Source of the DNA: a virus
DNA length: 64,000 nt
Reading direction: 5' to 3' (one strand)
Virus record (IMG/VR): IMGVR_UViG_3300020125_000159
Span: 28,696-92,695 of that record
In this document: in pieces, positions 1 through 64,000 of the stretch
Position numbering within the stretch: the stretch's first letter is position 1
Layout: each line of letters starts with the position of its first letter
Notes under the pieces: generated by a model
Told to the model about the DNA's origin: nothing
The model's database searches: none
Seen by the model: the letters and a program-made list of their open reading frames with translations, nothing else
Position numbers and translations under genes: made by a program

Positions 1-1
1 T

Positions 2-538
2 ACTGTAGGAAATGACTCTAGTAAATCAATAACATTTAGAAACATTGCAGTAACATTCGTGTCTACTGCAGGATACACACAATGCTCAGTTGGTGATTCT
101 ATAGGCCTTGTTCCTATCGTTACAGTAGCCAGATTTATACCAATATCTGGACGATATTATAACTCTGGTACAACCGAGTCACAAGTTCAAATGAAAGCAG
201 GAGAAACTAAAAAGTTTACTAATTTAACCATAGTTTTATCTGCACAGTCAGGTACAGGAACTGTAAACTTTAGAAAGAATGCTGGTAATGGTGTCCAAAC
301 TGTTTCAGTAACAGGTACAGGTGCATTCACAGATACGACTAACGTCGATTATGTAATATCTACAGACGAAGTTAATTATGCCTTTAGTGCTGGTGCCACT
401 ACAGGTAATACAGTTAACTCTTTGTCTTCCTGGGCCTTTGGCAAGGCCTTCGGCCTTGCAGAAACCACCACGATATCAGAGGTAATACCGAAAAGAAAAA
501 TAGGTAGACTATCAAAGCCAGTGTTTACCCATACTTAG
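2..538 (+). CDS. Virion fibre/tail-associated protein, 5'-truncated by the window edge
   Basis: The frame is open from nt 2 (TVGNDSSKSITF...), so GTG at 59 is not necessarily the start. It is Thr/Gly/Ser-rich and beta-type, and ends in the 'LAETTTISE' repeat shared with neighbouring genes. Confidence 0.6.
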   Translation, partial: TVGNDSSKSITFRNIAVTFVSTAGYTQCSVGDSIGLVPIVTVARFIPISGRYYNSGTTESQVQMKAGETKKFTNLTIVLSAQSGTGTVNFRKNAGNGVQTVSVTGTGAFTDTTNVDYVISTDEVNYAFSAGATTGNTVNSLSSWAFGKAFGLAETTTISEVIPKRKIGRLSKPVFTHT

Positions 539-542
539 TTGT

Positions 543-549
543 TTAGTTC
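543..549 (+). promoter_or_regulatory. Late-gene motif TTAGTTC
   Basis: 34 nt before start 583. Confidence 0.7.
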
Positions 550-582
550 TTTACTTTAGTCTTTAAGTAAAGATATAGTGAT

Positions 583-1062
583 TTGGGCGAATTTGTAACT
601 ACAGTTAATGCTACTAGTAATAGTTCAGCAAATACTGCTGACACATTTATAGAGTTATCTGGGGTAATTTTAGGAGTTAAACGTATTAGGGTAAGGCTTG
701 GAGATGGCACTGCTACTGCAGGTCTAGATAATGATTATATAGTTAGTATAGCCCGAAAGACAGCTGGCGGTGCCACTGGAACTAGTGGAACGATTACAAA
801 AATGAATATAATGGGTGCTGCTTCTGGCGCTACGGTTAACGTTAAGAACGGTACTGGTGCTTTCACAACAGCCACACAACAAGCAGTATTAGACTCGGCA
901 GTGATAAATGGGCGTGCAATTTTTGAATGGGTAGCTAGAGACGAAGACGATATAATAAGAAATCATTTCACAACTGGTAGTGGGGGAATTATAGCAGTAA
1001 ATATAGCGAGTTCAGTAGTATCACAAAAGTTTCAAGTATCGGTTTTCTGGATCGAATACTAG
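583..1062 (+). CDS. Putative virion structural protein (beta-rich, Thr/Gly/Ala-rich)
   Basis: 159-aa ORF preceded by the TTAGTTC late-type motif at 543-549. Confidence 0.55.
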   Translation: MGEFVTTVNATSNSSANTADTFIELSGVILGVKRIRVRLGDGTATAGLDNDYIVSIARKTAGGATGTSGTITKMNIMGAASGATVNVKNGTGAFTTATQQAVLDSAVINGRAIFEWVARDEDDIIRNHFTTGSGGIIAVNIASSVVSQKFQVSVFWIEY

Positions 1063-1074
1063 TGATAAAGTAAT

Positions 1075-1731
1075 GTGGCTTTACCTCTTGATGCTATAGT
1101 CCCGATATATTATTCAGCTAGTGTAAACATAGCATCAACTAACAGTCAATCGCTTCAGCCAGCGATGGCTCCCCTTCTTCTTATACAACAAGGGGCTTAC
1201 TTAAAAAATATAGATAAAAGATTATTTCAGAAACTAGACACAATATTCCAAACAGTTCCAGGCACTAATGAGGTCATAGCGATATACGAGTCTTTATTAC
1301 ACAAAGTCATTCCCAAAATTGCGGCAGATAATGTTTCTATTGGAGCAGGGTCTATTCTGCGTAAAGCGCTTCCAAAGATAACAACAGGTAACGTCGTAAT
1401 ATCGGAAGCCATAAGAGTGTTGAGAAGTTTAAGTAGAGCGCTCTCAGAGACTGCCATCGTAATACAGGGTAATGTAGTAGAAACCCCTGCAAAGGTCGTT
1501 AGTGAAGTAGCAGTTGCAATATCTGATTTGATAACCATGAAAGCGATTCCTTACATAGCAGAGACGATAGGCATTTCAGACATGATTGGTGCGATCAAAG
1601 CTAGACTTTTCTTACACTTTAACGAGCCTGCTATCACAGTATCAGATGGGGTAAACAGAGTTCTTAAGGCGGTCAGAACAATGATTGAGGGTAAATGCAG
1701 TATATTATTTAGTGGGTTGGGGCCTGAATAA
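1075..1731 (+). CDS. Putative fibre protein with ~19-aa 'ETxxISDxxxRKxxPK' repeats
   Basis: The N-terminus is paralogous to the next gene and the same repeat family is present. Confidence 0.55.
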   Translation: MALPLDAIVPIYYSASVNIASTNSQSLQPAMAPLLLIQQGAYLKNIDKRLFQKLDTIFQTVPGTNEVIAIYESLLHKVIPKIAADNVSIGAGSILRKALPKITTGNVVISEAIRVLRSLSRALSETAIVIQGNVVETPAKVVSEVAVAISDLITMKAIPYIAETIGISDMIGAIKARLFLHFNEPAITVSDGVNRVLKAVRTMIEGKCSILFSGLGPE

Positions 1732-4700
1732 TGACATTACCTATAGATTGTATTGTTCCAGTATATTACAGCGCGTGTGTTAACGTCGCGTCAACAAACA
1801 GTCAGTCTTTAGTTGTAAACTCCCCTCCAATTCTGCCGCCTAGACAATCAACACCCCCGCAGGTCAGAGTCGATAACGTATTTAACGCTAGTGGATTTTC
1901 TGGACTTGCTGAAGCTGTATCAATATATGATAACCTTTTTGCTGCTAGGCAGAAAATCTCAACGATTACAGATAGTGTTTCTGTGTCGGATTCAATTAAG
2001 AGATCGATATGGAGAGGTATTTTAGAAAATATATCTCTAGGAGCTTTAGTTTTTAATGGAGCAACGAAGATAGGTACTGGTAACTATGTTCAGCTAGACA
2101 GTACAGCGCCGTTTACGAACGCACTCACTGTGGTTGCATGGGTGAAATTTATCAACGCTGATAATAGAGGATTTGGAGGGGTTATATCGTTCATAAATGG
2201 CTATTTTGGTAACAGATTACTACTAGACGAGGACGCGCAAACCATATTATTTGAGACCGCTACAGTGTCGAATGCTATAGTTGACTGTTCGTATACTCTT
2301 CCAGGCACGGTATTTTCAAACACATGGCATCATTTCGGAGTTGTTTATGACGGCTCGCAGATGCAGATTTATTTTGACGGTTCACCAGTAGGTACTCCAG
2401 TTAGTCAGTCTGGCACCCTTCTATCAGGAGGTGGAAAACCGCTTATTGGTCTAGGCTCTTCAAACGCATACTTCTTACATGGAAATGTGGCAGAGCTAGC
2501 CCTATATAATAGTGCATTAAGTGCGTCTGATATTTCGAATGTATATAATAACGGCGCTAACACTGTAACTACAAACCAGATTAGCTACTACAAATTCAAC
2601 GAAGGTAGCGGACATATTATACATGATTCCACTGGTTCAATTAACGGACAGATAATCAATGACCAGTTATGGAGTACTGACGTACATAGTCCACTTCCGA
2701 ACCCATCAATATATCAAGGACGTTTTGGATTAGAAACTATAACTCGTCGTATATCACCATTTATAGCTGAAACCATATCTATAGTTCAACAGTTCCTTAG
2801 AAAGCCTATTCCATTCATACGCGAAAATATAGTCATTGAGGACATGCTGAATAACATATCTAAAATTATTGCCTTATTTGAGCGAGTATTAGTAGGGGAT
2901 GGTAGCGGATATACATCAGGATTTAATAGCGGATTTACCAATTTTCCATCTATACTTATAAAAGTCATTCCGAAAATAACGACTGAAGTTGAGACCATAT
3001 CTGCAGTTTTATCGAGAAAGGTCGTTCCTAAAATCTTATCACAAATTATAACCATTTCGGATTTATTGAAAATTACTACATTAATCAGAATGATATTCGA
3101 GACTGTTAATGTAGGAGACGGTAGTGGATTCGAAATAGATTCATTCACCAGTGCATTTATTAATATTCCGTCAATACTCATAAAAGTTATTCCAAAGATC
3201 ACTACTGAAACTATTTCAATAGCGGAAGTACAACTAAGGAAGGCTATACCCAAACTCACATCACAAACTGTTACTGTCTCAGGATTAGTCAAGGGAATCA
3301 GAGCTATAATATTATTACAGACAGTCACAATACTAGATTCGAGAATCAGAAAGGCGTTGCCGAAAGTTACCACTCAAACAACTAATATATCAGACTCGTT
3401 ACTGCGTAAACCAATACCAAAGATTACTGCAGAAATAACTTCGATATCTCAACAGTTATTACGAAAGGTCGTTCCAAAGATCGTAACCCAGACGGCGACA
3501 ATAATAGAAAGTCAATTAAGAAGAGTCATACCCAAAATAGCGTCAGAGACGACCACCATACTAGGTGTAGTGGTTGGAATTAAAGCCAAATTCTTCACTC
3601 TCTTGGAGACAGTAACTCTAGGAGCTGGAGCAGTAAGTAAGATAGCAAAGCATCTTATAGCCGAAAGCGATAGCGCAACAATATCAGAGTCGTTATTGAG
3701 GAAGGCCATTCCAAAGATTACAGCCCAGCTTACTACGATAACAGAAGGGACAATTAGACGTGTTATACCAAAGATACTTACCCAGACTGTCACAATAGTC
3801 CAAACACTACTAAGAAGGATTCCAATATCTCTATCAAATACTACTTCGATACTAGACGCTTTAACTAAGATAGGAATTCATTTGAGATCCATGTCAGATG
3901 CTATAACCATATCTGAATCTAGATTAAGAAAGGCTATACCCAGTATAGTTACAGCAGCCATAACAATATCAGACTCTAGACTTAGGAAAGTTATTCCAAA
4001 GATATCTACAAGCGTTATATCTGTATTGGATTCTCTCCTTGGACCTGGAGGACATCTTGCTAATCTAATAGGTATAGTTGCAATATCGGAACAACTTAAA
4101 GGAATAGCAAAGCATGTTAGAGCAACTACAGATACGACTACAATATCAGAGTCATTATTAAGGAAATCATTAATGCGACTATCTGAAAGCATTGCAATAG
4201 TAGACTCTAGACTTAGGAAGGTTATTCGACCTATCTCAACTCAGACTATTACAATATCAGACTCTAAAGTTAGAAAGTTCATACCAAAGATATCTACGCA
4301 GACTATTACACTACTGGGCACTGTCGTTGGTCCTATAAGACGTGTAATGTCTATACTACAGACTATTACAATATCCGAGTCCAGAGTCAGAAAAGTAATA
4401 CCTAGGATTGCAACTCAGACGGCGACGATATCTGACGCGATTAAGATTCCAATAATAATAAAGATCATCGAGGCGATATCGATTGTAGAGTCACGACTGC
4501 TAAAGATATTCAGAGGAATTATTCAGACAATCACGGTATCAGATAGTGTATCAAGACAAGGACAGGTACAGTCTACTAGGACTGTAGTCTATACGTTATA
4601 CAGAGACGTGTCGAAGACCTCTGGAATGCCTAGCGGTGGTGCTGGCTTTGGTGAAATGACTCATCGCCCAATACCTATCGATCCCTATATTGTAAATTAT

Positions 4701-4739
4701 GAGATGGAGTATCGCAAACGCTGGAAAGGTGAATATTAA
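1731..4739 (+). CDS. Large fibre/adhesin-like protein: LamG/concanavalin-A-like domain plus a long ~19-aa repeat array
   Basis: LamG signature (LTVVAWVK...WHHFGVVYDGSQMQIYFDG...GNVAELALYNSALS), followed by dozens of 'T(I/V)TISESxLRK(A/V)IPKI' units. Confidence 0.7.
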   Translation: MTLPIDCIVPVYYSACVNVASTNSQSLVVNSPPILPPRQSTPPQVRVDNVFNASGFSGLAEAVSIYDNLFAARQKISTITDSVSVSDSIKRSIWRGILENISLGALVFNGATKIGTGNYVQLDSTAPFTNALTVVAWVKFINADNRGFGGVISFINGYFGNRLLLDEDAQTILFETATVSNAIVDCSYTLPGTVFSNTWHHFGVVYDGSQMQIYFDGSPVGTPVSQSGTLLSGGGKPLIGLGSSNAYFLHGNVAELALYNSALSASDISNVYNNGANTVTTNQISYYKFNEGSGHIIHDSTGSINGQIINDQLWSTDVHSPLPNPSIYQGRFGLETITRRISPFIAETISIVQQFLRKPIPFIRENIVIEDMLNNISKIIALFERVLVGDGSGYTSGFNSGFTNFPSILIKVIPKITTEVETISAVLSRKVVPKILSQIITISDLLKITTLIRMIFETVNVGDGSGFEIDSFTSAFINIPSILIKVIPKITTETISIAEVQLRKAIPKLTSQTVTVSGLVKGIRAIILLQTVTILDSRIRKALPKVTTQTTNISDSLLRKPIPKITAEITSISQQLLRKVVPKIVTQTATIIESQLRRVIPKIASETTTILGVVVGIKAKFFTLLETVTLGAGAVSKIAKHLIAESDSATISESLLRKAIPKITAQLTTITEGTIRRVIPKILTQTVTIVQTLLRRIPISLSNTTSILDALTKIGIHLRSMSDAITISESRLRKAIPSIVTAAITISDSRLRKVIPKISTSVISVLDSLLGPGGHLANLIGIVAISEQLKGIAKHVRATTDTTTISESLLRKSLMRLSESIAIVDSRLRKVIRPISTQTITISDSKVRKFIPKISTQTITLLGTVVGPIRRVMSILQTITISESRVRKVIPRIATQTATISDAIKIPIIIKIIEAISIVESRLLKIFRGIIQTITVSDSVSRQGQVQSTRTVVYTLYRDVSKTSGMPSGGAGFGEMTHRPIPIDPYIVNYEMEYRKRWKGEY

Positions 4740-4744
4740 TTTAG

Positions 4745-4912
4745 TTGACAAATAACGAATCAAATAATCTTAATCAGTTGAGCGAGGAAGAGGCAGAAGA
4801 ACAGGAATTTTATCAGGCACTTATCGAATGCTGGACTGACACTAACGAGCAGTTAGCACAATTTAATGAAACTTTCAAGCGATATGTTGATTTCAAAGTA
4901 GGCACAACATGA
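4745..4912 (+). CDS. Small acidic protein (55 aa, not in ORF track)
   Basis: TTG start; MTNNESNNLNQLSEEEAEEQEFYQALIECW...; the stop overlaps the next ATG (ATGA). Confidence 0.6.
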   Translation: MTNNESNNLNQLSEEEAEEQEFYQALIECWTDTNEQLAQFNETFKRYVDFKVGTT

Positions 4913-5262
4913 GCCATTTTCCTCCAGCCCAGGTAGTTCATAACCCAACACAATCTAAGGTAAAGAAGCAGAAGAAGATCAAGGCACCAAAAAGACCAAA
5001 GCTCGTACATGTCAGGAAGCTTAGGGTTAGGAAGCCAAAGAAGCTGAAGGTTAAGAAGCTAAGGAAACCAAAGAAGCTTAAAATTAAAAAGATTAAACTT
5101 AGAAGTGTTAGAGTCAGACATCCGAGAGTTAGGAAAGGAAGAAAACCAAGAGTCTACCATCCTAGAAAGCCGAGGAAGGCCAGAAAACCTAAAAAGGCTA
5201 AATTTGTGTATAGAGGGCCTTCAGTTGGTCAGATCTATAACGCTTTATTCCCGAATGGTTAG
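4909..5262 (+). CDS. Extremely Lys/Arg-rich protein, putative DNA-condensing/core protein
   Basis: KPKKLKVKKLRKPKK-type repeats with no acidic residues. Confidence 0.6.
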   Translation: MSHFPPAQVVHNPTQSKVKKQKKIKAPKRPKLVHVRKLRVRKPKKLKVKKLRKPKKLKIKKIKLRSVRVRHPRVRKGRKPRVYHPRKPRKARKPKKAKFVYRGPSVGQIYNALFPNG

Positions 5263-8200
5263 AAGTAGAATGTACCTGCGATATCTTGTCCTGTGTAAGG
5301 CGTCCACTGACCACTATAGCCCATAAAGACATTAACTTTACCGCCTGTTCCATAACTAGGATATTGTCCTGTAGGAGCGAACTCAATTAAAAGGCTATGG
5401 TTTCCGTCAAAGGCATCATAAGCATTGCTTGCTACAAGTATATAATTAAGTCTAGGATCAATGTCTGGTTGTTGTTTCATCCATAACATTATTCTGTCTC
5501 CCGCTTTCAAAGTGTAGCCTGTGGGAAGAGATATAAGGAATCTATAGTTGGTTGCGAATGTTGATATACTACTTGCATCAGTTTGTGGACCTGATGCTAT
5601 GAGCGCCCCAGCTGAGTTAAATATAACGATTTGTAGAGTACCAACAGGATCACCAACCCTATATAACGTAAGATCCACTTCGCTTATGGTAGTACCTATC
5701 AGTTTACTCTGGTTATCGTTAAGTATCTCACCCACCATAGCGGTAGTCCAGAATTGTCCGTATAGATAGTGCACTCCGACTCCAGCTCCCGATCCAGCTG
5801 CTCTGACATTATAGCTAACTGTGCTGACAGGGGGAAGTGTTCCAGGTGGTGGGGTAGCTGACGTCCACGCTATACCAGACAAATCCACTGCATTGATATT
5901 AGGAAGTCCTGCATCTGACCAACTACTACCATTAGATTTATACATGGAGCTATTTGGACCGTCGTATGAATTACCACCTACAATCAATCTTCCTATTACC
6001 TGAACGCTATTATTAATATCCCCTCCACTGTATTCAACGACTATGTATGTGTTAACTGTGTTAATGTGTGTGTTACCATAATTGAAGAAATTAAATTGTT
6101 GTGGACCTGCTGATACAGTAGGTATGTTAGATGTACTAATACTACCGAATGAATATGTTACAAGTCCTGTAGTATTTTCCAAAAGATACACGGAGACATT
6201 ACCTGTAGGATTACCATTCTTCATTAACCAAACGTCTATCTCATATATCGTCTTACCTATCAGAAGGCTTGCACCGTTTACTGGAATCTCAGCCACTTTT
6301 GTTGGGCCTCCATTATATATTGGATATCCGCCTACAGTCGCCCCACCACTACCAGGAGGGATACCACTTACATTGTATATCTGAGTAGGCTGTACTCCTG
6401 TTTGACCTGTAGACCAAAATCCGCCTGCTATATCTGTTCCAGTAAGAGTAGCTGCAACTCCGTTTACTACATCCATAGCATTACCGTTAGCGCCATCATA
6501 CAGAGAGGTAGTGTCGGTTTGCACTTGAACGTAATTATTAATGTCGCCGCCTGTAAATTCTAATGTGACTATATCACCTACTGCTAATGTATAATTAGAC
6601 AATGAAGGGGTCTTGAAAGATACAGATTGATATGCGCTACTTAGAACATTAGCGTTTATTGTTCCATACGTAGCTACAATGCTGTCGTCAACTCCTCTTC
6701 TAATGGTACATGTTATTGGAGCAGGGACACCAGCAATTGTTGGAAATCCAACTATTCGTAAGTTAAACATTGCTTCGGCTAGGATTTTATTATAGAGCAA
6801 AGACGAAGTGTTAATTACTTTCTGTCCTGCTCTTTGTGCTAATGTTGTAGCACCACTCATATTAATTTGGCTGGCAGTACCTGGAATTAATGGGCCTAGT
6901 TGTGTCTCACCTTTATGAGCATTAGGATCTATTCCAATATTACATCCCCCACTATCATCTACTATTACGCTATAAACGAACTTACAGACGTTGTATGCGT
7001 TTGGTCCTATTGTTACTGCTGGTGGTAAAGGTGGTGGGCCAGACGGAGGTGAAGGGGACGGGGGGCCGCCAGTAATAGAAGTATCAATTTCGCGAATTGA
7101 CATCCATTTATAATTGACCCAAGGACTAAAATCGTCCCAATAAAACGCGATTAAAGGGCCTCCCCAAATAATTATTTCATCGGGATTGCCACCGCATAAA
7201 TTATCTAAAAATCCCCAACCTCCTATATCTGTAGTCGAGTTCACTTTTTTCCATGTGACTCCGTCGCCTGAGTCATTCCACCAGTGCTCCATGCGGACTC
7301 CAGTAACTCTACCAGTATTCTTATCCACGACATTGAATAGGATAAATTTCTCTCCAACCCACCTCTTCAGTACGCTAGAAAAACTGAAAGTAGCTTTTCT
7401 GTCATCCGCATGTGCTTCGTGGAAGTGCTCCTTTCTATGTCTGTGTTCTTCATGTCCTGGATCGCAACGTGTCTCAATTGAGTAACAAGAACCTTGACAA
7501 TTACCTTGTAGATTGTGTGAACCTGTTCTGCATTTAATTCCAAAATGGAATAGACCTTTTGGTTTAACAGATTTTATACCATCTATGTTGTGGAAGACTG
7601 TTACCTCCACGTTCTTCCAGTCTTTAGGACCTTGTATAAATTGACGTGCCCTACAGGTTTTGTGATCCAAGTCCTTTCCACCTGAGGCCTGAAAGCTATA
7701 GCCAGATAGAGTAGAAACGTAAAATAAGACATCGTCATTATTGGATAAATGAAATGACCCATCTCCGTTTACAATTTCCTTAATCGACCGAGGTATACCT
7801 AATACTCTCGAATCTCCTTTGAGTCCATTTTGAGAGAGATACCATGATTGTCCAGCCGCTAATGATGGATATATTTCAGTCACCCCAAACTTATCTCGTG
7901 TTCCAGTAGCTACAGTTGTAGGAGGCTGTGTGTTGGCAGCGGGTGGTATGGGTGATAGATTATTAGCTGGATTAGAAGTAGGAGGTATTGTAGGAGTTGT
8001 GTTAGAAGGTGGGCTAGGGAGTATAGGGTTTTGACTAAAAACGTCTATTTCTCTACATGATGCATATTTGATATCTACATCTGTTATATTATTTAGGACA
8101 AACTTACACAGCGGCCCACCCCAAGTAATGACTGTATTATTCGAACCACCACAAGCTGGATTACCACCACCCCAATTACCCTGATCAGTATATGACAGAG

Positions 8201-9683
8201 CTTTTGTCCATATGTTTGAATTGTTACTATCTATCCAATGCTCTGTTATTGCAGAGGCTCCATCCTGTAAATTATATACTACTGTTTTTATTCCTATCCA
8301 TTTCCCAATCCATGCAGAGAGTCCAGTAGGAATAGTGGTTGTAGTTACTGGATTAGCAGCGCTTGGGGTAACGCCTGCAGTATGTTGTAAGTCTTTTAGA
8401 ATGGTGCATTTGCCTGATGTTGGTGTAACTACGTGGTGATAATCAGACGCTTCGCATGATTTTGGAAATCCATTCAGTATCGTAGCATCATTTAAATTTC
8501 TTGCACCTCTCATATGGTGACTGATACTTGGTTCTCCATTATGTGAAGACGAAGAGACAGCATTAATCCTATAATAACATGTTTGTTCTACATTGGTCCA
8601 GTCCATCGCGTCCTGCATGAACTTTTGGGTTTTAAGAGTAGCCTGATTTAATGTGATCGAAGCCTCTGTAAATCCATTATTTGCTGCTATATGATAGGTT
8701 ATATTTCCACTACCTGTTATCTTAAAGCTGCCGTCTGCATTAGTGGTACAAGTAGTGCCGTCTATAACGTGACGAGGGTCAGTATTTGGAGTTGCAGACA
8801 GGAACCAACTACTACCTCCTATCTTATCCAGATATAGTTTTACGATTTTAAATATATCACATTGTGTCGCAGGCGGTGGTGCAGGGGTACCTGAAACTCC
8901 TGAGCTTGGCGGATTGGTAGTTGGTACTGAAGTTGGTGGTGCAGTGACAAATTGATATGTTCCATGTCCTCCAATCTGATTATTTATTGTATAATGTGCA
9001 GTACTTGGAAGTATCACGAAATATAGAATTGGGTCTGCATTTGCCTGAGGATTAGGTAAGGTTCCAGCATTAATCGCCTTAGATATAACTCCCTGTATAT
9101 CTGACGCCTGAAATGTTGTTGGCGGCGTGGTAGTATCTATAGCTGCGAAATTGAATATTGGAGTGTTGCAACCATACTCTCTAAGATTATTATAAAATGC
9201 GGTGTTAGTTAGAAGTGTCTGTACGCCTCTCTTTATTTCATCTGCTGTTCCAAGAGTAGGATTAGCTGAATTTGTAAATGTCCAGGCTGGACCCCAGAAC
9301 AACATTGCAATAGTACACTTACTAAGAAGTGTACCACCAGAATACGTAAACGTAGTATTAGCAGTATTAGTTGACGAGGCAATTCCTGGAATAACACATC
9401 CACCACCTGCGTTTGAATAATAGCTAGTTGACCAGCAATTAACTCCTACAGTATTTGTGTAGTTGCCGACTCCCTTTGTAACCTCGCAATTATCAGCTAT
9501 TTCACAAGGCGGACTACCTGGACAGAATGTGTTTGAAATCCACCCAGGTACACCCGCATTTGCGTTAGGGTCTGTAATTGCTTCTAATATCTCATGAGAA
9601 ATGTAAATCTGAACGTCTGTACCAGTGCCAGGTGTAGAATTCCACGTAGCCGCCCACGCGTAATATACACTATTACTGGTCAT
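5259..9683 (-). CDS. 1474-aa multidomain virion adhesin/tail-tip protein (permuted HExxE/Phi-1-like domain, 2 lectin-like repeats, 3 C-terminal beta repeats, Pro-rich linkers)
   Basis: SHEILEAITDP motif; two 'D.FGV..IY...DWKNVE.T...WGGP...S.REID' domains; three ~190-aa repeats ending in D(I/L)(A/S)G. Confidence 0.7.
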   Translation of the reverse strand: MTSNSVYYAWAATWNSTPGTGTDVQIYISHEILEAITDPNANAGVPGWISNTFCPGSPPCEIADNCEVTKGVGNYTNTVGVNCWSTSYYSNAGGGCVIPGIASSTNTANTTFTYSGGTLLSKCTIAMLFWGPAWTFTNSANPTLGTADEIKRGVQTLLTNTAFYNNLREYGCNTPIFNFAAIDTTTPPTTFQASDIQGVISKAINAGTLPNPQANADPILYFVILPSTAHYTINNQIGGHGTYQFVTAPPTSVPTTNPPSSGVSGTPAPPPATQCDIFKIVKLYLDKIGGSSWFLSATPNTDPRHVIDGTTCTTNADGSFKITGSGNITYHIAANNGFTEASITLNQATLKTQKFMQDAMDWTNVEQTCYYRINAVSSSSHNGEPSISHHMRGARNLNDATILNGFPKSCEASDYHHVVTPTSGKCTILKDLQHTAGVTPSAANPVTTTTIPTGLSAWIGKWIGIKTVVYNLQDGASAITEHWIDSNNSNIWTKALSYTDQGNWGGGNPACGGSNNTVITWGGPLCKFVLNNITDVDIKYASCREIDVFSQNPILPSPPSNTTPTIPPTSNPANNLSPIPPAANTQPPTTVATGTRDKFGVTEIYPSLAAGQSWYLSQNGLKGDSRVLGIPRSIKEIVNGDGSFHLSNNDDVLFYVSTLSGYSFQASGGKDLDHKTCRARQFIQGPKDWKNVEVTVFHNIDGIKSVKPKGLFHFGIKCRTGSHNLQGNCQGSCYSIETRCDPGHEEHRHRKEHFHEAHADDRKATFSFSSVLKRWVGEKFILFNVVDKNTGRVTGVRMEHWWNDSGDGVTWKKVNSTTDIGGWGFLDNLCGGNPDEIIIWGGPLIAFYWDDFSPWVNYKWMSIREIDTSITGGPPSPSPPSGPPPLPPAVTIGPNAYNVCKFVYSVIVDDSGGCNIGIDPNAHKGETQLGPLIPGTASQINMSGATTLAQRAGQKVINTSSLLYNKILAEAMFNLRIVGFPTIAGVPAPITCTIRRGVDDSIVATYGTINANVLSSAYQSVSFKTPSLSNYTLAVGDIVTLEFTGGDINNYVQVQTDTTSLYDGANGNAMDVVNGVAATLTGTDIAGGFWSTGQTGVQPTQIYNVSGIPPGSGGATVGGYPIYNGGPTKVAEIPVNGASLLIGKTIYEIDVWLMKNGNPTGNVSVYLLENTTGLVTYSFGSISTSNIPTVSAGPQQFNFFNYGNTHINTVNTYIVVEYSGGDINNSVQVIGRLIVGGNSYDGPNSSMYKSNGSSWSDAGLPNINAVDLSGIAWTSATPPPGTLPPVSTVSYNVRAAGSGAGVGVHYLYGQFWTTAMVGEILNDNQSKLIGTTISEVDLTLYRVGDPVGTLQIVIFNSAGALIASGPQTDASSISTFATNYRFLISLPTGYTLKAGDRIMLWMKQQPDIDPRLNYILVASNAYDAFDGNHSLLIEFAPTGQYPSYGTGGKVNVFMGYSGQWTPYTGQDIAGTFYF

Positions 9684-9715
9684 TAATTAAATAAAAAGTT
9701 AAAAAGATAAAGAGA

Positions 9716-9722
9716 GAACTAA
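9716..9722 (-). promoter_or_regulatory. Late-gene motif TTAGTTC
   Basis: 33 nt before start 9683; contains the upstream TAG stop. Confidence 0.7.
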
Positions 9723-10978
9723 TCCTCTAGGTTCTGATATATTTCGTCGTCTTTGAATACATCGTCGTTTACGTTTGTGCTTGCCCGATGCTCCTCACCC
9801 ATCAACTTCTTTGTTGGATCAATACTTCGGATTGATTGGAATTTCACGTCATAGTCCTGTAGGTTATCTGATCTGAACACCGTCAAAGGACCGCCGAAGA
9901 CTATCGGAGGACTACCTGATTTGCTTGGAGGAATGTTGCAGTTACCAATAGAGCCTCGCGGTCCCCATTGGTCATGGTCTACCATCGAATGTGTTTTCTT
10001 CCATACATTGTTTCCATTCTCATCTGTCCAATGCTCCAGTTGCACTGAGCCGTCTGGTAAGTTGTATACGATTGTCTTGATTCCGAACCAAGACCCTAAC
10101 TTGAAGTTATATGCGCTGTTGTTGTTGACACCTGAGATATCTGTACTGTATCCTGTGGTATGATATAAGTCTTTTTCATATTTCTGACGCGCTAAACCAT
10201 TAGAACCTTTATTGCAGTAGATATTCGCATGATAATTGTCCGAACAACCTAATGCGCATCCACATGGTCCGACACTAGTACTACTTGTTGTGCTTCTCTG
10301 TCCACGCATGACATGTTCTATATGCGCCTCTCCATTTGATGAGCCACTTCCTACTTGATTGATTCTGTAGTAACTAGTCATTTCGATATTCTTCCAGTCC
10401 ATTGAATCTTGCATGAATCCTTGTTGTGCACATTTTGTAAAGTCGGTGCAAAGCTTGCTCTGATTGAATCCCCCATCTTGTGTGATTGCACCTCTAATCT
10501 CAATCTGTCCTTTGATCTTGAACGAACCGTCTCCGTTGGCAATGTATTTTGGTTTGTAACTATTGCTTGCCTCTGGATTATTGCCACGTGGGTCAGAGGA
10601 TGGGTCGTTGGTCATGAAGTAATTAGAGCCTGGTCCATCTCCGTAGATTTTGGTAACACCGAATTGGTCTACATTACCTGGAGTCGGGGTAGGAGTTGGT
10701 GTTGGAGTAGGAGTAGGAACTGGCGTAGGAGTCGGCACTGGAGTTGGTGTCGGAGTAGGGGTAGGGGTTGGCGCGGGTACTGGAGTCGGACTAGTTTTTA
10801 AAATTTGTAAAATTTGATTTGCAATATCTGTTAACTTAGATATGGCTGCTAAAACTGCTGCCTCATCAGGTTTTTTTGGTGGCTTTGGTTTTGGCTTGCC
10901 GTGCTTAGCGAGAAATTCGTCGTCGGTGAGGTTTACTAAATCGTTTTCCTCACTTATTAATTGATCATCTATTGACAT
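9719..10978 (-). CDS. Virion protein with (PT)n linker and one lectin-like 'DQFGVTKIY...DWKNIEMT...FGGP' domain
   Basis: Same domain as in 5259..9683. ATG at 10978 lies 31 nt from the late motif. Confidence 0.65.
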   Translation of the reverse strand: MSIDDQLISEENDLVNLTDDEFLAKHGKPKPKPPKKPDEAAVLAAISKLTDIANQILQILKTSPTPVPAPTPTPTPTPTPVPTPTPVPTPTPTPTPTPTPGNVDQFGVTKIYGDGPGSNYFMTNDPSSDPRGNNPEASNSYKPKYIANGDGSFKIKGQIEIRGAITQDGGFNQSKLCTDFTKCAQQGFMQDSMDWKNIEMTSYYRINQVGSGSSNGEAHIEHVMRGQRSTTSSTSVGPCGCALGCSDNYHANIYCNKGSNGLARQKYEKDLYHTTGYSTDISGVNNNSAYNFKLGSWFGIKTIVYNLPDGSVQLEHWTDENGNNVWKKTHSMVDHDQWGPRGSIGNCNIPPSKSGSPPIVFGGPLTVFRSDNLQDYDVKFQSIRSIDPTKKLMGEEHRASTNVNDDVFKDDEIYQNLED

Positions 10979-11008
10979 CAATAACTAAAGTGTCAAAAAT
11001 GATAAAGG

Positions 11009-11015
11009 GAACTAA
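11009..11015 (-). promoter_or_regulatory. Late-gene motif TTAGTTC
   Basis: 31 nt before ATG 10978. Confidence 0.7.
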
Positions 11016-11020
11016 AATCC

Positions 11021-13204
11021 CTATTTCTTCAGTCTAACGTCCCATGTGGTATCTACTTCGAAAGTAGAATTTTTACGTTGTTCGCTTCTCTTCTTATACA
11101 ATGCATGGCGTGAATGTTCGCTCTGATGTAACGCTGTTCTTTTACTGGCCCTATCTATCTCAGTCCATGTTTGCCCATTGTCGTAACTGACTTCTTCATA
11201 CCCGCCACTTGCGAGTTGGTATTGTTTTGGTATTACTTTTAATTGATCCATATCTGCCGTTTTTGGTAACTCATTGAACCAGTTTGGAAATACGAAGTCT
11301 GATAAAATCACTCCATCTATTTCATAGAAGCTACTCTCACATGGGTCACATAACTCCTGATACATTAGACATGGTTTGCCTGAAGGATCTAATCCCTTTA
11401 AGGTGACGTTTGCTGATGGGTCACCTATACATTCAATTATTTCATGACTGAATCCTATGCTTGGTGATTCTCCCGCTTGTTTTTCTGTCTTTGTGAAAAT
11501 CTTGGAAAGTGGTTCTCCGTTTGGACCCACATCATGATAAGCTAAGGCGCCTGGCGAATCTGACGTGTCTAGGAATACACAATACCAATCGGCTATGGGT
11601 GGTTTTTGTGACTTTGGTATGAATACGAAATCTACTGAACTTCCCCATACTGGAGCCACATCTCTATCACACTGTTTCTTTAGAGCAGCCATCCATTTCT
11701 GTACGTCTGCATCTGTTGTATCGGTGCTCAGATTTTGTACTGCTATGACACCCATAATCTTTACTGGTGTAGGCGTAGGTACTGGAGTAGGCGTCGGGGT
11801 AGGTATTGGTGTTGGGGTTGGAATGGGGGTGGGTGTAGGTACTGGCGTTGGTGTGGGTGTTGGAATTGGTGTAGGAGTTGGGGTAGGGGCAGGTGCTCCT
11901 GGAATTGAGACTATGGCTGAAGTATGATCTGCGACATTGTTTTTGTCTGTTACATATAGAACGAATGTGAGATGATGGTCTATTTCATGACCTCCAGACT
12001 TGTTACTTGGAGCAGTAAAGCTAATCTTTGGACTATTTTTATCGGCAATTGTTGCAGTTGTTCCACCTGGTTGTGTCCATGTGAATTTCAATCCATCTCC
12101 TGAACTAGAAGATGCGTCCAATGTGACTGTATCTCCTGCATTCGCAACTGATGAAGCTGGACTAATTATTGCTTTAACTGTCAATGGTGTAGGAGTTGGC
12201 GTTGGAGTAGATTGTAGAGAAGTAAGTATTTCATTGAATGTCGGAGTCAAAGCGTTTAACGCATTAAGAATAGGATCAGGGCCTGGTGTGGGTGTCGGAA
12301 CAGGGGTTGGCGTTGGCACAGGTGTTGGGGTAGGAGTGGGCGTAGGTACAGGAGTTGGTGTTGGGGTGGGTGAAGGAGTACCACTAAAATCTATCTCTCT
12401 ATCTGACATTAATGTAAAGTCTACATTCTCCCATCCGTCTACTCGTATCTTGTCAGCCTGACATTTCCATGTACACTTTATACCATATTTTGGACTACCT
12501 GTATCTTCCCAAGTCGCGGCTAATTGCCATGTGTTATTTGGTTTGCCTGTAGAATCGAAAGGAGTTAAATCAACATAATATTCAAATTGACTTGTAGATT
12601 TATCGGCTGATACTTTGTGAACTGATTTAATACCTACCCAAGTATTGTTTGCCATTACTGGCACATGTATAATTTGTTTTACGTTTGGAACATGTTCATA
12701 TGCTAGATGAGTATAATTCCAGTTTGCATATACGCCGCTACTATTACTAGGTGTAGGATAATTAGTTTCGACAAGTGATCTAATAGTGTCGTCGTCTCCC
12801 CCATTCACTTTACAAGCAAGTGAGGTATGAACGCCTAAATTGTTATGACCTCTGATATATCCAGTGAGTTCATGGCATTGAATGCCTTGTGTGTCATATA
12901 AATATCCAGGGTTGTTTGCATATGAGTATTTTTGTTTCTGTCTTTTGCCTCCTCCTGGAATCATACATAAACGAATAGTTCTACCAGATGGAGAACCAGA
13001 CGCATAATTAACTACGTTTCCTGGAGTATTATAATAAACAAGACTACCTTCTGCGTTCCTTGTAACAGGAGCGCTACTGTTTATATTATCGAAATCGAAA
13101 TGTGAGTCCGTTCGTGGGTCTTTAAGTGATAAATCAAGATATACTGCCGAACCACCAGAGGCAGTCGGATAAATTTCTGCAACGCCGTCTTTTCCTATGT
13201 TCAT
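11021..13204 (-). CDS. Multidomain virion protein: divergent lectin-like domain, (PT)n linkers, PKD/Ig-like domain, C-terminal HExxE zincin-like domain
   Basis: [12 protein letters not shown]...FTWTQ (PKD-like); ALAYHD...[11 protein letters not shown]...ELCDPCE...[10 protein letters not shown]. Confidence 0.7.
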
Positions 13205-13234
13205 ATAAGAAAGAGACTGTGAAAATGATATAGA

Positions 13235-13241
13235 GAAGTAA
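13235..13241 (-). promoter_or_regulatory. Late-gene motif TTACTTC
   Basis: 31 nt before 13204. Confidence 0.65.
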
Positions 13242-13273
13242 GGATTATATCACTTGATACATAATATAACCGT

Positions 13274-13627
13274 ATGCGTAAATGTTCCATTTGTAACTCA
13301 TCGTATACGTTTAAGGATAGTCGAGGACGTGAGCACTGGTATAATGTTAAAATCGCTCCTACATGTGAGAAATGTAATAATATATACAATAAAAATCCTA
13401 ACCGTATAAAATTCATGGGTAAGTATATTGTTATCAAAAATCCAAGAATAGGAGTTTGTAATTTATGTCGTGCAGTTAAAGGATTTGATTGTAAAAGGAC
13501 ACAGATGCATCATGATAATGATATTTACAATATAAATAATCCTATTAAAAATACTATAGAGTTATGTGTTATATGTCATAATAAAACAAAGAATGTATTC
13601 GGTCACAACAAAAAGAGTGTGGATTAA
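13274..13627 (+). CDS. Free-standing HNH endonuclease (homing-type)
   Basis: CNLC...QMHH...N...ELCVICHNK; AT-rich; antisense to the surrounding structural cluster. Confidence 0.7.
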   Translation: MRKCSICNSSYTFKDSRGREHWYNVKIAPTCEKCNNIYNKNPNRIKFMGKYIVIKNPRIGVCNLCRAVKGFDCKRTQMHHDNDIYNINNPIKNTIELCVICHNKTKNVFGHNKKSVD

Positions 13628-15087
13628 CTCTTTGTAATAGTGAATGTGTCTAGCGCGACATTGCCTATATTGAAAAACGTTCCAGTGCAGAGTGTGGCCG
13701 CATTCGTGAAGGCAAGATAAAGATATCCAAAGTCGGCATTATCTGTATATGCTATCCAATTCGGTGTAGGTGTTGTGAATGCAAGAGTAGAATCGAGTGG
13801 TTGTCCTCCTGTTCCCACATTGATCATGATAGGCGCTAATGGATTGATATAAGCATTGGTTCCTGTTACTGTAGCGGTGGGAGTGGTTGGGTTATTATAG
13901 AGTATAGGATATGTTCTTTGATAATTGTAAGGGTGACCTGACAATACTAAATCTACACCATATTGATCAAATAGTGGATGGTATGCTGCACTAAACGAAG
14001 TAGGTACATAAGCTCCGACTGGACCAGTACCGCCGTCGTTGTACATGGGTTGGTGATAGCAAACTATTGTCCAGAAGATATTTCCATTCTTAGACGCTGC
14101 TGCCAAATCACTAGCCACGAAGTTATATTGGGGACTGGGATTAACATAAAGAATCTCTGTATTCATTACAAGAAAATGAATAGGTCCGTAATTGAAGCTA
14201 TAATATGGGGTAGTTAGGTGATAATGATTCAGGTAATTGTTCAGTAATGCGGGCTGTGCTGATCCTGGAACCGTTGTATATATTTCCTGATCTCCTAATA
14301 CCACATGAGTTATGGAATCAATAGCACTAGTCATACTGAACCAACATGCGGGATCAGTAGTTAATGCTAAATCTCCTAGTCCTATGAATCGTTGTAAAGG
14401 TGGTACACTTGTAAGCTTTCCTGCCAAATCATTGATATTTTGTTGTGCTGTGACACTCGCACATGAGAAGCTTCCTGCTGCACCTACACCAAAATCAGGG
14501 ACTGACGACGGTGTTGGTTGGGACGCGCCCTCGACTCTGACGACTACTGAATCTTGAAGATATGGAACTGGGGTTGCGTTAGCCGCGACTATACGATCTA
14601 ACCATATGGGGTAATAATCACCTGCGTTTAATTTACCTATATATAACGCATTAAATATCGAAGTTGGTTGACTAAAGACTACACCCGCGGGCGGAGTAGT
14701 ATGATCATCTGCTAATAATGCTGGAGTTGAATTAACACCGCCAGCGCCTAAACCCATTTTAAAGCTAACGTCCTGATCGCTGTTAAGAGTCTCGAACCAG
14801 ATATAATTATTCCTTAACGTCGTCCCAACAGCAGTATTCTGAACATAAAAGCAGCGATACTCATGTGTTTGACCTGCTGTTGCCTGTGTAATACTCACAA
14901 AATCATATAGATTAGAAGGTGCTCCAGAGGTTATTGCCCCTAATGTTATCAAAGAGATTGCTCCTCCTATACTTGAACCACCAAAAGGATTATTCACACC
15001 ACCTGAAAGAAAGAATTGTATGTTACCAGATTGTATTGGTGCTGGAGGTAAGGGAGGGCTTGTTGGTGGTGGTGGTGAAGTACTCAT
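13624..15087 (-). CDS. Virion protein: N-terminal structural domain fused to a degenerate purple-acid-phosphatase-like metallophosphoesterase domain
   Basis: LGDL, YYSFNYGPIHFLVMNTE, WTIVCYHQPMY, FDQYGVDLVLSGH..NYQR, INVGTGG, FGYLYL. The N-terminus is paralogous to 29120..29632. Confidence 0.7.
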   Translation of the reverse strand: MSTSPPPPTSPPLPPAPIQSGNIQFFLSGGVNNPFGGSSIGGAISLITLGAITSGAPSNLYDFVSITQATAGQTHEYRCFYVQNTAVGTTLRNNYIWFETLNSDQDVSFKMGLGAGGVNSTPALLADDHTTPPAGVVFSQPTSIFNALYIGKLNAGDYYPIWLDRIVAANATPVPYLQDSVVVRVEGASQPTPSSVPDFGVGAAGSFSCASVTAQQNINDLAGKLTSVPPLQRFIGLGDLALTTDPACWFSMTSAIDSITHVVLGDQEIYTTVPGSAQPALLNNYLNHYHLTTPYYSFNYGPIHFLVMNTEILYVNPSPQYNFVASDLAAASKNGNIFWTIVCYHQPMYNDGGTGPVGAYVPTSFSAAYHPLFDQYGVDLVLSGHPYNYQRTYPILYNNPTTPTATVTGTNAYINPLAPIMINVGTGGQPLDSTLAFTTPTPNWIAYTDNADFGYLYLAFTNAATLCTGTFFNIGNVALDTFTITKS

Positions 15088-15392
15088 CCTTTATCTTCAA
15101 CCATCCTATTTCCATCGTCATGAAGTGTTATTCTCTTTGGTCCCAATGGGACTACTTTCTTATAAGTTTTATAGTCTTTTATTGTGTCCTGGATTACCTT
15201 TAACTTGGATAACTCGTTATTGATATCATGTTTCTCACTTAGATTAGCCTCATTATTGATATTTCCAGCTGTGAAAGTCCCGTATATATCTCCATTATCA
15301 TATCCCCATGTGACATCAATACCCCGTTTTGATGGTATATAGGTAGAAGGATTGATATCACGTAACTTAACGGTCTTACTAAATATGGTCAT
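15084..15392 (-). CDS. Hypothetical protein (tail region)
   Basis: 102-aa ORF overlapping the downstream start (ATGA). Confidence 0.5.
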   Translation of the reverse strand: MTIFSKTVKLRDINPSTYIPSKRGIDVTWGYDNGDIYGTFTAGNINNEANLSEKHDINNELSKLKVIQDTIKDYKTYKKVVPLGPKRITLHDDGNRMVEDKG

Positions 15393-15394
15393 AA

Positions 15395-16306
15395 TCAGAA
15401 CCAGACGTCGTTATCCACGCCGACTAACACAGCACCATAAATATACAGATTCTTTGGAGTAGTATTAGTTGTAGTAATCCCAAATCTCATAGTCTTATCT
15501 GCGTCAGCCGCTCCGCTGTTGGGAAGATTTGTGGTCTTCGTGGTTGCCACTGTCTGATCTACGGTACCAATTATATTAGTGGATGGAGTATATGCAAATT
15601 TGATACCATGAACACCATTGAAAGGTTGAGTTGTATTTGTTACAGTTCTAGTCGTTCCGTCACAACTGACCAACTGGTAAGTTGTACCAGTGCTATCACA
15701 GAACTCGAATCCTAGAGATTTGGTGATTCCAGCAGCGGAACCAGCGCTTTCTATATTTATTCCAATTCTTCCTTGAAGAAAAGTTGTTACTGTCTGCTGT
15801 TCAACTTTTGCCTGAAACTTTATCTTACTTCCAAAGTCTACTGTTATTCCTCCAATATCTGCTTGTGCTACAGCACTCGTAGTAACACCAGTACTAAGAT
15901 TGACACGCCATCGGTTAGCTGAGATGTTATCTGTGATTGTTCCTGAACTTACAATTGAAGTGAAAAAGTTTGCTACTCTTGGTGATATATAATTTAGATA
16001 TATCAACTGTCCAGTGTTTGATGCAAGGATATCTGAAAATAAGCCTCCTGTTGAAGCTAGATTAGTGCTATGATCATGTGTTGTCATAGGAAGCATCGCT
16101 ACCCACGCATTGTTGGCAGCATTCCTTTGATACATTGTGTTAGCAGTAAAAGCACCTGCACTATCTGTTGAAAATACTAATTGTCCAGGATATGTGGAAG
16201 ACATAGCACTAAGATTAGCGGAAGTATCAATTGTTACAGTTTTTTGGTTTAATCGAGCTGCGCTGTCCGAATCCGAACCTGCAGTCCACACGCCTCCTGC
16301 TGACAT
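15395..16306 (-). CDS. Putative tail-tip/fibre protein
   Basis: N-terminal 'PGQLVFSTD...MYQRNAANNAW' fibre-anchor-like motif, beta-rich body, late motif upstream. Confidence 0.55.
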   Translation of the reverse strand: MSAGGVWTAGSDSDSAARLNQKTVTIDTSANLSAMSSTYPGQLVFSTDSAGAFTANTMYQRNAANNAWVAMLPMTTHDHSTNLASTGGLFSDILASNTGQLIYLNYISPRVANFFTSIVSSGTITDNISANRWRVNLSTGVTTSAVAQADIGGITVDFGSKIKFQAKVEQQTVTTFLQGRIGINIESAGSAAGITKSLGFEFCDSTGTTYQLVSCDGTTRTVTNTTQPFNGVHGIKFAYTPSTNIIGTVDQTVATTKTTNLPNSGAADADKTMRFGITTTNTTPKNLYIYGAVLVGVDNDVWF

Positions 16307-16339
16307 TAATAATTTATTGTCTGTTTTTTATAAAGATAG

Positions 16340-16346
16340 GAACTAA
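16340..16346 (-). promoter_or_regulatory. Late-gene motif TTAGTTC
   Basis: 34 nt before 16306. Confidence 0.7.
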
Positions 16347-17335
16347 GCGCTAATCAATGAAGCGCCTGCTGTTGCAACTGCTCCAAAAGCTATACTGCTA
16401 GTAGTAATCATATTTGTATTAAGATTAGTAACTTCTGCCTGTGTCAGAACTTTCTCTCTGTAGTAACGAAAGTCAGCCATATTTCCCATAAAGAATCCGT
16501 CATTAACTGCATTGCTTCCGACATACATATTCGTCCTAACATTTGGAAAAGTCGAATCAGTTGGAGTATCAACTATAAGTTTGCCATTAGCGAACATGTC
16601 TAATGCATTAACATATGTCGGATGGACACCATTACTTACATTATAAGTCATGACTACCCAATTCCATGTATTTAATATGAGTGGTGTTGTAGTAGTTACA
16701 GAGCTATGACTAACTCCTCCACGATAAATCCATGAATGAATAAAGCCGTTAGTATCTATAAATAAAGCCCACATATCGTTAGGGCCATCAATCTTCTCAG
16801 CTATGAATCTTTTTGCTCCTGTGGGAGTGGCAGCAAATGTGGTCGGATAGATAAGTGCAGCTACTGAGAATCCAGTTGTGGTTCCTAGCATCTGAATATT
16901 TGTATGATCAGCGATTTCAATAGCCTGACTTGTGCCGTCGAAATTCATTGCTATAGTACCAGCAGCTCCGTAGCCTTTGTCTGGACCAATTGCAGCTGTA
17001 GGCGTCTGCCCCAGAATAGTTCCTGAATTGCCTTGAAATGATGCATCTCTTACCACTTTTCCCCATGCGTCGAACCTATACCAGCATGTCAATGTTTTCA
17101 GGTCAGGTTCAAAAGGTATTTTAAATACTGTAGTTTTTGGTTTAGAGCTAGCGAAGCCTTGTTCCTTATACTGATTTATTGAGTTTGTAACCTTGATATA
17201 ATTCTTGGTATCTCCAGTTTGTAGTTGTAGTGTTTGAGCTTCGAATTGTGCTAGTCTCTCAGATAGAAGTTTGTAACGCGCAGCTAGTGGGTCTAACGAG
17301 TACTTCCTAATTTGATAAATAAAATTTGAACTCAA
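16343..17335 (-). CDS. LamG/concanavalin-A-like domain tail protein
   Basis: MNFDGTSQAIEI...FSVAALIYP...WNWVVMTYN...FMGNMADFRYY. Confidence 0.7.
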   Translation of the reverse strand: MSSNFIYQIRKYSLDPLAARYKLLSERLAQFEAQTLQLQTGDTKNYIKVTNSINQYKEQGFASSKPKTTVFKIPFEPDLKTLTCWYRFDAWGKVVRDASFQGNSGTILGQTPTAAIGPDKGYGAAGTIAMNFDGTSQAIEIADHTNIQMLGTTTGFSVAALIYPTTFAATPTGAKRFIAEKIDGPNDMWALFIDTNGFIHSWIYRGGVSHSSVTTTTPLILNTWNWVVMTYNVSNGVHPTYVNALDMFANGKLIVDTPTDSTFPNVRTNMYVGSNAVNDGFFMGNMADFRYYREKVLTQAEVTNLNTNMITTSSIAFGAVATAGASLISA

Positions 17336-17338
17336 AAA

Positions 17339-17977
17339 CTAAACACTATATTGATAGAGGGCATGTGACAAAGTAAAGAAGTCAACATTGACTGTATGCG
17401 TAACCCCTTGTCCAGTTGGATAAACAGTTCTAAATAACATAACGCCAGAGTTCGGATCATCAAATACAGCGCCTTCATTTACGGTGCAAGAAGCAATAGA
17501 GGGTGCGAAGAATCCTCCAAATCTCATAATCGCGCCTGCTGCGGTTTGAAAACCGTCTGAAGCTAAACCTACTCTTGCAACTTCGGACTGTAATTGATAG
17601 TCTGAAGCAGAGACAGGATTACTACCAGAACCAGCAGCGAAGTGTGTAAAGTATCCGTTAGCTGCCCCGAATCCAGAGTTTAATCCTACAGAGTTGGTGA
17701 CAAGTTCGGCTATCCTAACAAGGCCATCATTTACGACCTTGTTGGTTGATTTGCCGACATGTGTCGGTTCAAACTCCGTGTCGTCTACTGTTTGGTCATT
17801 CCATAATCTATCCAATTTGTCTGAAAATGAATCACTATAAAGTTTAACTTCCCAATAATTTTTGTTAACTGTAGCATGTCTTATTTTAGTAAATATTTTT
17901 GAAATATAACTGAGACTATCAAGATCCCAACTGGCACAATATCCTATACCATGGCGTTCTAGTTTAGAATCTTGCAT
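17339..17977 (-). CDS. Tail-collar/baseplate-like protein
   Basis: NKVVNDGL...FTHFAAGSG...QLQSEVAR...NEGAVF...MLFR pattern. The start is moved to ATG 17977 because the ORF-track start lies upstream of the promoter-like motif. Confidence 0.55.
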   Translation of the reverse strand: MQDSKLERHGIGYCASWDLDSLSYISKIFTKIRHATVNKNYWEVKLYSDSFSDKLDRLWNDQTVDDTEFEPTHVGKSTNKVVNDGLVRIAELVTNSVGLNSGFGAANGYFTHFAAGSGSNPVSASDYQLQSEVARVGLASDGFQTAAGAIMRFGGFFAPSIASCTVNEGAVFDDPNSGVMLFRTVYPTGQGVTHTVNVDFFTLSHALYQYSV

Positions 17978-18005
17978 GACATTAGGATTTAAAAATAAGA
18001 AAAGG

Positions 18006-18012
18006 GAACTAA
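18006..18012 (-). promoter_or_regulatory. Late-gene motif TTAGTTC
   Basis: 29 nt before ATG 17977. Confidence 0.65.
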
Positions 18013-19844
18013 CTAATAGAATCAACTAAAAAGTCGACATACTGCACACATAGCAACGACACATACGAAGCGCCATGTGGGTGAGATGGTCTAATTCCTC
18101 CACCACTTGGCAGGGAGCTTCCCATCTGCCCACTAGATGTACCAACAGCGGTAAAATTATAATCCACCTGCTGTATCTCTACTGCAATTGATTTAGGCGG
18201 TGCTATTCCTGATAGTGTGTCAACTAGATCAACTAACTGACCTGGTAACCATACAAAATTATTTGGAATAGTAACATATGACATTCCGAACTGTCGTATA
18301 GGTTTAGCAAGAGATGCAAGTATACTAGAAGCATATGTCTGCATAGTCTGATTATCGGTGATAAAACTCACATCATGTACTGCTTCTACCAGTCCGTATT
18401 TGTTTATGGATAGGGGGTCGCTTGCCTCTGTTAATAGTCTCAAGTTTTCAAAGAATCCATGGGTATAGACTGGACCAGTGCTAGATACGGACCAGCCACC
18501 TGTGTCAGTCTTAAGTGGAAACTGATTTCTGGCCTCAGTGCTTGGATCTAGGACAGCTTGTCTTGTTGCGCTAAATCTGTTTTGAGTTGTAGTGTCCCCG
18601 TCATTATGCCAGCGCACAGTATTAGATTCGTCAGTGCCCTTTGCGTAAAGGACGATCCAATAAGCTACATTAGGCTGTAAGTTCTGGACATACCACTTAT
18701 AATTAAAATCGAATACTGACGTAGGAGTAGGCGGTATACTAGATAATGGAATCTGGAAGTTCATCAGGATAGCACCTGTTGGAAATCCTGTACCTCTATC
18801 TTGTACAAGTGCGCCTGTTACGGCTTGCACCCCAGCAGCACCCCCAGTTCCAACTGTGGATAAAGTTAGCGCTAGATTCTTTAGCTGTGCACTACCAGGG
18901 ATTATTTGTTGTGCAATGTCCTTATTGAATAAAGAGGTATAGCCAAGGTTTGTACTACCAGCGACATTTGCCTTTGGTGCGATTGTACCACCTTTTAACC
19001 ATAAACGATTAGCGAATCCATCAGCCTGGTCACATGAGTCAACATATGAATACGGACCAGTCCAATATGCCGTCTTGTCGGCTAGGTCATTATCGCCCAT
19101 CCCATTCTTAATAGTAATTCCTGAATGTATTGCTGTGGGATATCTGAAAAATATATCATCGTTTTCTATTCCCCATATCGCGCCACTATAATCTGCTATC
19201 TTGTTTAGAGCTGCAGAGGCTTCAACTAATGGTTGTTGTATTCCAGGAATAAAATTATTCACTCGTGGGTCTATACCATTCTCTGTGAACTGTCCTTGAG
19301 AGATTAGAGTAGGACTTGCACCGAGTGGTAACTGTGACGTGCCTTCAAAAACAGTCTTAAATAAATTATATGCTACCATAGACTGGTCAGTAGTTGCACT
19401 GGCTGAATTATCTACTGAGCTGCGAGTAGCAAACTTTTGAAAATCAATTATGCGTTCATTACAAACAATCTGGCTTCCATATCCTTGAAATATATAATAT
19501 AGTATTCCAGTATCATCTCGATTAACCGTAACCTTCTTACAATATCCATGCAGAATATCTTGATAACTTGTTGCTGTCTTGCCTGCCGATATTATTACAC
19601 GATTGCCTAGCCCTACCTGCGTCCTATCTATCTCTTGCTCATTGTCCTCAACGAATATCGAAAATGTTCCAGCTTGGTTGAGTGCCACTGACACTATTAC
19701 CTGAATTACCTTTATGCTATTCGCAGTAGGATTGAATGAGTCATAAGTAAGTAATGTAGTGGTGTTATCATTTGATAACATGGTAACTTTGACTCTGAGT
19801 TGTTGTATGTATGAGGGGTCAGAGGTAGTAAGTCCTGCACTCAT
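18009..19844 (-). CDS. Baseplate hub/Tal-like tail protein
   Basis: Lies directly after the tape measure gene; AGTFSIFVED, LNKIADYSGAIWGI, ANRLW, SINKYGLVE, PGQLVDL are hub-like motifs. Confidence 0.65.
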   Translation of the reverse strand: MSAGLTTSDPSYIQQLRVKVTMLSNDNTTTLLTYDSFNPTANSIKVIQVIVSVALNQAGTFSIFVEDNEQEIDRTQVGLGNRVIISAGKTATSYQDILHGYCKKVTVNRDDTGILYYIFQGYGSQIVCNERIIDFQKFATRSSVDNSASATTDQSMVAYNLFKTVFEGTSQLPLGASPTLISQGQFTENGIDPRVNNFIPGIQQPLVEASAALNKIADYSGAIWGIENDDIFFRYPTAIHSGITIKNGMGDNDLADKTAYWTGPYSYVDSCDQADGFANRLWLKGGTIAPKANVAGSTNLGYTSLFNKDIAQQIIPGSAQLKNLALTLSTVGTGGAAGVQAVTGALVQDRGTGFPTGAILMNFQIPLSSIPPTPTSVFDFNYKWYVQNLQPNVAYWIVLYAKGTDESNTVRWHNDGDTTTQNRFSATRQAVLDPSTEARNQFPLKTDTGGWSVSSTGPVYTHGFFENLRLLTEASDPLSINKYGLVEAVHDVSFITDNQTMQTYASSILASLAKPIRQFGMSYVTIPNNFVWLPGQLVDLVDTLSGIAPPKSIAVEIQQVDYNFTAVGTSSGQMGSSLPSGGGIRPSHPHGASYVSLLCVQYVDFLVDSIS

Positions 19845-22800
19845 TACGTGAAACCACTATTTGCGAATGCATACTTGTTAGTAATCTGCGCCATCTGTTT
19901 ACCATCTACCATAAGGTTTACAACTATAGGCTGACCATATAGAGATGAGCCTGTATTTATTGTAGTAACTCCAGGATTAATTGTGGCTCCGAATGGAGAA
20001 CCTGGAGCAAAGCTACTCGGAGCGTTTTGTCCTGTAAATGCTTGTCCTGTCTGAGGATTGGTTAATGATCCTCCTGTCGTAGGCGAAAACCCTTGTTGTT
20101 GACCTGTTGCTCCACCTCCTAAACCTAGCGCACCCTTAACTTGATTTACTAGGTTCGTTATGAAACTCTGAACTGCAGTAGTTAATGCGTTCACAAATGC
20201 GTCTGCGGCTGCTTTCCAAGCATTAGGATCTACTAATACCTTGAGTATCTTTTCTGCGTCTTTTTCTGCAAGAGTTAACGCCGTGTCTATTGCTTGGTTT
20301 GCCTTATCGTTCAATGATTTCCAATTATTAAGGTCGAATAATGGTGCTATGATTTGTGTTACATCCTTAGCTGCAAGCTTAAGTGCCGCGTCTATCGCCT
20401 TGTTAGCACTATCATTCAGCGTCTTCCAATTGTTAACATCGAAAAGCGCTTGTAACATCTTTGTAACATCCTTACCTGCTATAGTTAGCGCCGCATCTAT
20501 TGCTTTGTTAGCACTATCATTTAGTGTCTTCCAGTTATTGATGTCGAATAGCGCTTTCAATATATTTGTAACATCTTTACCTGCAATCGTTAACGCTGTA
20601 TCTATCGCCTTGTTAGCGTTATCGTTTAACGTCTTCCAGTTATTAAGGTCAAACAACGGCGTGAATATTGTTGTTACGTCCTTAGCCACAATTTTAAGTG
20701 CTGCGTCTATTGCTTGATTAGCCTTATCGTTTAATGATTTCCAACTGCTAAGGTCAAACAATGGTCCAAAGATAGCAGTAACTGCGGCTGAAATATTTTT
20801 AAATGTGAGTGCACTTTGTAGAGTAGCAATAGCCTTAGGAATTATCGGACCCCAACCTTCTGCGGTAAACAGCGGTCCGAATATAGAGGTGACGGCCTCT
20901 GAGATATTTTTAAATGTGAGTGCACTTTTTAAGGCAGCGGCTGCTTTGGGGATTAATGTTGCCCAATTGTTTATATCGAATAATGGAGCGAATAATTTAC
21001 CAATATCTTGAACATTAGGAGCAAAAGATCCAAATAAGAAATCCACAAGTAATTTACCCATCTTGCCCTTATTCTTGTCGAACTGATCTCTTAGGTAGTT
21101 AAGAAATGAATCAACTGCACCGCCTATTGCCCTCTGTGCTGCATCTCCTGCAGCTGCTCCTGTAATTGCTTGAGCAACCATATTCCAGAAAGCACTACTA
21201 ACTTTAGTCTGCGCTTGCTTTCCAGTCAGATAACTATCTAGAGCATCAATTATAGCGGCTCCAGCATTATCCATTGAACCAGTTTTAAATAATGCCTGTA
21301 GAGCCGAGTTTATAGCGTTACCAACTTTCGTGATTACTACTGGTATATTCGTTATAACAAATTTAAATGCATCCTCTATTGTTTTCATTATTGCCTGACC
21401 AAGTATCTGGGCGTTACTAGTATCCTGAGTAGTGCCGATCTGAGCAATTTGACCAACAATACCGACATCCTTAGTGCCTGTCGAAAGTCCTCCGAGAGTC
21501 GTTGGGGCGAATGGACTGCCCATTGCACCTGCATTCCGAAGAACACCTTTTACTGCACTCCCTGAAGTACCAAAAGGATCTTTAAGGAATGTCTGAAGTT
21601 TATCTATAATATCTTGTATATCTTTTCCAATAGGTGTCTTAATAATCTGGTCGTGTATTTCCTTGATTGCCTTTGGAATCTCACCTGTGTTATTGAAGAA
21701 GCCCTTTCCAGTAAGTCCCAAGTTGTCTGCTAAAGCACCGATTAAGTCGACGAATGGTTTTAACGCAGGAACCTGCTGTACCAAACCAGCGGCGAATTTG
21801 TCTATTGAGTCTCTAACTCCATTAAAATTCGTGGCTATTGCAATCAAAGCCGCAGCCACAGCTGTAATAGCTATTCCAATTAGTCCGAACTTTAGTGGAA
21901 AACTCGCACCTGTACTTGCTAATGAATTCACCCCTTTCTCTGCATCTCCTGTTCCACGTGCTAACACACCTATAGCTGTAGAAAATGCACCTACGGCCTG
22001 AAGACCTGTTGAGAGAAGTGTCGCTGCGAATCTTTCATGGGCTATTCGTGCTGCCTCGATCCTTACAGTTTGTTGTTCTGTTGATGCATTATATTTGGCT
22101 ATTTTATCATTTATACTCGTTATATCCTCCCCTAGTTTAGTGGTGGTACCGCTGGCCTTACCCTGAGACGTACTAATTTTATCTACAGCCGTGGCCCCAG
22201 CCTCTGTATCCTTAGTCAACATTTGTTGTGCCTTCTGATACCTTTCGACAGCTGATGCATATTGTGTACTGTTTCTACCAAATTTTTCAAGTGCTACGTT
22301 TACTTTTTCTTGGTCTATTGCTATTGTTTCCTTGTCCGTCTTTACCTTACCCTCTATTTGTCCTACCTTTTCATAGGACGTCCCAAGCTTCTCATTAGCA
22401 TCTGATCCAGACGCGACGTCCTTGTTATACTTATCCATTGCTTTTTGTATACCTAATAACTGAGTATTTAAGCTGGCAGCTCCCGTGTCTACTCTGGCTT
22501 GTGTCCTTTGCATAGCTTCATAACCTGAGGCAACCCCTACAGAGCCACTTGCTACCGTAGATAATGACCCTCCTAATATGAGCATATTACTGCCAAGATT
22601 ACTAGTGCCTGTCGATAAAGTTTGAACAGAGCCGCCAGCCGTACTAGCATTGGTTCCTAGAGTACTTATGTTGGAACCTGCAGTATCAGCATTAGTTCCA
22701 ATACTACCTATATTAGTAGCAGCGGTACCAGCGTCTGTTCCTAGAGTTTCTATACTAGTAGCAGCTGTATTAGCATCGGTGCCGAGAGTATCTACCGAAG

Positions 22801-23422
22801 TAGCAGCGGTACCAGCATCGGTGCCCAAAGTGTCTATATTTGTAGCGGCAGTACCAGAATCTGTTCCGAGAGTATCGATACTCGTACTAGCAGTACCACT
22901 ATTAGTGCCAAGAGTATCTAAAGCCGTGTTAGCAGTATCAGAACTTGTGCCTAGACTATCCAGACCCGTATTAGCGGTATCAGCACTTGTTCCTAATGAA
23001 TCTAAACCAGTATTTGCCGTGTCAGCATTCGTTCCTAATGTATCTAAGGAGGTATTAGCAGTATCAGCGCTAGTCCCCAACGAACCTAAATTAGTATTAG
23101 CAGTATCAGCATTAGTACCTAGAGTATCTAATCCAGTGCCAGCAGTATCAGAGTTAGTTCCAAGAGTATCTAGACCTGTTCCAGCAGTATCTGCGTTAGT
23201 CCCTAGTGTACCTAAAGCAGTATTAGCAGTATCGATATTCGTTCCTAACGTACTAAGATTAGTTTCAGCAGTACTAGAACCAGATCCCAAACTGTCTAGA
23301 CTTTGGCCCGCCGTATCTGCCGCTGACTGTAATGACTGTAGTTTTTGAGAAAGGTCATCTAGGGCGCTACTAAATTCGTCTGCTCCCGTCAGGGCTACCT
23401 CTACCGATAACTGGTTACTCAA
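19844..23422 (-). CDS. Tail tape measure protein
   Basis: 1192 aa, Ala/Gly/Thr-rich and helical, with a hydrophobic segment, W/F-spaced repeats and a C-terminal 'IVVNLMVDGKQMA'; position downstream of the tail chaperones. Confidence 0.85.
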   Translation of the reverse strand: MSNQLSVEVALTGADEFSSALDDLSQKLQSLQSAADTAGQSLDSLGSGSSTAETNLSTLGTNIDTANTALGTLGTNADTAGTGLDTLGTNSDTAGTGLDTLGTNADTANTNLGSLGTSADTANTSLDTLGTNADTANTGLDSLGTSADTANTGLDSLGTSSDTANTALDTLGTNSGTASTSIDTLGTDSGTAATNIDTLGTDAGTAATSVDTLGTDANTAATSIETLGTDAGTAATNIGSIGTNADTAGSNISTLGTNASTAGGSVQTLSTGTSNLGSNMLILGGSLSTVASGSVGVASGYEAMQRTQARVDTGAASLNTQLLGIQKAMDKYNKDVASGSDANEKLGTSYEKVGQIEGKVKTDKETIAIDQEKVNVALEKFGRNSTQYASAVERYQKAQQMLTKDTEAGATAVDKISTSQGKASGTTTKLGEDITSINDKIAKYNASTEQQTVRIEAARIAHERFAATLLSTGLQAVGAFSTAIGVLARGTGDAEKGVNSLASTGASFPLKFGLIGIAITAVAAALIAIATNFNGVRDSIDKFAAGLVQQVPALKPFVDLIGALADNLGLTGKGFFNNTGEIPKAIKEIHDQIIKTPIGKDIQDIIDKLQTFLKDPFGTSGSAVKGVLRNAGAMGSPFAPTTLGGLSTGTKDVGIVGQIAQIGTTQDTSNAQILGQAIMKTIEDAFKFVITNIPVVITKVGNAINSALQALFKTGSMDNAGAAIIDALDSYLTGKQAQTKVSSAFWNMVAQAITGAAAGDAAQRAIGGAVDSFLNYLRDQFDKNKGKMGKLLVDFLFGSFAPNVQDIGKLFAPLFDINNWATLIPKAAAALKSALTFKNISEAVTSIFGPLFTAEGWGPIIPKAIATLQSALTFKNISAAVTAIFGPLFDLSSWKSLNDKANQAIDAALKIVAKDVTTIFTPLFDLNNWKTLNDNANKAIDTALTIAGKDVTNILKALFDINNWKTLNDSANKAIDAALTIAGKDVTKMLQALFDVNNWKTLNDSANKAIDAALKLAAKDVTQIIAPLFDLNNWKSLNDKANQAIDTALTLAEKDAEKILKVLVDPNAWKAAADAFVNALTTAVQSFITNLVNQVKGALGLGGGATGQQQGFSPTTGGSLTNPQTGQAFTGQNAPSSFAPGSPFGATINPGVTTINTGSSLYGQPIVVNLMVDGKQMAQITNKYAFANSGFT
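20220..21000 (-). repeat. Coding tandem repeat, ~105-nt/35-aa unit (LFDLNNWKTLNDxANKAIDAALxIAxKDVTxI) in tape measure C-terminus
   Basis: About 7-8 units. Confidence 0.85.
22610..23290 (-). repeat. Coding tandem repeat, 42-nt/14-aa unit (LGTNADTANTGLDS) in tape measure N-terminus
   Basis: About 16 imperfect units are visible in both protein and DNA. Confidence 0.85.
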
Positions 23423-23458
23423 ATCGCGATATAGTTCTACCCCTTAGTTATATGATAG

Positions 23459-23465
23459 GAACTAA
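23459..23465 (-). promoter_or_regulatory. Late-gene motif TTAGTTC
   Basis: 37 nt before the tape measure start. Confidence 0.7.
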
Positions 23466-23474
23466 ATTCCTACC

Positions 23475-23822
23475 CTACAATAATACAGTCGAATTAAAGT
23501 CGTCGATTATATCCTGTGCAGTATACTCGTCGAAGACAACGAAAAAGAACGGTTGTGCTGTCTGAAAGCGAGTCCCCATCTCTACATAAATCGAATAATC
23601 AGCAGTAGAAGATACCTGTGCTGTTGTATCGTCCGAGTTTGTAACACTAATATGGTCTCTTAAAAACCCAGTATCAACTGGTGCTCTCTCCTGCATTTTT
23701 TGTACCATTTCATCTGCTATTTTCTTTGGTTCTGAAGATTGAAAGTCTTTGACCTTTTGCGCTACGTCTTTAAAATGAGAAGCTATATCTTCTGCTCCTG
23801 TGACTGTAAATGTAACGTCCAT
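23475..23822 (-). CDS. HK97 gp10-like neck/tail-completion protein
   Basis: RAPVDTGFLRDHI...ADYSIYVEMGTRFQTAQPFF signature. Confidence 0.9.
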   Translation of the reverse strand: MDVTFTVTGAEDIASHFKDVAQKVKDFQSSEPKKIADEMVQKMQERAPVDTGFLRDHISVTNSDDTTAQVSSTADYSIYVEMGTRFQTAQPFFFVVFDEYTAQDIIDDFNSTVLL

Positions 23823-24522
23823 TACCAGGACTGCCTCTTTGCCTTCACTTCAGATTTCCAGCGTTCCTTCTCCATGTTATATCTCTCTGCTTCATTTTGT
23901 ATATGTTTCATTGATATCATATTAGCTATATCTTCTTTGTAAACTTCATGATCTTCTGAGTATTCCCATGGCCTAACGTGGAATTGGTCGAGCATTATGA
24001 ATTGTTTGTATATTTCCATTTCTTGTGAATTAAGTTTGTAGCTACCTTCACGAAAGAGGATTGTAAATGAGTCTACGAATTTGGGATACCGTATATGGTC
24101 CTGATATTTTGACTTTCAAGTATTCTTTTAACTATTTCAAAGTCTGATACCTCAAACTCTTCTGCAGTCATACCAAGATAATAGAGTGCTGCCTTTTGTA
24201 ACACTTCCATATTCTTTGCTGATCTCTCTGGTGAGGGACGCATCTTTGCAGCTTCAGCCCTCAATCTTTCAAGCTCTGAATAGTCTTTTGTTTTTATTTT
24301 CTTTCTAGTATAGGTTTTTGGTGTACCATCAACTTCTATGGTAAACTCGTTCATAGGAGTATATTTTTTGACATCTCTTAATTGAGCATCATTAAGTTGT
24401 GATAGTAATGGCTTCCATTCCTTTCCTTCTGTTATAACTGGGTCTATTGTAGTTGTTTCAGCAGGAGGATTGAAAGTATCTGATTCTTTAGACTTTTCCT
24501 TTTCTTGGTCTTCTTGCGACAA
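23822..24522 (-). CDS. Tail assembly chaperone gpGT-like fusion made by a -1 frameshift (~233 aa)
   Basis: The -1 frame after CCCAAAT (24085-24079) is open (PKFVDSFTILFREGSYKLNSQE) into ORF 23822..24019. Confidence 0.8.
24073..24522 (-). CDS. Tail assembly chaperone (gpG-like)
   Basis: Follows the tail tube gene and ends with the slippery site C CCA AAT. Confidence 0.75.
   Translation of the reverse strand: MSQEDQEKEKSKESDTFNPPAETTTIDPVITEGKEWKPLLSQLNDAQLRDVKKYTPMNEFTIEVDGTPKTYTRKKIKTKDYSELERLRAEAAKMRPSPERSAKNMEVLQKAALYYLGMTAEEFEVSDFEIVKRILESQNIRTIYGIPNS
24079..24085 (-). other. Programmed -1 ribosomal frameshift slippery heptamer C-CCA-AAT
   Basis: X XXY YYZ in the correct frame, one codon before the stop of the chaperone gene. 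Confidence 0.8.
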
Positions 24523-24560
24523 TAGTTTAAAGGTATGTTTGCTTACTATTAACTAACTAA

Positions 24561-25505
24561 TTAGCCGCTAACAGCGACCTGTTGTGCAACTCCCGAAAAT
24601 GTTATAGTCTTGATTTTGTTTGCAGTTGGTGAGTCTGGGGTGTTGAATTTATCTAGGTATAGATTGGTGAAGTTTAGGGTGACTGGACCAACTGAATTGA
24701 GTTGGTATGACGCGGTTCTTGCAGTTAGCGCAATTGCGTCTGAGATAGTGTCGAATGGTCCGCCTGTTCCATCAGCTGACACATCAGTGTATATAATATC
24801 AAAGTCTACTGTGATATCTCTATTAGTCGGTTCGAGGTATTTAATTACAGATTCGCCGAGTGGTTTTATTTTGTCGAGGTTATGAGTTACACCAGCCTTG
24901 AATGTTATAGTATCATATGACTTTCCATTAATTGTAAGTGGATGTGAGCCTCCTGTTAATCCTGACCACGGTGGTACAGTGGTAGAGTTTGGAGCACAAT
25001 ACGATGGAGTACCTGCACCGCCTGCACCTACGAATGTAGTAGCTGGAGTATTCAGCACAGAAGCAACCATAGTTTGAGTTACTTCTACTTTTGTCTCTGT
25101 AACTGAAATCTCTATTTTTTCTGTACGAGCGCCTTTTACAAGATAGAAGTATTCAGTAGCGTTAACAGTCTGAGACCAGAGAATAGATAATGATCTGTAT
25201 ATGTTGCCGACACCTGTCGCGCCAGTGCTGCTAAAGTATTCTGTCCCATATTTCATGAACAAACTGTTGAAAGGCTGATACTTTAGGACGATGTTATAAA
25301 GTTGGCCTGATTTTACTTCTTGGTAAATATCCCTGGAGCCTAACTGTCTATTTTTAATCGATTGAATATCTATGCTGAGTGCAAGATCAGTGATAGCTCC
25401 ACAGCTTGTAAAAACTGGTGAAGTTGGTGTGGTTGCGTATGTTGCCTCTTCCACGAACTGTGGGATTCTCGTAAATTTATAAGCACCAGTTGGTTGATAC
25501 GACAT
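24561..25505 (-). CDS. Major tail tube protein
   Basis: N-terminal 'FVEEATYATTP' typical of tail tube families; beta-rich; position between terminator and chaperones. Confidence 0.8.
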   Translation of the reverse strand: MSYQPTGAYKFTRIPQFVEEATYATTPTSPVFTSCGAITDLALSIDIQSIKNRQLGSRDIYQEVKSGQLYNIVLKYQPFNSLFMKYGTEYFSSTGATGVGNIYRSLSILWSQTVNATEYFYLVKGARTEKIEISVTETKVEVTQTMVASVLNTPATTFVGAGGAGTPSYCAPNSTTVPPWSGLTGGSHPLTINGKSYDTITFKAGVTHNLDKIKPLGESVIKYLEPTNRDITVDFDIIYTDVSADGTGGPFDTISDAIALTARTASYQLNSVGPVTLNFTNLYLDKFNTPDSPTANKIKTITFSGVAQQVAVSG

Positions 25506-25579
25506 AACTAGTTAGTCTCCGATTTGATTGTAAACACTTTAAATTACTCGATATGTAAGTTAGAGGTAACGAAAATAGA

Positions 25580-25586
25580 GAACTAA
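25580..25586 (-). promoter_or_regulatory. Late-gene motif TTAGTTC
   Basis: 75 nt before the tail tube start (longer leader). Confidence 0.6.
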
Positions 25587-25672
25587 TGACTTGGGAAAAG
25601 AAGAATGTTACAGCACCGATAGTCGATATACCTAAATACCTCGTCTACCTTATCTACCTTAGGTATAAAGAA

Positions 25673-25780
25673 ATGACAAAATCGGTAAAGGTAGACGACG
25701 AGGATTACTCTTACGTCGTTAAACAAGCGAAATATGGCGAATCATTTGCCAAAGTCCTAAAGAGGCTGTTAAAGCGATGA
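25673..25780 (+). CDS. 35-aa ribbon-helix-helix-like microprotein
   Basis: MTKSVKVDDEDYSYVVKQAKYGESFAKVLKRLLKR; paralogue at 56847..56954 supports this start. Confidence 0.65.
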   Translation: MTKSVKVDDEDYSYVVKQAKYGESFAKVLKRLLKR

Positions 25781-26091
25781 ATAGGGGATTAATCATATTT
25801 GGAATGATATGTACTATAATTGGTACGATGATTGGATTCTATTTGATATTCAGTTCGCCCATGCCTAGATTCATATTGTTTGGAGAAGCTCATGCGCAGA
25901 CATCCAATCTCGACGAATTATCGGGTTATATGAACACATTATCTGCATTTACTAGCGCTTGTAATAATGCCCTTGATAATCAGGCAGTTCAGGCCGCATG
26001 TGCACAGATATTCAATGAAGAACATGATTTACTAAAACCATTCATGGATCAGAATAGAGATCTGATGTCTAGGGTGATACTTGGACCTTAG
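25777..26091 (+). CDS. Membrane-anchored/secreted small protein
   Basis: N-terminal TM helix and AHA-Q cleavage-like motif; ATGA overlap. Confidence 0.6.
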   Translation: MNRGLIIFGMICTIIGTMIGFYLIFSSPMPRFILFGEAHAQTSNLDELSGYMNTLSAFTSACNNALDNQAVQAACAQIFNEEHDLLKPFMDQNRDLMSRVILGP

Positions 26092-26093
26092 AA

Positions 26094-26264
26094 TTGTTCG
26101 ACAAGAAGCCTCAAGCGGTTCAGGTAAAGTGTGGAAGTTGTAGAAAGAAATTTCTACCTGAAGCCATTAAGGTTATGACTACCATTAGAGGCTTCATGGT
26201 CTACGCATGTCCCAATTGCCATACTGTGTTCAACGTACAGTCTAACTCAGTGATTGCTAAGTAG
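26094..26264 (+). CDS. Zn-ribbon microprotein (56 aa, not in ORF track)
   Basis: TTG start; KCGSC...ACPNC. Confidence 0.6.
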   Translation: MFDKKPQAVQVKCGSCRKKFLPEAIKVMTTIRGFMVYACPNCHTVFNVQSNSVIAK

Positions 26265-26745
26265 TCGTCGCTATGAAGTAGAGAATCTCTATTTGCACAA
26301 CTGCCATCCAAAGGTCTGTAACTGCATCCCTAACAGGAACATCAACAGTTCGAATGACACGCATATAGCCACCATTCGGACCTATCGTTGGCACATTCCT
26401 TCTATTTATTTGAATTATTGACTCTAATGAACGTTTTATATCGTCAAGTTCTATAGGTCTAGTTCTAGTATTTTTGCGAACAAAGATATGAGCGTCTACA
26501 AAGTCTGTTGCCGTTTCATACTGCCATCCTATAACTAAAGGACTCCTATCTATCGATCTATCTAGAAAGTGAATCTGATATGAACCGTAACCATCCCACC
26601 ATAAATTTCTAAATTTAATTTGTGTTGATTTTACTAGTGCGGTAGCATCAGGCCAGTTAGCCATTGCCCAATTCTTTAACGTTAATGACATGGGCTCTGT
26701 TAGGTTGCCCCCTCCTGACTTGCCTGGGACGACTACACTACTCAT
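26257..26745 (-). CDS. Putative tail terminator protein
   Basis: Size, alpha/beta pattern and position upstream of the tail tube gene. Confidence 0.55.
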   Translation of the reverse strand: MSSVVVPGKSGGGNLTEPMSLTLKNWAMANWPDATALVKSTQIKFRNLWWDGYGSYQIHFLDRSIDRSPLVIGWQYETATDFVDAHIFVRKNTRTRPIELDDIKRSLESIIQINRRNVPTIGPNGGYMRVIRTVDVPVRDAVTDLWMAVVQIEILYFIATTT

Positions 26746-26774
26746 ATTCTATATAAGACGAAGAAAGAAGTAAA

Positions 26775-26781
26775 GAAGTAA
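26775..26781 (-). promoter_or_regulatory. Late-gene motif TTACTTC
   Basis: 30 nt before 26745. Confidence 0.65.
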
Positions 26782-28989
26782 TTAACGAAGACGTCTTGAA
26801 AGTCCTAACATTTTACTGACTATTGAATTTACATTATTCAATCGTGCAGTATGTCGTCCTGGAGGCCTAATCCTTCTATGGTCAGAGATTATTCCTTCTA
26901 TTTGTACTGTATCATTCATAGAGAATCTGAATGTCATTTGTCCACGACCTACAGAGTCTGAGATACGGATTTGGGCTAATACCTTTTGTGCATGACGGAA
27001 CTCTAACGGTTCAATCATGTTTATACTTGGTCTAGGTAATCTATGTTGTGATTCAGTAATACCTACAGTATCGCCTATGAAACGTCTAACTCGTCTACTT
27101 ATAGATTCGGTAATATTCATTTTTGTCGTAGTGTAAATCTTTGTTGTGGGAGTAAGGTCAGTCCAAATACTTCTAAATATTTTCTTTATTCGTGTGGCAA
27201 TGTCAGATATTGATATACCTGTTTCTATTATGATTCTGGGTATAATCCTTGTTTTTGATAAAGCACTAGATATTGATATAGTCTGTGTTGATAGTGTTAT
27301 TTTGTATAGTTTTCGTGTTAGTATTGACTCTAATGACGCAATGGTTTCTGTCAGACGTCTATTATACTTACCTAGTTTTGTTAATAATTCAGATATCGTT
27401 ATAGTCTGCGTAGAGAGTTTTGGTTTAGCATTTCTTAATTGAGAATCCGTTATCGATATAGTGTCCGAGATTGACCTGGTTTTTAGTGGTCCACTACCAG
27501 CTAATGCGTATAGGAGAGTCCGTATTGATGTTATTCTAGCTTTTAGTCCATACTTCAGAGTTCTGACTGTGGATAATAATCTCTTTCTTAGATAATATTT
27601 GAGTGTCCTTTGTGTCCCAGCAATTCTTTTTCTAAGATAATATTGTAACGTTCTTTGTGCTACAATCCTAGATTTTAAAGAATATTTTACAGTTCGCTGT
27701 GTTGATAGTAACCTAGCTTTTAATCCATATTTGACGGTTCTAGCAGTAGAGGCTAGTCTTTTCTTTAATGAATATTGTAATGTGCGTGCAGTACTTGCTA
27801 ATCTCTTCTTTAGACTATATTGTAACGTTCTTTGTGTTGTTAAAAGTCTTAATTTTAATGCATATTTGACTGTCCTCTGCGTTGTAAGTAGTCTCTTTTT
27901 TAATGCGTATTTTATTGTTCTCTGTGTTGATAACAGTCTAGCCTTTAAACCATATTTGATTGTTCTAAGTCCTACTCTTCTAGCTTTGAGTCCGTAGATT
28001 AGAGTTCTTTGGGTACTTGCTATTCTTTTCTTTAGGGCATATTGTATTGTGCGCTGTGTTGATAACAGCCTTTTATGTAGATAGTATTTTACTGTTCTAA
28101 CTCCTGCAATTCTTGATTTTAAAGCATAGTTTACGGTTCGTGTGGTACTAGCCAGTCGTTTTTTTAATGCATAATTTACAGTCCGCGCAGTACTGGCTAA
28201 TCTCTTATGAAGAAAATATTTTACCGTTCTAGCAGTACTGGCTAATCTGGTTTTTAATCCATAATTTATAGTTCTAGCAGTAGATAAAAGTCTCTTCTTT
28301 AACCCATATTTTATAGTTCTTGCAGTACTGTTTAGGTTTGAAACTGTAGTGAATACTAATGTATCTGTTGCTGCGCTAATGAATGAAGCACATGTTGTTG
28401 CACTTGCTTCGGTAGTACCGTCAAAATAGAATGTATCAGTGAATGCAGTTGAGGCTCCCTGAGTTGTCTTAAATATTATCTCAAATACTATTACGTCACC
28501 GACCTGAGTTGTTACTGCGGAACCTGAAAATGTCCCGCTTAGTGCTACCTCTGAAGTACTAGCCTCTGAGAGTGTTATTCCAGTTGCACTATTAAGTATA
28601 TTTCCAACTTTTGAACCGCCAGCACTTGGACGCCACACATAACATGTTACGTTAGCGGTTGCACTTGTAGTTGTAGGAAAGTTTGCACTTGCAGAACTTT
28701 CCTTCGCGGCAAAAGAAAAAGTCCATGTCTGTGCGCTTATAGACGTAGAAGATAAGGGAGGACTTACAAACTTAGTAAAGTAATAATTATTTGCACTAGT
28801 ATTTGCGAGAGAGGTGACTGCTATACTTGTCTGTAATGTACCAATAGTGCTATTCATCAGACGGTTTACTGTTTGGGCATCACCGCCAGTACTAGTAACT
28901 ATAGTTAGTGCAGACTGTGTGGCTTGAGGAAGTGTTCCGTGTCCTACTAATGTGTTACTTGAGGCATGAAGATATAATTTTGTCGCTAT
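26782..28989 (-). CDS. Virion protein with a cationic 15-aa repeat array; probable ATA start
   Basis: The frame is open 44 codons upstream of ATG 28857 to ATA 28989 (ATKLYLHASS...); about 18 RLASTARTVKYALKK-type units. Confidence 0.65.
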   Translation of the reverse strand: MATKLYLHASSNTLVGHGTLPQATQSALTIVTSTGGDAQTVNRLMNSTIGTLQTSIAVTSLANTSANNYYFTKFVSPPLSSTSISAQTWTFSFAAKESSASANFPTTTSATANVTCYVWRPSAGGSKVGNILNSATGITLSEASTSEVALSGTFSGSAVTTQVGDVIVFEIIFKTTQGASTAFTDTFYFDGTTEASATTCASFISAATDTLVFTTVSNLNSTARTIKYGLKKRLLSTARTINYGLKTRLASTARTVKYFLHKRLASTARTVNYALKKRLASTTRTVNYALKSRIAGVRTVKYYLHKRLLSTQRTIQYALKKRIASTQRTLIYGLKARRVGLRTIKYGLKARLLSTQRTIKYALKKRLLTTQRTVKYALKLRLLTTQRTLQYSLKKRLASTARTLQYSLKKRLASTARTVKYGLKARLLSTQRTVKYSLKSRIVAQRTLQYYLRKRIAGTQRTLKYYLRKRLLSTVRTLKYGLKARITSIRTLLYALAGSGPLKTRSISDTISITDSQLRNAKPKLSTQTITISELLTKLGKYNRRLTETIASLESILTRKLYKITLSTQTISISSALSKTRIIPRIIIETGISISDIATRIKKIFRSIWTDLTPTTKIYTTTKMNITESISRRVRRFIGDTVGITESQHRLPRPSINMIEPLEFRHAQKVLAQIRISDSVGRGQMTFRFSMNDTVQIEGIISDHRRIRPPGRHTARLNNVNSIVSKMLGLSRRLR
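27500..28330 (-). repeat. Coding tandem repeat, 45-nt/15-aa K/R/Y-rich unit
   Basis: R(L/I)(A/L)ST(A/Q)RT(V/L/I)(K/Q)Y(A/G/S/Y)L(K/R)(K/A) repeated. Confidence 0.85.
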
Positions 28990-29030
28990 GTCTGCTCAGC
29001 CTAAAAATAGAGAAAGAAGTAGAGACTTAG

Positions 29031-29037
29031 GAAGTAA
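29031..29037 (-). promoter_or_regulatory. Late-gene motif TTACTTC
   Basis: 42 nt before ATA 28989. Confidence 0.6.
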
Positions 29038-29119
29038 CTAGTTTATTCCAAGGTGCTTGCCCTTTTTTATGTCCCATTACATAGGATAGAGGTATTGCGA
29101 ATATATAAATTATGCGGAC

Positions 29120-29632
29120 TCAGGCAGCTGTGTCTCCATCCGTTTCAAACTTAAAGGTATTCGCATCAACTGGAGTAGCTAATGATGCATTAATCACCCT
29201 TTTGAACCATACTGCTTTTGTTGCGCTTGCTACCATATCACCTATAACTAGACCAGTAGCGTAGGTAGTTGGCGCTGAAAATGCTGACAAGCCTGTCGGT
29301 GCAGTCGTAATGTTTGTTATAGTTTGTTCAGTAGCATTGATTGCTGACGAACCCAAAGCCATAGTAATCTCATCTTCTGTTGACGTAGTTATCTGAGTAA
29401 CATAAATCTGAGCTGAAAAGAATGTTTGTGCTGAAGTATTTTTTACATAGAGACAAAGATAGTCTGTAGAACCTGCCAATGTTTCTGTCCCTGCTGCATT
29501 TGGGAAAAGATTTGCCGCACTGTTATCCACTAACTCTGTTGTGCTAATTGCACCACCTAGAGCTAATGCGGGGTTTGTGTTAGCTGCACCACCACTTAAA
29601 TAATATTTTATATCCGCTGCTAAAACTGCCAT
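29120..29632 (-). CDS. Virion structural protein (LSGG..N....LGGAIS family)
   Basis: Paralogous to the N-domain of 13624..15087 (YxCxYVxNT, WxxR motifs). Confidence 0.6.
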   Translation of the reverse strand: MAVLAADIKYYLSGGAANTNPALALGGAISTTELVDNSAANLFPNAAGTETLAGSTDYLCLYVKNTSAQTFFSAQIYVTQITTSTEDEITMALGSSAINATEQTITNITTAPTGLSAFSAPTTYATGLVIGDMVASATKAVWFKRVINASLATPVDANTFKFETDGDTAA

Positions 29633-29668
29633 TTATTACAGGGAATAAAAAGTCTGAAGAAAAGTAGA

Positions 29669-29675
29669 GAACTAA
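29669..29675 (-). promoter_or_regulatory. Late-gene motif TTAGTTC
   Basis: 37 nt before 29632. Confidence 0.7.
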
Positions 29676-30109
29676 CCTATTACATCTTCATCCGAACCAA
29701 ACGCCGCGTCTCTATTGCTAGAGTCAGCAGCACCAGGTAGACTACGGTATATAGGGGCGTTAGGATTCAACGGATATGTTCTATAAGGTGCTGAAAGAAC
29801 GAATAACGACTCTGGGCTTGATTCGCGTATCGAGAAGCAGATATCCATCGCCTTACTGTAATGAGCATCACCCTTTCCATTCTCATCTTCGAAATGATCC
29901 CTGATCCATGATGAAGCGAAATATTCACTACTCTCTTTGATAAGCGGATAGATAGGATCGGTTATTTGATAGCCTGAATGACCAGTCTCTGATTCTACTC
30001 TAGCATCACCATACTGAACGGCTTGTTGAAAGTCGGCATCACTAATATCTGCGGTATCAATATTTCCAGCTAATTTTCTTGCTACAACATAATCTCCATA
30101 AGGTGGCAT
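29672..30109 (-). CDS. Head-tail adaptor/connector protein
   Basis: N-terminal YGDY..ARKL, four-helix pattern, position downstream of the capsid genes. Confidence 0.7.
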   Translation of the reverse strand: MPPYGDYVVARKLAGNIDTADISDADFQQAVQYGDARVESETGHSGYQITDPIYPLIKESSEYFASSWIRDHFEDENGKGDAHYSKAMDICFSIRESSPESLFVLSAPYRTYPLNPNAPIYRSLPGAADSSNRDAAFGSDEDVIG

Positions 30110-30112
30110 ATT

Positions 30113-30286
30113 TTATATCAGTGTTTCTAATAGTGCGTCGTTATAATATGAATTAAAACCAGTCGGGTATATCTTGGTCGTTATCTCCTTACCACAAACA
30201 ACACAGTAAAAGATGATTTTGGTTTCTGATACCTTGACTGCGTCACAGACTCTGCCACATTTATGAACAAAACTATTTGGTATCAT
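30113..30286 (-). CDS. Zn-ribbon microprotein (57 aa, not in ORF track)
   Basis: MIPNSFVHKCG...YCVVCGK; ATGA overlap with the upstream ORF. Confidence 0.55.
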   Translation of the reverse strand: MIPNSFVHKCGRVCDAVKVSETKIIFYCVVCGKEITTKIYPTGFNSYYNDALLETLI

Positions 30287-30486
30287 ATCATTTTCTTTTT
30301 TTGTTCGGTCGTGAACTTTGCGTTATCGTTCTCAGGAAATATTTTATTGGTAGGAGTATAATCGCATGTACCAGTTACGGTACGACACCATGAACAAAGT
30401 ATCTTGTATTGAGTATTAGACGTGCGCACCCATGTCTTTGTGCTAGATGCGCAGTCGTGAGGAAATTCTACTCGCTTAGATACCAA
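30283..30486 (-). CDS. Zn-ribbon microprotein
   Basis: HDC...CSWC motifs. Confidence 0.55.
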   Translation of the reverse strand: MVSKRVEFPHDCASSTKTWVRTSNTQYKILCSWCRTVTGTCDYTPTNKIFPENDNAKFTTEQKKKMI

Positions 30487-30519
30487 TAAAACATTAAAAA
30501 TGAAAGAAGGGGAAGGGAA

Positions 30520-30888
30520 CTATTTCTTTGATGGTACTCCAACATTTCCTGTTAGAGCGTTAAGTTCATCTAATATCTTTTTCAATGCGGCTTTGTCTGC
30601 TTCTGTATTTGCCACAACGAGGTTGATATCGGTTCCGCTTGCTTCTAGCTTAGCCTTTAGTTCAGGTGATAAGTCAGTTGCTGCTTGTACCAATCCGATA
30701 AACTTGTCATGGTTCGCTACAATAGCGTCATGTGCTTCATTAAGGTATTTTGTAATCGTGTCTATCTTAGCTGTATTCCATCCGTGATTTCGCATCTGTT
30801 TGGCTATTACGCCGATAATCGCGCCTCCGAATGCTGCTATAATTCCAATATTGTCATATAATATCGTAAGTGAGTCTGCTACTACCAT
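30520..30888 (-). CDS. Single-TM protein with helical C-terminus (holin-like candidate)
   Basis: IGIIAAFGGAIIGVIAK TM segment; own late motif. Confidence 0.5.
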   Translation of the reverse strand: MVVADSLTILYDNIGIIAAFGGAIIGVIAKQMRNHGWNTAKIDTITKYLNEAHDAIVANHDKFIGLVQAATDLSPELKAKLEASGTDINLVVANTEADKAALKKILDELNALTGNVGVPSKK

Positions 30889-30920
30889 TATAAAACAAGA
30901 AGATATGAAGAAAGAATTAG

Positions 30921-30927
30921 GAACTAA
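30921..30927 (-). promoter_or_regulatory. Late-gene motif TTAGTTC
   Basis: 33 nt before 30888. Confidence 0.7.
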
Positions 30928-30948
30928 TGTTTGGTAAGGTTGCCCAGA

Positions 30949-31269
30949 TCATTTGGTCTCATGGGTTTCGTTGCCTAGAACCTCTTTCAGTAAGTGTTGG
31001 GTATTTAATTGTACTCCTGGCAAGTCTTGAAGCTCTTTGATTAATGTCTGCCGTTGATTGTTTGATAGATTGCCTTGTGCGTTTAGTTGTTCTTGACTGA
31101 GACTGTGTAGTGAATCTAGTTTATCATTTATCTGTTTGACTACTATCTGTCCTTGTTGTTGAGCTAGTTGTTGTTGTTGAATACTGGTATAAGTCTGATA
31201 CGCGTATATAGTGCCCACCATGACTATAAGAACGGATAATAATGTAATGATAAAATGCGTTGGTTCCAA
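30949..31269 (-). CDS. Single-TM Gln-rich coiled-coil protein
   Basis: N-terminal TM and Q-rich tail. Confidence 0.55.
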   Translation of the reverse strand: MEPTHFIITLLSVLIVMVGTIYAYQTYTSIQQQQLAQQQGQIVVKQINDKLDSLHSLSQEQLNAQGNLSNNQRQTLIKELQDLPGVQLNTQHLLKEVLGNETHETK

Positions 31270-31275
31270 TTTTAA

Positions 31276-31313
31276 TTACTTCTTGTAAACTAAATTAATG
31301 AATAAAGAAGTAA
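31276..31313. promoter_or_regulatory. Face-to-face pair of TTACTTC motifs serving divergent genes
   Basis: Plus copy 31276-82 is 36 nt before 31318; minus copy 31307-13 is 38 nt before 31269. Confidence 0.7.
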
Positions 31314-31317
31314 TATA

Positions 31318-31863
31318 TTGACTGAAGATTTCATTGTAGCCGCTTATCCTGTTATCTCAATTCTAATAGGAGTAGGGACTTTAGGTGGTTTTATTTATAA
31401 AATGGGCGCTTGGATTAATAAGAAGGCTGAAACTAAAGCTGCTATTCTTAAAGAGGTTACTGAGAAGAAAGCAGATGAACTTAGAAAATATGCTGAAGAA
31501 GTGGCTAAAGAAGTCAGAGATATTAATGAAAAACAGATAGCGGATCTTCAGAAAAGATTAGATGGTTTAGAAGACAAGATAGACAAAGTTTTCCAGAGGG
31601 CTGACCTTGTAAATGGTAATGTTTCGAACATCAGAACAGACATAGCAGACCTACAAGAGGATTTGCTTGAACTATATTCTGCGGATGATATAGAGTATGA
31701 ACAGAATGAAGATAGTGGTAGACATATAGAAGTCGACAAAGGCAGAGGACGTGATTCAGTATCTTCAAGAAAGAACAGAAAGCGTGTTGACCTGAATAGA
31801 AGATTAAAAAGGAGAAAGATAGAATCGGATAGAATTGAACAGTCTGAAAGGGAGAAACGATAG
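31318..31863 (+). CDS. Single-TM coiled-coil protein with basic C-terminus
   Basis: TM then heptads; own TTACTTC motif at 31276. Confidence 0.6.
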   Translation: MTEDFIVAAYPVISILIGVGTLGGFIYKMGAWINKKAETKAAILKEVTEKKADELRKYAEEVAKEVRDINEKQIADLQKRLDGLEDKIDKVFQRADLVNGNVSNIRTDIADLQEDLLELYSADDIEYEQNEDSGRHIEVDKGRGRDSVSSRKNRKRVDLNRRLKRRKIESDRIEQSEREKR

Positions 31864-31866
31864 GTT

Positions 31867-32070
31867 TTATCCTACCTCAATATGTAGTTCTACTCGTTGA
31901 TACCCATTAGTCAAAATAATTCTGTCTAGGTCACGCGATCCAGTCCGACCTACTCCCATTCTTTCTTTCAGTCCTTCTCGGAACACATTATTAAGCGAAT
32001 CATATTCTGCTTGTGACATCTTTATGACGTCAATCTGCTCTTTTATCTCCTTTATTTTATACTCGGTCAT
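31867..32070 (-). CDS. Hypothetical protein
   Basis: 67 aa; late motif 36 nt upstream. Confidence 0.5.
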   Translation of the reverse strand: MTEYKIKEIKEQIDVIKMSQAEYDSLNNVFREGLKERMGVGRTGSRDLDRIILTNGYQRVELHIEVG

Positions 32071-32105
32071 GTATAATGATATAGAATAACAAAAAGTGAA
32101 GGTAA

Positions 32106-32112
32106 GAACTAA
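32106..32112 (-). promoter_or_regulatory. Late-gene motif TTAGTTC
   Basis: 36 nt before 32070. Confidence 0.7.
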
Positions 32113-32439
32113 TTACTTGCTCATATGTGTTAGGTTGTTCAGTATGTCTAACTGAATTTGGCGGTTTATGAGTATATCTTTGTAGTTCTGCGCTATCAAT
32201 TTATCAGTGTGATCTGTCTGGTTGTCTATATGCAATGATTGATTTCCTATTATATTCAGTAGGTGGTGATTGTCAAGGGCAACTTCTTGTAGATTTGTTA
32301 CCTGATCTTTAACTTCAGTATCTATTTTTGAGACTGTGTTATTAATACTGAACATAGTGAGAGATAGTAATCCTGCTAGCATACCCAGAATTATGAAATC
32401 AAGTATGTATAATCTCCACATATCATTCAGTCCTCGCAT
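32113..32439 (-). CDS. Single-TM coiled-coil protein
   Basis: N-terminal TM helix. Confidence 0.55.
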   Translation of the reverse strand: MRGLNDMWRLYILDFIILGMLAGLLSLTMFSINNTVSKIDTEVKDQVTNLQEVALDNHHLLNIIGNQSLHIDNQTDHTDKLIAQNYKDILINRQIQLDILNNLTHMSK

Positions 32440-32707
32440 ATCTATGGTCTAACTCTACATTTTTTAGTCTTAAGTCAAGTATGTCGCATAGTCTTAATGC
32501 ATCATTTGATTTTTGATACAAATCCTTAACATCAGCTCTAATCTCCTTTATATCTTCTTTTACCTCCTTAACCTCATATCCAGTGAGTCCTTGCTTAGCA
32601 TCATTCCTTCCTTCCTTCTTTAGAAAGAATACTAATGCAGTGAGGGCAGGAACTATAAACGTCAATAAATAAGGCCAATATTCAATCTGCATGATAAAAT
32701 CAAACAA
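32423..32707 (-). CDS. Single-TM coiled-coil protein
   Basis: TM plus VKEVKEDIKEIRADVKDL heptads. Confidence 0.55.
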   Translation of the reverse strand: MFDFIMQIEYWPYLLTFIVPALTALVFFLKKEGRNDAKQGLTGYEVKEVKEDIKEIRADVKDLYQKSNDALRLCDILDLRLKNVELDHRYARTE

Positions 32708-32743
32708 CTCACTAGAGATATAGTGGAAAAAAAGTTAGGATAA

Positions 32744-32750
32744 GAACTAA
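32744..32750 (-). promoter_or_regulatory. Late-gene motif TTAGTTC
   Basis: 37 nt before 32707. Confidence 0.7.
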
Positions 32751-32844
32751 TTATTTTGTCCTTCTAAGGTAACGAATCTCCTGTAAGATTATCGAGCCTG
32801 TAATTATGGACATCCACACAACCCACGCCCAGTCTGGCAGCAAT

Positions 32845-33027
32845 TTATTTTATATTTAGTTTTTCTTTAAGTATTTTCTCTATGACTCTTGAACGTGCAC
32901 CAGTAGTTAGTCCGAATTCCTTGAATGCACGTTCGTCTACTGCGTCTAAAAGTCTTAGAGACATTGACACATTGACAGGAGTCTTCCGATCGCTAGGGTT
33001 CACTAGTTCCTTCTGTTTGCTAACCAT
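32845..33027 (-). CDS. Ribbon-helix-helix (CopG-like) DNA-binding protein
   Basis: VNVSMSLRLLDAVDERA...RSRVIEKIL. Confidence 0.75.
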   Translation of the reverse strand: MVSKQKELVNPSDRKTPVNVSMSLRLLDAVDERAFKEFGLTTGARSRVIEKILKEKLNIK

Positions 33028-33164
33028 CTAGTAATTTCACCTCTGTAATCTTATCTATCATTGACCTCAATCTCACCATCTCTTCAGTTGCAATGTCTAA
33101 CTTAATTTTGGAAATTATAGACTGCACCACTATCTGGGATTTAGGGTCAAGGCCAATTAGGTCG

Positions 33165-33389
33165 TCAGCCAATTCCATTATTTCCCTTTTTCTCTGGTTC
33201 TTTTGATTCTATTGGTGTCTGTGATGATTCGGGGTAAGGTGGTATAAGTCCACGAATTATTTTTGTAGCGTCTTCTGGATCTCGGAATTCTATCATATGA
33301 CTGCCCTTTTCATAATAAACGGTTCCGATTGCAAAAGGTTTCTTGGTCCTTTCTAGCTTAATTGTGAATCCTAAATGATATTCAGTCAT
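33165..33389 (-). CDS. Hypothetical protein
   Basis: 74-aa ORF in a packed run of small genes. Confidence 0.45.
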   Translation of the reverse strand: MTEYHLGFTIKLERTKKPFAIGTVYYEKGSHMIEFRDPEDATKIIRGLIPPYPESSQTPIESKEPEKKGNNGIG

Positions 33390-33532
33390 ACTTATTCCTC
33401 TTTTATTGCGTCACGCCCACTTCCGCAGTCACAGCCTGCGTTACCCCACATTATACCGCCAGAGCCGTCATGATACGCGACCTTAGGGAGTTCTTTGTAT
33501 TTTTGGCCGCAGTTACTACAAACTAATCCCAA

Positions 33533-34144
33533 TTATTCTTTCACTGGTCGTTTGCCTTTAACTTCAATCTCTGGGTTGGGAGCACCAGGTTTTACACCAG
33601 TCTTACCTAATGTAACTAGTTCGTCGAATGATAGGTTACGAAAGTCTTCATACTCAAAACCAGCATACATTCTCCCACCTGGAGTTTCCACGTAGAAAGT
33701 AGTTGCTGCGTCAATCTTGCCCTCTTCAACTAATTTGTCTAGAAGCTTTGGGTCATATTCTATAGGGTAAATTGTCTCATGTCTTGCTATACCTACACAT
33801 ACAGTCTGACCTGTCAATTCGTCGAACTGGTATTGTCCTATTGGTATGTTATACTTGCCATTCACTACGAACTTTTCTATTTCGTTGTCTCTGTGGTCGT
33901 GGCCGTGATATTCTTCATAGAAGTATACTGCCTCATTTGTATTTCTGAAACTACCTTTTCGTACTCTGTGTATTTGTTGAATGTGGACTTTTGTATTTTC
34001 TCCGTCTACATTCTTCTGGTCAAATATTGCATGGACTTGGTGTTCTGATGGGGGGATATAGTCTAGATTAGGATTGTTGTTATAAAATTGCTGTACTTTT
34101 TCATGTGCCTGCTTAAAGAAAGCAGCGTGTTCTGGTCTTACCAT
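33533..34144 (-). CDS. Hypothetical late protein
   Basis: 203 aa; late motif 35 nt upstream. Confidence 0.55.
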   Translation of the reverse strand: MVRPEHAAFFKQAHEKVQQFYNNNPNLDYIPPSEHQVHAIFDQKNVDGENTKVHIQQIHRVRKGSFRNTNEAVYFYEEYHGHDHRDNEIEKFVVNGKYNIPIGQYQFDELTGQTVCVGIARHETIYPIEYDPKLLDKLVEEGKIDAATTFYVETPGGRMYAGFEYEDFRNLSFDELVTLGKTGVKPGAPNPEIEVKGKRPVKE

Positions 34145-34178
34145 TTATATAACATGTTTGGCAAATAGTACTCATAGA

Positions 34179-34185
34179 GAACTAA
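34179..34185 (-). promoter_or_regulatory. Late-gene motif TTAGTTC
   Basis: 35 nt before 34144. Confidence 0.7.
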
Positions 34186-34340
34186 ATTGGAACACTATAT
34201 GTTAAGATGGCGATGCGACGACTGTGGGAAGGTATACAGATTATATCCTCATACTATAATACATGATAAAATTTATTGTGTTGATTGCTTAGAAAAAGAG
34301 AAAGTTATAGGCTAAAAATTGCCTTAGTGTGGTTTGTATT

Positions 34341-35573
34341 CTATGCTGCGCCTGTTAGTTGTCTGATCCGACCTGGTACCAGAATCACGGGTAGAGACCA
34401 GTCACGATAAAGATATCCGTCTACGCCTTCTAGCTCCAAACGATATTGAGCAGTCCTAACGGGGCCCTGTAGCATAGCTACAGCTTTCCTATCGAAGACC
34501 GCCATTATCGTACTTGTCATCTCGTTATCAACATACCAGGTATAACCAGGAAGTCCTGGAACTTGGTTGATGATCTTCGCCATGGACATATCGGGCATTG
34601 GGATGGCCTGGAGCACTCCTTTTATAAATGTGGAACTTGCGTACGACCGCCAAATCTGGTCATGAGATGCAATTACGTTAGGTGCACCATTATTCGCAAA
34701 TATCGTGTCGCTGACTGTGCCTATGTAGACTCTTGGGTCGAATGTGTTGTGATCTGTGGTGAAACCTGTCCATGCTCCGCCTGCTGAAACACCTGTAGCA
34801 GTAGCTAATTTTGTAGCTATCTTATTGCTTTTCAGACGTTTGAAGTCAGTTACAGCCGTGTCAACTTGTTGTTTATACAGATCATGTACCGTTCTCAGCT
34901 GTGCCTCATCAGTGATTTGGATAGTAGCTACATCTTTTGTCAAGTCATAGCTAGTTCTTGACACTGCTGCTCTCGCTGGGATTGGTGCTACACCTTCGGG
35001 AACTCCCTGCTGGGCCGTGAATCTCGTGTATGTGTCTACCTTCAAGTCAAGTTGTGGTGTTCCTATTGTCGTCAACGCTTGCTCTAACACGAAAGTTCTG
35101 AGCTCGGTTCCGACCATTTCCGCCATCACGTTTACGACGTCGATAGCTGAAAAGTCTGCTTCAGTTCCTACACTTGCCTGTCTGGTATGACCATTCTTAC
35201 GAGTCTTAATGTCTGCGTATTCACGAGCGATATTCTGCCATTCACCTTCGTATGGATCTTCTATTGCTTTGAAAACGTCGTTTGTCTTTCCACTCTTTAA
35301 TTGTTCTTTGGCATGAAATAGCTTGCCCATGTCGAGAACTTTCTCGTTCCATGTTGGAGCCATGTTGCCGCCTAGATATACTGAATTTGGATCTACAGAT
35401 ACTCCGTTCGCTGCCTTCTCATATGGGAAGTCTGGATTTTCTGGTGGCGAATACCACAAAACTGTGGCTTTGCCTTTGTTATATGCTCTCAGCTCATCTT
35501 TATAGGACAGCTGGTCTGTTGTTGTTCTATTATTATTTCCTTCTTCGTTAATTTGATTACTCATTTCTATCAT
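34341..35573 (-). CDS. Major capsid protein (HK97 fold)
   Basis: E-loop-like 'VPEG..PIP....SRTSYDLTKDVATIQITDE'; order protease-scaffold-decoration-MCP. Confidence 0.85.
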   Translation of the reverse strand: MIEMSNQINEEGNNNRTTTDQLSYKDELRAYNKGKATVLWYSPPENPDFPYEKAANGVSVDPNSVYLGGNMAPTWNEKVLDMGKLFHAKEQLKSGKTNDVFKAIEDPYEGEWQNIAREYADIKTRKNGHTRQASVGTEADFSAIDVVNVMAEMVGTELRTFVLEQALTTIGTPQLDLKVDTYTRFTAQQGVPEGVAPIPARAAVSRTSYDLTKDVATIQITDEAQLRTVHDLYKQQVDTAVTDFKRLKSNKIATKLATATGVSAGGAWTGFTTDHNTFDPRVYIGTVSDTIFANNGAPNVIASHDQIWRSYASSTFIKGVLQAIPMPDMSMAKIINQVPGLPGYTWYVDNEMTSTIMAVFDRKAVAMLQGPVRTAQYRLELEGVDGYLYRDWSLPVILVPGRIRQLTGAA

Positions 35574-35582
35574 TCTCCTCTA

Positions 35583-36095
35583 TTAAATTTGTCCTCGGAA
35601 TCGTATCCTGATAATGTCCGCGTCTGCGCTTGCTGTTGCTGGTGCTGCTACACTGCCCTCATTCGCATGTCCTTCATAAACTCCACAGACTAGTTTGAAT
35701 TCGTCTCTAGCTGCTTGGACATCTGCCTGTAAGGGTGTGGTAGCTATTACCGTACTTGTATAAGCCTGAACATGGCCTGCGTTACTTGCAGACGGCATTA
35801 CCAAAGCACCTGGCTGAATTACACCGTCACCAATAACATATACGAAACCATCGACTAGTGCACTAAAGCTAGTATCGGTTGTTTGGATTGTACTTGCACC
35901 TGCTGTCGTGTATCCAGAACCTGAAACTGCGACTCTAAAAGGACCTTTGTTATTTGTACTAGTTCCAGCTGTCTTCCAAACATTGCTCTGGACTGTGCAG
36001 ACATCTCCGATCTTTGTAGTCGAATCGTTATTTGCTTTTGGTTCGGTTGTCAGTTGTGCGCCTGCTAAATAATCGCCTGCTGAAATGTTAACCAT
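35583..36095 (-). CDS. Capsid decoration/cement protein
   Basis: IGDVC...GFVYVIGDGVIQPGALV...ADADIIRI; lies directly upstream of the MCP gene. Confidence 0.7.
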   Translation of the reverse strand: MVNISAGDYLAGAQLTTEPKANNDSTTKIGDVCTVQSNVWKTAGTSTNNKGPFRVAVSGSGYTTAGASTIQTTDTSFSALVDGFVYVIGDGVIQPGALVMPSASNAGHVQAYTSTVIATTPLQADVQAARDEFKLVCGVYEGHANEGSVAAPATASADADIIRIRFRGQI

Positions 36096-36611
36096 TTAGC
36101 GAACCCCCGCATGAAGTATAGCCCATGGCGGAATTTCGGTAGTCTTCTCTTCCTCTGGAGCTGCTGCATTTTTAATTGCGACCTTTGAAACTGTTGATTT
36201 TAATGACGCATTCTTTGTCTTGGCTATCTCTTCTGCTTTTGTGTTGATCTCTGTTTCTTTTGCTATATTTGCGGCTGCCTTTCTCATTTCGGCTAGTGGG
36301 CCTACTATGCTTTGAATCTCTTCAAATGGCAACGCACTCTTTGCGAAAGTGTCAACTCTTGCATCGAATTCTTCTGGTGTGTATGCGCCTTGTAGAATGT
36401 TAGCGATCTTATCTTTACGCCTTTCCATCTCAATACTTGCAACTCTTTGTCCAAGTTTTTCATTCAGTGATTTTTGTTCACTGCCTGCTTTCTTGTACTC
36501 TTCAATCGCCTTCTTTGCGATCATGAGTTGTTGTTTGAGCTTTTGGTTGTCGGCTAAAACCTGATTTACGTTTGTATCAGATTTAGTATTATTTTGTGTA
36601 TTTTCTGTCAA
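36096..36611 (-). CDS. Capsid scaffolding protein
   Basis: Coiled coil, K/E/A-rich, between protease and capsid genes. Confidence 0.7.
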   Translation of the reverse strand: MTENTQNNTKSDTNVNQVLADNQKLKQQLMIAKKAIEEYKKAGSEQKSLNEKLGQRVASIEMERRKDKIANILQGAYTPEEFDARVDTFAKSALPFEEIQSIVGPLAEMRKAAANIAKETEINTKAEEIAKTKNASLKSTVSKVAIKNAAAPEEEKTTEIPPWAILHAGVR

Positions 36612-36647
36612 ACTATGACAGAGACATTTACGAGTAAAGGAAATAGA

Positions 36648-36654
36648 GAACTAA
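36648..36654 (-). promoter_or_regulatory. Late-gene motif TTAGTTC
   Basis: 37 nt before the scaffold-decoration-MCP operon. Confidence 0.7.
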
Positions 36655-36655
36655 T

Positions 36656-39235
36656 TTATTGTGTTGAAAGTCGCAAGTCGTCTCGCATATCGTCAATGAA
36701 TTTCTGCATGTTGTCAATGAAACGTCTGTCGTCCTCAATTCTAGCTTCTAGGGTCTTTTCATGTTCGCGATTCTCCTCTACCGTATGAACTTCTTTGTTC
36801 CAAGGAGCATGATGTATTTGTGGTTCTTTTTCATGAAGTGTTGCTCCTGCATGATATGCATCCCCTGGAGGAATCATAAGTTCCTGGTCTTGTGTCTTGA
36901 CCTGTTTCTTTTTCTTTACACCTTTCGATTGTTCTGGAGTTGCTGGATTAGTAGTTACCTGGTCTGGTAGTTCTGTCGTTTCCATTTTCTGAGTAGCGTC
37001 TTTGCTGTCTTCGTCTTGTTTTGGTTTCTTCTTCTTGGTAGTGGGAGTATTGCCAACGTCTATGGCACTTGTGTTGTTAGTAGTTGTGACTTGTGCTTGT
37101 CTTACCGAACTTAGAAGCTTGTAATTACAAAATCCGCATGAACCGTAACCATGCTCGTGGATGATTGCTGCTTTCTTCAAGTAGGTCATACACTTATCGT
37201 GTTCGCCTGTGCATTCGCCGTTGATTGTGGCTAATTTTATTCCATAAGCTGGATCTTTTACTACTGCCAAATGCGTACCAGTCCATCTCGTCATTTGTTT
37301 ATCTGGTTCGTTTGCATCCAATTTATACAACTGCGGACTAACATACAAAGGAAGGTTGCCTTCTTTGAACGCTTGCTGCGCATAATCGTCAGTGATTTCA
37401 GCAATTGCGTCATACCTTGAACCCTTTCTTACGACATCTACTATGTTACCAATCCTGAATAGTTCCTGGTATTCTAACTGATGTTGGAGATTGTCGTCAG
37501 CAGAAACAGGGTGGTCGAAATTCTGTTGTAATACTAGGGGCTTACCAATATACGTCCTAATATTTGCGTCTAATGTTTGTGGTGTTACGCCCCATTGATT
37601 TAAATTGACTGAGGAATCCATGAGAAATGCTTTAACGAATAATTTATTGTTTGATTCAAAGGGCTGAATCTGCATGTCAGCGATATATCTGTCGTAGTTT
37701 CCGCTGTAATGCTTGGCAACATATTCACATACACTCTTGGCGTCTTCGTCATTACCATGATCTGCCTCACACATCTGTGCGGAGTATGTTTTGCCGTTTT
37801 TAATCCATGATATACCAACTGATTTTACTGCTAATGATTCACCTTTCTTTAGTAGCTGTGCGCCTTGTGGCGCCCATGATGGACTTTCTGCGTTAGCTGT
37901 AACCTCATCTGGTTCTTCTTGTGACGCAGGTTCGTCCTCACCTGGAGGAAGAGGAGCGTTAGCATATCCAGTTCCGATTAAACCTCTACCCACAGTTTTT
38001 TGAGCTGGATGCATGTGTTTTCGAATATGATCGTTATTATCTAGATTGCTGTCATTTTGACCAGTGTATGTGTCTGGTTGCATGTTATTTGCTTCATCAA
38101 CTCTATTATCACCAAATTGGTCATAAGCAGGACCATCGTTACTTAGATCATGAGTATGGAAATTATCGTCTATACTATTTGGTCCGTGTCCTGTGACTGG
38201 TGAGCCAATCTCTGGACTATCTTCTAATGGGTCATGTTCAACAGTCTCTGCTGTTGGATAGTAAGCTTGTTTAGTTTGATCGTCGTCTAATCCTAAATCT
38301 TTCTCTACATCTTCTAGAAAACCTTCCATCTCTTCAATGAAATCGCCGTCTGAGGTATTATCGTCTACGGAAGCTGGTTCGCTATCGTCTACTATAGCTG
38401 CAGTGTGGGAACCTGTATCACTTCCTTCGACATATTCTCGGTTCTCATATTTGACTGGCTGAAGTTCGTCTTTTTCTTCAATACCACCGTCACCGTTATA
38501 ATTAGCTAAATTGTTACAGAATGAACGTGCATTTTCTTGAGATAAACCATTCTTAACTTGGTCTTCGACGCATTTGTTAATGTCGTCGTCATAATAACTA
38601 AGATCAATCTCTTTAGTATCTGACTTTTCATTATAGTCGGCTTCTGCATCTGAATGCCAATCGATTGCCTCAGTATCAAGATAATCGTCCAATTTGCCTG
38701 GGTCTGTAAATTGGTTTTGCTGTTGTAAGTTACCTCCCTTAAAAGCATCCTGACATTCTTTCATCGCGTCGTCGTCGGATAACGAATCATCCTTCTTCTG
38801 TTTGGCCTTGACGCAATTTTCAATCATTTTTGAAGCTGCGTTCATATCTGGATTCATCATTGTTTCCTCTTCGGTATCGTCTTCTGGTTTCTTCTTTTTC
38901 TTATCAGCACCTGATTTATACCAACTAGGGTTATCATTACCTTTTAATGCATCCCCTTCCTGACTTTCTTCAGTAGGATTATCTTGTGGCTCCTCTTCGT
39001 CGTCATTTTCGCCTGTGATAGCGTCACATATTTTCTGTGCAGTCTCTTCGTCGTGGCCGTATTGTTGGGCCTGGTCTACACAATCATTATAGTCGATTTG
39101 TGCTTGTAATGTCTTACCACCTAATTTACTTTGTAGTGAGCCACATATCTTATCTGCTGACTCGTTTGATTTGCCTTTACTTTTCTGGTCAGAAATACAG
39201 GCCGAGAAGTCCTTGTACGGTCCAAAAGGTACCAT
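36656..39235 (-). CDS. Prohead (maturation) protease with long acidic N-terminal extension
   Basis: NLNQW...GKPL...DHP...IGNI...YVSP...HLAVVKDPAYG protease-fold motifs at about aa 530-670. Confidence 0.8.
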   Translation of the reverse strand: MVPFGPYKDFSACISDQKSKGKSNESADKICGSLQSKLGGKTLQAQIDYNDCVDQAQQYGHDEETAQKICDAITGENDDEEEPQDNPTEESQEGDALKGNDNPSWYKSGADKKKKKPEDDTEEETMMNPDMNAASKMIENCVKAKQKKDDSLSDDDAMKECQDAFKGGNLQQQNQFTDPGKLDDYLDTEAIDWHSDAEADYNEKSDTKEIDLSYYDDDINKCVEDQVKNGLSQENARSFCNNLANYNGDGGIEEKDELQPVKYENREYVEGSDTGSHTAAIVDDSEPASVDDNTSDGDFIEEMEGFLEDVEKDLGLDDDQTKQAYYPTAETVEHDPLEDSPEIGSPVTGHGPNSIDDNFHTHDLSNDGPAYDQFGDNRVDEANNMQPDTYTGQNDSNLDNNDHIRKHMHPAQKTVGRGLIGTGYANAPLPPGEDEPASQEEPDEVTANAESPSWAPQGAQLLKKGESLAVKSVGISWIKNGKTYSAQMCEADHGNDEDAKSVCEYVAKHYSGNYDRYIADMQIQPFESNNKLFVKAFLMDSSVNLNQWGVTPQTLDANIRTYIGKPLVLQQNFDHPVSADDNLQHQLEYQELFRIGNIVDVVRKGSRYDAIAEITDDYAQQAFKEGNLPLYVSPQLYKLDANEPDKQMTRWTGTHLAVVKDPAYGIKLATINGECTGEHDKCMTYLKKAAIIHEHGYGSCGFCNYKLLSSVRQAQVTTTNNTSAIDVGNTPTTKKKKPKQDEDSKDATQKMETTELPDQVTTNPATPEQSKGVKKKKQVKTQDQELMIPPGDAYHAGATLHEKEPQIHHAPWNKEVHTVEENREHEKTLEARIEDDRRFIDNMQKFIDDMRDDLRLSTQ

Positions 39236-39269
39236 TTAATGTGAAGTAAAGAGATACGAGAGGAATAGA

Positions 39270-39276
39270 GAACTAA
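39270..39276 (-). promoter_or_regulatory. Late-gene motif TTAGTTC
   Basis: 35 nt before the protease start. Confidence 0.7.
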
Positions 39277-39619
39277 ACAATTACCGAGTTATCTTATGAA
39301 TTAGTAGGGCCATTTTCTCTTTTACAGCCGCTTGAAGCCTTGTGCCGTACTTAGTCCTACAACCATTACAAAAATAGTGGTTACACACAGAACAATATAG
39401 GACGTTATTAGTAGTGTCGCCACATAAAAAACATGTGGGAATTTCTACGGTTTTAGACAAACTAAATCCGTATACTAGGCTGCATGTATTGTGTCAGGAA
39501 TTGTACTTCTTGTTGGTGGTCGAATACAAATGGCGCTACTGTGAATACTGCGAATAGGAACTTCAGCAGGATCACGATTATGATTAGTGCCACTATGACG
39601 TAAATTAACCACATTAACA

Positions 39620-40159
39620 TTATCTATTATACACCCCTTTCCATTTATTCTGTGCTTCTTGTTCTGCTAACTTTGCAACTCTTGCAGCTTCAGCACGAGT
39701 CCTTTCGTCTTCTGCTAGTTGTGCTACTCTTTCGGCATCTTTCTTTGCCTTTTCTAATTCAGCTTGTCGTTTGATTTCCGACTCTTCTAAATCGTTTCGT
39801 CGCTTGACTTCTAATTGTGGTAGATGTCTATGTTCTCTCCTATCCTTTTGTTCTTTAACCTGTTTTCTTGCTTCTTCGTCGCTTAATGTCGAAACACGGA
39901 CGCCTGCCGATTCAAGTTGAATAGAATACTGTCGTCGACAATGTTTGGCTACATAACTTGTTGCCAAGTTTTTATTATTCTCATCATATAACAACTCCCA
40001 TTCTAGTTTGCGATTACAATCAATACATCCACTATTTGCTATAAAGTCAGATAGGTGGCCCAATAATCCATCATGAAGGACTATTCTACTTTGATGTTCA
40101 CTTAAAATTTCTGCTTCTTCAGAAGTTGGCTTTTCTTCTTCCTTTAATACTGTACTCAA
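39620..40159 (-). CDS. Zn-binding plus coiled-coil protein
   Basis: CIDC...HC; E/K/R/A-rich C-terminus. Confidence 0.55.
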   Translation of the reverse strand: MSTVLKEEEKPTSEEAEILSEHQSRIVLHDGLLGHLSDFIANSGCIDCNRKLEWELLYDENNKNLATSYVAKHCRRQYSIQLESAGVRVSTLSDEEARKQVKEQKDRREHRHLPQLEVKRRNDLEESEIKRQAELEKAKKDAERVAQLAEDERTRAEAARVAKLAEQEAQNKWKGVYNR

Positions 40160-40192
40160 TTCTTTAGGTTTAATGTGATATGGATAAATAGA

Positions 40193-40199
40193 GAACTAA
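40193..40199 (-). promoter_or_regulatory. Late-gene motif TTAGTTC
   Basis: 34 nt before 40159. Confidence 0.7.
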
Positions 40200-40201
40200 A
40201 A

Positions 40202-40474
40202 TTACTTACAAACGCTCGAATTATCTATGCCAATTTTTTTCACGTAATTGCAGAGCCCATTTGCTTTAAGTGTTCCTAGAACTCCCATTTTAGAACCATA
40301 TGTTATGGCTGCTTTTACTCTGCCAGGACTGAGTTTACCACCTTCAGTAACGGGATATTTACCCTGTTTTGGCATGAGGCATGTCTCACCTTTATATTTT
40401 GTTCCTTGACATGGACCTGCTGCATTCATAACTTTAGCATTCTTAGTATTAGTTCTCCCGATAACTTGAACCAT
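40202..40474 (-). CDS. Small head-associated protein (P...KYPV...GRVKAAITY motif)
   Basis: Motif resembles small phage head proteins; late motif upstream. Confidence 0.5.
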   Translation of the reverse strand: MVQVIGRTNTKNAKVMNAAGPCQGTKYKGETCLMPKQGKYPVTEGGKLSPGRVKAAITYGSKMGVLGTLKANGLCNYVKKIGIDNSSVCK

Positions 40475-40508
40475 TATGTTTATATAATATATAGGTATAA
40501 AAAATAGA

Positions 40509-40515
40509 GAACTAA
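40509..40515 (-). promoter_or_regulatory. Late-gene motif TTAGTTC
   Basis: 35 nt before 40474. Confidence 0.7.
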
Positions 40516-40516
40516 A

Positions 40517-40771
40517 TTGATAGTAGTTACAGCATCGGCAATTACGGTCACATTGTTATTAGCGACAACGGTATTCGTAGCACACCCAGCATTCGCCTTA
40601 CAGCATTTCTTTAACTGTATTACGGATATAAGCAACAAAGATGGAGGGGATCATAATCTAACGGCTCAACAAGTCTTAGATTGTTTTAAGAAAGAATTCC
40701 CGTCTAACGATCAATCAGTTTCGTCCTCCTCAACTATAATAGAACATACACATAGTCAAATACTCAGGTAA
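40517..40771 (+). CDS. Small secreted protein with a Cys pair
   Basis: Signal peptide ending AFA; FFNC...LDCF. Confidence 0.55.
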   Translation: MIVVTASAITVTLLLATTVFVAHPAFALQHFFNCITDISNKDGGDHNLTAQQVLDCFKKEFPSNDQSVSSSSTIIEHTHSQILR

Positions 40772-41336
40772 ATTTTTTATCGCGAATCCACTTCGTCGCG
40801 ATGTATTTTTTTTCAGATATGAGTGGCTTACCCTCATGGTACGTAGATTCGTCCCTGGTTCCGTCTTCCTTTAAATTCCACCATACTATTGCCCTGCCAG
40901 CCTTTGGCTTAACTGACAAGTTTAGTTTATGAAAATATGTTTCTCCCCCTTCTTCTACGTCGTTTAGATACATTAGGAAGGTAACTATTCTTTGTCCACC
41001 GCGCTGTAGCTGTGTTCGATTTCCCTCAAACTTATCATCAAAGTCGTCCCAATGGGGTTTGAAATAGCCACCTGGTTGATATCGTACTACCTGAAGCCCT
41101 TCCCCACACTCTATAGCAGTATTAGTATGTACTGCGATCCTCTTCTCGATATTGGCTATCAGTGGATTCTCATGTATCCTAAAGAACATTTGATCACTCT
41201 TTCTAAAGTCGTCTACCTGATATGCTCCAGAGACTGGGTTTACAGTAGTCGAGGATTGTAGTCTATCTGTTGCCATATCTATAAGGTCGTCACATTCATT
41301 TTTAGAAAGGAATGAATCGATTATTTCGTACTTCAT
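40764..41336 (-). CDS. Prolyl 4-hydroxylase-like 2OG-Fe(II) oxygenase
   Basis: FLSKNECDDLI, EGLQVVRY, HWD, GGQRIVTFLMYLNDVEEGGETYF, YHEG, KYIATKW (Lys 2OG ligand typical of P4H). Confidence 0.9.
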   Translation of the reverse strand: MKYEIIDSFLSKNECDDLIDMATDRLQSSTTVNPVSGAYQVDDFRKSDQMFFRIHENPLIANIEKRIAVHTNTAIECGEGLQVVRYQPGGYFKPHWDDFDDKFEGNRTQLQRGGQRIVTFLMYLNDVEEGGETYFHKLNLSVKPKAGRAIVWWNLKEDGTRDESTYHEGKPLISEKKYIATKWIRDKKFT

Positions 41337-42376
41337 GCTGTCGTGTCATCCACACATGTTTGAGTAGTATCATCCCAATGTTGATTTTCAGGGCAGTTAT
41401 CGTCAACGCATTTACCAGTATCTGGATCTGTATGCTGATCTACTGGACATTCTTGGCATTGCTGTTTCTTTTCAGCCCATATTTGACCTTCAGGACACGG
41501 CTCAGTTTGACCTAATCCTAATCCCACTCCTAAAGCCGAGCCAGCTGTCGTTAATGCTAGTCCAGGTAAGAGTGTGTTTAGGTCTGTTCCTCCTCCTCCC
41601 GCTGTCTCTACTATGTCGGTTACGTCTTCGCCTGTCGATATCTCCAAGCGACACCTACAATTATCATGAGTATCATCTGGAGGGACTAGCATGTTTGGAT
41701 CGTCACTATTCCAAGTCATTCCTTCTAATGACATACACAATTGGCATACTCTATCATCTTGTGCAGTGGCCCATGCTATTACGTCAACAGCTTGGGCAGA
41801 CTTTACTCTGGACGTAGGTAATAATCTTAATGCATTAACTTTAACTATTGTGGCCACAGCAATACTCTTCGTTACAATTTTCGTCGCTAGACTAGTAACA
41901 AGATTTGCTAGTGTAAGTGTTGATCTATGCGTAAATCTAGCTTGTTTTAGTATGTTTTGAACCGTATCTTTTTGATGTAATACTGCAAACATTCTACGCC
42001 AAAAGATATTTGTAAATTCATTGGTTAATGTCTTTATCTTTTCAATATCTGTTAGTGTAAGGAACATATGATGAAGTCTTTGTTTTCTTCCGCCCACATA
42101 ATTGATTCCCACAACATAAGCGCTTGTAACTGCTGACCTAATTACATGCTCTACTTCCATAGAATAGTTGCGCTGGATAACCGATATGTCGTTGCTCTGT
42201 TCTGCTGCGATACTGTTAACTAAGTCATTAAGGTGAGATTTAACCTCATCCTCTATTTGTCTGGCCTGCTGTTCTCGTTGCTTAGATACGACATGTCTTA
42301 CCTGATGTTTCTCTCCAACATTTCTAGCTAATTCCCTGAGTTTCTCTCGTTGTTGTTCGGAATAGCTAGATGGCAT
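41333..42376 (-). CDS. MuF/SPP1 gp7-like minor head protein with C-terminal hydrophobic segment and Cys-rich repeats
   Basis: WATAQDDRVCQLC...PPDDTHDNCRC; lies directly after the portal gene. Confidence 0.85.
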   Translation of the reverse strand: MPSSYSEQQREKLRELARNVGEKHQVRHVVSKQREQQARQIEDEVKSHLNDLVNSIAAEQSNDISVIQRNYSMEVEHVIRSAVTSAYVVGINYVGGRKQRLHHMFLTLTDIEKIKTLTNEFTNIFWRRMFAVLHQKDTVQNILKQARFTHRSTLTLANLVTSLATKIVTKSIAVATIVKVNALRLLPTSRVKSAQAVDVIAWATAQDDRVCQLCMSLEGMTWNSDDPNMLVPPDDTHDNCRCRLEISTGEDVTDIVETAGGGGTDLNTLLPGLALTTAGSALGVGLGLGQTEPCPEGQIWAEKKQQCQECPVDQHTDPDTGKCVDDNCPENQHWDDTTQTCVDDTTA

Positions 42377-42383
42377 AAATCAT

Positions 42384-43925
42384 TCATTGACTATTATTGT
42401 CTTGTGGATTTCCTGTTGGTCGTCCATGAGCTTTCTCTGTTGTTGTCAATAATGATTTAGGACTCATAGCTGGATATTGTACAACTCTAGGAGTCGATTG
42501 ACCTACTCCTAGAACCTGTTGAGCGGCAGGCCTATCCTCAGGAGCAAGTGCGCTTATGAACTCTGCCTGTCCCTGATCTATCTTACCCTGTAACTGTTGC
42601 ATTTGGTCTAATACGTCATCAAAACCCAAGATCTCTAAAACTTTTTCGCCAGGCAATAATCCAGCTTCATACAAAGGCAAAACAGCTAACACCTTATCTT
42701 TTAATGTCTCTAATGAAACATCTTCGAAAGCTAGTTTTAATCTGATTGATAAGTCGTCGAATTCTTCAGGACTCATGTTAAGAGCTATTGCAAATAGAGT
42801 GTCGAACCATTGGGTATCAAGCGTATTATTGATCCACGTTCTTTCTTCTTCTACAACACTTTCTTTCCACGCGAGCATGACTTCCTGAAGCGTGGCGAAG
42901 TTCTGAATATCTTCAAATCCTAGTAATGCGGCTGGTACGTTTAGAGTACGTAGTATGAGCTTCTCATTCTCGTTTCTCTCAGTTAGTAACGACGCTAAAT
43001 CTTTCTGTAGTTCGTGTACTTCACAAATCACATCTTGTGAGATCGCAGTCCATTTTCCAGCTTGGAATTGAGATAAGAATGCGCTTACTTCTGCGATGTT
43101 TCTTGTGGTTGGAACTTTGATTAGACCGAAGCCTGCCCACATGCTTTTATTTGTCTCTTTTAGATCCTCCTCATTCATGATCCTGTTAACCTCAGAAACA
43201 TGCTGAATCGGTTCAATGTCTGATAAACCATACCAAACAGTATAAGGTGAAACATGATAGTCCAAATTTGTGAAATAAACTATATCACTTGCGTCTAAGA
43301 AATTATATGGGTCGTTCAAACCTCGACTGTTAGTATTATATTGGATCTGTTGCAACGCCCAAGTGAATTCGTTGATCCTTACCTGTCCTAATAGTTTGGA
43401 GTTTAAAATCTTAATATTAGTTGGAAATCCGCTATAATCGTCTGACTCTACTAGTAGTGCGGACCTACCATAAACCTTAGATTGAATTACAGCCCCTTTT
43501 AGCTTCTGTTGGAATTTCGTTTTTCTCATGACCTTATCTATCTCACTTTTAGCCTTGAGATACTCCTGGTCTCTCATAAAGATATTAATCGCAGCACGAG
43601 CTTCGTTTGGATGTGCAAATGTTTCTATTAGGTCAAATTGAGTCTTCAATTCCTTACCCAATATGAAACTAACCTTACGGTTGATAGCAGCTCTAACTAC
43701 GGGATCGCAACGATACGATTCTTCAAATCTTATTTTCATAGGGAAATTATAGGGGTCGCGTAACATGGCATATGACCCAGCTCCAATATCAGCAGGATTA
43801 ATTGTAGCCGATTTTAGATTTTTTGGTTTTCCATAATTAGGACCATCTATACCTGAAGGAAATCTCTCACCATATAGTCCCTTAGCGAGAAATTGTCCAT
43901 TTTCATCAACAGCAGAACGTGGCAA
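42384..43925 (-). CDS. Portal protein
   Basis: DPVVRAAIN...YGRSALL...DIVYF...YGLSDIE...ILRTLNVPAALLG...NFAT; 513 aa. Confidence 0.9.
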   Translation of the reverse strand: MPRSAVDENGQFLAKGLYGERFPSGIDGPNYGKPKNLKSATINPADIGAGSYAMLRDPYNFPMKIRFEESYRCDPVVRAAINRKVSFILGKELKTQFDLIETFAHPNEARAAINIFMRDQEYLKAKSEIDKVMRKTKFQQKLKGAVIQSKVYGRSALLVESDDYSGFPTNIKILNSKLLGQVRINEFTWALQQIQYNTNSRGLNDPYNFLDASDIVYFTNLDYHVSPYTVWYGLSDIEPIQHVSEVNRIMNEEDLKETNKSMWAGFGLIKVPTTRNIAEVSAFLSQFQAGKWTAISQDVICEVHELQKDLASLLTERNENEKLILRTLNVPAALLGFEDIQNFATLQEVMLAWKESVVEEERTWINNTLDTQWFDTLFAIALNMSPEEFDDLSIRLKLAFEDVSLETLKDKVLAVLPLYEAGLLPGEKVLEILGFDDVLDQMQQLQGKIDQGQAEFISALAPEDRPAAQQVLGVGQSTPRVVQYPAMSPKSLLTTTEKAHGRPTGNPQDNNSQ

Positions 43926-43955
43926 TGTAGAGGTAATGTCTCAGAATACTAGAGA

Positions 43956-43962
43956 GAAGTAA
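43956..43962 (-). promoter_or_regulatory. Late-gene motif TTACTTC
   Basis: 31 nt before the portal start. Confidence 0.65.
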
Positions 43963-44018
43963 TGAAGATCACGAAAACCTTATTAAATAATTAGATAATA
44001 CAGAAGATAGAGGTATTC

Positions 44019-45020
44019 TTGCAGAAAGTAGAACAAATACTATCTGGCTATACCAAGCGAGAGAGGGAGGCCCTGGATGAGTTTTATCGTCAAAAATATA
44101 CATATGCCAAATCAGGGCGCAGTACTAGTAGTAAATCAGTGTTTCTTGTGTCAGATATGCATTGTGGCGCTGTATCCGCTATCATGTGGGAACCAAGAGG
44201 AAATAGAAGACAGAGAAGGAAGCACAGAAAACTTAAAGATTTCTGGATGTCTATGCCTGACCAACTTAAGAATAAGACTCCAACTTGCCTAGTAATAAAT
44301 GGCGAGCCTATTAATGGTCCGTCAAAGAAACAGAATGGCGCTGAGAACTGGACTTCTGATATCAATCTACAATTAGACGACGCTGAACGATTGATAAAAG
44401 CTCTGCCTTACAAAAATATACTACTAACAAGAGGATCTAGCTATCATTCGTCAGATGGTCAGACTAATTGGGAAGAAGATTTAGCTAGAAGACTACCTGA
44501 CGTTATAAAATATGTTGGAATGTTCGGTAATGCATTAGATGAACATCCAGAGGGTAAATCATATTCAAAGATAAATGACAATAATAGACTTGATGGTAAG
44601 GTATACAGCAATCAGCACACAGACTTTTATCTCTGGATTGGTATACAGGATAAAATATTCAGCATAACTCATCATATAGGGTTTAGTCGTTGGCAGCAAT
44701 ATAGGACTACTGGTATCGCATCAGAAATGGCAAACATTGACCATATGAGAGGTAGATATTTTCCTGCGAATATGAATTGCACACAGGTAATTAGGTCTCA
44801 CGTCCACTATCTCGTCCATGTAGAGTATGGATCTCAACATGGAGCAACTACACCCTGCTGGAAGCTACCTGATGGGTTTATGTTCCGTGGTGGAATGGCT
44901 GCTACTAATACACATATCGGAGGATTAGAGATTCTCATAGAGCAGAATGGTAAGGTAGAATACAATAAGATCATGATGGAGAATGAGGATTATCCTAAAT
45001 ACTCAATTGTTTGGCTATGA
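44019..45020 (+). CDS. Calcineurin-like metallophosphoesterase
   Basis: SDMHCG, INGEPING, RGSSYH, THH, RSHVH; TATA box at about 43981-43990 and GAGGT RBS. Confidence 0.8.
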   Translation: MQKVEQILSGYTKREREALDEFYRQKYTYAKSGRSTSSKSVFLVSDMHCGAVSAIMWEPRGNRRQRRKHRKLKDFWMSMPDQLKNKTPTCLVINGEPINGPSKKQNGAENWTSDINLQLDDAERLIKALPYKNILLTRGSSYHSSDGQTNWEEDLARRLPDVIKYVGMFGNALDEHPEGKSYSKINDNNRLDGKVYSNQHTDFYLWIGIQDKIFSITHHIGFSRWQQYRTTGIASEMANIDHMRGRYFPANMNCTQVIRSHVHYLVHVEYGSQHGATTPCWKLPDGFMFRGGMAATNTHIGGLEILIEQNGKVEYNKIMMENEDYPKYSIVWL

Positions 45021-45316
45021 CTAAGAAACACCAAGACGACGACGAGTTCAGGACGTTCACAGTCGACGATAACCTAGAAAGGAGAGTAAAAGATTGGGTC
45101 AAGTTCGCAGAGTTCCGACACATAGGTCCCGTCTGTCATACCTGTGGCAAAGCAACTTATGCGTTTTTTCCAGAAGATACCACAGGATTTTGTTTGCCCT
45201 GTCATAAGTCAAAGAACCCTGAAGCTAAGCATAAGCGAGGCTGGTATGGTCTAGGGGCGAATGCCAAAAATAAACAGAAAGGTAAGAACGTAGCTGAAGG
45301 CGGAGATAAGGAATGA
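45017..45316 (+). CDS. Zn-finger protein
   Basis: CHTC...CLPC; ATGA overlap. Confidence 0.55.
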   Translation: MTKKHQDDDEFRTFTVDDNLERRVKDWVKFAEFRHIGPVCHTCGKATYAFFPEDTTGFCLPCHKSKNPEAKHKRGWYGLGANAKNKQKGKNVAEGGDKE

Positions 45317-45570
45317 AGAATATTACAAAATACATAAACAAGAAATGTGAAGTTAATCTATTCATTACTTATTGGGACGGTCATGTAAAGGGTGAATCAA
45401 TACCGTTCAAGATTAATGATCAATTAGAAATCAATGATTGTACTTCTGGACCGCATAATGTTTTATTATTTACTACTGATGGAGATGGTATAACTAAGGC
45501 TGAAGAGTTTACTTTTGATGGTTTCGACCAAGTAACTATAACATATGCTGATTCTGGGAGTAGGAAATGA
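45313..45570 (+). CDS. Hypothetical protein
   Basis: 85 aa; ATGA overlap. Confidence 0.5.
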   Translation: MKNITKYINKKCEVNLFITYWDGHVKGESIPFKINDQLEINDCTSGPHNVLLFTTDGDGITKAEEFTFDGFDQVTITYADSGSRK

Positions 45571-46199
45571 CTAGCACAGTTTGTGAAGCATGTGGTAAAG
45601 CTGAATCAACAATATTCAAACAACGTAGATGGTGGTGTGAGGATTGTTATGATGTAATTTATAAGAAGTGGCAGAAGTATGGCGGAACTGAGTAAGAAGT
45701 GTCGCTGTGGTGCAATTGCAGACAGATTTGTTGTTGCAGATCATGGTAAGACAACTAGAAGATATCGTTACTGTAGAAGTTGTTTCAATAAAAGATTTTG
45801 TAAGCAGATATGCCAATAAAAGAATCCAAACGGTACTCAGCCCTTTGCGACGATTGTCCACATCTCAAAGCACTACATGACGAAGAGATGGGTTGTGTAA
45901 GGGGGTGCAGTTGCAAATTACTATATCCATGAAAAAACATATCCATAGATACGTAACAATCACTAAATGTATGATTACTGGTCAGACAGGTAGAATTAGT
46001 ATCTGTATGTGTGGGAAGGTAGAATGATTACGCCCCGATGTGGTAGTTGCGGCAGTTATTGCAGACATATATCTAATGATGCATGTCCATGCTTAATCAT
46101 AGGTTGTCGTTTAGAGACTGAGGTATGGGAATGCCTGAATAAAGACTGTCATGAAAAATGGGAATTAGAGGTATAATAATTGTATACTAGGAGAAAGAC

Positions 46200-46436
46200 A
46201 TGAGTACCTTCGAAGCCATGAAGAAATTCGTAAACTCCTCGTCAGGACATAAGGAGTATTTTAATGGGCGGACTGCCGCTTGTCTTTCATGTGCACAACG
46301 ATTTGACTTACCAAATTTAATTATACATATCAACGAAGAGCATACTTTTGTAGATATTATCGAGGGGTTTTGTGAGGCTTCGTTCTACATAGACGATTTA
46401 GAGATGAAAAAACAATTGAGGTATCAAAATAAATGA
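46200..46436 (+). CDS. C2H2-type Zn-finger protein
   Basis: CLSC...HINEEH. Confidence 0.55.
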   Translation: MSTFEAMKKFVNSSSGHKEYFNGRTAACLSCAQRFDLPNLIIHINEEHTFVDIIEGFCEASFYIDDLEMKKQLRYQNK

Positions 46437-46506
46437 CAATTGAACTACAACTATGGTTAATTATTATAATGGTTGGCTTTCTGGTGGGTTGGGAGATAAA
46501 TAAAAA

Positions 46507-46719
46507 ATGACACCTGACGAAGCAGAAGAGATTAGATGTGCCGATTGCTCTGGTCCATTTTTAGAAGGAAAGGTATTCTATCTATTAGGTTCAGTTAGAC
46601 CTAGCCCCACAGTGACGGTAAATGATGAAATAACATATGAGTATGACTCTGGTGATTTATGTCAGGTATGCTATAATTATAAAATGGCTCTACTGAAACA
46701 TCCGACTACCAAAGTCTAA
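46507..46719 (+). CDS. Zn-finger microprotein
   Basis: CADC...CQVC. Confidence 0.55.
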   Translation: MTPDEAEEIRCADCSGPFLEGKVFYLLGSVRPSPTVTVNDEITYEYDSGDLCQVCYNYKMALLKHPTTKV

Positions 46720-47090
46720 ATATTCAATCCAGCCTGTCTCAAATCATTCAAGTCTTCTTCGTTTAGACTTGAGTTAACGCTATCATAATCCATGAAGTGA
46801 CGGCGCTTCTTGTTAACGAATGATTGTGATAGAATAATAGGCCCAGTTCTTCCAGTCACAGGTGCTCTTGATATCAACTTCTTTTCATGCTTTACTTCGT
46901 CTACAGGTTTTAACATACCGCACGAACGACATTCTAGTTTCAAACCCTCGTCTGTGATCTTGAATTTGAGTTTAGTCCTACAAACAAAACACCATTCTTT
47001 ACTATTGCCTTGCTGACTTTGATCGTCCCAAACGTCTATACGAATCTTATCTCTATCTGCTCTAATCTTATCTGCTTCACTCTGTGACAT
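46716..47090 (-). CDS. Zn-ribbon protein
   Basis: CFVC...CRSC. Confidence 0.55.
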   Translation of the reverse strand: MSQSEADKIRADRDKIRIDVWDDQSQQGNSKEWCFVCRTKLKFKITDEGLKLECRSCGMLKPVDEVKHEKKLISRAPVTGRTGPIILSQSFVNKKRRHFMDYDSVNSSLNEEDLNDLRQAGLNI

Positions 47091-47242
47091 AACCTAAAAC
47101 CTCAACAACGTTCCTGAGTAGAGTTTGGCCCCACAAGTCTTACAAAAGTTATCTCCTGGCCCGACATCTGAACTGCATAACTTACATTGTTCAGTTGTTC
47201 TCCCTGTCATATTATAAAAAAGAAAGAGGATAAATTAGTTAA

Positions 47243-47464
47243 CTATTTTTGTGGCGCTACAGGGTCACTTGACTTACTACGCTTAATTGGATTTTTATTA
47301 AGTTTTTTATGGTAAGTCCAGCCATGACGTTTGATATAATCAACCAATAATAATATAGAAACACCAACGGAAAACGTGGCCATAACAAGTCCTATTTGTG
47401 CCACTAAAAGTATGAAGCTGTCTACACTGTCTGAGGCAACTTTGATTACTAGATTGTAGACCAA
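47243..47464 (-). CDS. Small membrane protein
   Basis: Long hydrophobic segment and basic tail. Confidence 0.5.
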   Translation of the reverse strand: MVYNLVIKVASDSVDSFILLVAQIGLVMATFSVGVSILLLVDYIKRHGWTYHKKLNKNPIKRSKSSDPVAPQK

Positions 47465-47485
47465 TTTATTAAAAAATATGGGAGT

Positions 47486-47941
47486 TTACTTCTTCACACA
47501 ACTGAATGGAAGAAGTGGTGCTGAACTTGTGCAGCTAAAGTGTTTTGTGTCGAAGTGGTTATTTGTGGAGTTGGTTGTATTAGCCGTTATAATGGTTACT
47601 GTTGCGTTCTGACCTGCGGGACCCGTTGCTCCAGTATCACCTTTTGGACCTTGCTCACCTTGCACTCCTGGCAAACCTTGCTCACCTTGTGGACCCTGGA
47701 TTCCTGGGGGTCCTTGCGGACCTACTCCGCCTCCGCCGCCACCGCCGTTACAATTTACTGTAACATGTGTAGTGCCTATATCGGCGTGTTTAACTACACC
47801 GCCATGGGCGTGAGAAGCAGGTGCAGTACCACAATTGATCACAATGTTGTTGCTGTTTATGTCTGATGCTGCCATTGCTGAACCTCCTAACATGCTCAGC
47901 GCAGTAATTACGAGTATCGTTGTTGGTATTATTTTCTGCAT
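47486..47941 (-). CDS. Secreted collagen-like protein
   Basis: Signal peptide (AMA); about 13 Gly-X-Y triplets ([15 protein letters not shown]...). Confidence 0.8.
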
Positions 47942-48031
47942 GCAGATTACCTAACTTAGAATATTAGGAGAGAAGTATAAATATCTTACGTATATGTTGG
48001 GTATAATTAAAAAATAAGGAAGTTTGGTCGA

Positions 48032-48544
48032 TTATTTATGTGTGTGGGTTAGGTTACCAGTGCCGTTGGTGACTGGGACTGGAGTCGGTGCTGGACCTGG
48101 TAAGCCACAGGTTTCGTTACCCTGGACTATACAAATCGTTGAAGTTCCATTCTTTCCTGCTGGGCCTTGAGGACCTGCGGGACCTGCTGGACCTTGTATA
48201 CCTTGTGTACCATTGTCACCTTTTGGACCAGGAATTCCTTGCGGACCCTGAGTTCCATTGACACCAGCTGCGCCTGCGGCGCCTGCTGGACCTGTAGCGC
48301 CAGTTGCGCCTGCGGTTCCATTTTCACCCTTGGCTCCTGCTGGACCTGTGTCACCCTTTGGACCTGGTACTGAGTTCACATTTATGATGAACTCTTGTTG
48401 GCCGTTCTTGATGACGATTTGCTTAGCATTATCGACCGTCTGTGTGTCTGCCTTCTTCACTGCTAATGCTGCCGCTCCAAAACCTCCGCCTATAAGGACG
48501 AATACTGTTGCGAACAGTATAGCAATTGCTATTTGTTGTTGCAA
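48032..48544 (-). CDS. Secreted collagen-like protein
   Basis: Signal peptide; about 25 Gly-X-Y triplets. Confidence 0.8.
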
Positions 48545-48609
48545 TGTAGCATGTACCTACGTTATCTGTATAGATAAGAGGTAAATATTAACTTTTACCT
48601 TTATATTAC

Positions 48610-48840
48610 TTATTTCACTATCGGCGCAGCACAGGTTAATTTGGTATTGTTCGATGTATTATTGCCTTCCGTGTATTGTTTCCCCGTCTGTGCACCCACA
48701 CATTTTGATATACTCAAACTATATATCTTGTGTTTCGATTGGCCAGATTGATGCCATAGGGTAAATACCAAGAATGAGCCTATAGCAGTCATTGCTAATA
48801 TCGCCAATGCAATTATAATGACATGCATTTCCGTAACCAA
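48610..48840 (-). CDS. Small membrane-anchored protein with Cys pair
   Basis: N-terminal TM helix. Confidence 0.5.
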   Translation of the reverse strand: MVTEMHVIIIALAILAMTAIGSFLVFTLWHQSGQSKHKIYSLSISKCVGAQTGKQYTEGNNTSNNTKLTCAAPIVK

Positions 48841-48896
48841 CTACCACTATATATTGTCAAAGACGTATTAGGAATTAATAAAAAAAGAGAGGAGGG

Positions 48897-49412
48897 TCAT
48901 TTCTTCGTAGTATTGAATGCACTGGCCGCGATTGCATAAGTTGCTGTGAATTTTGTTCCATTCACTGAATGAAGTGCTACTGCTTTTGCGACAAAACTCA
49001 TAGAACCGCTGTTGAAACTGCTGACTATTGGAGGTCCGTTATATGGCTTTATCAATGATATTGCTACTTGTCCTATTGGAGTTGGTGGCTTCTCTGCAGT
49101 ATATCCTAACGCTGTAGTTACTGGTCTTCCATGCTGTGCGTCTGTCGTTATACTAGTATTGTAGTCGTAAAGCAATCTCACTTCGACAGGCTTTGACGAA
49201 GTCCATGAGAGTGTACCCACCCAGAGCTTTCCGTCAGACCTATACGGAAGTATTACAATCGCCTGATGTGCTTGGTGGCCAGGCAACGCGTCCACTGTAG
49301 ACATTGCTGTTCCTTCGGTTGTGATGTTGTTATCTAATGCGTATACCGACATTGCACCAGAGAACATGACTCCGACCATGGCGAATATGACTAGTGTTAA
49401 TATTATTTTCAT
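48897..49412 (-). CDS. Secreted protein with 'PGHQAHQ' His motif (Nitrososphaerota-type exported protein)
   Basis: Signal peptide (VYA); DALPGHQAHQAIVILP...GTLSWTSSKPVEV...ALHS; start at ATG 49412 (ATGA overlap). Confidence 0.6.
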   Translation of the reverse strand: MKIILTLVIFAMVGVMFSGAMSVYALDNNITTEGTAMSTVDALPGHQAHQAIVILPYRSDGKLWVGTLSWTSSKPVEVRLLYDYNTSITTDAQHGRPVTTALGYTAEKPPTPIGQVAISLIKPYNGPPIVSSFNSGSMSFVAKAVALHSVNGTKFTATYAIAASAFNTTKK

Positions 49413-49876
49413 GCTACACAACTCGCATTTGCATCGGCATAACTACCGTCAGGACACTGATGTGCCTGTGTTTTTGTTGCGTTTGTCGATGGTTGAGTAG
49501 TGTTAGTCACTGGTGGTGCTGTCATATTCATTGCTGGCATTGTTGCATTTGTCGGTTGAGTTGGCGGCGCAGTGATAGTAGAGTTTGTATTATTGGTGGT
49601 AGGCGCTTTAGTTACGTTAACAGAAGAATTGGTAGGCAATGCGGCTATCTTAGGATTAGTCGGCTGTGGTGTTGTCGCTGTCGAGTTATTATGTGAACAC
49701 GACGGATCTCCTGGGAACAAACTACAATCAACTGGTTCGGTAGTGTTTCTCGATGTGTTCTTTATGAGTGGGGGCGGTATATTATTGGTAGTAGAACTAA
49801 ATGCCATACTACTACTCGAATAGTATAGGCCTACTACCATAATAGGAACGGTTATTGCTAATATCGCTATTAGTAT
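49409..49876 (-). CDS. Secreted mucin-like Thr/Pro/Asn-rich protein; probable ATA start
   Basis: AGGTGA RBS 6 nt before ATA 49876 gives a full hydrophobic leader; many NxT sequons; terminal CPDG...C. Confidence 0.6.
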   Translation of the reverse strand: MLIAILAITVPIMVVGLYYSSSSMAFSSTTNNIPPPLIKNTSRNTTEPVDCSLFPGDPSCSHNNSTATTPQPTNPKIAALPTNSSVNVTKAPTTNNTNSTITAPPTQPTNATMPAMNMTAPPVTNTTQPSTNATKTQAHQCPDGSYADANASCVA

Positions 49877-49957
49877 TCCATTTCACCTTAATCACGATAC
49901 ATTAGTCTTGTATATAATTGCTTGTTAAGTTAGGTAAATATAAATATAGAGGTAAGA

Positions 49958-51184
49958 TCACTGGCCCGATGTTGCGTTGAAAGTGGTGTCTGGCCTAGAG
50001 ACGAGGAAGAATCCAACCCAACCTAAGTCACTGAAGTGATTTATATGCGAGTGAAACATGAATTCACCAGGGTACTTGTAATTAAACTCGAAAATGCCTC
50101 TATCCCCTTGCTGTAAGGCTACAATATCTGTATATACCCTTGCACTATTAGGCGATCCAGATTCTTGGAAATAACCCATCGTGCCGTGTATGTGGAAGCT
50201 ATTCAATGGATCAAATTCCACAATATTTAAAAGATAAATCCGATAAGGCGTCCCTGTCTTTAAGTTTATCATATGTTTACCCTCATATCCAAATGGCATT
50301 CCATTCACCGAGTAGAACTGATTGTCTGGTCCGTTATTCTCGTCTGACGCTTCTTGTACCGCAGTCAGATTATCACGCATCTGTTGCATTGTAGCTGGGA
50401 CTGTCGGAGCTAAATGACCACTGCCGTTTATACCTGAGTAGCTAAATGTATACGAATTCAGAGTCATTACCATTTCAACCGCATGAGGTCTAGGAGTTGG
50501 AGGATCTATTATCAACATTCCATATAGACCGCGTGAGATATGTTCTTCAACTGGGGCCATATGACAATGATAGGGATAATTACCAACAGGTTGTGCGATA
50601 AAATCATAAGTAAAATTGGTTCCAGGAAATACCATACCGCCTAATCCCATAACTCCATCCATTACGCCAGGGTGGATCGAGTGCATATGCATCGAGTGGA
50701 TGAACGCAGATTCGTTAAGATTCACTAATGTAATCTTTACATGATCGCCTTCTGTCACCCTAATTGTCGGACCTGGTACTGTTCCATTAAAAGTCCACGA
50801 AGGAAACATAACTGGGTCCGTCTTATTCAAACTGATTGGAATAGGTTTGCCTGCGCCATGGTAGTCGTCAACGTATAAAGTAAATTGTCTTAGAATTGTG
50901 CCATTCGGATAAACAGTTACATGACCACATGAGAAATGAGTAAGATATGTAAGATAGTTTGTATTGCCGTATGTCTGGTCTACCGAACAATGCTTTAATT
51001 TATCATACTGTAAAGTATTTAGTTTAACGATTTGTTGGTGTGAAAGTGGTGGGGGTGCAGGTCTATAATGAGGAAATAGAAATGGAAATGATAACGCACC
51101 TGTAAACATTTGAGAAAGTATTAACGCGCCGAACGCACCTACCATCACAAACAAAATGATTAATACGCCGTCTATCCTTATCAA
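49958..51184 (-). CDS. Two-domain multicopper oxidase (type C 2dMCO, MCO1-like), membrane-anchored auxiliary gene
   Basis: HSMHMH, YHCH....H....L (T1 in domain 1), FHIHG, FHSH (trinuclear ligands; no T1 Cys in domain 2); N-terminal TM. Confidence 0.9.
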   Translation of the reverse strand: MIRIDGVLIILFVMVGAFGALILSQMFTGALSFPFLFPHYRPAPPPLSHQQIVKLNTLQYDKLKHCSVDQTYGNTNYLTYLTHFSCGHVTVYPNGTILRQFTLYVDDYHGAGKPIPISLNKTDPVMFPSWTFNGTVPGPTIRVTEGDHVKITLVNLNESAFIHSMHMHSIHPGVMDGVMGLGGMVFPGTNFTYDFIAQPVGNYPYHCHMAPVEEHISRGLYGMLIIDPPTPRPHAVEMVMTLNSYTFSYSGINGSGHLAPTVPATMQQMRDNLTAVQEASDENNGPDNQFYSVNGMPFGYEGKHMINLKTGTPYRIYLLNIVEFDPLNSFHIHGTMGYFQESGSPNSARVYTDIVALQQGDRGIFEFNYKYPGEFMFHSHINHFSDLGWVGFFLVSRPDTTFNATSGQ

Positions 51185-51234
51185 ACTCTTAATACCTCTA
51201 ATCTAGGTATATGGTATTAGGAGTTAATATATGT

Positions 51235-51435
51235 TTATACATACTTCCAGACTGAGCCATCACGTTTAACTGCCTTCTTCTCTATTAACGTAATGCGTCT
51301 ACACACGACACACATCAACGGTAAAAATTCGACATATTCGTTTGCTACCATAAAAATATTGCCCTGCTTATAACTAGAAACACATACTTCGAATACTTCG
51401 TTACGATCTACTGGACAGGATAAAATTGCTGTCAC
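51235..51435 (-). CDS. Zn-ribbon microprotein
   Basis: CPVD...CVVC. Confidence 0.5.
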   Translation of the reverse strand: MTAILSCPVDRNEVFEVCVSSYKQGNIFMVANEYVEFLPLMCVVCRRITLIEKKAVKRDGSVWKYV

Positions 51436-51650
51436 GCTTTGATTTCCTCTTTCTTTCTCTTCTTGTAATCAGAATTAAGTTTTATCATTACCTGTCGTAT
51501 GTGGTAACAAGGCGTCTGCTTTAATACCCAATGCATACATTCACATTGTAGTTCCTGTTTACGCCTATCGAATCTAACATTATATTTCTTACCAGATGTT
51601 GTCTGTGAAGGGACATTGAATGAGTTGTCCGAGGTATCGAGGGTTATCAT
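51432..51650 (-). CDS. SWIM Zn-finger protein
   Basis: VPSQTTSGKKYNV...CEC.......CYHI. Confidence 0.75.
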   Translation of the reverse strand: MITLDTSDNSFNVPSQTTSGKKYNVRFDRRKQELQCECMHWVLKQTPCYHIRQVMIKLNSDYKKRKKEEIKA

Positions 51651-51787
51651 TTATTTAGCACCCCAAATACTAGGATCTGATAGCGCTTGAAATATCCCCA
51701 TACCTAATATACCCGTAATTAATAACAATATAACTATAAATAAGGTTTTTGCGTCTTCGATGTTCCTTTTCTCGTCGAATCTTGTTG

Positions 51788-52024
51788 TCATTGCATTGAC
51801 TCCACCGTTGCCTCACTCATCCAACCTACCTTACGTTCCCAATCAAGACGTTTACGACATAACTTCTTAACCTGATCAGCCTCTTTCTTATGATTTTCGA
51901 TGAGATGTTTGGCTGCCTCTTCTGCGATCAAATCTTGGTTACAATACTTACACTGTACAATATCACCTAAAATAGACACAGCTCGGGCGTATGCGATCCA
52001 TTCTTCCTCTTCTTCTTCTCGCAT
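51788..52024 (-). CDS. C2H2 Zn-finger protein
   Basis: CKYC...HLIENH. Confidence 0.6.
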   Translation of the reverse strand: MREEEEEEWIAYARAVSILGDIVQCKYCNQDLIAEEAAKHLIENHKKEADQVKKLCRKRLDWERKVGWMSEATVESMQ

Positions 52025-52215
52025 TACCTATCTCCTAATATCGCATTGTATTGACAGAAGATACAAAGACAGTCTGACTTTCTTTCATCTTCTAACTGTA
52101 CACCACAAGATGAACAATAGAATTTATGTTGTTTGTGGAACTTATAACTACAATTTCTGCACGTGATACCGCTTGTATGATTGTACAAAATCGCGGAGCA
52201 TCTTGGACACGACAT
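52024..52215 (-). CDS. Double Zn-ribbon microprotein
   Basis: CPRC, CRNC, CSSC, CIFC. Confidence 0.6.
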   Translation of the reverse strand: MSCPRCSAILYNHTSGITCRNCSYKFHKQHKFYCSSCGVQLEDERKSDCLCIFCQYNAILGDR

Positions 52216-52314
52216 GTTTCTTATTCACTTTGACTCTTTACTCGTCTATGCAAGTCACAAGTTATTATTGAACTAATCTCTTCGAATTCGTTTAATGCGA
52301 GTTCGCAATTACAC

Positions 52315-52617
52315 TTATATTTTATTTTTCTTTCTTGCATGGTACCTTTCCAATGTTTGTCGTGCCTCATCGAACTCTTTTTTCTGTTCCATTTTCTTAA
52401 GTTTCTCTAGCGACTTTTGTTTATCGTATATTTGTGTGCGCTGCCACTGTTCGTCTAGTTCTTTGCGAAGTGTCGATATTGTTTGATGTTTGCTAAGTGT
52501 TTGGTGCATTGGATGATTATCATCCCCTAACGCCTTCAGTTTGTCTTCTTCTTGGAGTTCGCGTATTGCTTCCTTGACTAGCTTTTTGAATAAATCTGGG
52601 TGCATCCAGTCAGTCAT
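52315..52617 (-). CDS. Charged helical hypothetical protein
   Basis: 100-aa ORF in the minus-strand early-type cluster. Confidence 0.5.
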   Translation of the reverse strand: MTDWMHPDLFKKLVKEAIRELQEEDKLKALGDDNHPMHQTLSKHQTISTLRKELDEQWQRTQIYDKQKSLEKLKKMEQKKEFDEARQTLERYHARKKNKI

Positions 52618-52831
52618 TCCATATCTGGACGTCCCAGTTCCAATCTATGATATAATTCTCGGTCATTTCTGTTCCTCTTGATTGAATGATATGTGTGCCT
52701 TGGTAGTCGTAGAATGATATTTGTCCTGAAATTCCAACCATTCACCTTTGAAAAATAATAGCGTATCTTCTATAGATTCTAATGCGTCTGCTATTCTTTG
52801 TAGTGAATATTCTGTATCTGGATAATCAGGT

Positions 52832-53077
52832 TCACCCAATCAGTCTCTGCTCTCCGTCTATACGCAGTAACGTTCTAGATTCTAATGGAACTGGTGAGAA
52901 GATTTCGTATATGTTATTGTTCGGATGTGATTTGCCAAAAAAGTGGTCGTGAGCTTCCTTCGTGCCCGATCTTATCTTTCTATGGCAGATATTGCAGTAT
53001 AGTTTTGAGCCTTTCTTGTTGGCGTACTTGAACATTATTTCCCAAAAGTCTTTTTCTGGTTCCGTAAACTTTGGCAT
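52832..53077 (-). CDS. C2H2-like Zn-finger protein
   Basis: CNIC...HFFGKSH; probable start ATG 53077 overlapping the upstream TAA. Confidence 0.55.
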   Translation of the reverse strand: MPKFTEPEKDFWEIMFKYANKKGSKLYCNICHRKIRSGTKEAHDHFFGKSHPNNNIYEIFSPVPLESRTLLRIDGEQRLIG

Positions 53078-53271
53078 TAGTCTTTGTTCAGTACCCACTG
53101 GAGGATTTCTTTCTGAATGTAACAGATATGATTAAACTTCTTAATGTCCTTATCACTCCTGTCATACTCTCTATTACATTCTCTGACTATCTGTTTATAA
53201 CGTTTAATTATCTGTTCGATTGGTTTTAGTTCGAATTCGGGTTTTTTTGTAGATTCGATTATTGTTGTCAT
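53077..53271 (-). CDS. Hypothetical protein
   Basis: 64 aa, helical. Confidence 0.45.
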   Translation of the reverse strand: MTTIIESTKKPEFELKPIEQIIKRYKQIVRECNREYDRSDKDIKKFNHICYIQKEILQWVLNKD

Positions 53272-54292
53272 AGGAATCTCTCACTTCACACCTAGTTATG
53301 TTAAGAACTACTCCTTTTCCTCATCAAGTACTTGTTCGAGGAGAGGCTCTGGCATATCGAATTGTGGTTGAGGGTCTACTAGTTGTGCAATATCCACTTT
53401 GGCAGTGTGACAGGCGCATATACAATCAGTCGTCTTAATGAGCTTACAAAAGTCGCAGTGTTTAGTCCTAACGTCAGACACATTCATACGGTTAAGTTAT
53501 GTAGTCATGTATTTATTAGTTTATTCTTCAAATACTAGAGTAATAGTAGAGCCTCGCCAAGTGTCTTCTTCGAATCGTATACAAAAACACCTCTCGTTGT
53601 CAGACGCCCAACCACAACCGACTTTAGTATGAAGGTATTTGCTATGCCAGCATTTTCCACATAGAGTCATTGGTCAGGTGGCTCTTGTTTGAAACGACGT
53701 AATACTAGATCACCAGTGCAATGCCCACAAAGATCCATAGACTTGGCATTATTATGATTGTATATGGTCATACTTGCATGTAGTTTATTATCATCGACAA
53801 GATCGTTGCATATATCGCAGAGAATTTGTCTCAACTACATATCACTACACGTAAGTGCGAACCCACAGTTTGGGCATTCCAACTTGCAGTGATTTTCCTC
53901 CAACTCTTCACCACAACGGTAACAGGTTTCAGTCATGTCTAAACTTCCTTATTTCATATCTCATACCCCAAGCACCGTAGATACTACCAATAACAAACCC
54001 AATACTAATACAGAAAATATTGAATAAAACATCTGTAATTGTCATTTTAATTTGGGCACCCACATCGACAGTCTTTTGTTCTTGGCCTATTAGAATAGTC
54101 GTGACAAGAACACAGGCACATCATAACAACCACATCAATAGCCTGGGTACTTGGCCTTTAAGTAATTAAGATCGCCCTTGTATTTTTTTCTGTTCTCTTC
54201 GCTTTGTGTCTCGCATACAGCACATACGTCCTTATAGACTGTGAATGCTTCGCAAGTTTTGCACCACGTCGCGTCTCCTTCTTGTTTTGTTT

Positions 54293-54775
54293 TCATGTTT
54301 CACCACCCTCTGCTTTCTTAAGCAACTCGTTTAGCTTATAAAGTAAACTGCGGGGGTTAGCTAGATTATCCATGCCTGAAACACACTGTTTTATTTCCTC
54401 CCAAACTTTCTTGTCTACGAATTTATATTCAGTTTCTAGATTCTTTACTACGTTCTTAACTGGTGGTGTATGATAATTTAGTTTCCATTCTTCAAGGTCA
54501 TGTGTACGCCCATCGATACTAGCTACTGACCTTTGTAGTTGACCATTCCATTCTTCAAGGTCTTTTATTTTCTCCTTTAACATATCAAACTCTGTTTTCC
54601 ATATACCAGTATTACCTATAGCTGATGCCTTTTGTTCAAGGTCTTTTACTTTATCCTCTAAATCATTTAAATCTTCATTACTTGAATCTCTATATTCTTC
54701 AAGGTCTACTATCCTAGCTGACATACTTGTAGAACGTGATTCAAGGTCTTTTATTCTGTCTTCGATATAGGTCAT
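54293..54775 (-). CDS. Coiled-coil protein with repeated (I/V)xDLE heptads
   Basis: IKDLE, IVDLE, VKDLE, THDLE; DNA repeat TCAAGGTC. Confidence 0.6.
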   Translation of the reverse strand: MTYIEDRIKDLESRSTSMSARIVDLEEYRDSSNEDLNDLEDKVKDLEQKASAIGNTGIWKTEFDMLKEKIKDLEEWNGQLQRSVASIDGRTHDLEEWKLNYHTPPVKNVVKNLETEYKFVDKKVWEEIKQCVSGMDNLANPRSLLYKLNELLKKAEGGET

Positions 54776-55060
54776 TTCTTATTCTCCCCCCTAGTCATAT
54801 CTTGAACCCTTTATTTCGTATTCTTATTAACTTGCGGTCTATATGTTTAAAAGCCATAGTGCAACAAGTACAATATAGTATAACCTCATCTAAATCATGA
54901 GCGCAATTATCACATTTCATTTCTTATTCATATTTCCACAATCGACATGATTTCAGATGGTGTATTCGTTGACAGTCATCACAGGCTTGTAGCCTACAAT
55001 ATTCGCAGGTCATTTCTTACCGTCCTTCAACTTCTTACTGCCTTTCTTTTTCTTGGCCAT

Positions 55061-55315
55061 CTACTGCTTCACCTCCATCAATGAATGTATATCCTTAGCG
55101 ATTGAATTAGGTTTATGAAACATTGTGCCCGCTTCAGGTCCAGTTATGAGTTTTAGCCAGTTAGAGTTAACGCCCATCCTCGCTGCTACGTAATTTCGTG
55201 TTGGATGAGTGTCATATCTTACAGTCAACCTATCTCCGTCCTCTAACTCCCATTCATAGACTCTCGTACCGCTTTTTGTTGTAACGAACATATCTATATG
55301 CGCTATGTCGCCCAT
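55061..55315 (-). CDS. Hypothetical protein
   Basis: 84 aa; GAGGT RBS. Confidence 0.5.
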   Translation of the reverse strand: MGDIAHIDMFVTTKSGTRVYEWELEDGDRLTVRYDTHPTRNYVAARMGVNSNWLKLITGPEAGTMFHKPNSIAKDIHSLMEVKQ

Positions 55316-55469
55316 AGTTATACCTCTATGTTTGTAGTAAATATACGTTGCCCCTTGGCTACCATTCCACGCATTATCCTGATTGCTTCCTGGCCATTAT
55401 GATATTCCCCACTAATCCTATATAGTGCTTCTAAGTTAATGATTAGTCTCTGGTAGTCGCTAAGGGTGG

Positions 55470-55643
55470 TCATGCGTACCAGAATCCTCCCTCTTCTTCT
55501 TTGATTTTTAGATAGGCCTCTCTTATTTCAGGAGGAACGAATTCAACTAATACCTCATCAATATAGATATGCATTACTTCTAAGTCGTCGGTTTGTTCTT
55601 TCTGAATCTGGTAGAGCCTATTTACTCCATCGTCTATTGTCAT
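55470..55643 (-). CDS. Small acidic protein ending in WYA
   Basis: Likely start ATG 55643 (MTIDD), overlapping the upstream stop. Confidence 0.5.
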   Translation of the reverse strand: MTIDDGVNRLYQIQKEQTDDLEVMHIYIDEVLVEFVPPEIREAYLKIKEEEGGFWYA

Positions 55644-55843
55644 GTTGCGATTCCGATCTCCATCTTGATCTTGTCGTAACAGCTGTGACAAATCTTTATG
55701 CCCTGATGTTTTTCCAATACGACGTCAGACGACTCGAACAATATCATGAACAATTCTCCGAATGGTGTGTCTAGCGTTCTACCGCACAACTTACATTTAG
55801 GAGGATTTCTCGTTATCTTAATGTCGGCGTCGGCAGTAATCAT
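55640..55843 (-). CDS. Zn-finger microprotein
   Basis: CKLC...CHSC. Confidence 0.55.
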   Translation of the reverse strand: MITADADIKITRNPPKCKLCGRTLDTPFGELFMILFESSDVVLEKHQGIKICHSCYDKIKMEIGIAT

Positions 55844-56088
55844 GTTTGTTTTAAATCCTTCAAATGATTCTTGGTTAAAATATAGAGAAGTTCTTTGTTT
55901 ACGCGATTCACATTCTTTAAAAGTTCGTCAATCTCAGTTATAGCCTGCTTTAGTTTGGGTAATTCCTCGACTGCCTCTTCTAGGTCGTATACACGGTCGT
56001 CCAGTTCGGCTATCATTTCGTCTTGTCCTTCCATCAATATTTCACGCAGGGCCTCTTTGATTTCATTTCGGAGTTCCACAGATAACAA
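55840..56088 (-). CDS. Coiled-coil hypothetical protein
   Basis: E/L-rich heptads. Confidence 0.5.
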   Translation of the reverse strand: MLSVELRNEIKEALREILMEGQDEMIAELDDRVYDLEEAVEELPKLKQAITEIDELLKNVNRVNKELLYILTKNHLKDLKQT

Positions 56089-56846
56089 TTAACAATAGAA
56101 TACTTTTAAATACCTATTTGAGGGGTATAGGGAAGATATCACTCTCTGGTTCGTCATCTTCGTCTTCTGGTCGGGGCTTGTCTGCTAATACTAGGCTTTT
56201 CATGCCAAATCTGGGTATCAGCAAGTGGCGAAGGTTCAACTAAGTCACAGGGTATAGGGGGTTTATCGGATTTAAACGAATTAATACCTAACATGATAGT
56301 AAGAATGTTCTAGTGGCAATAGTGGTAAACCCTATATACCTCGTTTACCATACATATAATGAGGTAAAACAAAATGAATAACCAAATAAACGAGGGACAA
56401 AAATGTAGAAACTGTGGTCATGATGTTGATCTACACAATTGCGATCCTCATGGAAATGACGATTGCTGTGGACGAACAACGGAAGGCGGTCAATGTGATT
56501 GCAAGGACTGTGAGAGGAAATGACTAAGAAATGTGGCAATTGTGATAAAGTTATGACAGAGGAAGAAGTCAAAAAAGACAGATGGATAACAACGTCTCAG
56601 GTTGGCCTACGACTTGTATGTGACTATTGTAATGACCAATGGAGAGTTAGATCGGCAGACGAAATTTGGGCTGGACTGAGAGGAGTTAAGGAGAAATGAC
56701 CACTCCACAATTCGAACAAAGGTTAGACGTAACAAGAGAGGAATTACAGATTATTTATGTAGCACTAGATATAGCAGTAAAAAGAAATAGAGGATTAGAC
56801 ATATACAAGAATCTACTAAAGAAGGTCAGAGAGGCATTAGACCGCT

Positions 56847-56954
56847 ATGACTAAGATAGTAAAGATAGACGACAACACATACGAGTACGTGACTTCGCAA
56901 GCAAAATACAAAGAGTCATTTGCAGACGCACTAACGAGGTTGTTCGGGCATTGA
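56847..56954 (+). CDS. 35-aa RHH-like microprotein (paralogue of 25673..25780; not in ORF track)
   Basis: MTKIVKIDDNTYEYVTSQAKYKESFADALTRLFGH. Confidence 0.65.
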   Translation: MTKIVKIDDNTYEYVTSQAKYKESFADALTRLFGH

Positions 56955-57178
56955 AACCATTACGAGTATATTGCGCCAAATGCAACGTCACTATCAAGGA
57001 CTATCGGGTGCTAGCGGAGCACAATCTAGCGCATATGGACCATGAGGTAGTATCGAAGTATTTTGTTACATGTCGCAAGTGTGGGACAAGCGACAAGGCT
57101 TATGATTATGATACCGCTATGGACTTGGTAATGACACATTCGACGTATTACTGGCACAACACAAGGATCGTGACGTAG
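56951..57178 (+). CDS. Double Zn-finger protein
   Basis: CAKC..H..H; CRKC..H..H. Confidence 0.6.
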   Translation: MKPLRVYCAKCNVTIKDYRVLAEHNLAHMDHEVVSKYFVTCRKCGTSDKAYDYDTAMDLVMTHSTYYWHNTRIVT

Positions 57179-57659
57179 CAATTAGAGAGGAGGAAAAATG
57201 TCCAAGGTGCGGAGAAAAGGGATATGGCACCACTAAATATTATTTGATATGTGGCTCATGTGGATACGTTGAAAAATAGGCGCGCCTGAGCGATAGCGAA
57301 GGCGCCGAAGGGGGGTAGGGAGGGGGGCGACTTAACGTTTTAATAAATCTTTATATATAATGTATAGACCTTGGATGGGTATCAATCGCTTTACCGTTGA
57401 GCTACGTGCTCCCTCTTTTTTCTCTCAAAGTATACGTTTATACTAGGTACTCCCGCATTCGGTAAGGGGTAAGAAAAACGCATCTCTACCTACCTTCTGT
57501 CAAGGCAAGGGGAATAGGTCAGTCTCCTCTACCCCGACTTACTACCAATTTTTTGTAATATTTTTGGACACCCGAGTTTGTACATACTATGCTGGTGGAA
57601 AAGTGGCACCTTCCCGCCGCGATCAAAAAACAAAAAAGTTTCAATCGAAAATTCTCGCA

Positions 57660-58140
57660 CAGTACTCGCCGACCGACCGACCGACCGACCCTCCTTCCCT
57701 CCTTGCCTTGACCCTCCTTGCCTGCCTGCCCGCCTGGCCTAGCCCAAGCCAAGGCCTAGCCTAGCCTAGCCCAATCGAGCCTGTCTATCTATCTATCTAT
57801 CTATCATTATAATAGATAGTAGGTGGGTAGGGGGGTGGTAGAGGGAGGGGTAGGGTGGTAGTGGTAGGGGGTGAGGGGGTAGGGTGGTTAGCCTGCCTGC
57901 CTATACAGACGGATGGACTGACGGCTTGCTTATGCGTCGCCCACACACACACTCACTCACTCACTCACTCACTCACCCTCCTCTGCTTATGTATGCACAG
58001 ACAGACACACGCATAGACGCACGCACACACTCAGTCCTAAGGGCACAGTCCTCTGAACACGCATGCACGCACGCACGCATGCACGCATAGCCTATGAGAG
58101 ACGAGACGACGACCGATTGACGACGACGATTCTATCTAAT
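57660..58140. repeat. Non-coding mosaic of simple repeats and G-rich tract
   Basis: (CCGA)n, (CCTT/GCCT)n, (CCTAG)n, (CTAT)n, G-runs 57821-57891, (CACT)n, (GCAC)n, (GAC)n. Confidence 0.85.
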
Positions 58141-58330
58141 ATAATATATACAATATATTGTGTATGTATATATACACATAATAGGCGTATGCGTACACAT
58201 ACCACCCCCCTAACATATAATTAGGATACGCACACCAGGCCAGCATACGCACACCAAAGGGAGGGGGGACACCAGGCATACGCACTCCCAAGGACGCATG
58301 GACACTGACTGGAGGGAGAGGACATAGAAA

Positions 58331-58366
58331 GCTACTCCCCTTGGCATAGGCTACTCCCCTTGGCAT
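58331..58366 (+). repeat. Tandem 17-bp direct repeat GCTACTCCCCTTGGCAT (period 19)
   Basis: Copies at 58331-58347 and 58350-58366. Confidence 0.85.
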
Positions 58367-58451
58367 GAGGCGTCCGCCCCGACCCTTACACATCTGCTGC
58401 AAGTCGCCTTCGCAACATATTTAAGACTATCTAACTTAGAAGTAGCTGGCC

Positions 58452-58522
58452 GATGTGAGGCAGGATATACGTCTAGTCAGCGCCCATAAGACCTCACATT
58501 GACTAGGCGTGGTGAGTACCGC
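58452..58522 (+). ncRNA. Candidate pseudoknotted small RNA
   Basis: Stem 58452-60/58492-500 is crossed by stem 58469-78/58501-10; TATA-like ATATTTAAG at 58417-25. Confidence 0.4.
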
Positions 58523-58791
58523 TTTATATATCTTAATGGCTTCTGAACGTCGTTAATACATTATACACGTTTCAGGGGAATGGTGTTCAATATGTTACAC
58601 ACCACACATAAGACTAGGCGCAGGCAGATGACCTCTAGTATATAAATGGAGGGGGAGGGCTATACTCACGGACAGACAGGGGGCCGTTAGTTCTGCAGGC
58701 TTGCACGCTAAATTGGGCGACATAGGTTTTTTAGGGTATATGCGTGCTGCATACTGGTGCATTTGATAATAACGGTATTGGATGGTAACCA

Positions 58792-59265
58792 TTGTCATTA
58801 GATAGACACCCAGTACGCACACAGATTCAGATAGAAGATGAGATGGATGAGATATTCAGATTACAGGTAGCGGGACATACACCTAAGCAGATACAAAAGA
58901 TACGTAACCTGCCTGAGCGTACATATTTTGATTATAACCAAAGACTACAATCCCGTATAGTAGAATCCATGACTGCCAAGCGTACCGAAGAGATACTAGT
59001 TCAGAAGGAATTATGCGCCGAACGCCTAAATAAGGCCATGATGGGTGAGGAAGAACTAGCCACTAAGGAAAACATATCGCCACGCACCAAGATGGACGCA
59101 TGGTATCGCTACGCTGAGATAGTCATGGCCAAGTTCAAACTCGAGGCTGAGACTACTAACTGGCTCGTAGCATATCGCAACCTACAACTTGAAGAACCTA
59201 TTAACCTCACACCCGACCCCGCCACGACGCGCTCGGCTGACGCCTCGCGCGACAAAGAAGAATGA
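58792..59265 (+). CDS. terS: Terminase small subunit
   Basis: N-terminal HTH (GHTPKQIQKIRNLPERTYFDY) plus helices, directly upstream of terL. Confidence 0.7.
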   Translation: MSLDRHPVRTQIQIEDEMDEIFRLQVAGHTPKQIQKIRNLPERTYFDYNQRLQSRIVESMTAKRTEEILVQKELCAERLNKAMMGEEELATKENISPRTKMDAWYRYAEIVMAKFKLEAETTNWLVAYRNLQLEEPINLTPDPATTRSADASRDKEE

Positions 59266-59350
59266 CTGACAATGATTGGTACAAAAACAACTGCATGTGC
59301 TTCTCGTGTTGGGATAGCCGACAACGTAGAGGTATAAAGGGTGCTCATTA

Positions 59351-60844
59351 ATGCCTTTTGATTTCAGCAAACCAATGTTTTTTGGCCCTACCGATATGCC
59401 AGGTAAAGGTAAGAAGAGTGGTGCATTCAATTCAGGCTTAGGCAATCTTAGCCTTGCCGTTGACCCTGCCCTTAAGTTTAAGAATATACCTTTTGATTGT
59501 GGGCAATTCCCTGGTAATGGTGTGTGCTGTTTTAACTCTATAATTGGTTATCCACAGAAGAATGGACAATCATTACCCATATTTGATTATGAAAAAGATA
59601 TAGTAAATGATTTAGATAGTGGCGTGAAATATCTAGCGATTAAAAAAGCTAGAGGTATTGGCATTACTGAACTCTTTCTTAGGTATATGGCTTGGCTTGC
59701 CCTCTCAAAGAATGATCTATACAAACATACCAAGTTTTTTATTGTATGTGGCCCTGGTGAATCGACTGCAGTTGATCTTATCAAACGTATAAAGTTAATA
59801 CTTTCTCCACTAGGTGTCATAGAGGATACAGAGCAAACAGTCGCTAGATTTGTAAACGTAGAAGTTGTTGCAAAGCCTGGCTCTCACGTTGCCACACTAA
59901 GAGGCTATACCAATATAAAATTCATACTTATAGATGAAGCGAGTTTTTGGACAGGTGAAGGGCAAAGTAATGAGATTCGCCCCGTCGTAGAGGGTTATAT
60001 AGCCAAGACTCATCCTATCATTGCGATGGTAAGTACTCCGCATGTCCCCTCGACGATGTTCGAGAAAGTAATGGAGGAAAAAGATTCGCTATACAAACGC
60101 TACTTCTTGCCCTATACTATCGCTTTAAATAAAATATACAGCGAGAGGGAGATAGAGCTTGCCCGACTCAGTCCTCATTTTGAACGTGAAATGAATTTAA
60201 AATATGGAATTGGTGTAGGCAATATATTTCAGGATAGAGACGTAGATGCAATCGTATTAAGCGAAGAAGAAGAACGCGAATACACACCAGACAAGTTGTT
60301 AGAGGTCTCCATTGGTTGTGACCCTGGCTTTGGTTCGTCTAATTCGTCTTATTGTGTGGTTGCCAAAGTTTCTAATACTAACAAGCTTATTGTGTTAGAA
60401 GCCGAACAGTTCAAGCATGCATCATTTCGTCAGTTTAGTAACCTAATCTTTGACAAGTTTCATGAGGTTCGTGCCCAGAAAATCTTTATAGATGCGTCGG
60501 CGCGTGATGTGGTAGACGATCTCAAGCTTGGTTTTAGGGAAGATACCAACTACATGTATGTTAAAAAACTTGCGAATCATGATTACCCATTTAACAGAGA
60601 AGCATGGATGCAGAGAATGACGGTTGTCCCGATAAGCTTTTCTGAATACAACGACAAGATGTTACACGAATTAATGGGATTGGTTAGCCGCAGAGATATA
60701 CGCATACCTAAAAGATTAGACCAATTGATATTAGATTTTAGAATGGCCAGAGAGAAGGCTGGCAAATTAGATAAAACTGGGGTAAATACTTTCGATTTAT
60801 TGGACGCATGCCGCCTCGCCTGTCTCATGTGGCAATGGCAATAA
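59351..60844 (+). CDS. terL: Terminase large subunit
   Basis: Walker A KKARGIGIT, Walker B FILIDEA, coupling motif VSTP, RNase H GCDPG and C-terminal DLLDA. Confidence 0.9.
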   Translation: MPFDFSKPMFFGPTDMPGKGKKSGAFNSGLGNLSLAVDPALKFKNIPFDCGQFPGNGVCCFNSIIGYPQKNGQSLPIFDYEKDIVNDLDSGVKYLAIKKARGIGITELFLRYMAWLALSKNDLYKHTKFFIVCGPGESTAVDLIKRIKLILSPLGVIEDTEQTVARFVNVEVVAKPGSHVATLRGYTNIKFILIDEASFWTGEGQSNEIRPVVEGYIAKTHPIIAMVSTPHVPSTMFEKVMEEKDSLYKRYFLPYTIALNKIYSEREIELARLSPHFEREMNLKYGIGVGNIFQDRDVDAIVLSEEEEREYTPDKLLEVSIGCDPGFGSSNSSYCVVAKVSNTNKLIVLEAEQFKHASFRQFSNLIFDKFHEVRAQKIFIDASARDVVDDLKLGFREDTNYMYVKKLANHDYPFNREAWMQRMTVVPISFSEYNDKMLHELMGLVSRRDIRIPKRLDQLILDFRMAREKAGKLDKTGVNTFDLLDACRLACLMWQWQ

Positions 60845-61039
60845 ACTACATATATTCTCCTTACCTAAATCTGAGGTATTGCAACTCTGTATTTCCACTA
60901 ACAAAAACCTATGCTTAATAAAAGACGAACACACCTACACATTGGCAGTATATGATGCCGAGTCAGAGAGGATTATTATATGGGATATACACCAACACAA
61001 GCAGTTGACAGAGTTTATGGACCAGATGTTTGATGAGAA

Positions 61040-61207
61040 ATGCCCACAATAAGAGTATCTGGATATACTAAGAGTTTATTGGATGGTATAATGCAAGAAC
61101 ATCAGCCTTATCCTAGAACAGCAGATATCAAGACATATGATGATGTTATTGGATATATTTGCACGTATTATATATTAGAGACTGACCGCAAGAGTGGTGA
61201 TGATTGA
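61040..61207 (+). CDS. RHH-like microprotein (55 aa, not in ORF track)
   Basis: MPTIRVSGYTKSLLD...TYDDVI. Confidence 0.5.
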   Translation: MPTIRVSGYTKSLLDGIMQEHQPYPRTADIKTYDDVIGYICTYYILETDRKSGDD

Positions 61208-61418
61208 CTCGAAAGATATAAGACACTTTCTCGTTTAACATTTTGTTTAACTACTTTCCATTCTTTTCCAGTCCAAATCTCTTCTGTGAATCTTGTTAGG
61301 CGTTCAGTCATTACCTACATTATAGGTAAACTAGGCGTCTTATAAAGGCATTTATACGTTACCTAAATTAGTGTTTAATGACTTGCTGGGGACTCGAAAC
61401 ACCTCTTCTGTCGTGCTT

Positions 61419-63798
61419 CTAGAGTTGGATGGGTTGTTTAATGTTAACTAATCTAGCTTGGGCGATTGCAGCGTACTCGGACGATATTTCTATTCCAATT
61501 CCTTTTCTATTCAGCATGTCGGCAGCTATCATTGTCGTTCCCGAACCACAGAATGGATCTAGAATTGTATCGCCTTCTCTACTGCCTAGCATTATGAGAT
61601 ATGAACACAACTTGATAGGCTTTATTGTTGGATGACTGTTAAATCTTGGCGTTTCTCCTCTCTGGAATGGATTATCAATTGGTGTTTGCCGTCCATCATT
61701 TACTTTCTTTGGTTCAAAATATGAATCGATTAGGCCCATGTTCCGCTCACGTTTCGAAGGCTTAGGTGTGATGATAAAAGGGAATGTTGTTTCGAACCAC
61801 TTATCAAGCGAGAAAAATCTGCTGAAATCATTACCTAATATAGAATCAGATATACAAACATTCGCAGGAAAGCGGCCTTTTTGATCTGGTGAGAATTTGA
61901 ATAATATATCTGATTTCTTAAGAACAGTAGGCTTTCTATCACCTTGCTGTACTTTTAATTGATTCCACGTATGTAGACCGCTTTGTTCACTTTCTGAATA
62001 TCCTGAACTAATCGCATCGTCTTCATTCTGATAGGGAATCCTACAATCATCAAGCCATGTAATGCCTTTACGATTCGCTAATGCTTGGTCAACATAGGAT
62101 TTCTCGCTGAGTGGTCGCATACATACCAAGCAGATTTCTAGAGCTGGTTTAAACTGAGCTCCGCAGTACGCGCCGTCTAGGGCTTTGGCCTGTTCGGTTG
62201 CCGATACTGTTAATCTATGATCTTCTCTGCGTCCTATTTTATACCACGTTGAGCCGCTTCTTTCTTTTCCGTCTGGTGCTTTATACCTTCCAATGATTTC
62301 TCTCTCTGCTTCTTCTCTTTCTATCAATTCGTCAAAGCGGTTATCTAGACCGAACAATGTCTTTAATTTCTTATAAATTTCTAACGATGGTAATAAGAAT
62401 CGGTGATTCAATTTATCGCCTAAGAGATCAGAAGCGAAATTGCCGCCTTTAATGGAATATCCTAAATATTCATTTATGTCCTTAAATGTCAATCCTTTTT
62501 CGGCGCGTTTCTGATTGATATATTCTCTAAATTCAGGATTGTATGTTTTACCGTTTCTTTTGTCGGCAAGCTTTGAGATTGAAGCAGCTTTTGGGAACCC
62601 TGAATTTCCTGTCAGAAATATCTTACCATTTCGGCGCGCCACAAAACAACCCGTCGAAACAGTAGGACAGAATACTAAGCCTTCATAATATTCTCTGCTA
62701 ACAGTGGCCAGAGTGGTTTTATAAGATTTGGGAAATGTTCGTATTTCTTGTGATGTTGGTTGCTCGCAAATAACATAAGATTGTTGAGATTGTTGTTGGT
62801 TGGATCGTGATCCATATGATGAACCACTTCCATTCTTAATAATGGCCTGCCTATCGCCATGGCTACTAATATTCTGTGTTCCATTACATAACCATCCTTC
62901 CTTGCCATGGATTTGTACTCCATGGGGCAGCGAATGTATTTTACGCCAACATAATTTCCCTTTGTTTTGAAATATGTTACGCCACCTTTCCAAGCACGAT
63001 TCTTTTCGCCCATCATTGCTTCTCGTTGTCTCTGTTTCTGTGCTTCGGACATTTTGTGAATATGTTTGCCGCTTGCTAGAAGACCTTTCCAGATATTTAC
63101 CTTCTGTCTGCAACTTGCCGAACAATATATTCCCATGGCTCCTCTGCCCTTTCTTCTTGTCATAGAACGAAACATTAGAAATGGATTCTTGCAATGTTGG
63201 CAAAGCCCCCAAATAAGGCACACTGATCTTTTGTTCGAGTGTTTCTGCGAATTGGAATAATATTCTTCCTTCTGATTCAACAAGGCAACGGTGGTTTCTG
63301 GTGACGATTTGATCTGTGTAATCTGATTTAATTCGGTAAACGGTATCTTTGATTTGATTATATTCTTCCCATTTGGTCGGACTTTCAAAATGATATTCGT
63401 CATTGCTTATAGAATATACAAGTATCTCCTTACCTTTAAATGCTATGGTGTTACGGTAGCGTTCCCACCCATCTTTGGTAAACACTTCTGTATCTTCTGA
63501 CAAACAAGCATACGTCCAATAAATAGAAGAAAATCCTGTTTCAAATCCTGCATCTTGAAGATTGACAATCATTCTCGACAACACGTCCTGACGTGGGGAG
63601 GACATGATAAAGGCGAATGCACCTGGCTTTAGGACTCGTAAACACTCTTTCCATGTCGAAGTAGGAATAACAACTTTATCCCAGTTTTTATTCATGAAGG
63701 AATAGCCGTACGCGGTAAGGTGGATCAGTCACCATGCAATCTATACTATCGTTTGGCAGTGGTATATGATTTGCATCACCGTGAATGATTCCACCTAT
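61419..63798 (-). CDS. Beta-class N4-C/N6-A DNA methyltransferase, interrupted by a +1 frameshift, an intein and an HTH insertion (possibly a pseudogene)
   Basis: IIHGDA...DCMVTDPPY (63798-63715) is out of frame with YGYSFMNKNWDK...RVLKPG...SGFPK...HPTIKP...LDPFCGSGTT...GIEIS. Confidence 0.85.
62604..63506 (-). mobile_element. Intein (301 aa) in the methyltransferase
   Basis: YA|CLSEDTEVFTKDGW (block A), VTRNHR (block B TxxH), VFCPTVSTGCFVARRNGKIFLTGN|S (blocks F/G). Removal restores YWTYASGFPK. Confidence 0.92.
62675..63403 (-). CDS. HNH homing endonuclease encoded in the +1 frame inside the intein
   Basis: CQHC...YCSASC, GEKNRAWKGG, GYVMEHRILVAMAIGRPL..EVVHHMDHDPTNNNLNNL...HKKYEH; true start uncertain. 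Confidence 0.88.
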   Translation of the reverse strand: MTNIILKVRPNGKNIIKSKIPFTELNQITQIKSSPETTVALLNQKEEYYSNSQKHSNKRSVCLIWGLCQHCKNPFLMFRSMTRRKGRGAMGIYCSASCRQKVNIWKGLLASGKHIHKMSEAQKQRQREAMMGEKNRAWKGGVTYFKTKGNYVGVKYIRCPMEYKSMARKDGYVMEHRILVAMAIGRPLLRMEVVHHMDHDPTNNNLNNLMLFASNQHHKKYEHFPNLIKPLWPLLAENIMKA

Positions 63799-64000
63799 TC
63801 CCCCATCACCTCCATATTTAATACGTTAATTCATAAGTTTACCTAATATAAAAATAAATCTGATCGCGTGATTTTGGGGAATCTATCACATGATTATCCG
63901 TTTTCTAAAGTCGAGTGTGCTAGTCGAAAGACTGGGGGATCTGGGGCGCTTATAGATTCGTAATAAATCAGCGGTCATTCTTACGGTTAAAATAAATAAA

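What the first reader, a model, noticed from the sequence alone, without database searches (positions are those of the whole stretch)
543..48878. Virus-specific non-TATA promoter-like motif TTA(G/C)TTC(Y)CT in front of more than 20 virion genes
Seen: the heptamer, usually extended to TTAGTTCTCT or TTAGTTCCT, occurs at 543(+), 9716, 11009, 13235, 16340, 18006, 23459, 25580, 26775, 29031, 29669, 30921, 31276(+), 31307, 32106, 32744, 34179, 36648, 39270, 40193, 40509 and 43956, with one-mismatch variants at 24554, 30517, 47972 and 48872. Almost all lie 29-38 nt before a start codon and always on the coding strand. It precedes first genes of divergent units (portal, 31269/31318, 40474, 13204), so it tracks gene starts rather than ends. 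Its TAG often doubles as the upstream gene's stop (9719, 16343, 18009, 29672, 30520). It was not noticed at gene starts in the 51-57 kb early-type cluster. Established: archaeal TATA boxes sit about 25-30 nt before the TSS and many transcripts are short-leadered. Inference: this is a late promoter occupying the TATA position, read by a viral TBP/TFB substitute or activator not recognisable in this window, and giving near-monocistronic late transcription.
Basis: partly seen in the sequence, partly recalled or inferred. Interest (0 to 1): 0.87.

Follow-up and report, generated by a model that had tools for sequence, protein, structure and literature searches.

The report
Late-gene promoter of archaeal nitrifier viruses
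A 14-base signal, TTAGTTCTCTATTT, sits about 40 bases before some thirty structural genes of this soil virus, which probably infects ammonia-oxidising archaea, and before the matching genes of its relatives. It is most likely their shared late-gene promoter, but no RNA data exist to prove it.

Summary
An unbiased 7-mer count places TTAGTTC first among the words found upstream of genes. The full consensus is TTAGTTCTCTATTT. There are 28 strong copies in the 92.7-kb contig, and 23 lie 30-50 nt before a same-strand start codon (p about 1e-36).

Motif genes have no Shine-Dalgarno sequence, usually only one possible start codon (often TTG), and a G-poor spacer.

The motif is not specific to this virus. 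It precedes the same orthologous genes in soil relatives, in 23 of 23 mapped cases. Its core, TA(G/A/C)TTCTCT, recurs 30-36 nt before starts in viral contigs that share little beyond a terminase about 30% identical.

The host is probably an ammonia-oxidising archaeon. The supporting clues come from the copper oxidase, terminase, integrase and a relative's MCM gene.

My reading is a late core promoter in the BRE/TATA position of AOA-type leaderless genes. No TFB, TBP or sigma gene was found, including in five complete relatives. I therefore favour a host factor over a viral TBP/TFB substitute. No RNA data exist, so transcription start sites remain untested.

The parts
543..556 (+). Motif copy (18.6 bits), 40 nt before the TTG start of 583-1062. 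It is the last promoter of the + strand arm, which begins before the window.
9709..9722 (-). Motif copy (20.3 bits), 39 nt before the ATG of the 1474-aa fibre/adhesin gene 5259-9683. Its TAG is the stop codon of 9719-10981.
11002..11015 (-). Motif copy (16.3 bits), 34/37 nt before the TTG/ATG of 9719-10981.
12212..12225 (-). Intragenic motif copy (14.7 bits) inside 11021-13204. There is no start codon at the usual distance, so it is either a possible internal promoter or a chance match.
13228..13241 (-). Motif copy (17.6 bits), 37 nt before the ATG of 11021-13204, the first gene of a divergent unit (neighbour 13274-13627 on the + strand).
16333..16346 (-). Motif copy (14.2 bits), 40 nt before the ATG of 15395-16306. 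Its TAG is the stop codon of 16343-17335.
17371..17384 (-). Weak motif copy (12.0 bits), 49 nt before the TTG of 16343-17335.
17999..18012 (-). Motif copy (16.1 bits), 35 nt before an ATG at 17977 (gene 17339-17977). Its TAG is the stop codon of 18009-19844.
23452..23465 (-). Motif copy (12.9 bits), 43 nt before the TTG of the 1192-aa gene 19844-23422.
25573..25586 (-). Perfect-consensus copy (20.4 bits), 81 nt before the ATG of 24561-25505. This is the one case with a long leader, and it contains GGAG.
26760..26781 (-). Two overlapping copies (16.0 and 17.2 bits), 28 and 36 nt before the ATG of 26257-26745.
29662..29675 (-). Motif copy (19.9 bits), 43 nt before the ATG of 29120-29632. Its TAG is the stop codon of 29672-30109.
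30914..30927 (-). Motif copy (14.2 bits), 39 nt before the ATG of 30520-30888.
31276..31313 (.). Back-to-back promoter pair inside a 48-nt gap. The copy at 31300-31313(-) scores 16.1 bits and lies 44 nt before 30949-31269. The weak copy at 31276-31289(+) scores 6.1 bits and lies 42 nt before 31318-31863.
32099..32112 (-). Motif copy (16.9 bits), 42 nt before the ATG of 31867-32070.
32737..32750 (-). Motif copy (12.9 bits), 43 nt before the TTG of 32423-32707.
34172..34185 (-). Motif copy (14.9 bits), 41 nt before the ATG of 33533-34144. A motif variant (13.7 bits) also precedes the homologous gene in relative L024.
36641..36654 (-). Perfect copy (20.4 bits), 43 nt before the TTG of 36096-36611. 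The orthologues in L008, L009, L015 and L019 also carry it.
39263..39276 (-). Motif copy (18.9 bits), 41 nt before the ATG of the conserved 859-aa head-region gene 36656-39235. The orthologues in L006, L008, L009, L015, L016, L020 and L022 also carry it.
40186..40199 (-). Perfect copy (20.4 bits), 40 nt before the TTG of 39620-40159.
40502..40515 (-). Perfect copy (20.4 bits), 41 nt before the ATG of 40202-40474. Its 5' end lies 2 nt from the start of the divergent gene 40517-40771(+), so the gap leaves no room for a promoter further upstream.
43949..43962 (-). Motif copy (14.4 bits), 37 nt before the TTG of the portal gene 42384-43925, the first gene of the head operon and divergent from 44019(+). 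The position is conserved before the portal genes of L006, L010, L014-L019, L024, L034, L037 and L041.
47965..47978 (-). One-mismatch variant ATACTTCTCTCC (10.1 bits), 37 nt before the ATG of the collagen-like gene 47486-47941.
25586..26264 (+). Antisense three-gene unit inside the late region. It holds a 64-aa RHH-like protein (SeqA_N, E 2e-4), a 104-aa protein of unknown function and a 56-aa zinc-ribbon protein. These are candidate regulators only. Nothing links them to the motif.

Best explanation
TTAGTTCTCTATTT is the core promoter of the structural ('late') genes of this tailed virus, and the virus most probably infects a soil ammonia-oxidising archaeon (Nitrososphaerota).

The 14-mer lies at -40 to -27 from the start codon, which is the BRE-plus-TATA position of AOA-type promoters for leaderless or very short-leader mRNAs. 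The invariant 5' half, TTA(G/C)TTC, sits where TFB reads the BRE. The degenerate T-rich 3' half, TCT(A/C)TTT, sits where TBP binds.

Host RNA polymerase would then start within a few bases of the start codon. About 30 such promoters cut the 53-kb structural region into units of one to three genes. Downstream genes within a unit use Shine-Dalgarno sites or overlapping stop/start codons.

The element is not private to this virus. It is a lineage-wide signal of related viruses that are probably Nitrososphaerota viruses.

Which protein reads the TTA(G/C)TTC half is not shown. The core is shared by viruses that have little in common beyond TerL, and five relatives rated complete lack TFIIB-domain genes. 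I therefore favour a host general factor, one of the many TFB/TBP paralogues of these archaea, possibly aided by a small viral protein.

Shown: the sequence, its statistics, its geometry and its conservation. Inferred: promoter function, transcription start site position, late timing and the reading factor.
For: Enrichment and position:
- It is the top upstream 7-mer.
- 23 of 28 strong copies lie 30-50 nt before same-strand starts, p 1e-36.
- The spacing is 34-44 nt, and usually only one start codon is possible within 130 nt.

It is the most upstream element of its units:
- It precedes the first genes of five divergent units.
- In gaps of 42-48 nt, its 5' end lies 2-6 nt from the divergent gene's start.

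Unit structure:
- 23 of 31 gaps >=30 nt on the main strand of the late region carry it, against 1 of 23 shorter gaps.
- 0 of 24 motif genes have an SD-like site, against 37 of 122 other genes (Fisher p 6e-4).

No second box follows the motif. Sigma-70-like promoters and hairpin terminators are not above the shuffled level.

Conservation:
- It is again the top upstream 7-mer in two relative groups (p 3e-12 and 4e-13).
- All 23 motif-preceded ORFs in relatives that have a homologue here map to a gene here that also carries the motif.
- The core TA(G/A/C)TTCTCT lies 30-36 nt before starts in TerL-only relatives, including a contig of 56% GC.

Archaeal (AOA) host:
- The nearest Atlas clusters for both the copper oxidase and TerL are Nitrososphaerota.
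- Relative L006 also encodes a copper oxidase, 60% identical.
- The integrase matches archaeal XerA best.
- The complete relative G405 encodes an MCM helicase.
- Soil AOA viruses are reported to carry MCO1 (PMC11849493).

Geometry: AOA amo genes have a TATA/BRE 23-24 nt before the ATG, read as leaderless (PMC3379541). Here the T-rich half ends a median of about 25 nt before the start.

Reading factor:
- No TFIIB, TBP or sigma domain was found in the contig, and no TFIIB domain in five complete relatives.
- AOA genomes hold 9-21 TBP/TFB domains (PMC9239080).
Against: - No transcription start site, RNA or binding data exist.
- The 5' half is not purine-rich as known BREs are, and the 3' half is not a canonical TTTAWATA box.
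- About half of the motif genes can start only at TTG, which fits strictly leaderless initiation poorly.
- The spacer is strand-asymmetric (7% G, 45% T) and avoids NTG codons (9 seen, 29 expected). This would also fit a transcribed leader.
- I could not search any AOA genome, so it is unknown whether host genes use the motif.
- The contig is only 68% complete, so a viral factor could lie in the missing part.
- A related element sits, flanked by direct repeats, in a bacterial (Chloroflexia) MAG contig.
Confidence: 0.66

Rival explanations
1. The motif is still a promoter, but a virus-encoded TBP/TFB substitute or a sequence-specific activator reads it. That factor recruits host RNA polymerase to an otherwise TATA-less site, giving a virus-controlled early-to-late switch.
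For: - The motif is confined to structural genes and absent from most non-structural gene starts.
- The genome encodes many small zinc-ribbon and RHH proteins, including an antisense unit inside the late region and a 63-aa protein with weak TFIIB/RPB9-type ribbon matches.
- The contig is 68% complete.
- Integrated elements of thaumarchaea often carry TFIIB genes (PMC6563490).
Against: - No TFIIB, TBP or sigma domain was found in 92.7 kb. No TFIIB domain was found in five 34-38 kb relatives rated 100% complete that carry the related core.
- No protein other than TerL (and a DNA methyltransferase found in 6 of the 51 loci) is shared at BLAST level between this virus and the low-GC TerL-related contigs that carry the core.
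Confidence: 0.2
2. The motif acts at the RNA level. It would be the 5' end or a processing site of the late mRNAs, or a leader element for SD-independent translation. The G-poor 26-nt spacer would then be a transcribed, unstructured leader.
For: - The spacer has 7% G against 22% in other upstream regions. It holds 9 NTG codons against 29 expected.
- Motif genes have no SD site, and TTG starts are common.
Against: - In three divergent pairs the gap is 42-48 nt and the motif reaches to within 2-6 nt of the opposing start codon. A promoter upstream of it would have to lie inside the neighbouring gene.
- The 30 nt upstream of the motif carry no information.
- The motif has no hairpin.
Confidence: 0.08
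3. The virus is a bacteriophage, for example of Chloroflexota, and the motif is a phage late promoter read by a phage sigma-like factor or polymerase.
For: A 46.4-kb element of 44% GC lies in a 75%-GC Chloroflexia MAG contig. Its portal is 88% identical to that of clade-B relatives and 39% identical to this virus's portal. It shares about 15 structural genes with this virus. It is flanked by a 21-bp direct repeat exactly at the GC breaks, and the same contig carries sigma-70 genes.
Against: - Only that one of 401 sampled Chloroflexota genomes has this portal.
- The element differs from its host by 30 GC points and lacks the repeated motif.
- TerL, the copper oxidase, the integrase and a relative's MCM all point to archaea.
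- No sigma gene, no -10-like box and no SD site in motif genes were found, and hairpin terminators are not enriched.
Confidence: 0.04
4. The motif is a transcription terminator or gene-end signal.
For: - Its TAG is the upstream gene's stop codon in five cases.
- 8 of 23 spacers hold a run of five or more T, the archaeal termination signal.
Against: - It precedes the first genes of divergent units.
- It is absent where the two arms converge at 5259-5262.
- It keeps a fixed distance to the next start codon, not to the previous stop codon.
Confidence: 0.02

Closest known systems
Archaeal BRE/TATA core promoters of leaderless genes, including the amoA/amoC/amoX promoters of ammonia-oxidising archaea (PMC3379541)
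   Same: It is a compact 14-15 bp element immediately upstream of genes, on the coding strand. It ends about 20-29 nt before the start codon, compared with 23-24 nt for the amo genes. Motif genes have no Shine-Dalgarno site. Low-GC relatives read CTTTATWT in the 3' half.
   Different: The best-conserved half is TTA(G/C)TTC, which is not the purine-rich BRE. The T-rich half is not TTTAWATA. The element is restricted to one functional class of viral genes.
Consensus regulatory sequences around the early promoters of Sulfolobales viruses (SIRV2, SSVs; PMC11065993)
   Same: Many near-identical promoter copies occur within one archaeal virus genome. They are conserved among relatives while the genes diverge, and they can be used to classify genes.
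   Different: Those elements contain a canonical TATA box and a strong purine-rich BRE, and they also match promoters of highly expressed host genes. They drive early anti-defence genes. Here the core is non-canonical and drives structural genes.
TA(G/A)TTCTCTTT motif noted earlier in this scan in a Nitrososphaera viennensis provirus (note e1-2601581, an unchecked AI note)
   Same: It has the same core, the same distance of about 35 nt to start codons, and the same class of structural genes in a tailed virus of a soil AOA.
   Different: It lies in a different genome. The present virus has more copies (about 30) and a longer consensus.
Class-specific late promoters of large DNA viruses, such as T4 late TATAAATA read by gp55 and the mimivirus early AAAATTGA and late motifs (PMC5294985)
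   Same: One short motif is repeated before most genes of a temporal class and gives many short transcription units.
   Different: Those motifs are read by virus-encoded sigma-like factors or polymerases. No such gene was found here, and the geometry fits the archaeal pre-initiation complex rather than a -10 element.

Membership tests
Archaeal TBP/TFB-dependent core promoter | An A/T-rich TATA box centred about 26-27 bp upstream of the transcription start site. For leaderless AOA genes this is about 23-24 nt before the ATG. | tested here: inconclusive
   The T-rich half TCT(A/C)TTT ends a median of about 25 nt before the start codon. It is T-rich but not TTTAWATA. Low-GC relatives have CTTTATWT. 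The transcription start site is not mapped. The reference spacing comes from PMC3379541.
Archaeal TBP/TFB-dependent core promoter | A purine-rich BRE immediately upstream of the TATA box. | tested here: not met
   The position is met, but the sequence is TTA(G/C)TTC and is invariant. Only a weak A preference is seen 5-6 nt further upstream.
Archaeal TBP/TFB-dependent core promoter | Bound by TBP and TFB, with initiation by host RNA polymerase at a fixed distance. | not testable with these tools
   No RNA run holds this DNA, and there are no binding data.
Phage late promoter read by a phage sigma-like factor or phage RNA polymerase | A virus-encoded sigma factor or RNA polymerase gene. | tested here: not met
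   No Sigma70_r2 match was found in a six-frame search of the contig. Pfam scans of about 147 ORFs found no polymerase family. Caveat: the contig is 68% complete.
Phage late promoter read by a phage sigma-like factor or phage RNA polymerase | A -10-type element followed by a leader that carries a ribosome-binding site. | tested here: not met
   No second conserved box follows the motif. None of 24 motif genes has an SD-like site.
Early-gene consensus regulatory sequences of Sulfolobales viruses | A canonical TATA box plus a strong BRE core, placed before early single genes. | tested here: not met
   The core is non-canonical, and the genes served are portal, head, tail and fibre genes.
Intrinsic terminator or RNA-processing site | Located at the ends of transcription units, with a hairpin and/or T-run, and not dependent on a downstream gene. 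| tested here: not met
   It precedes the first genes of divergent units and keeps a fixed distance to the next start codon. Hairpin terminators are at or below the shuffled level.
TA(G/A)TTCTCTTT late motif of Nitrososphaera proviruses (scan note e1-2601581) | The same core about 35 nt before the start codons of structural genes in tailed viruses of AOA. | tested here: met
   Core, spacing and gene class all match here and in relatives. The N. viennensis copy itself could not be read.

The most novel reading that the evidence does not exclude
All tailed viruses of Nitrososphaerota, marine and soil, share a dedicated late-promoter code: TTA(G/A/C)TTC in the BRE position followed by a weak T-rich box. 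One particular host TFB/TBP paralogue reads it. The expanded TFB family of these archaea would then work like alternative sigma factors, and the viruses would exploit one member of it to switch on their structural genes without encoding any initiation factor of their own.
Probability: 0.3. Interest if true: 0.8.

Novelty: new variant of a known kind. Interest (0 to 1): 0.62.

Why it matters
Very little is known about transcription in ammonia-oxidising archaea or their viruses. There is no genetic system for them, and no virus of soil AOA has been isolated.

A short, strongly conserved signal that marks viral structural genes would be useful in four ways:
- It gives a sequence signature for recognising AOA viruses in metagenomes and for assigning their hosts.
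- It allows operon and start-codon annotation in genomes where most proteins have no known relatives.
- It supplies candidate strong promoters for future AOA genetic tools.
- It offers a concrete test of whether the many TFB/TBP paralogues of archaea have distinct promoter specificities. That question is long-standing, and here it could be addressed by gel-shift or in vitro transcription with a defined 14-mer.

Tried and rejected
- No RNA holder was listed for this DNA, so read laying was not used and no start sites could be examined.
- The phage collection gave no match to the portal region by blastn or to the portal protein by tblastn.
- PHROGs and PDB sequence searches added nothing for the head proteins.
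- No AOA genome could be reached. The motif could therefore not be sought before host genes or in the N. viennensis provirus.
- An exact 14-mer scan of IMG/VR returned more than 118 single, mostly chance hits and no new multi-copy relative.
- A TATA-like positional peak before the non-motif genes was weak.
- amoC was not found in five complete relatives, but the control also found nothing, so this result is uninformative.
- A literature search for the heptamer returned only unrelated primers.
- Clade-B relatives and the Chloroflexia-borne element show no comparably enriched upstream word.
- A tRNA-like T-arm next to that element's right end is not a full tRNA.

Full report
**Observation**

The window is bases 28696-92695 of a single 92,695-bp IMG/VR virus record, rated linear and 68% complete.

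I called ORFs heuristically on the whole contig and counted all 7-mers in the 60 nt before 147 starts. TTAGTTC came first, preceding 19 genes out of 34 genomic copies (p 8e-16). Overlapping words followed it, and together they spell TTAGTTCTCTAT.

The weight matrix built from these sites has its information in 14 positions, TTAGTTCTCTATTT. The first seven positions are essentially invariant and the last seven are T-rich and degenerate. There are 25 hits at >=13 bits against 3.7 expected from Markov shuffles. Of 28 hits at >=12 bits, 23 lie 30-50 nt before the first start codon of a same-strand ORF (p 1e-36).

The sites run from 9.4 kb before the window to 43962. They are on the + strand up to 556 and on the - strand from 9709 onward, always on the coding strand of the two convergent arms of the structural region. 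That region holds the portal, a Mu-F-like protein, an HK97-gp10-like protein, Laminin-G and beta-helix fibres, and glycosyltransferases.

**Anatomy**

- The distance from motif start to start codon is 34-44 nt, median 40. In most cases that codon is the only ATG, GTG or TTG of the reading frame within 130 nt. In about half the cases it is TTG.
- None of the 24 motif genes scored has a GAGG/GGAG/AGGT-type site in the last 20 nt, against 37 of 122 other genes (p 6e-4).
- In the late region, 23 of 31 main-strand gaps of >=30 nt carry the motif. Several of the remaining gaps carry one-mismatch variants. Only 1 of 23 shorter gaps carries it. This gives units of roughly one to three genes.
- No second conserved box follows the motif. 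Positions +7 to +34 are instead G-poor and T-rich: the spacer from +14 to the start codon holds 7% G and 45% T, against 22% G before other genes. NTG triplets are three times rarer than expected.
- The motif heads five divergent units. In gaps of 42-48 nt its 5' end lies 2-6 nt from the opposing start codon (40515 against 40517, the 31276-31313 pair, and the site at -9356). The gap leaves no room for a promoter further upstream, so the motif is the most upstream signal of its unit.
- Sigma-70-like promoters and hairpin terminators are not above the shuffled level.

**Relatives**

Portal homologues exist in soil and rhizosphere metagenomes. I fetched 38 metagenome loci and one IMG/VR locus.

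TTAGTTC is again the top upstream word in two independent groups. One has portals 49-58% identical (p 3e-12). The other has portals 37-38% identical (p 4e-13). It stands before the portal gene itself in many lineages whose flanking sequence is unalignable.

Every motif-preceded ORF in a relative that has a homologue in this virus maps to a gene that carries the motif here too, 23 of 23. These genes are the portal, the 859-aa head-region protein, 36096-36611, 33533-34144 and two fibre/glycosyltransferase genes upstream of the window. The set includes clade-B relatives and a 24%-identity outlier.

I then used TerL to reach further. In IMG/VR contigs whose TerL is only 26-38% identical, AGTTCTC, GTTCTCT and TAGTTCT are again the top upstream words at 31-39 nt. 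This holds even in a 56%-GC virus, where the motif stands out from GC-rich flanks. A low-GC group has the variant TATTAATTCTCTTTAT, with TTCTC 30-35 nt before the start. These low-GC contigs share essentially only TerL with this virus at BLAST level, plus a DNA methyltransferase in a few loci.

It is the same core.

**Host**

Several clues point to Nitrososphaerota:
- The nearest Atlas clusters of the two-domain copper oxidase are Nitrososphaerota.
- The nearest Atlas clusters of TerL are also Nitrososphaerota, by features and by structure.
- Relative L006 also encodes a copper oxidase, 60% identical.
- The integrase matches the archaeal XerA model far better than bacterial XerC/D.
- A complete 34.9-kb TerL relative encodes an MCM helicase.
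- Published soil AOA viruses carry AOA-type MCO1 (PMC11849493).

One contrary fact stands. The only hit in 185,579 species genomes is a 46.4-kb, 44%-GC element inside a 75%-GC Chloroflexia MAG contig that carries sigma-70 genes. The element is flanked by a 21-bp direct repeat exactly at the GC breaks. Its portal is 88% identical to clade-B relatives and 39% identical to this one. None of 400 other Chloroflexota genomes has this portal, and that element lacks the repeated motif.

I put the archaeal host at roughly 85% and leave the Chloroflexia element unexplained.

**Mechanism**

AOA amo genes have a TATA/BRE 23-24 nt before the ATG and were read as leaderless (PMC3379541). Here the T-rich half ends a median of about 25 nt before the start, and the invariant half sits just upstream of it, where the BRE would be. 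In low-GC relatives the 3' half reads like a real TATA box.

The simplest model is therefore a BRE-like specificity element joined to a weak TATA box, giving leaderless or few-base-leader mRNAs. This also explains the missing SD sites.

- The contig has no TFIIB, TBP or Sigma70_r2 match, only weak TFIIB-type zinc ribbons in tiny proteins.
- Five relatives rated 100% complete have no TFIIB domain.
- AOA genomes carry 9-21 TBP/TFB domains (PMC9239080).

The G-poor, NTG-poor spacer and the TTG starts are not explained by this model and keep an RNA-leader reading alive at low probability.

**Comparison and novelty**

The element works like an archaeal core promoter, and it resembles the repeated class-specific promoters of other viruses. 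It fails the sequence definitions of a canonical BRE and TATA box. It is not the early-gene consensus described for Sulfolobales viruses (PMC11065993).

I found no paper describing it. Within this scan it has been seen before on other DNA. I rate it a new variant of a known kind.

**Limits**

- Transcription start sites, timing and factor binding are all untested.
- ORF calls are heuristic.
- Atlas taxon labels rest on few members.
- No AOA genome could be searched.

Noticed in passing
L004 with L044/L045 (G002:C15:109757-156112): A 46.4-kb, 42-47% GC virus-like element sits inside a 73-77% GC contig of a Chloroflexia MAG. It shares about 15 structural genes with this virus, and its portal is 88% identical to L021/L024. 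A 21-bp direct repeat (AGGAAAAGACCCTAAAGCCTT) lies exactly at both GC breaks, and the left copy appears to supply a new in-frame N-terminus for an ABC-permease-like gene. The portal is split over three reading frames. This is either a cross-domain integration, a very atypical prophage or an assembly artefact. None of 400 other Chloroflexota genomes has this portal.
   Followed up: partly
window 44008-44015(+), 51193-51200(-), 55321-55328(-), 59327-59334(+), 46166-46173(+), 25561-25568(+) and others: A second over-represented word, TAGAGGTA(T), occurs 12 times against 2.65 expected. It lies 2-30 nt before the starts of genes that lack the motif (TerL, copper oxidase, 44019, 55061). It is longer than a Shine-Dalgarno core needs to be and may also be a regulatory element.
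   Followed up: partly
motif genes, e.g. starts at 583, 23422, 31269, 36611, 40159, 43925: About half of the motif-driven genes have TTG as the only possible start codon within 130 nt of the motif. This is unusual for highly expressed genes and awkward for strictly leaderless initiation.
   Followed up: partly
the 20-30 nt between each motif and its start codon: The spacer is strand-asymmetric: 7% G and 45% T on the coding strand, with 9 NTG triplets against 29 expected. Other upstream regions have 22% G. The promoter model does not explain this.
   Followed up: partly
window 25586-26264(+): An antisense three-gene unit is embedded in the minus-strand late region. It encodes an RHH-like protein (SeqA_N), a protein of unknown function and a zinc-ribbon protein with weak matches to small haloarchaeal zinc-finger DUF families.
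   Followed up: partly
window 52024-52215(-): A 63-aa double zinc-ribbon protein has weak, sub-threshold matches to the TFIIB zinc ribbon and the RPB9/TFS ribbon. It could contact RNA polymerase.
   Followed up: no
L100/L101 (G405, complete 34.9-kb relative): This genome has a different repeated upstream word, TTTGCTTAAAAAC, before several small genes (10928, 18808, 24331, 27493). This points to a second, more TATA-like promoter class. The genome also encodes an MCM helicase, a TET-associated glycosyltransferase and a pyrimidine-dimer glycosylase.
   Followed up: no
L006 (Ga0126371_10000162) and window 49958-51184: The AOA-type two-domain copper oxidase is present in at least two viruses of this clade, at 60% identity. 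It is therefore a retained auxiliary gene and not a one-off capture.
   Followed up: partly
window 12212-12225(-): A good motif copy (14.7 bits) lies inside the 727-aa PKD/PT-linker gene 11021-13204, on its coding strand. It may be an internal promoter for a C-terminal product.
   Followed up: no

Follow-up and report, generated by a model that had tools for sequence, protein, structure and literature searches.

An HNH_3 endonuclease gene nested out of frame within a Hint-type intein of a phage DNA methylase

Can an intein and its homing nuclease be encoded by the same DNA in two different reading frames? The question is raised by a locus near one end of the window, the 64,000-nt stretch of viral DNA analysed here, where an N6/N4 DNA methylase gene carries a 301-aa insertion resembling an intein. 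A reading made from the sequence only had proposed that the endonuclease of this intein is hidden in the overlapping +1 frame, and that the two frames make up a dual-coded selfish element. We examined both frames in the window and in homologous loci; the coordinates of the features are given in Table 1.

Table 1. Features of the methylase locus, in window coordinates
Feature	Position	Strand	Evidence
Host ORF for an N6/N4 DNA methylase, 758 aa in its present form with the intein	61419..63695	-	Pfam PF01555 E 2.2e-25; phrog_67 E 3e-31
7-nt insertion CGCGTAC, immediately 3' of DPPY (63715..63726)	63708..63714	-	Sequence; homologue comparison
Intein, 301 aa: C1 ... T69xxH72 ... C280 ... T299-G300-N301, then Ser+1	62604..63506	-	Translation; 62 homologous inteins; Hint fold
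N-terminal splicing domain, intein residues 1-105, blocks A and B	63192..63506	-	pLDDT 89-97, all-beta; PDB 6zgq match; wobble variability
Frame-0 linker, intein residues 106-258 (153 residues)	62733..63191	-	pLDDT 41-50; no family match; codon-phase variability; stop avoidance
C-terminal splicing domain, intein residues 259-301, blocks F and G, ends TGN	62604..62732	-	pLDDT ~95, beta strands; conserved motif
Ser+1, first C-extein residue (SGFPK)	62601..62603	-	Translation; alignment of loci
Nested HNH homing-endonuclease ORF, 242 aa, +1 relative to intein; ATG at 63403, TAG stop 62675-62677	62675..63403	-	ORF call; Pfam; PHROG; alignment
Nuclease zinc ribbon, C68, C71, C94, C98	63110..63202	-	Invariant in alignment A1; translation
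Nuclease GEKNRAWKGG motif	62981..63010	-	G132, N135, W138, G140, G141 invariant; translation
HNH_3 catalytic core, residues 176-218: H176, H195, H196, N204, N215, H218	62750..62878	-	Pfam PF13392; invariant columns
Sigma-70-like TTTAAA-16-TATATT just 5' of the HNH ATG, lead only	63413..63440	-	Motif match

The insertion is identified as a Hint-type intein by its C1, TxxH motif, terminal Asn and Ser+1, by its Hint fold, and by its position within a conserved host site. It begins CLSEDTEV, carries TRNH (T69-R-N-H72) as block B and ends TGN followed by SGFPK, bearing out the earlier description of intact splicing blocks. The insertion point is IYWTYA|SGFPK, a sequence that is contiguous (IYWTYA|SGFPKA) in the nearest intein-free homologues. 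Residues C1, H72, C280, T299, G300 and N301 are invariant across 62 homologous inteins at this same site; position 69 of block B is Thr or Ser in relatives, next to the invariant H72, and residue +1 is Ser at every locus except L082, where it is Thr. The motif VWC..V.TGAFVARRNGK.F.TGN is likewise kept in the C-terminal block. The penultimate residue is Gly300 in all 62 inteins, a departure from the penultimate His of block G, and some splicing-competent inteins have no His at this position.

An AlphaFold2 (AF2) model of the intein reached a pLDDT of about 90 or higher for residues 1-100 and 261-301. With this model, Foldseek placed nothing but inteins and Hedgehog Hint domains among its top matches, and PDB 6zgq ranked first (E 1.8e-5, TM 0.80); the N-terminal splicing domain also matched 6zgq by sequence (E 5.7e-4). 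Among family profiles, TIGR01445 gave E 0.07 and 14.1 bits (cut-off 24.5), and the Pfam intein models (Intein_splicing/Hint) gave no match to the intein.

Profile searches and alignments confirmed that the +1 ORF is predicted to encode a zinc-ribbon HNH_3 endonuclease. The ORF opens within the N-splicing domain at intein codon 34 and runs on through block B and everything between the lobes; its stop lies 25 codons ahead of the intein end. It matched Pfam HNH_3 (PF13392) with E 6.3e-7 and 29.4 bits (gathering cut-off 24.8) and PHROG HNH families with E values down to 4.5e-16 (phrog_10730). The zinc finger, GEKNxxWKGG motif and HNH signature that had been read by eye in this frame are all present, as CQHC...CSASC, GEKNRAWKGG and EHR..GRPL..VHH.DHD..NN. 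None of the six catalytic-core residues (H176, H195, H196, N204, N215, H218) varies among 28 homologues of the nuclease, and across a wider set of 323 proteins at 40-65% identity, which answers the question of conservation in homologues, the catalytic residues and zinc ligands are all invariant. The AF2 model of the nuclease had a mean pLDDT of 80.7; its best structural match was weak (I-HmuI, Z 4.7), and Foldseek with the whole nuclease model returned no significant match.

As had been noted, both frames remain open over more than 700 nt; over the 729 nt of the nested ORF, neither contains a stop. The third frame over the intein has 24 stops in 300 codons, giving a probability of about 1.6e-9 for 243 open codons. 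Between the splicing lobes, the methylase frame encodes a stretch rich in S, Q, G, K and R that was modelled without secondary structure (AF2 pLDDT 41-50), had no match in searches against family profiles, and is missing from mini-intein alleles. As far as the model and these comparisons go, this linker is disordered filler, a mere shadow of the HNH gene. The sequence-only reading was thus correct in calling the middle featureless and in expecting no known folded domain there, but overestimated its length, since the unstructured part comprises some 150 residues and not about 190.

If the two frames were under selection in different segments, the most variable codon position should change along the intein, and this was found. 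Nucleotide entropies by codon phase of the intein frame, computed over the family, were 0.66, 0.45 and 1.04 in block B, 1.46, 0.53 and 0.45 in the nuclease core, and 0.49, 0.20 and 1.69 in block G. The most variable position is therefore the frame-0 wobble in both splicing lobes, and the frame-0 first position, which is the HNH wobble, in the middle. These patterns are those predicted from the initial inspection of the locus. Judged by codon-phase entropy and stop avoidance, purifying selection across the family acts on the intein frame in the two lobes and on the HNH frame between them.

Stop avoidance was reciprocal. In the HNH body of the window, none of 48 at-risk contexts carries the T that would make a frame-0 stop, as against 34% T elsewhere (P 1.8e-9), and in the nuclease bodies of the family the count is 0 of 3364, as against 26.5%. 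Conversely, under the N-splicing domain, NTA codons before codons starting with A or G occur in 1 of 480 cases, as compared with 39.9% (Fisher p 2e-59), and the Ile of the block-B Q-I-V is never ATA (0/50), a codon used for 42% of Ile elsewhere. Stops in +1 are frequent in intein codons 0-46 (4.8 per 100), and the only mini-intein DNA usable as a control, L129, which has no nuclease, shows more than one +1 stop along block B, an anecdotal example. Frame 0 is free of stops in all 62 unique inteins, whereas their third frame contains between 9 and 44. Judging from these codon choices, each frame avoids stops where the other frame is the selected one, although the family statistics overstate independence because the loci are related to one another.

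How the nuclease would be translated was approached through the position of its start. In 27 of 61 loci, an ATG lies no more than four codons from the stop that opens the ORF (13% expected, P 4e-9), and an SD-like pentamer is found 5-16 nt upstream of the start in 20 of 62. The Arg-Ser pair preceding ATG46 is always encoded by AGG-AGY (7/7), and relatives L012, L014 and L023 have an ATG 10-12 nt downstream of AAGGAG/AGGAG. In the window, the Tyr-Asp of these relatives is Tyr-Ser, followed by a +1 TAA, and the next ATG (63403) lies at 22 nt from AAGGAG, a poor spacing. A hairpin bridging this gap was considered and discarded, its folding energy (-2.4 kcal/mol, z 0.5) being no different from that of shuffled sequences. 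Sigma-70-like sites in the region numbered two, with 4.5 expected in shuffles, so that they are not above chance. For the family, start positions and codon usage favour internal initiation over frameshifting.

The methylase gene itself is altered in this phage. The DPPY catalytic motif is out of frame with the 758-aa ORF, which lacks it because of the 7-nt insertion upstream of the ORF; homologous methylases read DPPYG..FMGKKWD without interruption. From its sequence, the host methylase of this phage may be dead, and, the gene being broken after DPPY, this lineage may no longer be under selection for splicing. The insertion is present in three independent assemblies, and the same sequence occurs in record 10 of X2 and record 18 of X3, which are independent contigs. 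These soil metagenome contigs match with no differences and no gaps, which rules out assembly error; the compensating frameshift errors that could have simulated an out-of-frame nuclease were absent from the independent assemblies. The best GTDB match was a 1.9-kb contig of a Bathyarchaeia MAG, which carries no evidence on the host.

The same arrangement is widespread. An HNH ORF in +1 lies inside an ORF of 440-1190 aa in 79 of 80 IMG/VR loci, and the complete layout, an intein with an out-of-frame HNH, was found in 62 distinct IMG/VR inteins and in 10 of 13 loci from GTDB genomes (MAG contigs). Matches to the N-domain at E<=1e-30 amounted to approximately 276 representative protein clusters (50% identity). 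Alternative alleles coexist with the full element: 111 of the 120 nearest methylases lack an intein and are contiguous at IYWTYA|SGFPKA, ten mini-inteins of 146-213 aa occupy the same methylase site, and L112 and L174 are nuclease-deleted derivatives. Single-protein scans of IMG/VR with the nuclease of the window, its C-extein, and the mini-intein hosts P0171 and P0172 found nothing.

Inteins with out-of-frame nucleases were already published in 2025-26. In actinobacteriophages, inteins of terminase, polymerase, capsid and ThyX genes carry an endonuclease VII-like nuclease out of frame, in 'frame 3' (Gosselin, Arsenault, Gogarten; bioRxiv 10.1101/2025.01.02.630785). These share with the window a full splicing domain in the extein frame, a nested nuclease ORF on the same strand and an unstructured extein-frame translation. 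The element of the window differs in its nuclease, a zinc-ribbon HNH_3 in +1, and in its host, an N6/N4 methylase belonging to uncultured phages of soil and water; its nuclease ORF also extends over block B, where reciprocal stop avoidance can be measured. The HNH inteins of that survey are in frame only, and its authors propose the origin that would also apply here, a free-standing homing endonuclease gene (HEG) invading an intein (bioRxiv 10.1101/2025.01.02.630785). In cyanobacteria, a dnaX intein contains an out-of-frame LAGLIDADG endonuclease as a +2 ORF within a cellular replication gene (Phillips et al., bioRxiv 10.64898/2026.09.14.751524), a case first noted by Gorbalenya 1998, as cited therein, and for which secondary invasion of a mini-intein was proposed (bioRxiv 10.64898/2026.09.14.751524). 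It resembles the window in its overlapping-frame nuclease, its frame-dependent selection and its coexisting full, mini and empty alleles, and differs from it in nuclease type, frame and host, which in the window are HNH, +1 and a phage methylase. The HNH_3 type is distinct from the published out-of-frame ones, which are EndoVII-like, LAGLIDADG and VSR-like; in the 2025-26 surveys, HNH nucleases are found in frame only.

The out-of-frame HNH of actinophage methylases that had been mentioned on first inspection does exist: it is the ShiLan domain, which, together with the Pacc40 insertion, hides an HNH within DNA methylases of actinophages (Arsenault et al. 2025, PMC11855218; Gosselin et al. 2023, PMC9957025), although the precedents in true inteins (bioRxiv 10.1101/2025.01.02.630785 and 10.64898/2026.09.14.751524) are closer. 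ShiLan has in common with the window a phage DNA methylase host, an out-of-frame HNH and a host frame free of stops through the insert; ShiLan lacks a splicing domain, however, whereas the Hint lobes are complete in the window, and the insertion site is also different. A tblastn search of 50,697 phage records with the window's nuclease gave no actinophage match at E<=1e-5, so that this search showed no close homology to the ShiLan nuclease. Among solved structures, the closest relative of the splicing domain by both sequence and fold is the AceL NrdHF intein (6zgq), a split/mini intein without nuclease that is annotated as class 3; the window intein keeps Cys1 along with the invariant block-F C280 and Thr299. 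The nuclease core (residues 127-227) has its best, though weak, structural match in I-HmuI (PDB 1u3e). This HNH homing endonuclease, found in a group I intron of a phage, belongs to the same Pfam family HNH_3 but is intron-encoded and free-standing within its intron.

Taken with the favourable outcome for the linker, for conservation of the +1 ORF and for indels, these data support the dual-coded interpretation, and we consider it very probable that the element is bipartite, consisting of a Hint-type intein in the methylase frame and an independent HNH_3 gene in +1. The methylase frame encodes a complete intein, its N-lobe about 105 aa long and its C-lobe about 43 aa, which presumably excises itself and joins IYWTYA to SGFPK; between the lobes, this frame supplies no more than a disordered tether free of stops. 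Shifted by one base, the independent gene specifies the zinc-ribbon nuclease, which is most likely made by internal initiation, either on the mRNA of the methylase or on a transcript of internal origin. In co-infections, the nuclease would cut or nick intein-free methylase alleles, and repair would then copy intein and nuclease into them. In this scheme, we infer splicing, the start site used, the activity and target of the nuclease, and homing.

Other explanations were weighed against this bipartite element. That two compensating indels, arising in assembly or sequencing, conceal an ordinary in-frame HNH intein has in its favour only prior plausibility and the representative P0128, in which the zinc-ribbon part lies in frame for about 70 residues. 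This idea is already refuted, however: the offset is common to 62 distinct loci from different samples, errors cannot create a stop-avoidance signature, and independent runs yielded identical indel-free contigs. It is also highly improbable that the insertion is a tolerated, ShiLan-like insert that does not splice and whose Hint-like ends are vestigial. The Gly replacing the penultimate His, the missing Pfam intein match and the tolerance of related methylases for the same nuclease in a non-spliced loop would agree with such an insert, but C1, H72 and N301 are invariant and residue +1 is Ser or Thr. Furthermore, purifying selection on frame 0 is strong in both splicing lobes, the Hint fold is confidently modelled, mini-inteins are kept at the site, and the insert splits the conserved YG/YA|SGFPK motif, unlike loop insertions.

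A programmed +1 ribosomal frameshift, yielding the nuclease as a fusion of N-extein, intein N-domain and HNH in place of a product of internal initiation, appears very unlikely. The +1 frame is open across the N-splicing domain, as a frameshift product would also need, and the window has no well-spaced SD. Nevertheless, starts directly after an upstream +1 stop are far above chance, many with an SD at 8-10 nt achieved through synonymous choice; +1 stops are common in the first intein codons; an unsystematic look at the conserved block-B DNA revealed no slippery motif; and loop-type relatives produce the nuclease although they have no N-domain. A stronger challenge concerns this phage in particular, and is compatible with the family-level explanation: the element could be a non-working inherited relic, in which the methylase is already a pseudogene, the well-spaced SD and ATG of the nuclease have been lost, and the frames stay open for want of time. 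We regard this as rather unlikely. In its favour are the recurrence of the 7-nt insertion in three assemblies and the 22-nt spacing that replaces the 10-12 nt of L012, L014 and L023. Set against it, the invariant residues of intein and nuclease are all intact in the window, no stop has entered either frame, the 758-aa ORF is still open with an ATG of its own, and HEGs are typically weakly expressed anyway.

If the bipartite reading holds, the nuclease that drives homing does not have to form part of the intein protein. The tasks of splicing and homing would fall to two separate polypeptides from one DNA stretch, and nuclease dosage would therefore be uncoupled from host-protein dosage. Surveys undercount such elements, because gene callers label the nucleases as free-standing and the inteins as 'decaying' or fail to recognise them. 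With hundreds of loci, the family offers a test bed for the origin of inteins by invasion of a mini-intein by a nuclease, for the homing cycle, given its full, mini, nuclease-deleted and empty alleles, and for the sharing of constraint between two frames. For intein engineering, the models suggest that compact splicing lobes may tolerate a disordered insert of about 150 aa.

Finally, relatives of the window's nuclease are found out of frame in a loop of intein-free methylases, after SGFPK, in ten IMG/VR loci and in a Cupriavidus isolate. Relatives L062, L063, L067, L070-L073, L075, L079, L080 and L094 have no splicing domain and retain the insert in the protein. We tentatively propose, with the balance slightly against it, that one HNH lineage resides in a single methylase gene in two ways, either within a splicing intein at YG|SGFPK or in a non-spliced, ShiLan-like surface loop some 15-20 codons downstream, having moved at least once between these contexts. 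If true, this would link two phenomena published separately in 2025 and provide a natural series for the joining and parting of nuclease and splicing domain, from free or loop-borne HEG through mini-intein and dual-coded intein to nuclease-deleted intein, in which the nuclease ORF, because it runs across block B, would lock the nuclease to the splicing domain. In an HNH-core tree (100 columns, quick search), where most forks are weak, the root L092 is arbitrary and no direction of transfer is claimed, the loop-type nucleases are nested among the intein-borne ones.

The window is the terminal part of a 92.7-kb IMG/VR virus record whose source is a rhizosphere metagenome, and it contains a methylase ORF with a long insertion and a second reading frame nested inside it. 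The +1 ORF matches HNH_3 with 29.4 bits, as compared with a Pfam threshold of 24.8, and several PHROG HNH families (best E 4.5e-16), bearing out the out-of-frame layout that the sequence-only reading had placed here. Over the same 903 nt, the third frame contains 24 stops, a count from which the probability of a 243-codon open frame by chance is about 1.6e-9. That reading had also named compensating frameshift errors, concealing an in-frame HNH, as a possible refutation; two further soil studies (X2 and X3) provide contigs that span nearly the whole intein with 0 differences and 0 indels, which closes this explanation. The sequence data support the earlier interpretation of the element as a dual-coded intein with a nested HNH homing-endonuclease gene.

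Features of the element (window positions) and of relatives (positions in their own loci)
Feature	Location	Strand	Description
Host ORF, 758 aa	61419..63695	-	N6/N4 DNA methylase: PF01555 E 2.2e-25; phrog_67 E 3e-31
Nested ORF, 242 aa	62675..63403	-	Offset +1 inside the 758-aa ORF
Insertion, residues 64-364 of the 758-aa ORF	62604..63506	-	Starts CLSEDTEV, TRNH within, ends TGN, then SGFPK
DPPY motif	63715..63726	-	
7-nt insertion	63708..63714	-	CGCGTAC
Methylase N-terminus (broken)	63688-63813	-	
Nuclease residues 20-52	63248-63346	-	Encoded over block B
L112	1301-1897		Nuclease-deleted intein
L174	1301-1828		Nuclease-deleted intein
L129	1301-1732		Mini-intein
L094	1888-3810		Cupriavidus sp. 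UYPR2.512 isolate; intein-free methylase with loop-borne HNH
L092	1568-3067		Curtobacterium pusillum plasmid pCPAA3

The intein was originally described as having intact splicing blocks around a featureless centre, and both parts of the description hold. C1, TRNH and TGN followed by Ser are present, and C1, H72, C280, T299, G300 and N301 are invariant among 62 homologues, the penultimate residue being Gly and not His. No curated intein HMM matched the window intein at threshold; its N-terminal 90 residues match the solved intein 6zgq in sequence (E 5.7e-4). AlphaFold2, with the 62-homologue alignment, modelled residues 1-100 and 261-301 as beta strands (pLDDT 89-97) and left residues 111-250 without secondary structure (pLDDT 41-50). 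Every Foldseek match of this model was an intein or a Hedgehog Hint domain, and 6zgq again ranked first (E 1.8e-5, TM 0.80 on the target). Among the 120 methylases closest to the C-extein, 111 are intein-free, with an uninterrupted IYWTYA/SGFPKA whose two sides are those that flank the intein in the window.

Database searches yielded 323 relatives of the nuclease ORF, with 40-65% identity, and 237 loci were confirmed by scanning IMG/VR. Of the 80 loci fetched from these 237, 79 have the nuclease at +1 within an ORF of 440-1190 aa and a closed third frame, so that the +1 ORF is conserved in homologues, a point on which the sequence-only reading had staked its proposal. The 62 distinct inteins share the same methylase site and contain 0 frame-0 stops, with 9-44 stops in the third frame. 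The same layout occurs in 10 of 13 loci from GTDB genomes, mostly MAG contigs from many phyla, and an N-splicing-domain profile retrieved 276 clusters (50% identity, E<=1e-30) from 1.84 billion representatives.

Purifying selection on the +1 frame had been predicted, and in the middle of the element it is evident in nucleotide variability by codon phase. The most variable position is the intein-frame third in intein residues 1-100 and 271-301, and the intein-frame first, which is the wobble position of the nuclease frame, in residues 106-255; over the GEKN..WKGG region, variability by intein codon phase is 1.46, 0.53 and 0.45. At the level of sequence, this shows that the selected frame switches along the element, from the intein frame at the ends to the nuclease frame in the middle. 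A frame-0 stop in the nuclease body can arise only where a nuclease codon ends in T and the next one starts with AA, AG or GA; such a T is found in 0/3364 risk contexts in the family versus 26.5% T elsewhere (0/48 versus 34% in the window alone). Conversely, a +1 stop under the N-splicing domain (codons 46-100) requires an NTA codon before an A- or G-starting codon. NTA occupies 1/480 of these positions versus 39.9% before C- or T-starting codons (p 2e-59), the same comparison in unconstrained flanks giving 29% versus 18%, and ATA encodes the Ile of block-B Q-I-V in 0/50 cases versus 42% for Ile in the rest of the splicing lobes. In L129, the sole nuclease-free mini-intein with DNA to compare, several +1 stops are scattered over block B. 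Judged by this codon usage, stop avoidance is reciprocal between the intein and nuclease frames, and the avoidance of +1 stops under the N-splicing domain indicates that the nuclease reading frame truly begins inside that domain. The intein is the main constraint on the 5' 60 nuclease codons, a part missing from loop-type relatives (see below). The N-terminal extension of the nuclease (residues 20-52) was nevertheless modelled as two confident helices (pLDDT 93-95), which may be a real DNA-binding module or the effect of shadow conservation acting on the model.

Regarding how the nuclease would be made, the family data favour internal initiation rather than frameshifting. The usual ORF opening is an ATG directly behind the upstream +1 stop (at most 4 codons in 27/61 loci, 13% expected, P 4e-9), an SD-like pentamer lies 5-16 nt upstream of the start in 20/62 loci, and one subgroup codes the Arg-Ser ahead of the ATG as AGG-AGY in 7/7 cases, giving AGGAG at -8. 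The case for internal initiation is weaker in the window itself, where the ATG (63403) is immediately behind a TAA, AAGGAG is 22 nt upstream and Tyr-Ser occupies the position at which relatives have ATG. A hairpin between this SD and the ATG is small and not significant. A match to TTTAAA-16-TATATT has its 3' end 10 nt upstream of the window ATG; matches of this type are not enriched in the region.

The host methylase may be inactive or split in the lineage of the window. The DPPY motif is out of frame with the methylase ORF, and 7 nt are inserted directly after it relative to homologues (DPPYG..FMGKKWD); the presence of this insertion in independent contigs (record 10 of X2 and record 18 of X3) indicates that it is real and not an assembly error. 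In its own frame, the segment bearing DPPY lacks a canonical start; GGAGGTGA precedes an ATA codon. Inactivation or splitting of the methylase would remove selection for splicing in this lineage; the window intein and nuclease are intact despite the broken methylase.

Among the best 150 N-domain matches, 130 have both boundaries at the methylase site; 115 of these are 320-359 aa long, and 10 are only 146-213 aa, mini-inteins in which a short linker joins the lobes. None of the surveyed matches carries a full nuclease in frame with the intein. An internal deletion removed the nuclease catalytic core from L112 and L174, leaving both frames open, and these loci look like recent stages of degeneration. 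In L103 and L105, the intein and nuclease are broken by a further insertion about 600 nt past the intein start. Together, the full, mini, nuclease-deleted and empty alleles represent the states that a homing cycle would be expected to produce.

Several individual alleles deserve mention. The insert in L103 and L105 is AT-rich foreign DNA with a long third-frame ORF, at which the intein and nuclease frames both end. In protein P0128 (298 aa), only the zinc-ribbon part of the nuclease shares the frame of the intein N-domain, over about 70 residues, before the frame changes at an A-run; this is either a genuine frame transition or a homopolymer error. The L129 mini-intein, located at the same site and about 144 aa long, is interrupted by an in-frame stop at codon 7, and +1 stops are numerous over block B; it may be a pseudogene or contain a recoded stop. 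The P0122 methylase (1312 aa) contains an upstream LAGLIDADG intein and, at residues 481-585, a second intein that belongs to this family.

The general design of an out-of-frame nuclease is already published, and the window element is a variant of a kind described recently. In the ShiLan domain of actinophage methylases, an HNH lies out of frame and a splicing domain is absent (PMC11855218; PMC9957025); actinophage inteins have been described with an endonuclease VII-like nuclease in a separate reading frame (bioRxiv 10.1101/2025.01.02.630785); and the dnaX intein contains a +2 LAGLIDADG ORF with frame-dependent omega (Phillips et al., bioRxiv 10.64898/2026.09.14.751524). Absent from these descriptions are an HNH that lies inside a true intein but in another frame, this widespread family of uncultured phages, the overlap of the nuclease with block B together with reciprocal stop avoidance, and the occurrence of both an intein-borne and a loop-borne form of a single nuclease lineage within the same gene family. 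Of 50,697 GenBank phages, just one record closely matched the window nuclease, and no actinophage did so.

The loop-borne form occurs in 10 IMG/VR loci (L062, L063, L067, L070-L073, L075, L079 and L080) and in L094, all without the intein and with YG-SGFPK contiguous. Their nuclease is a shorter relative of that in the window, starting at the zinc ribbon (45-55% identity). It lies out of frame in the variable loop that separates the SGFPK..K and W.GWG.ALKP motifs, and the methylase frame is open throughout it, as in the ShiLan architecture. In a nuclease-core tree with weak support and an arbitrary root, loop-type sequences are nested among intein-borne ones, mostly in the subclade of the window nuclease. 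In L092, a further nuclease-core relative is read in the frame of a 500-aa ORF, at its C-terminus, and no methylase surrounds it; this relative may represent a free-standing or fused form.
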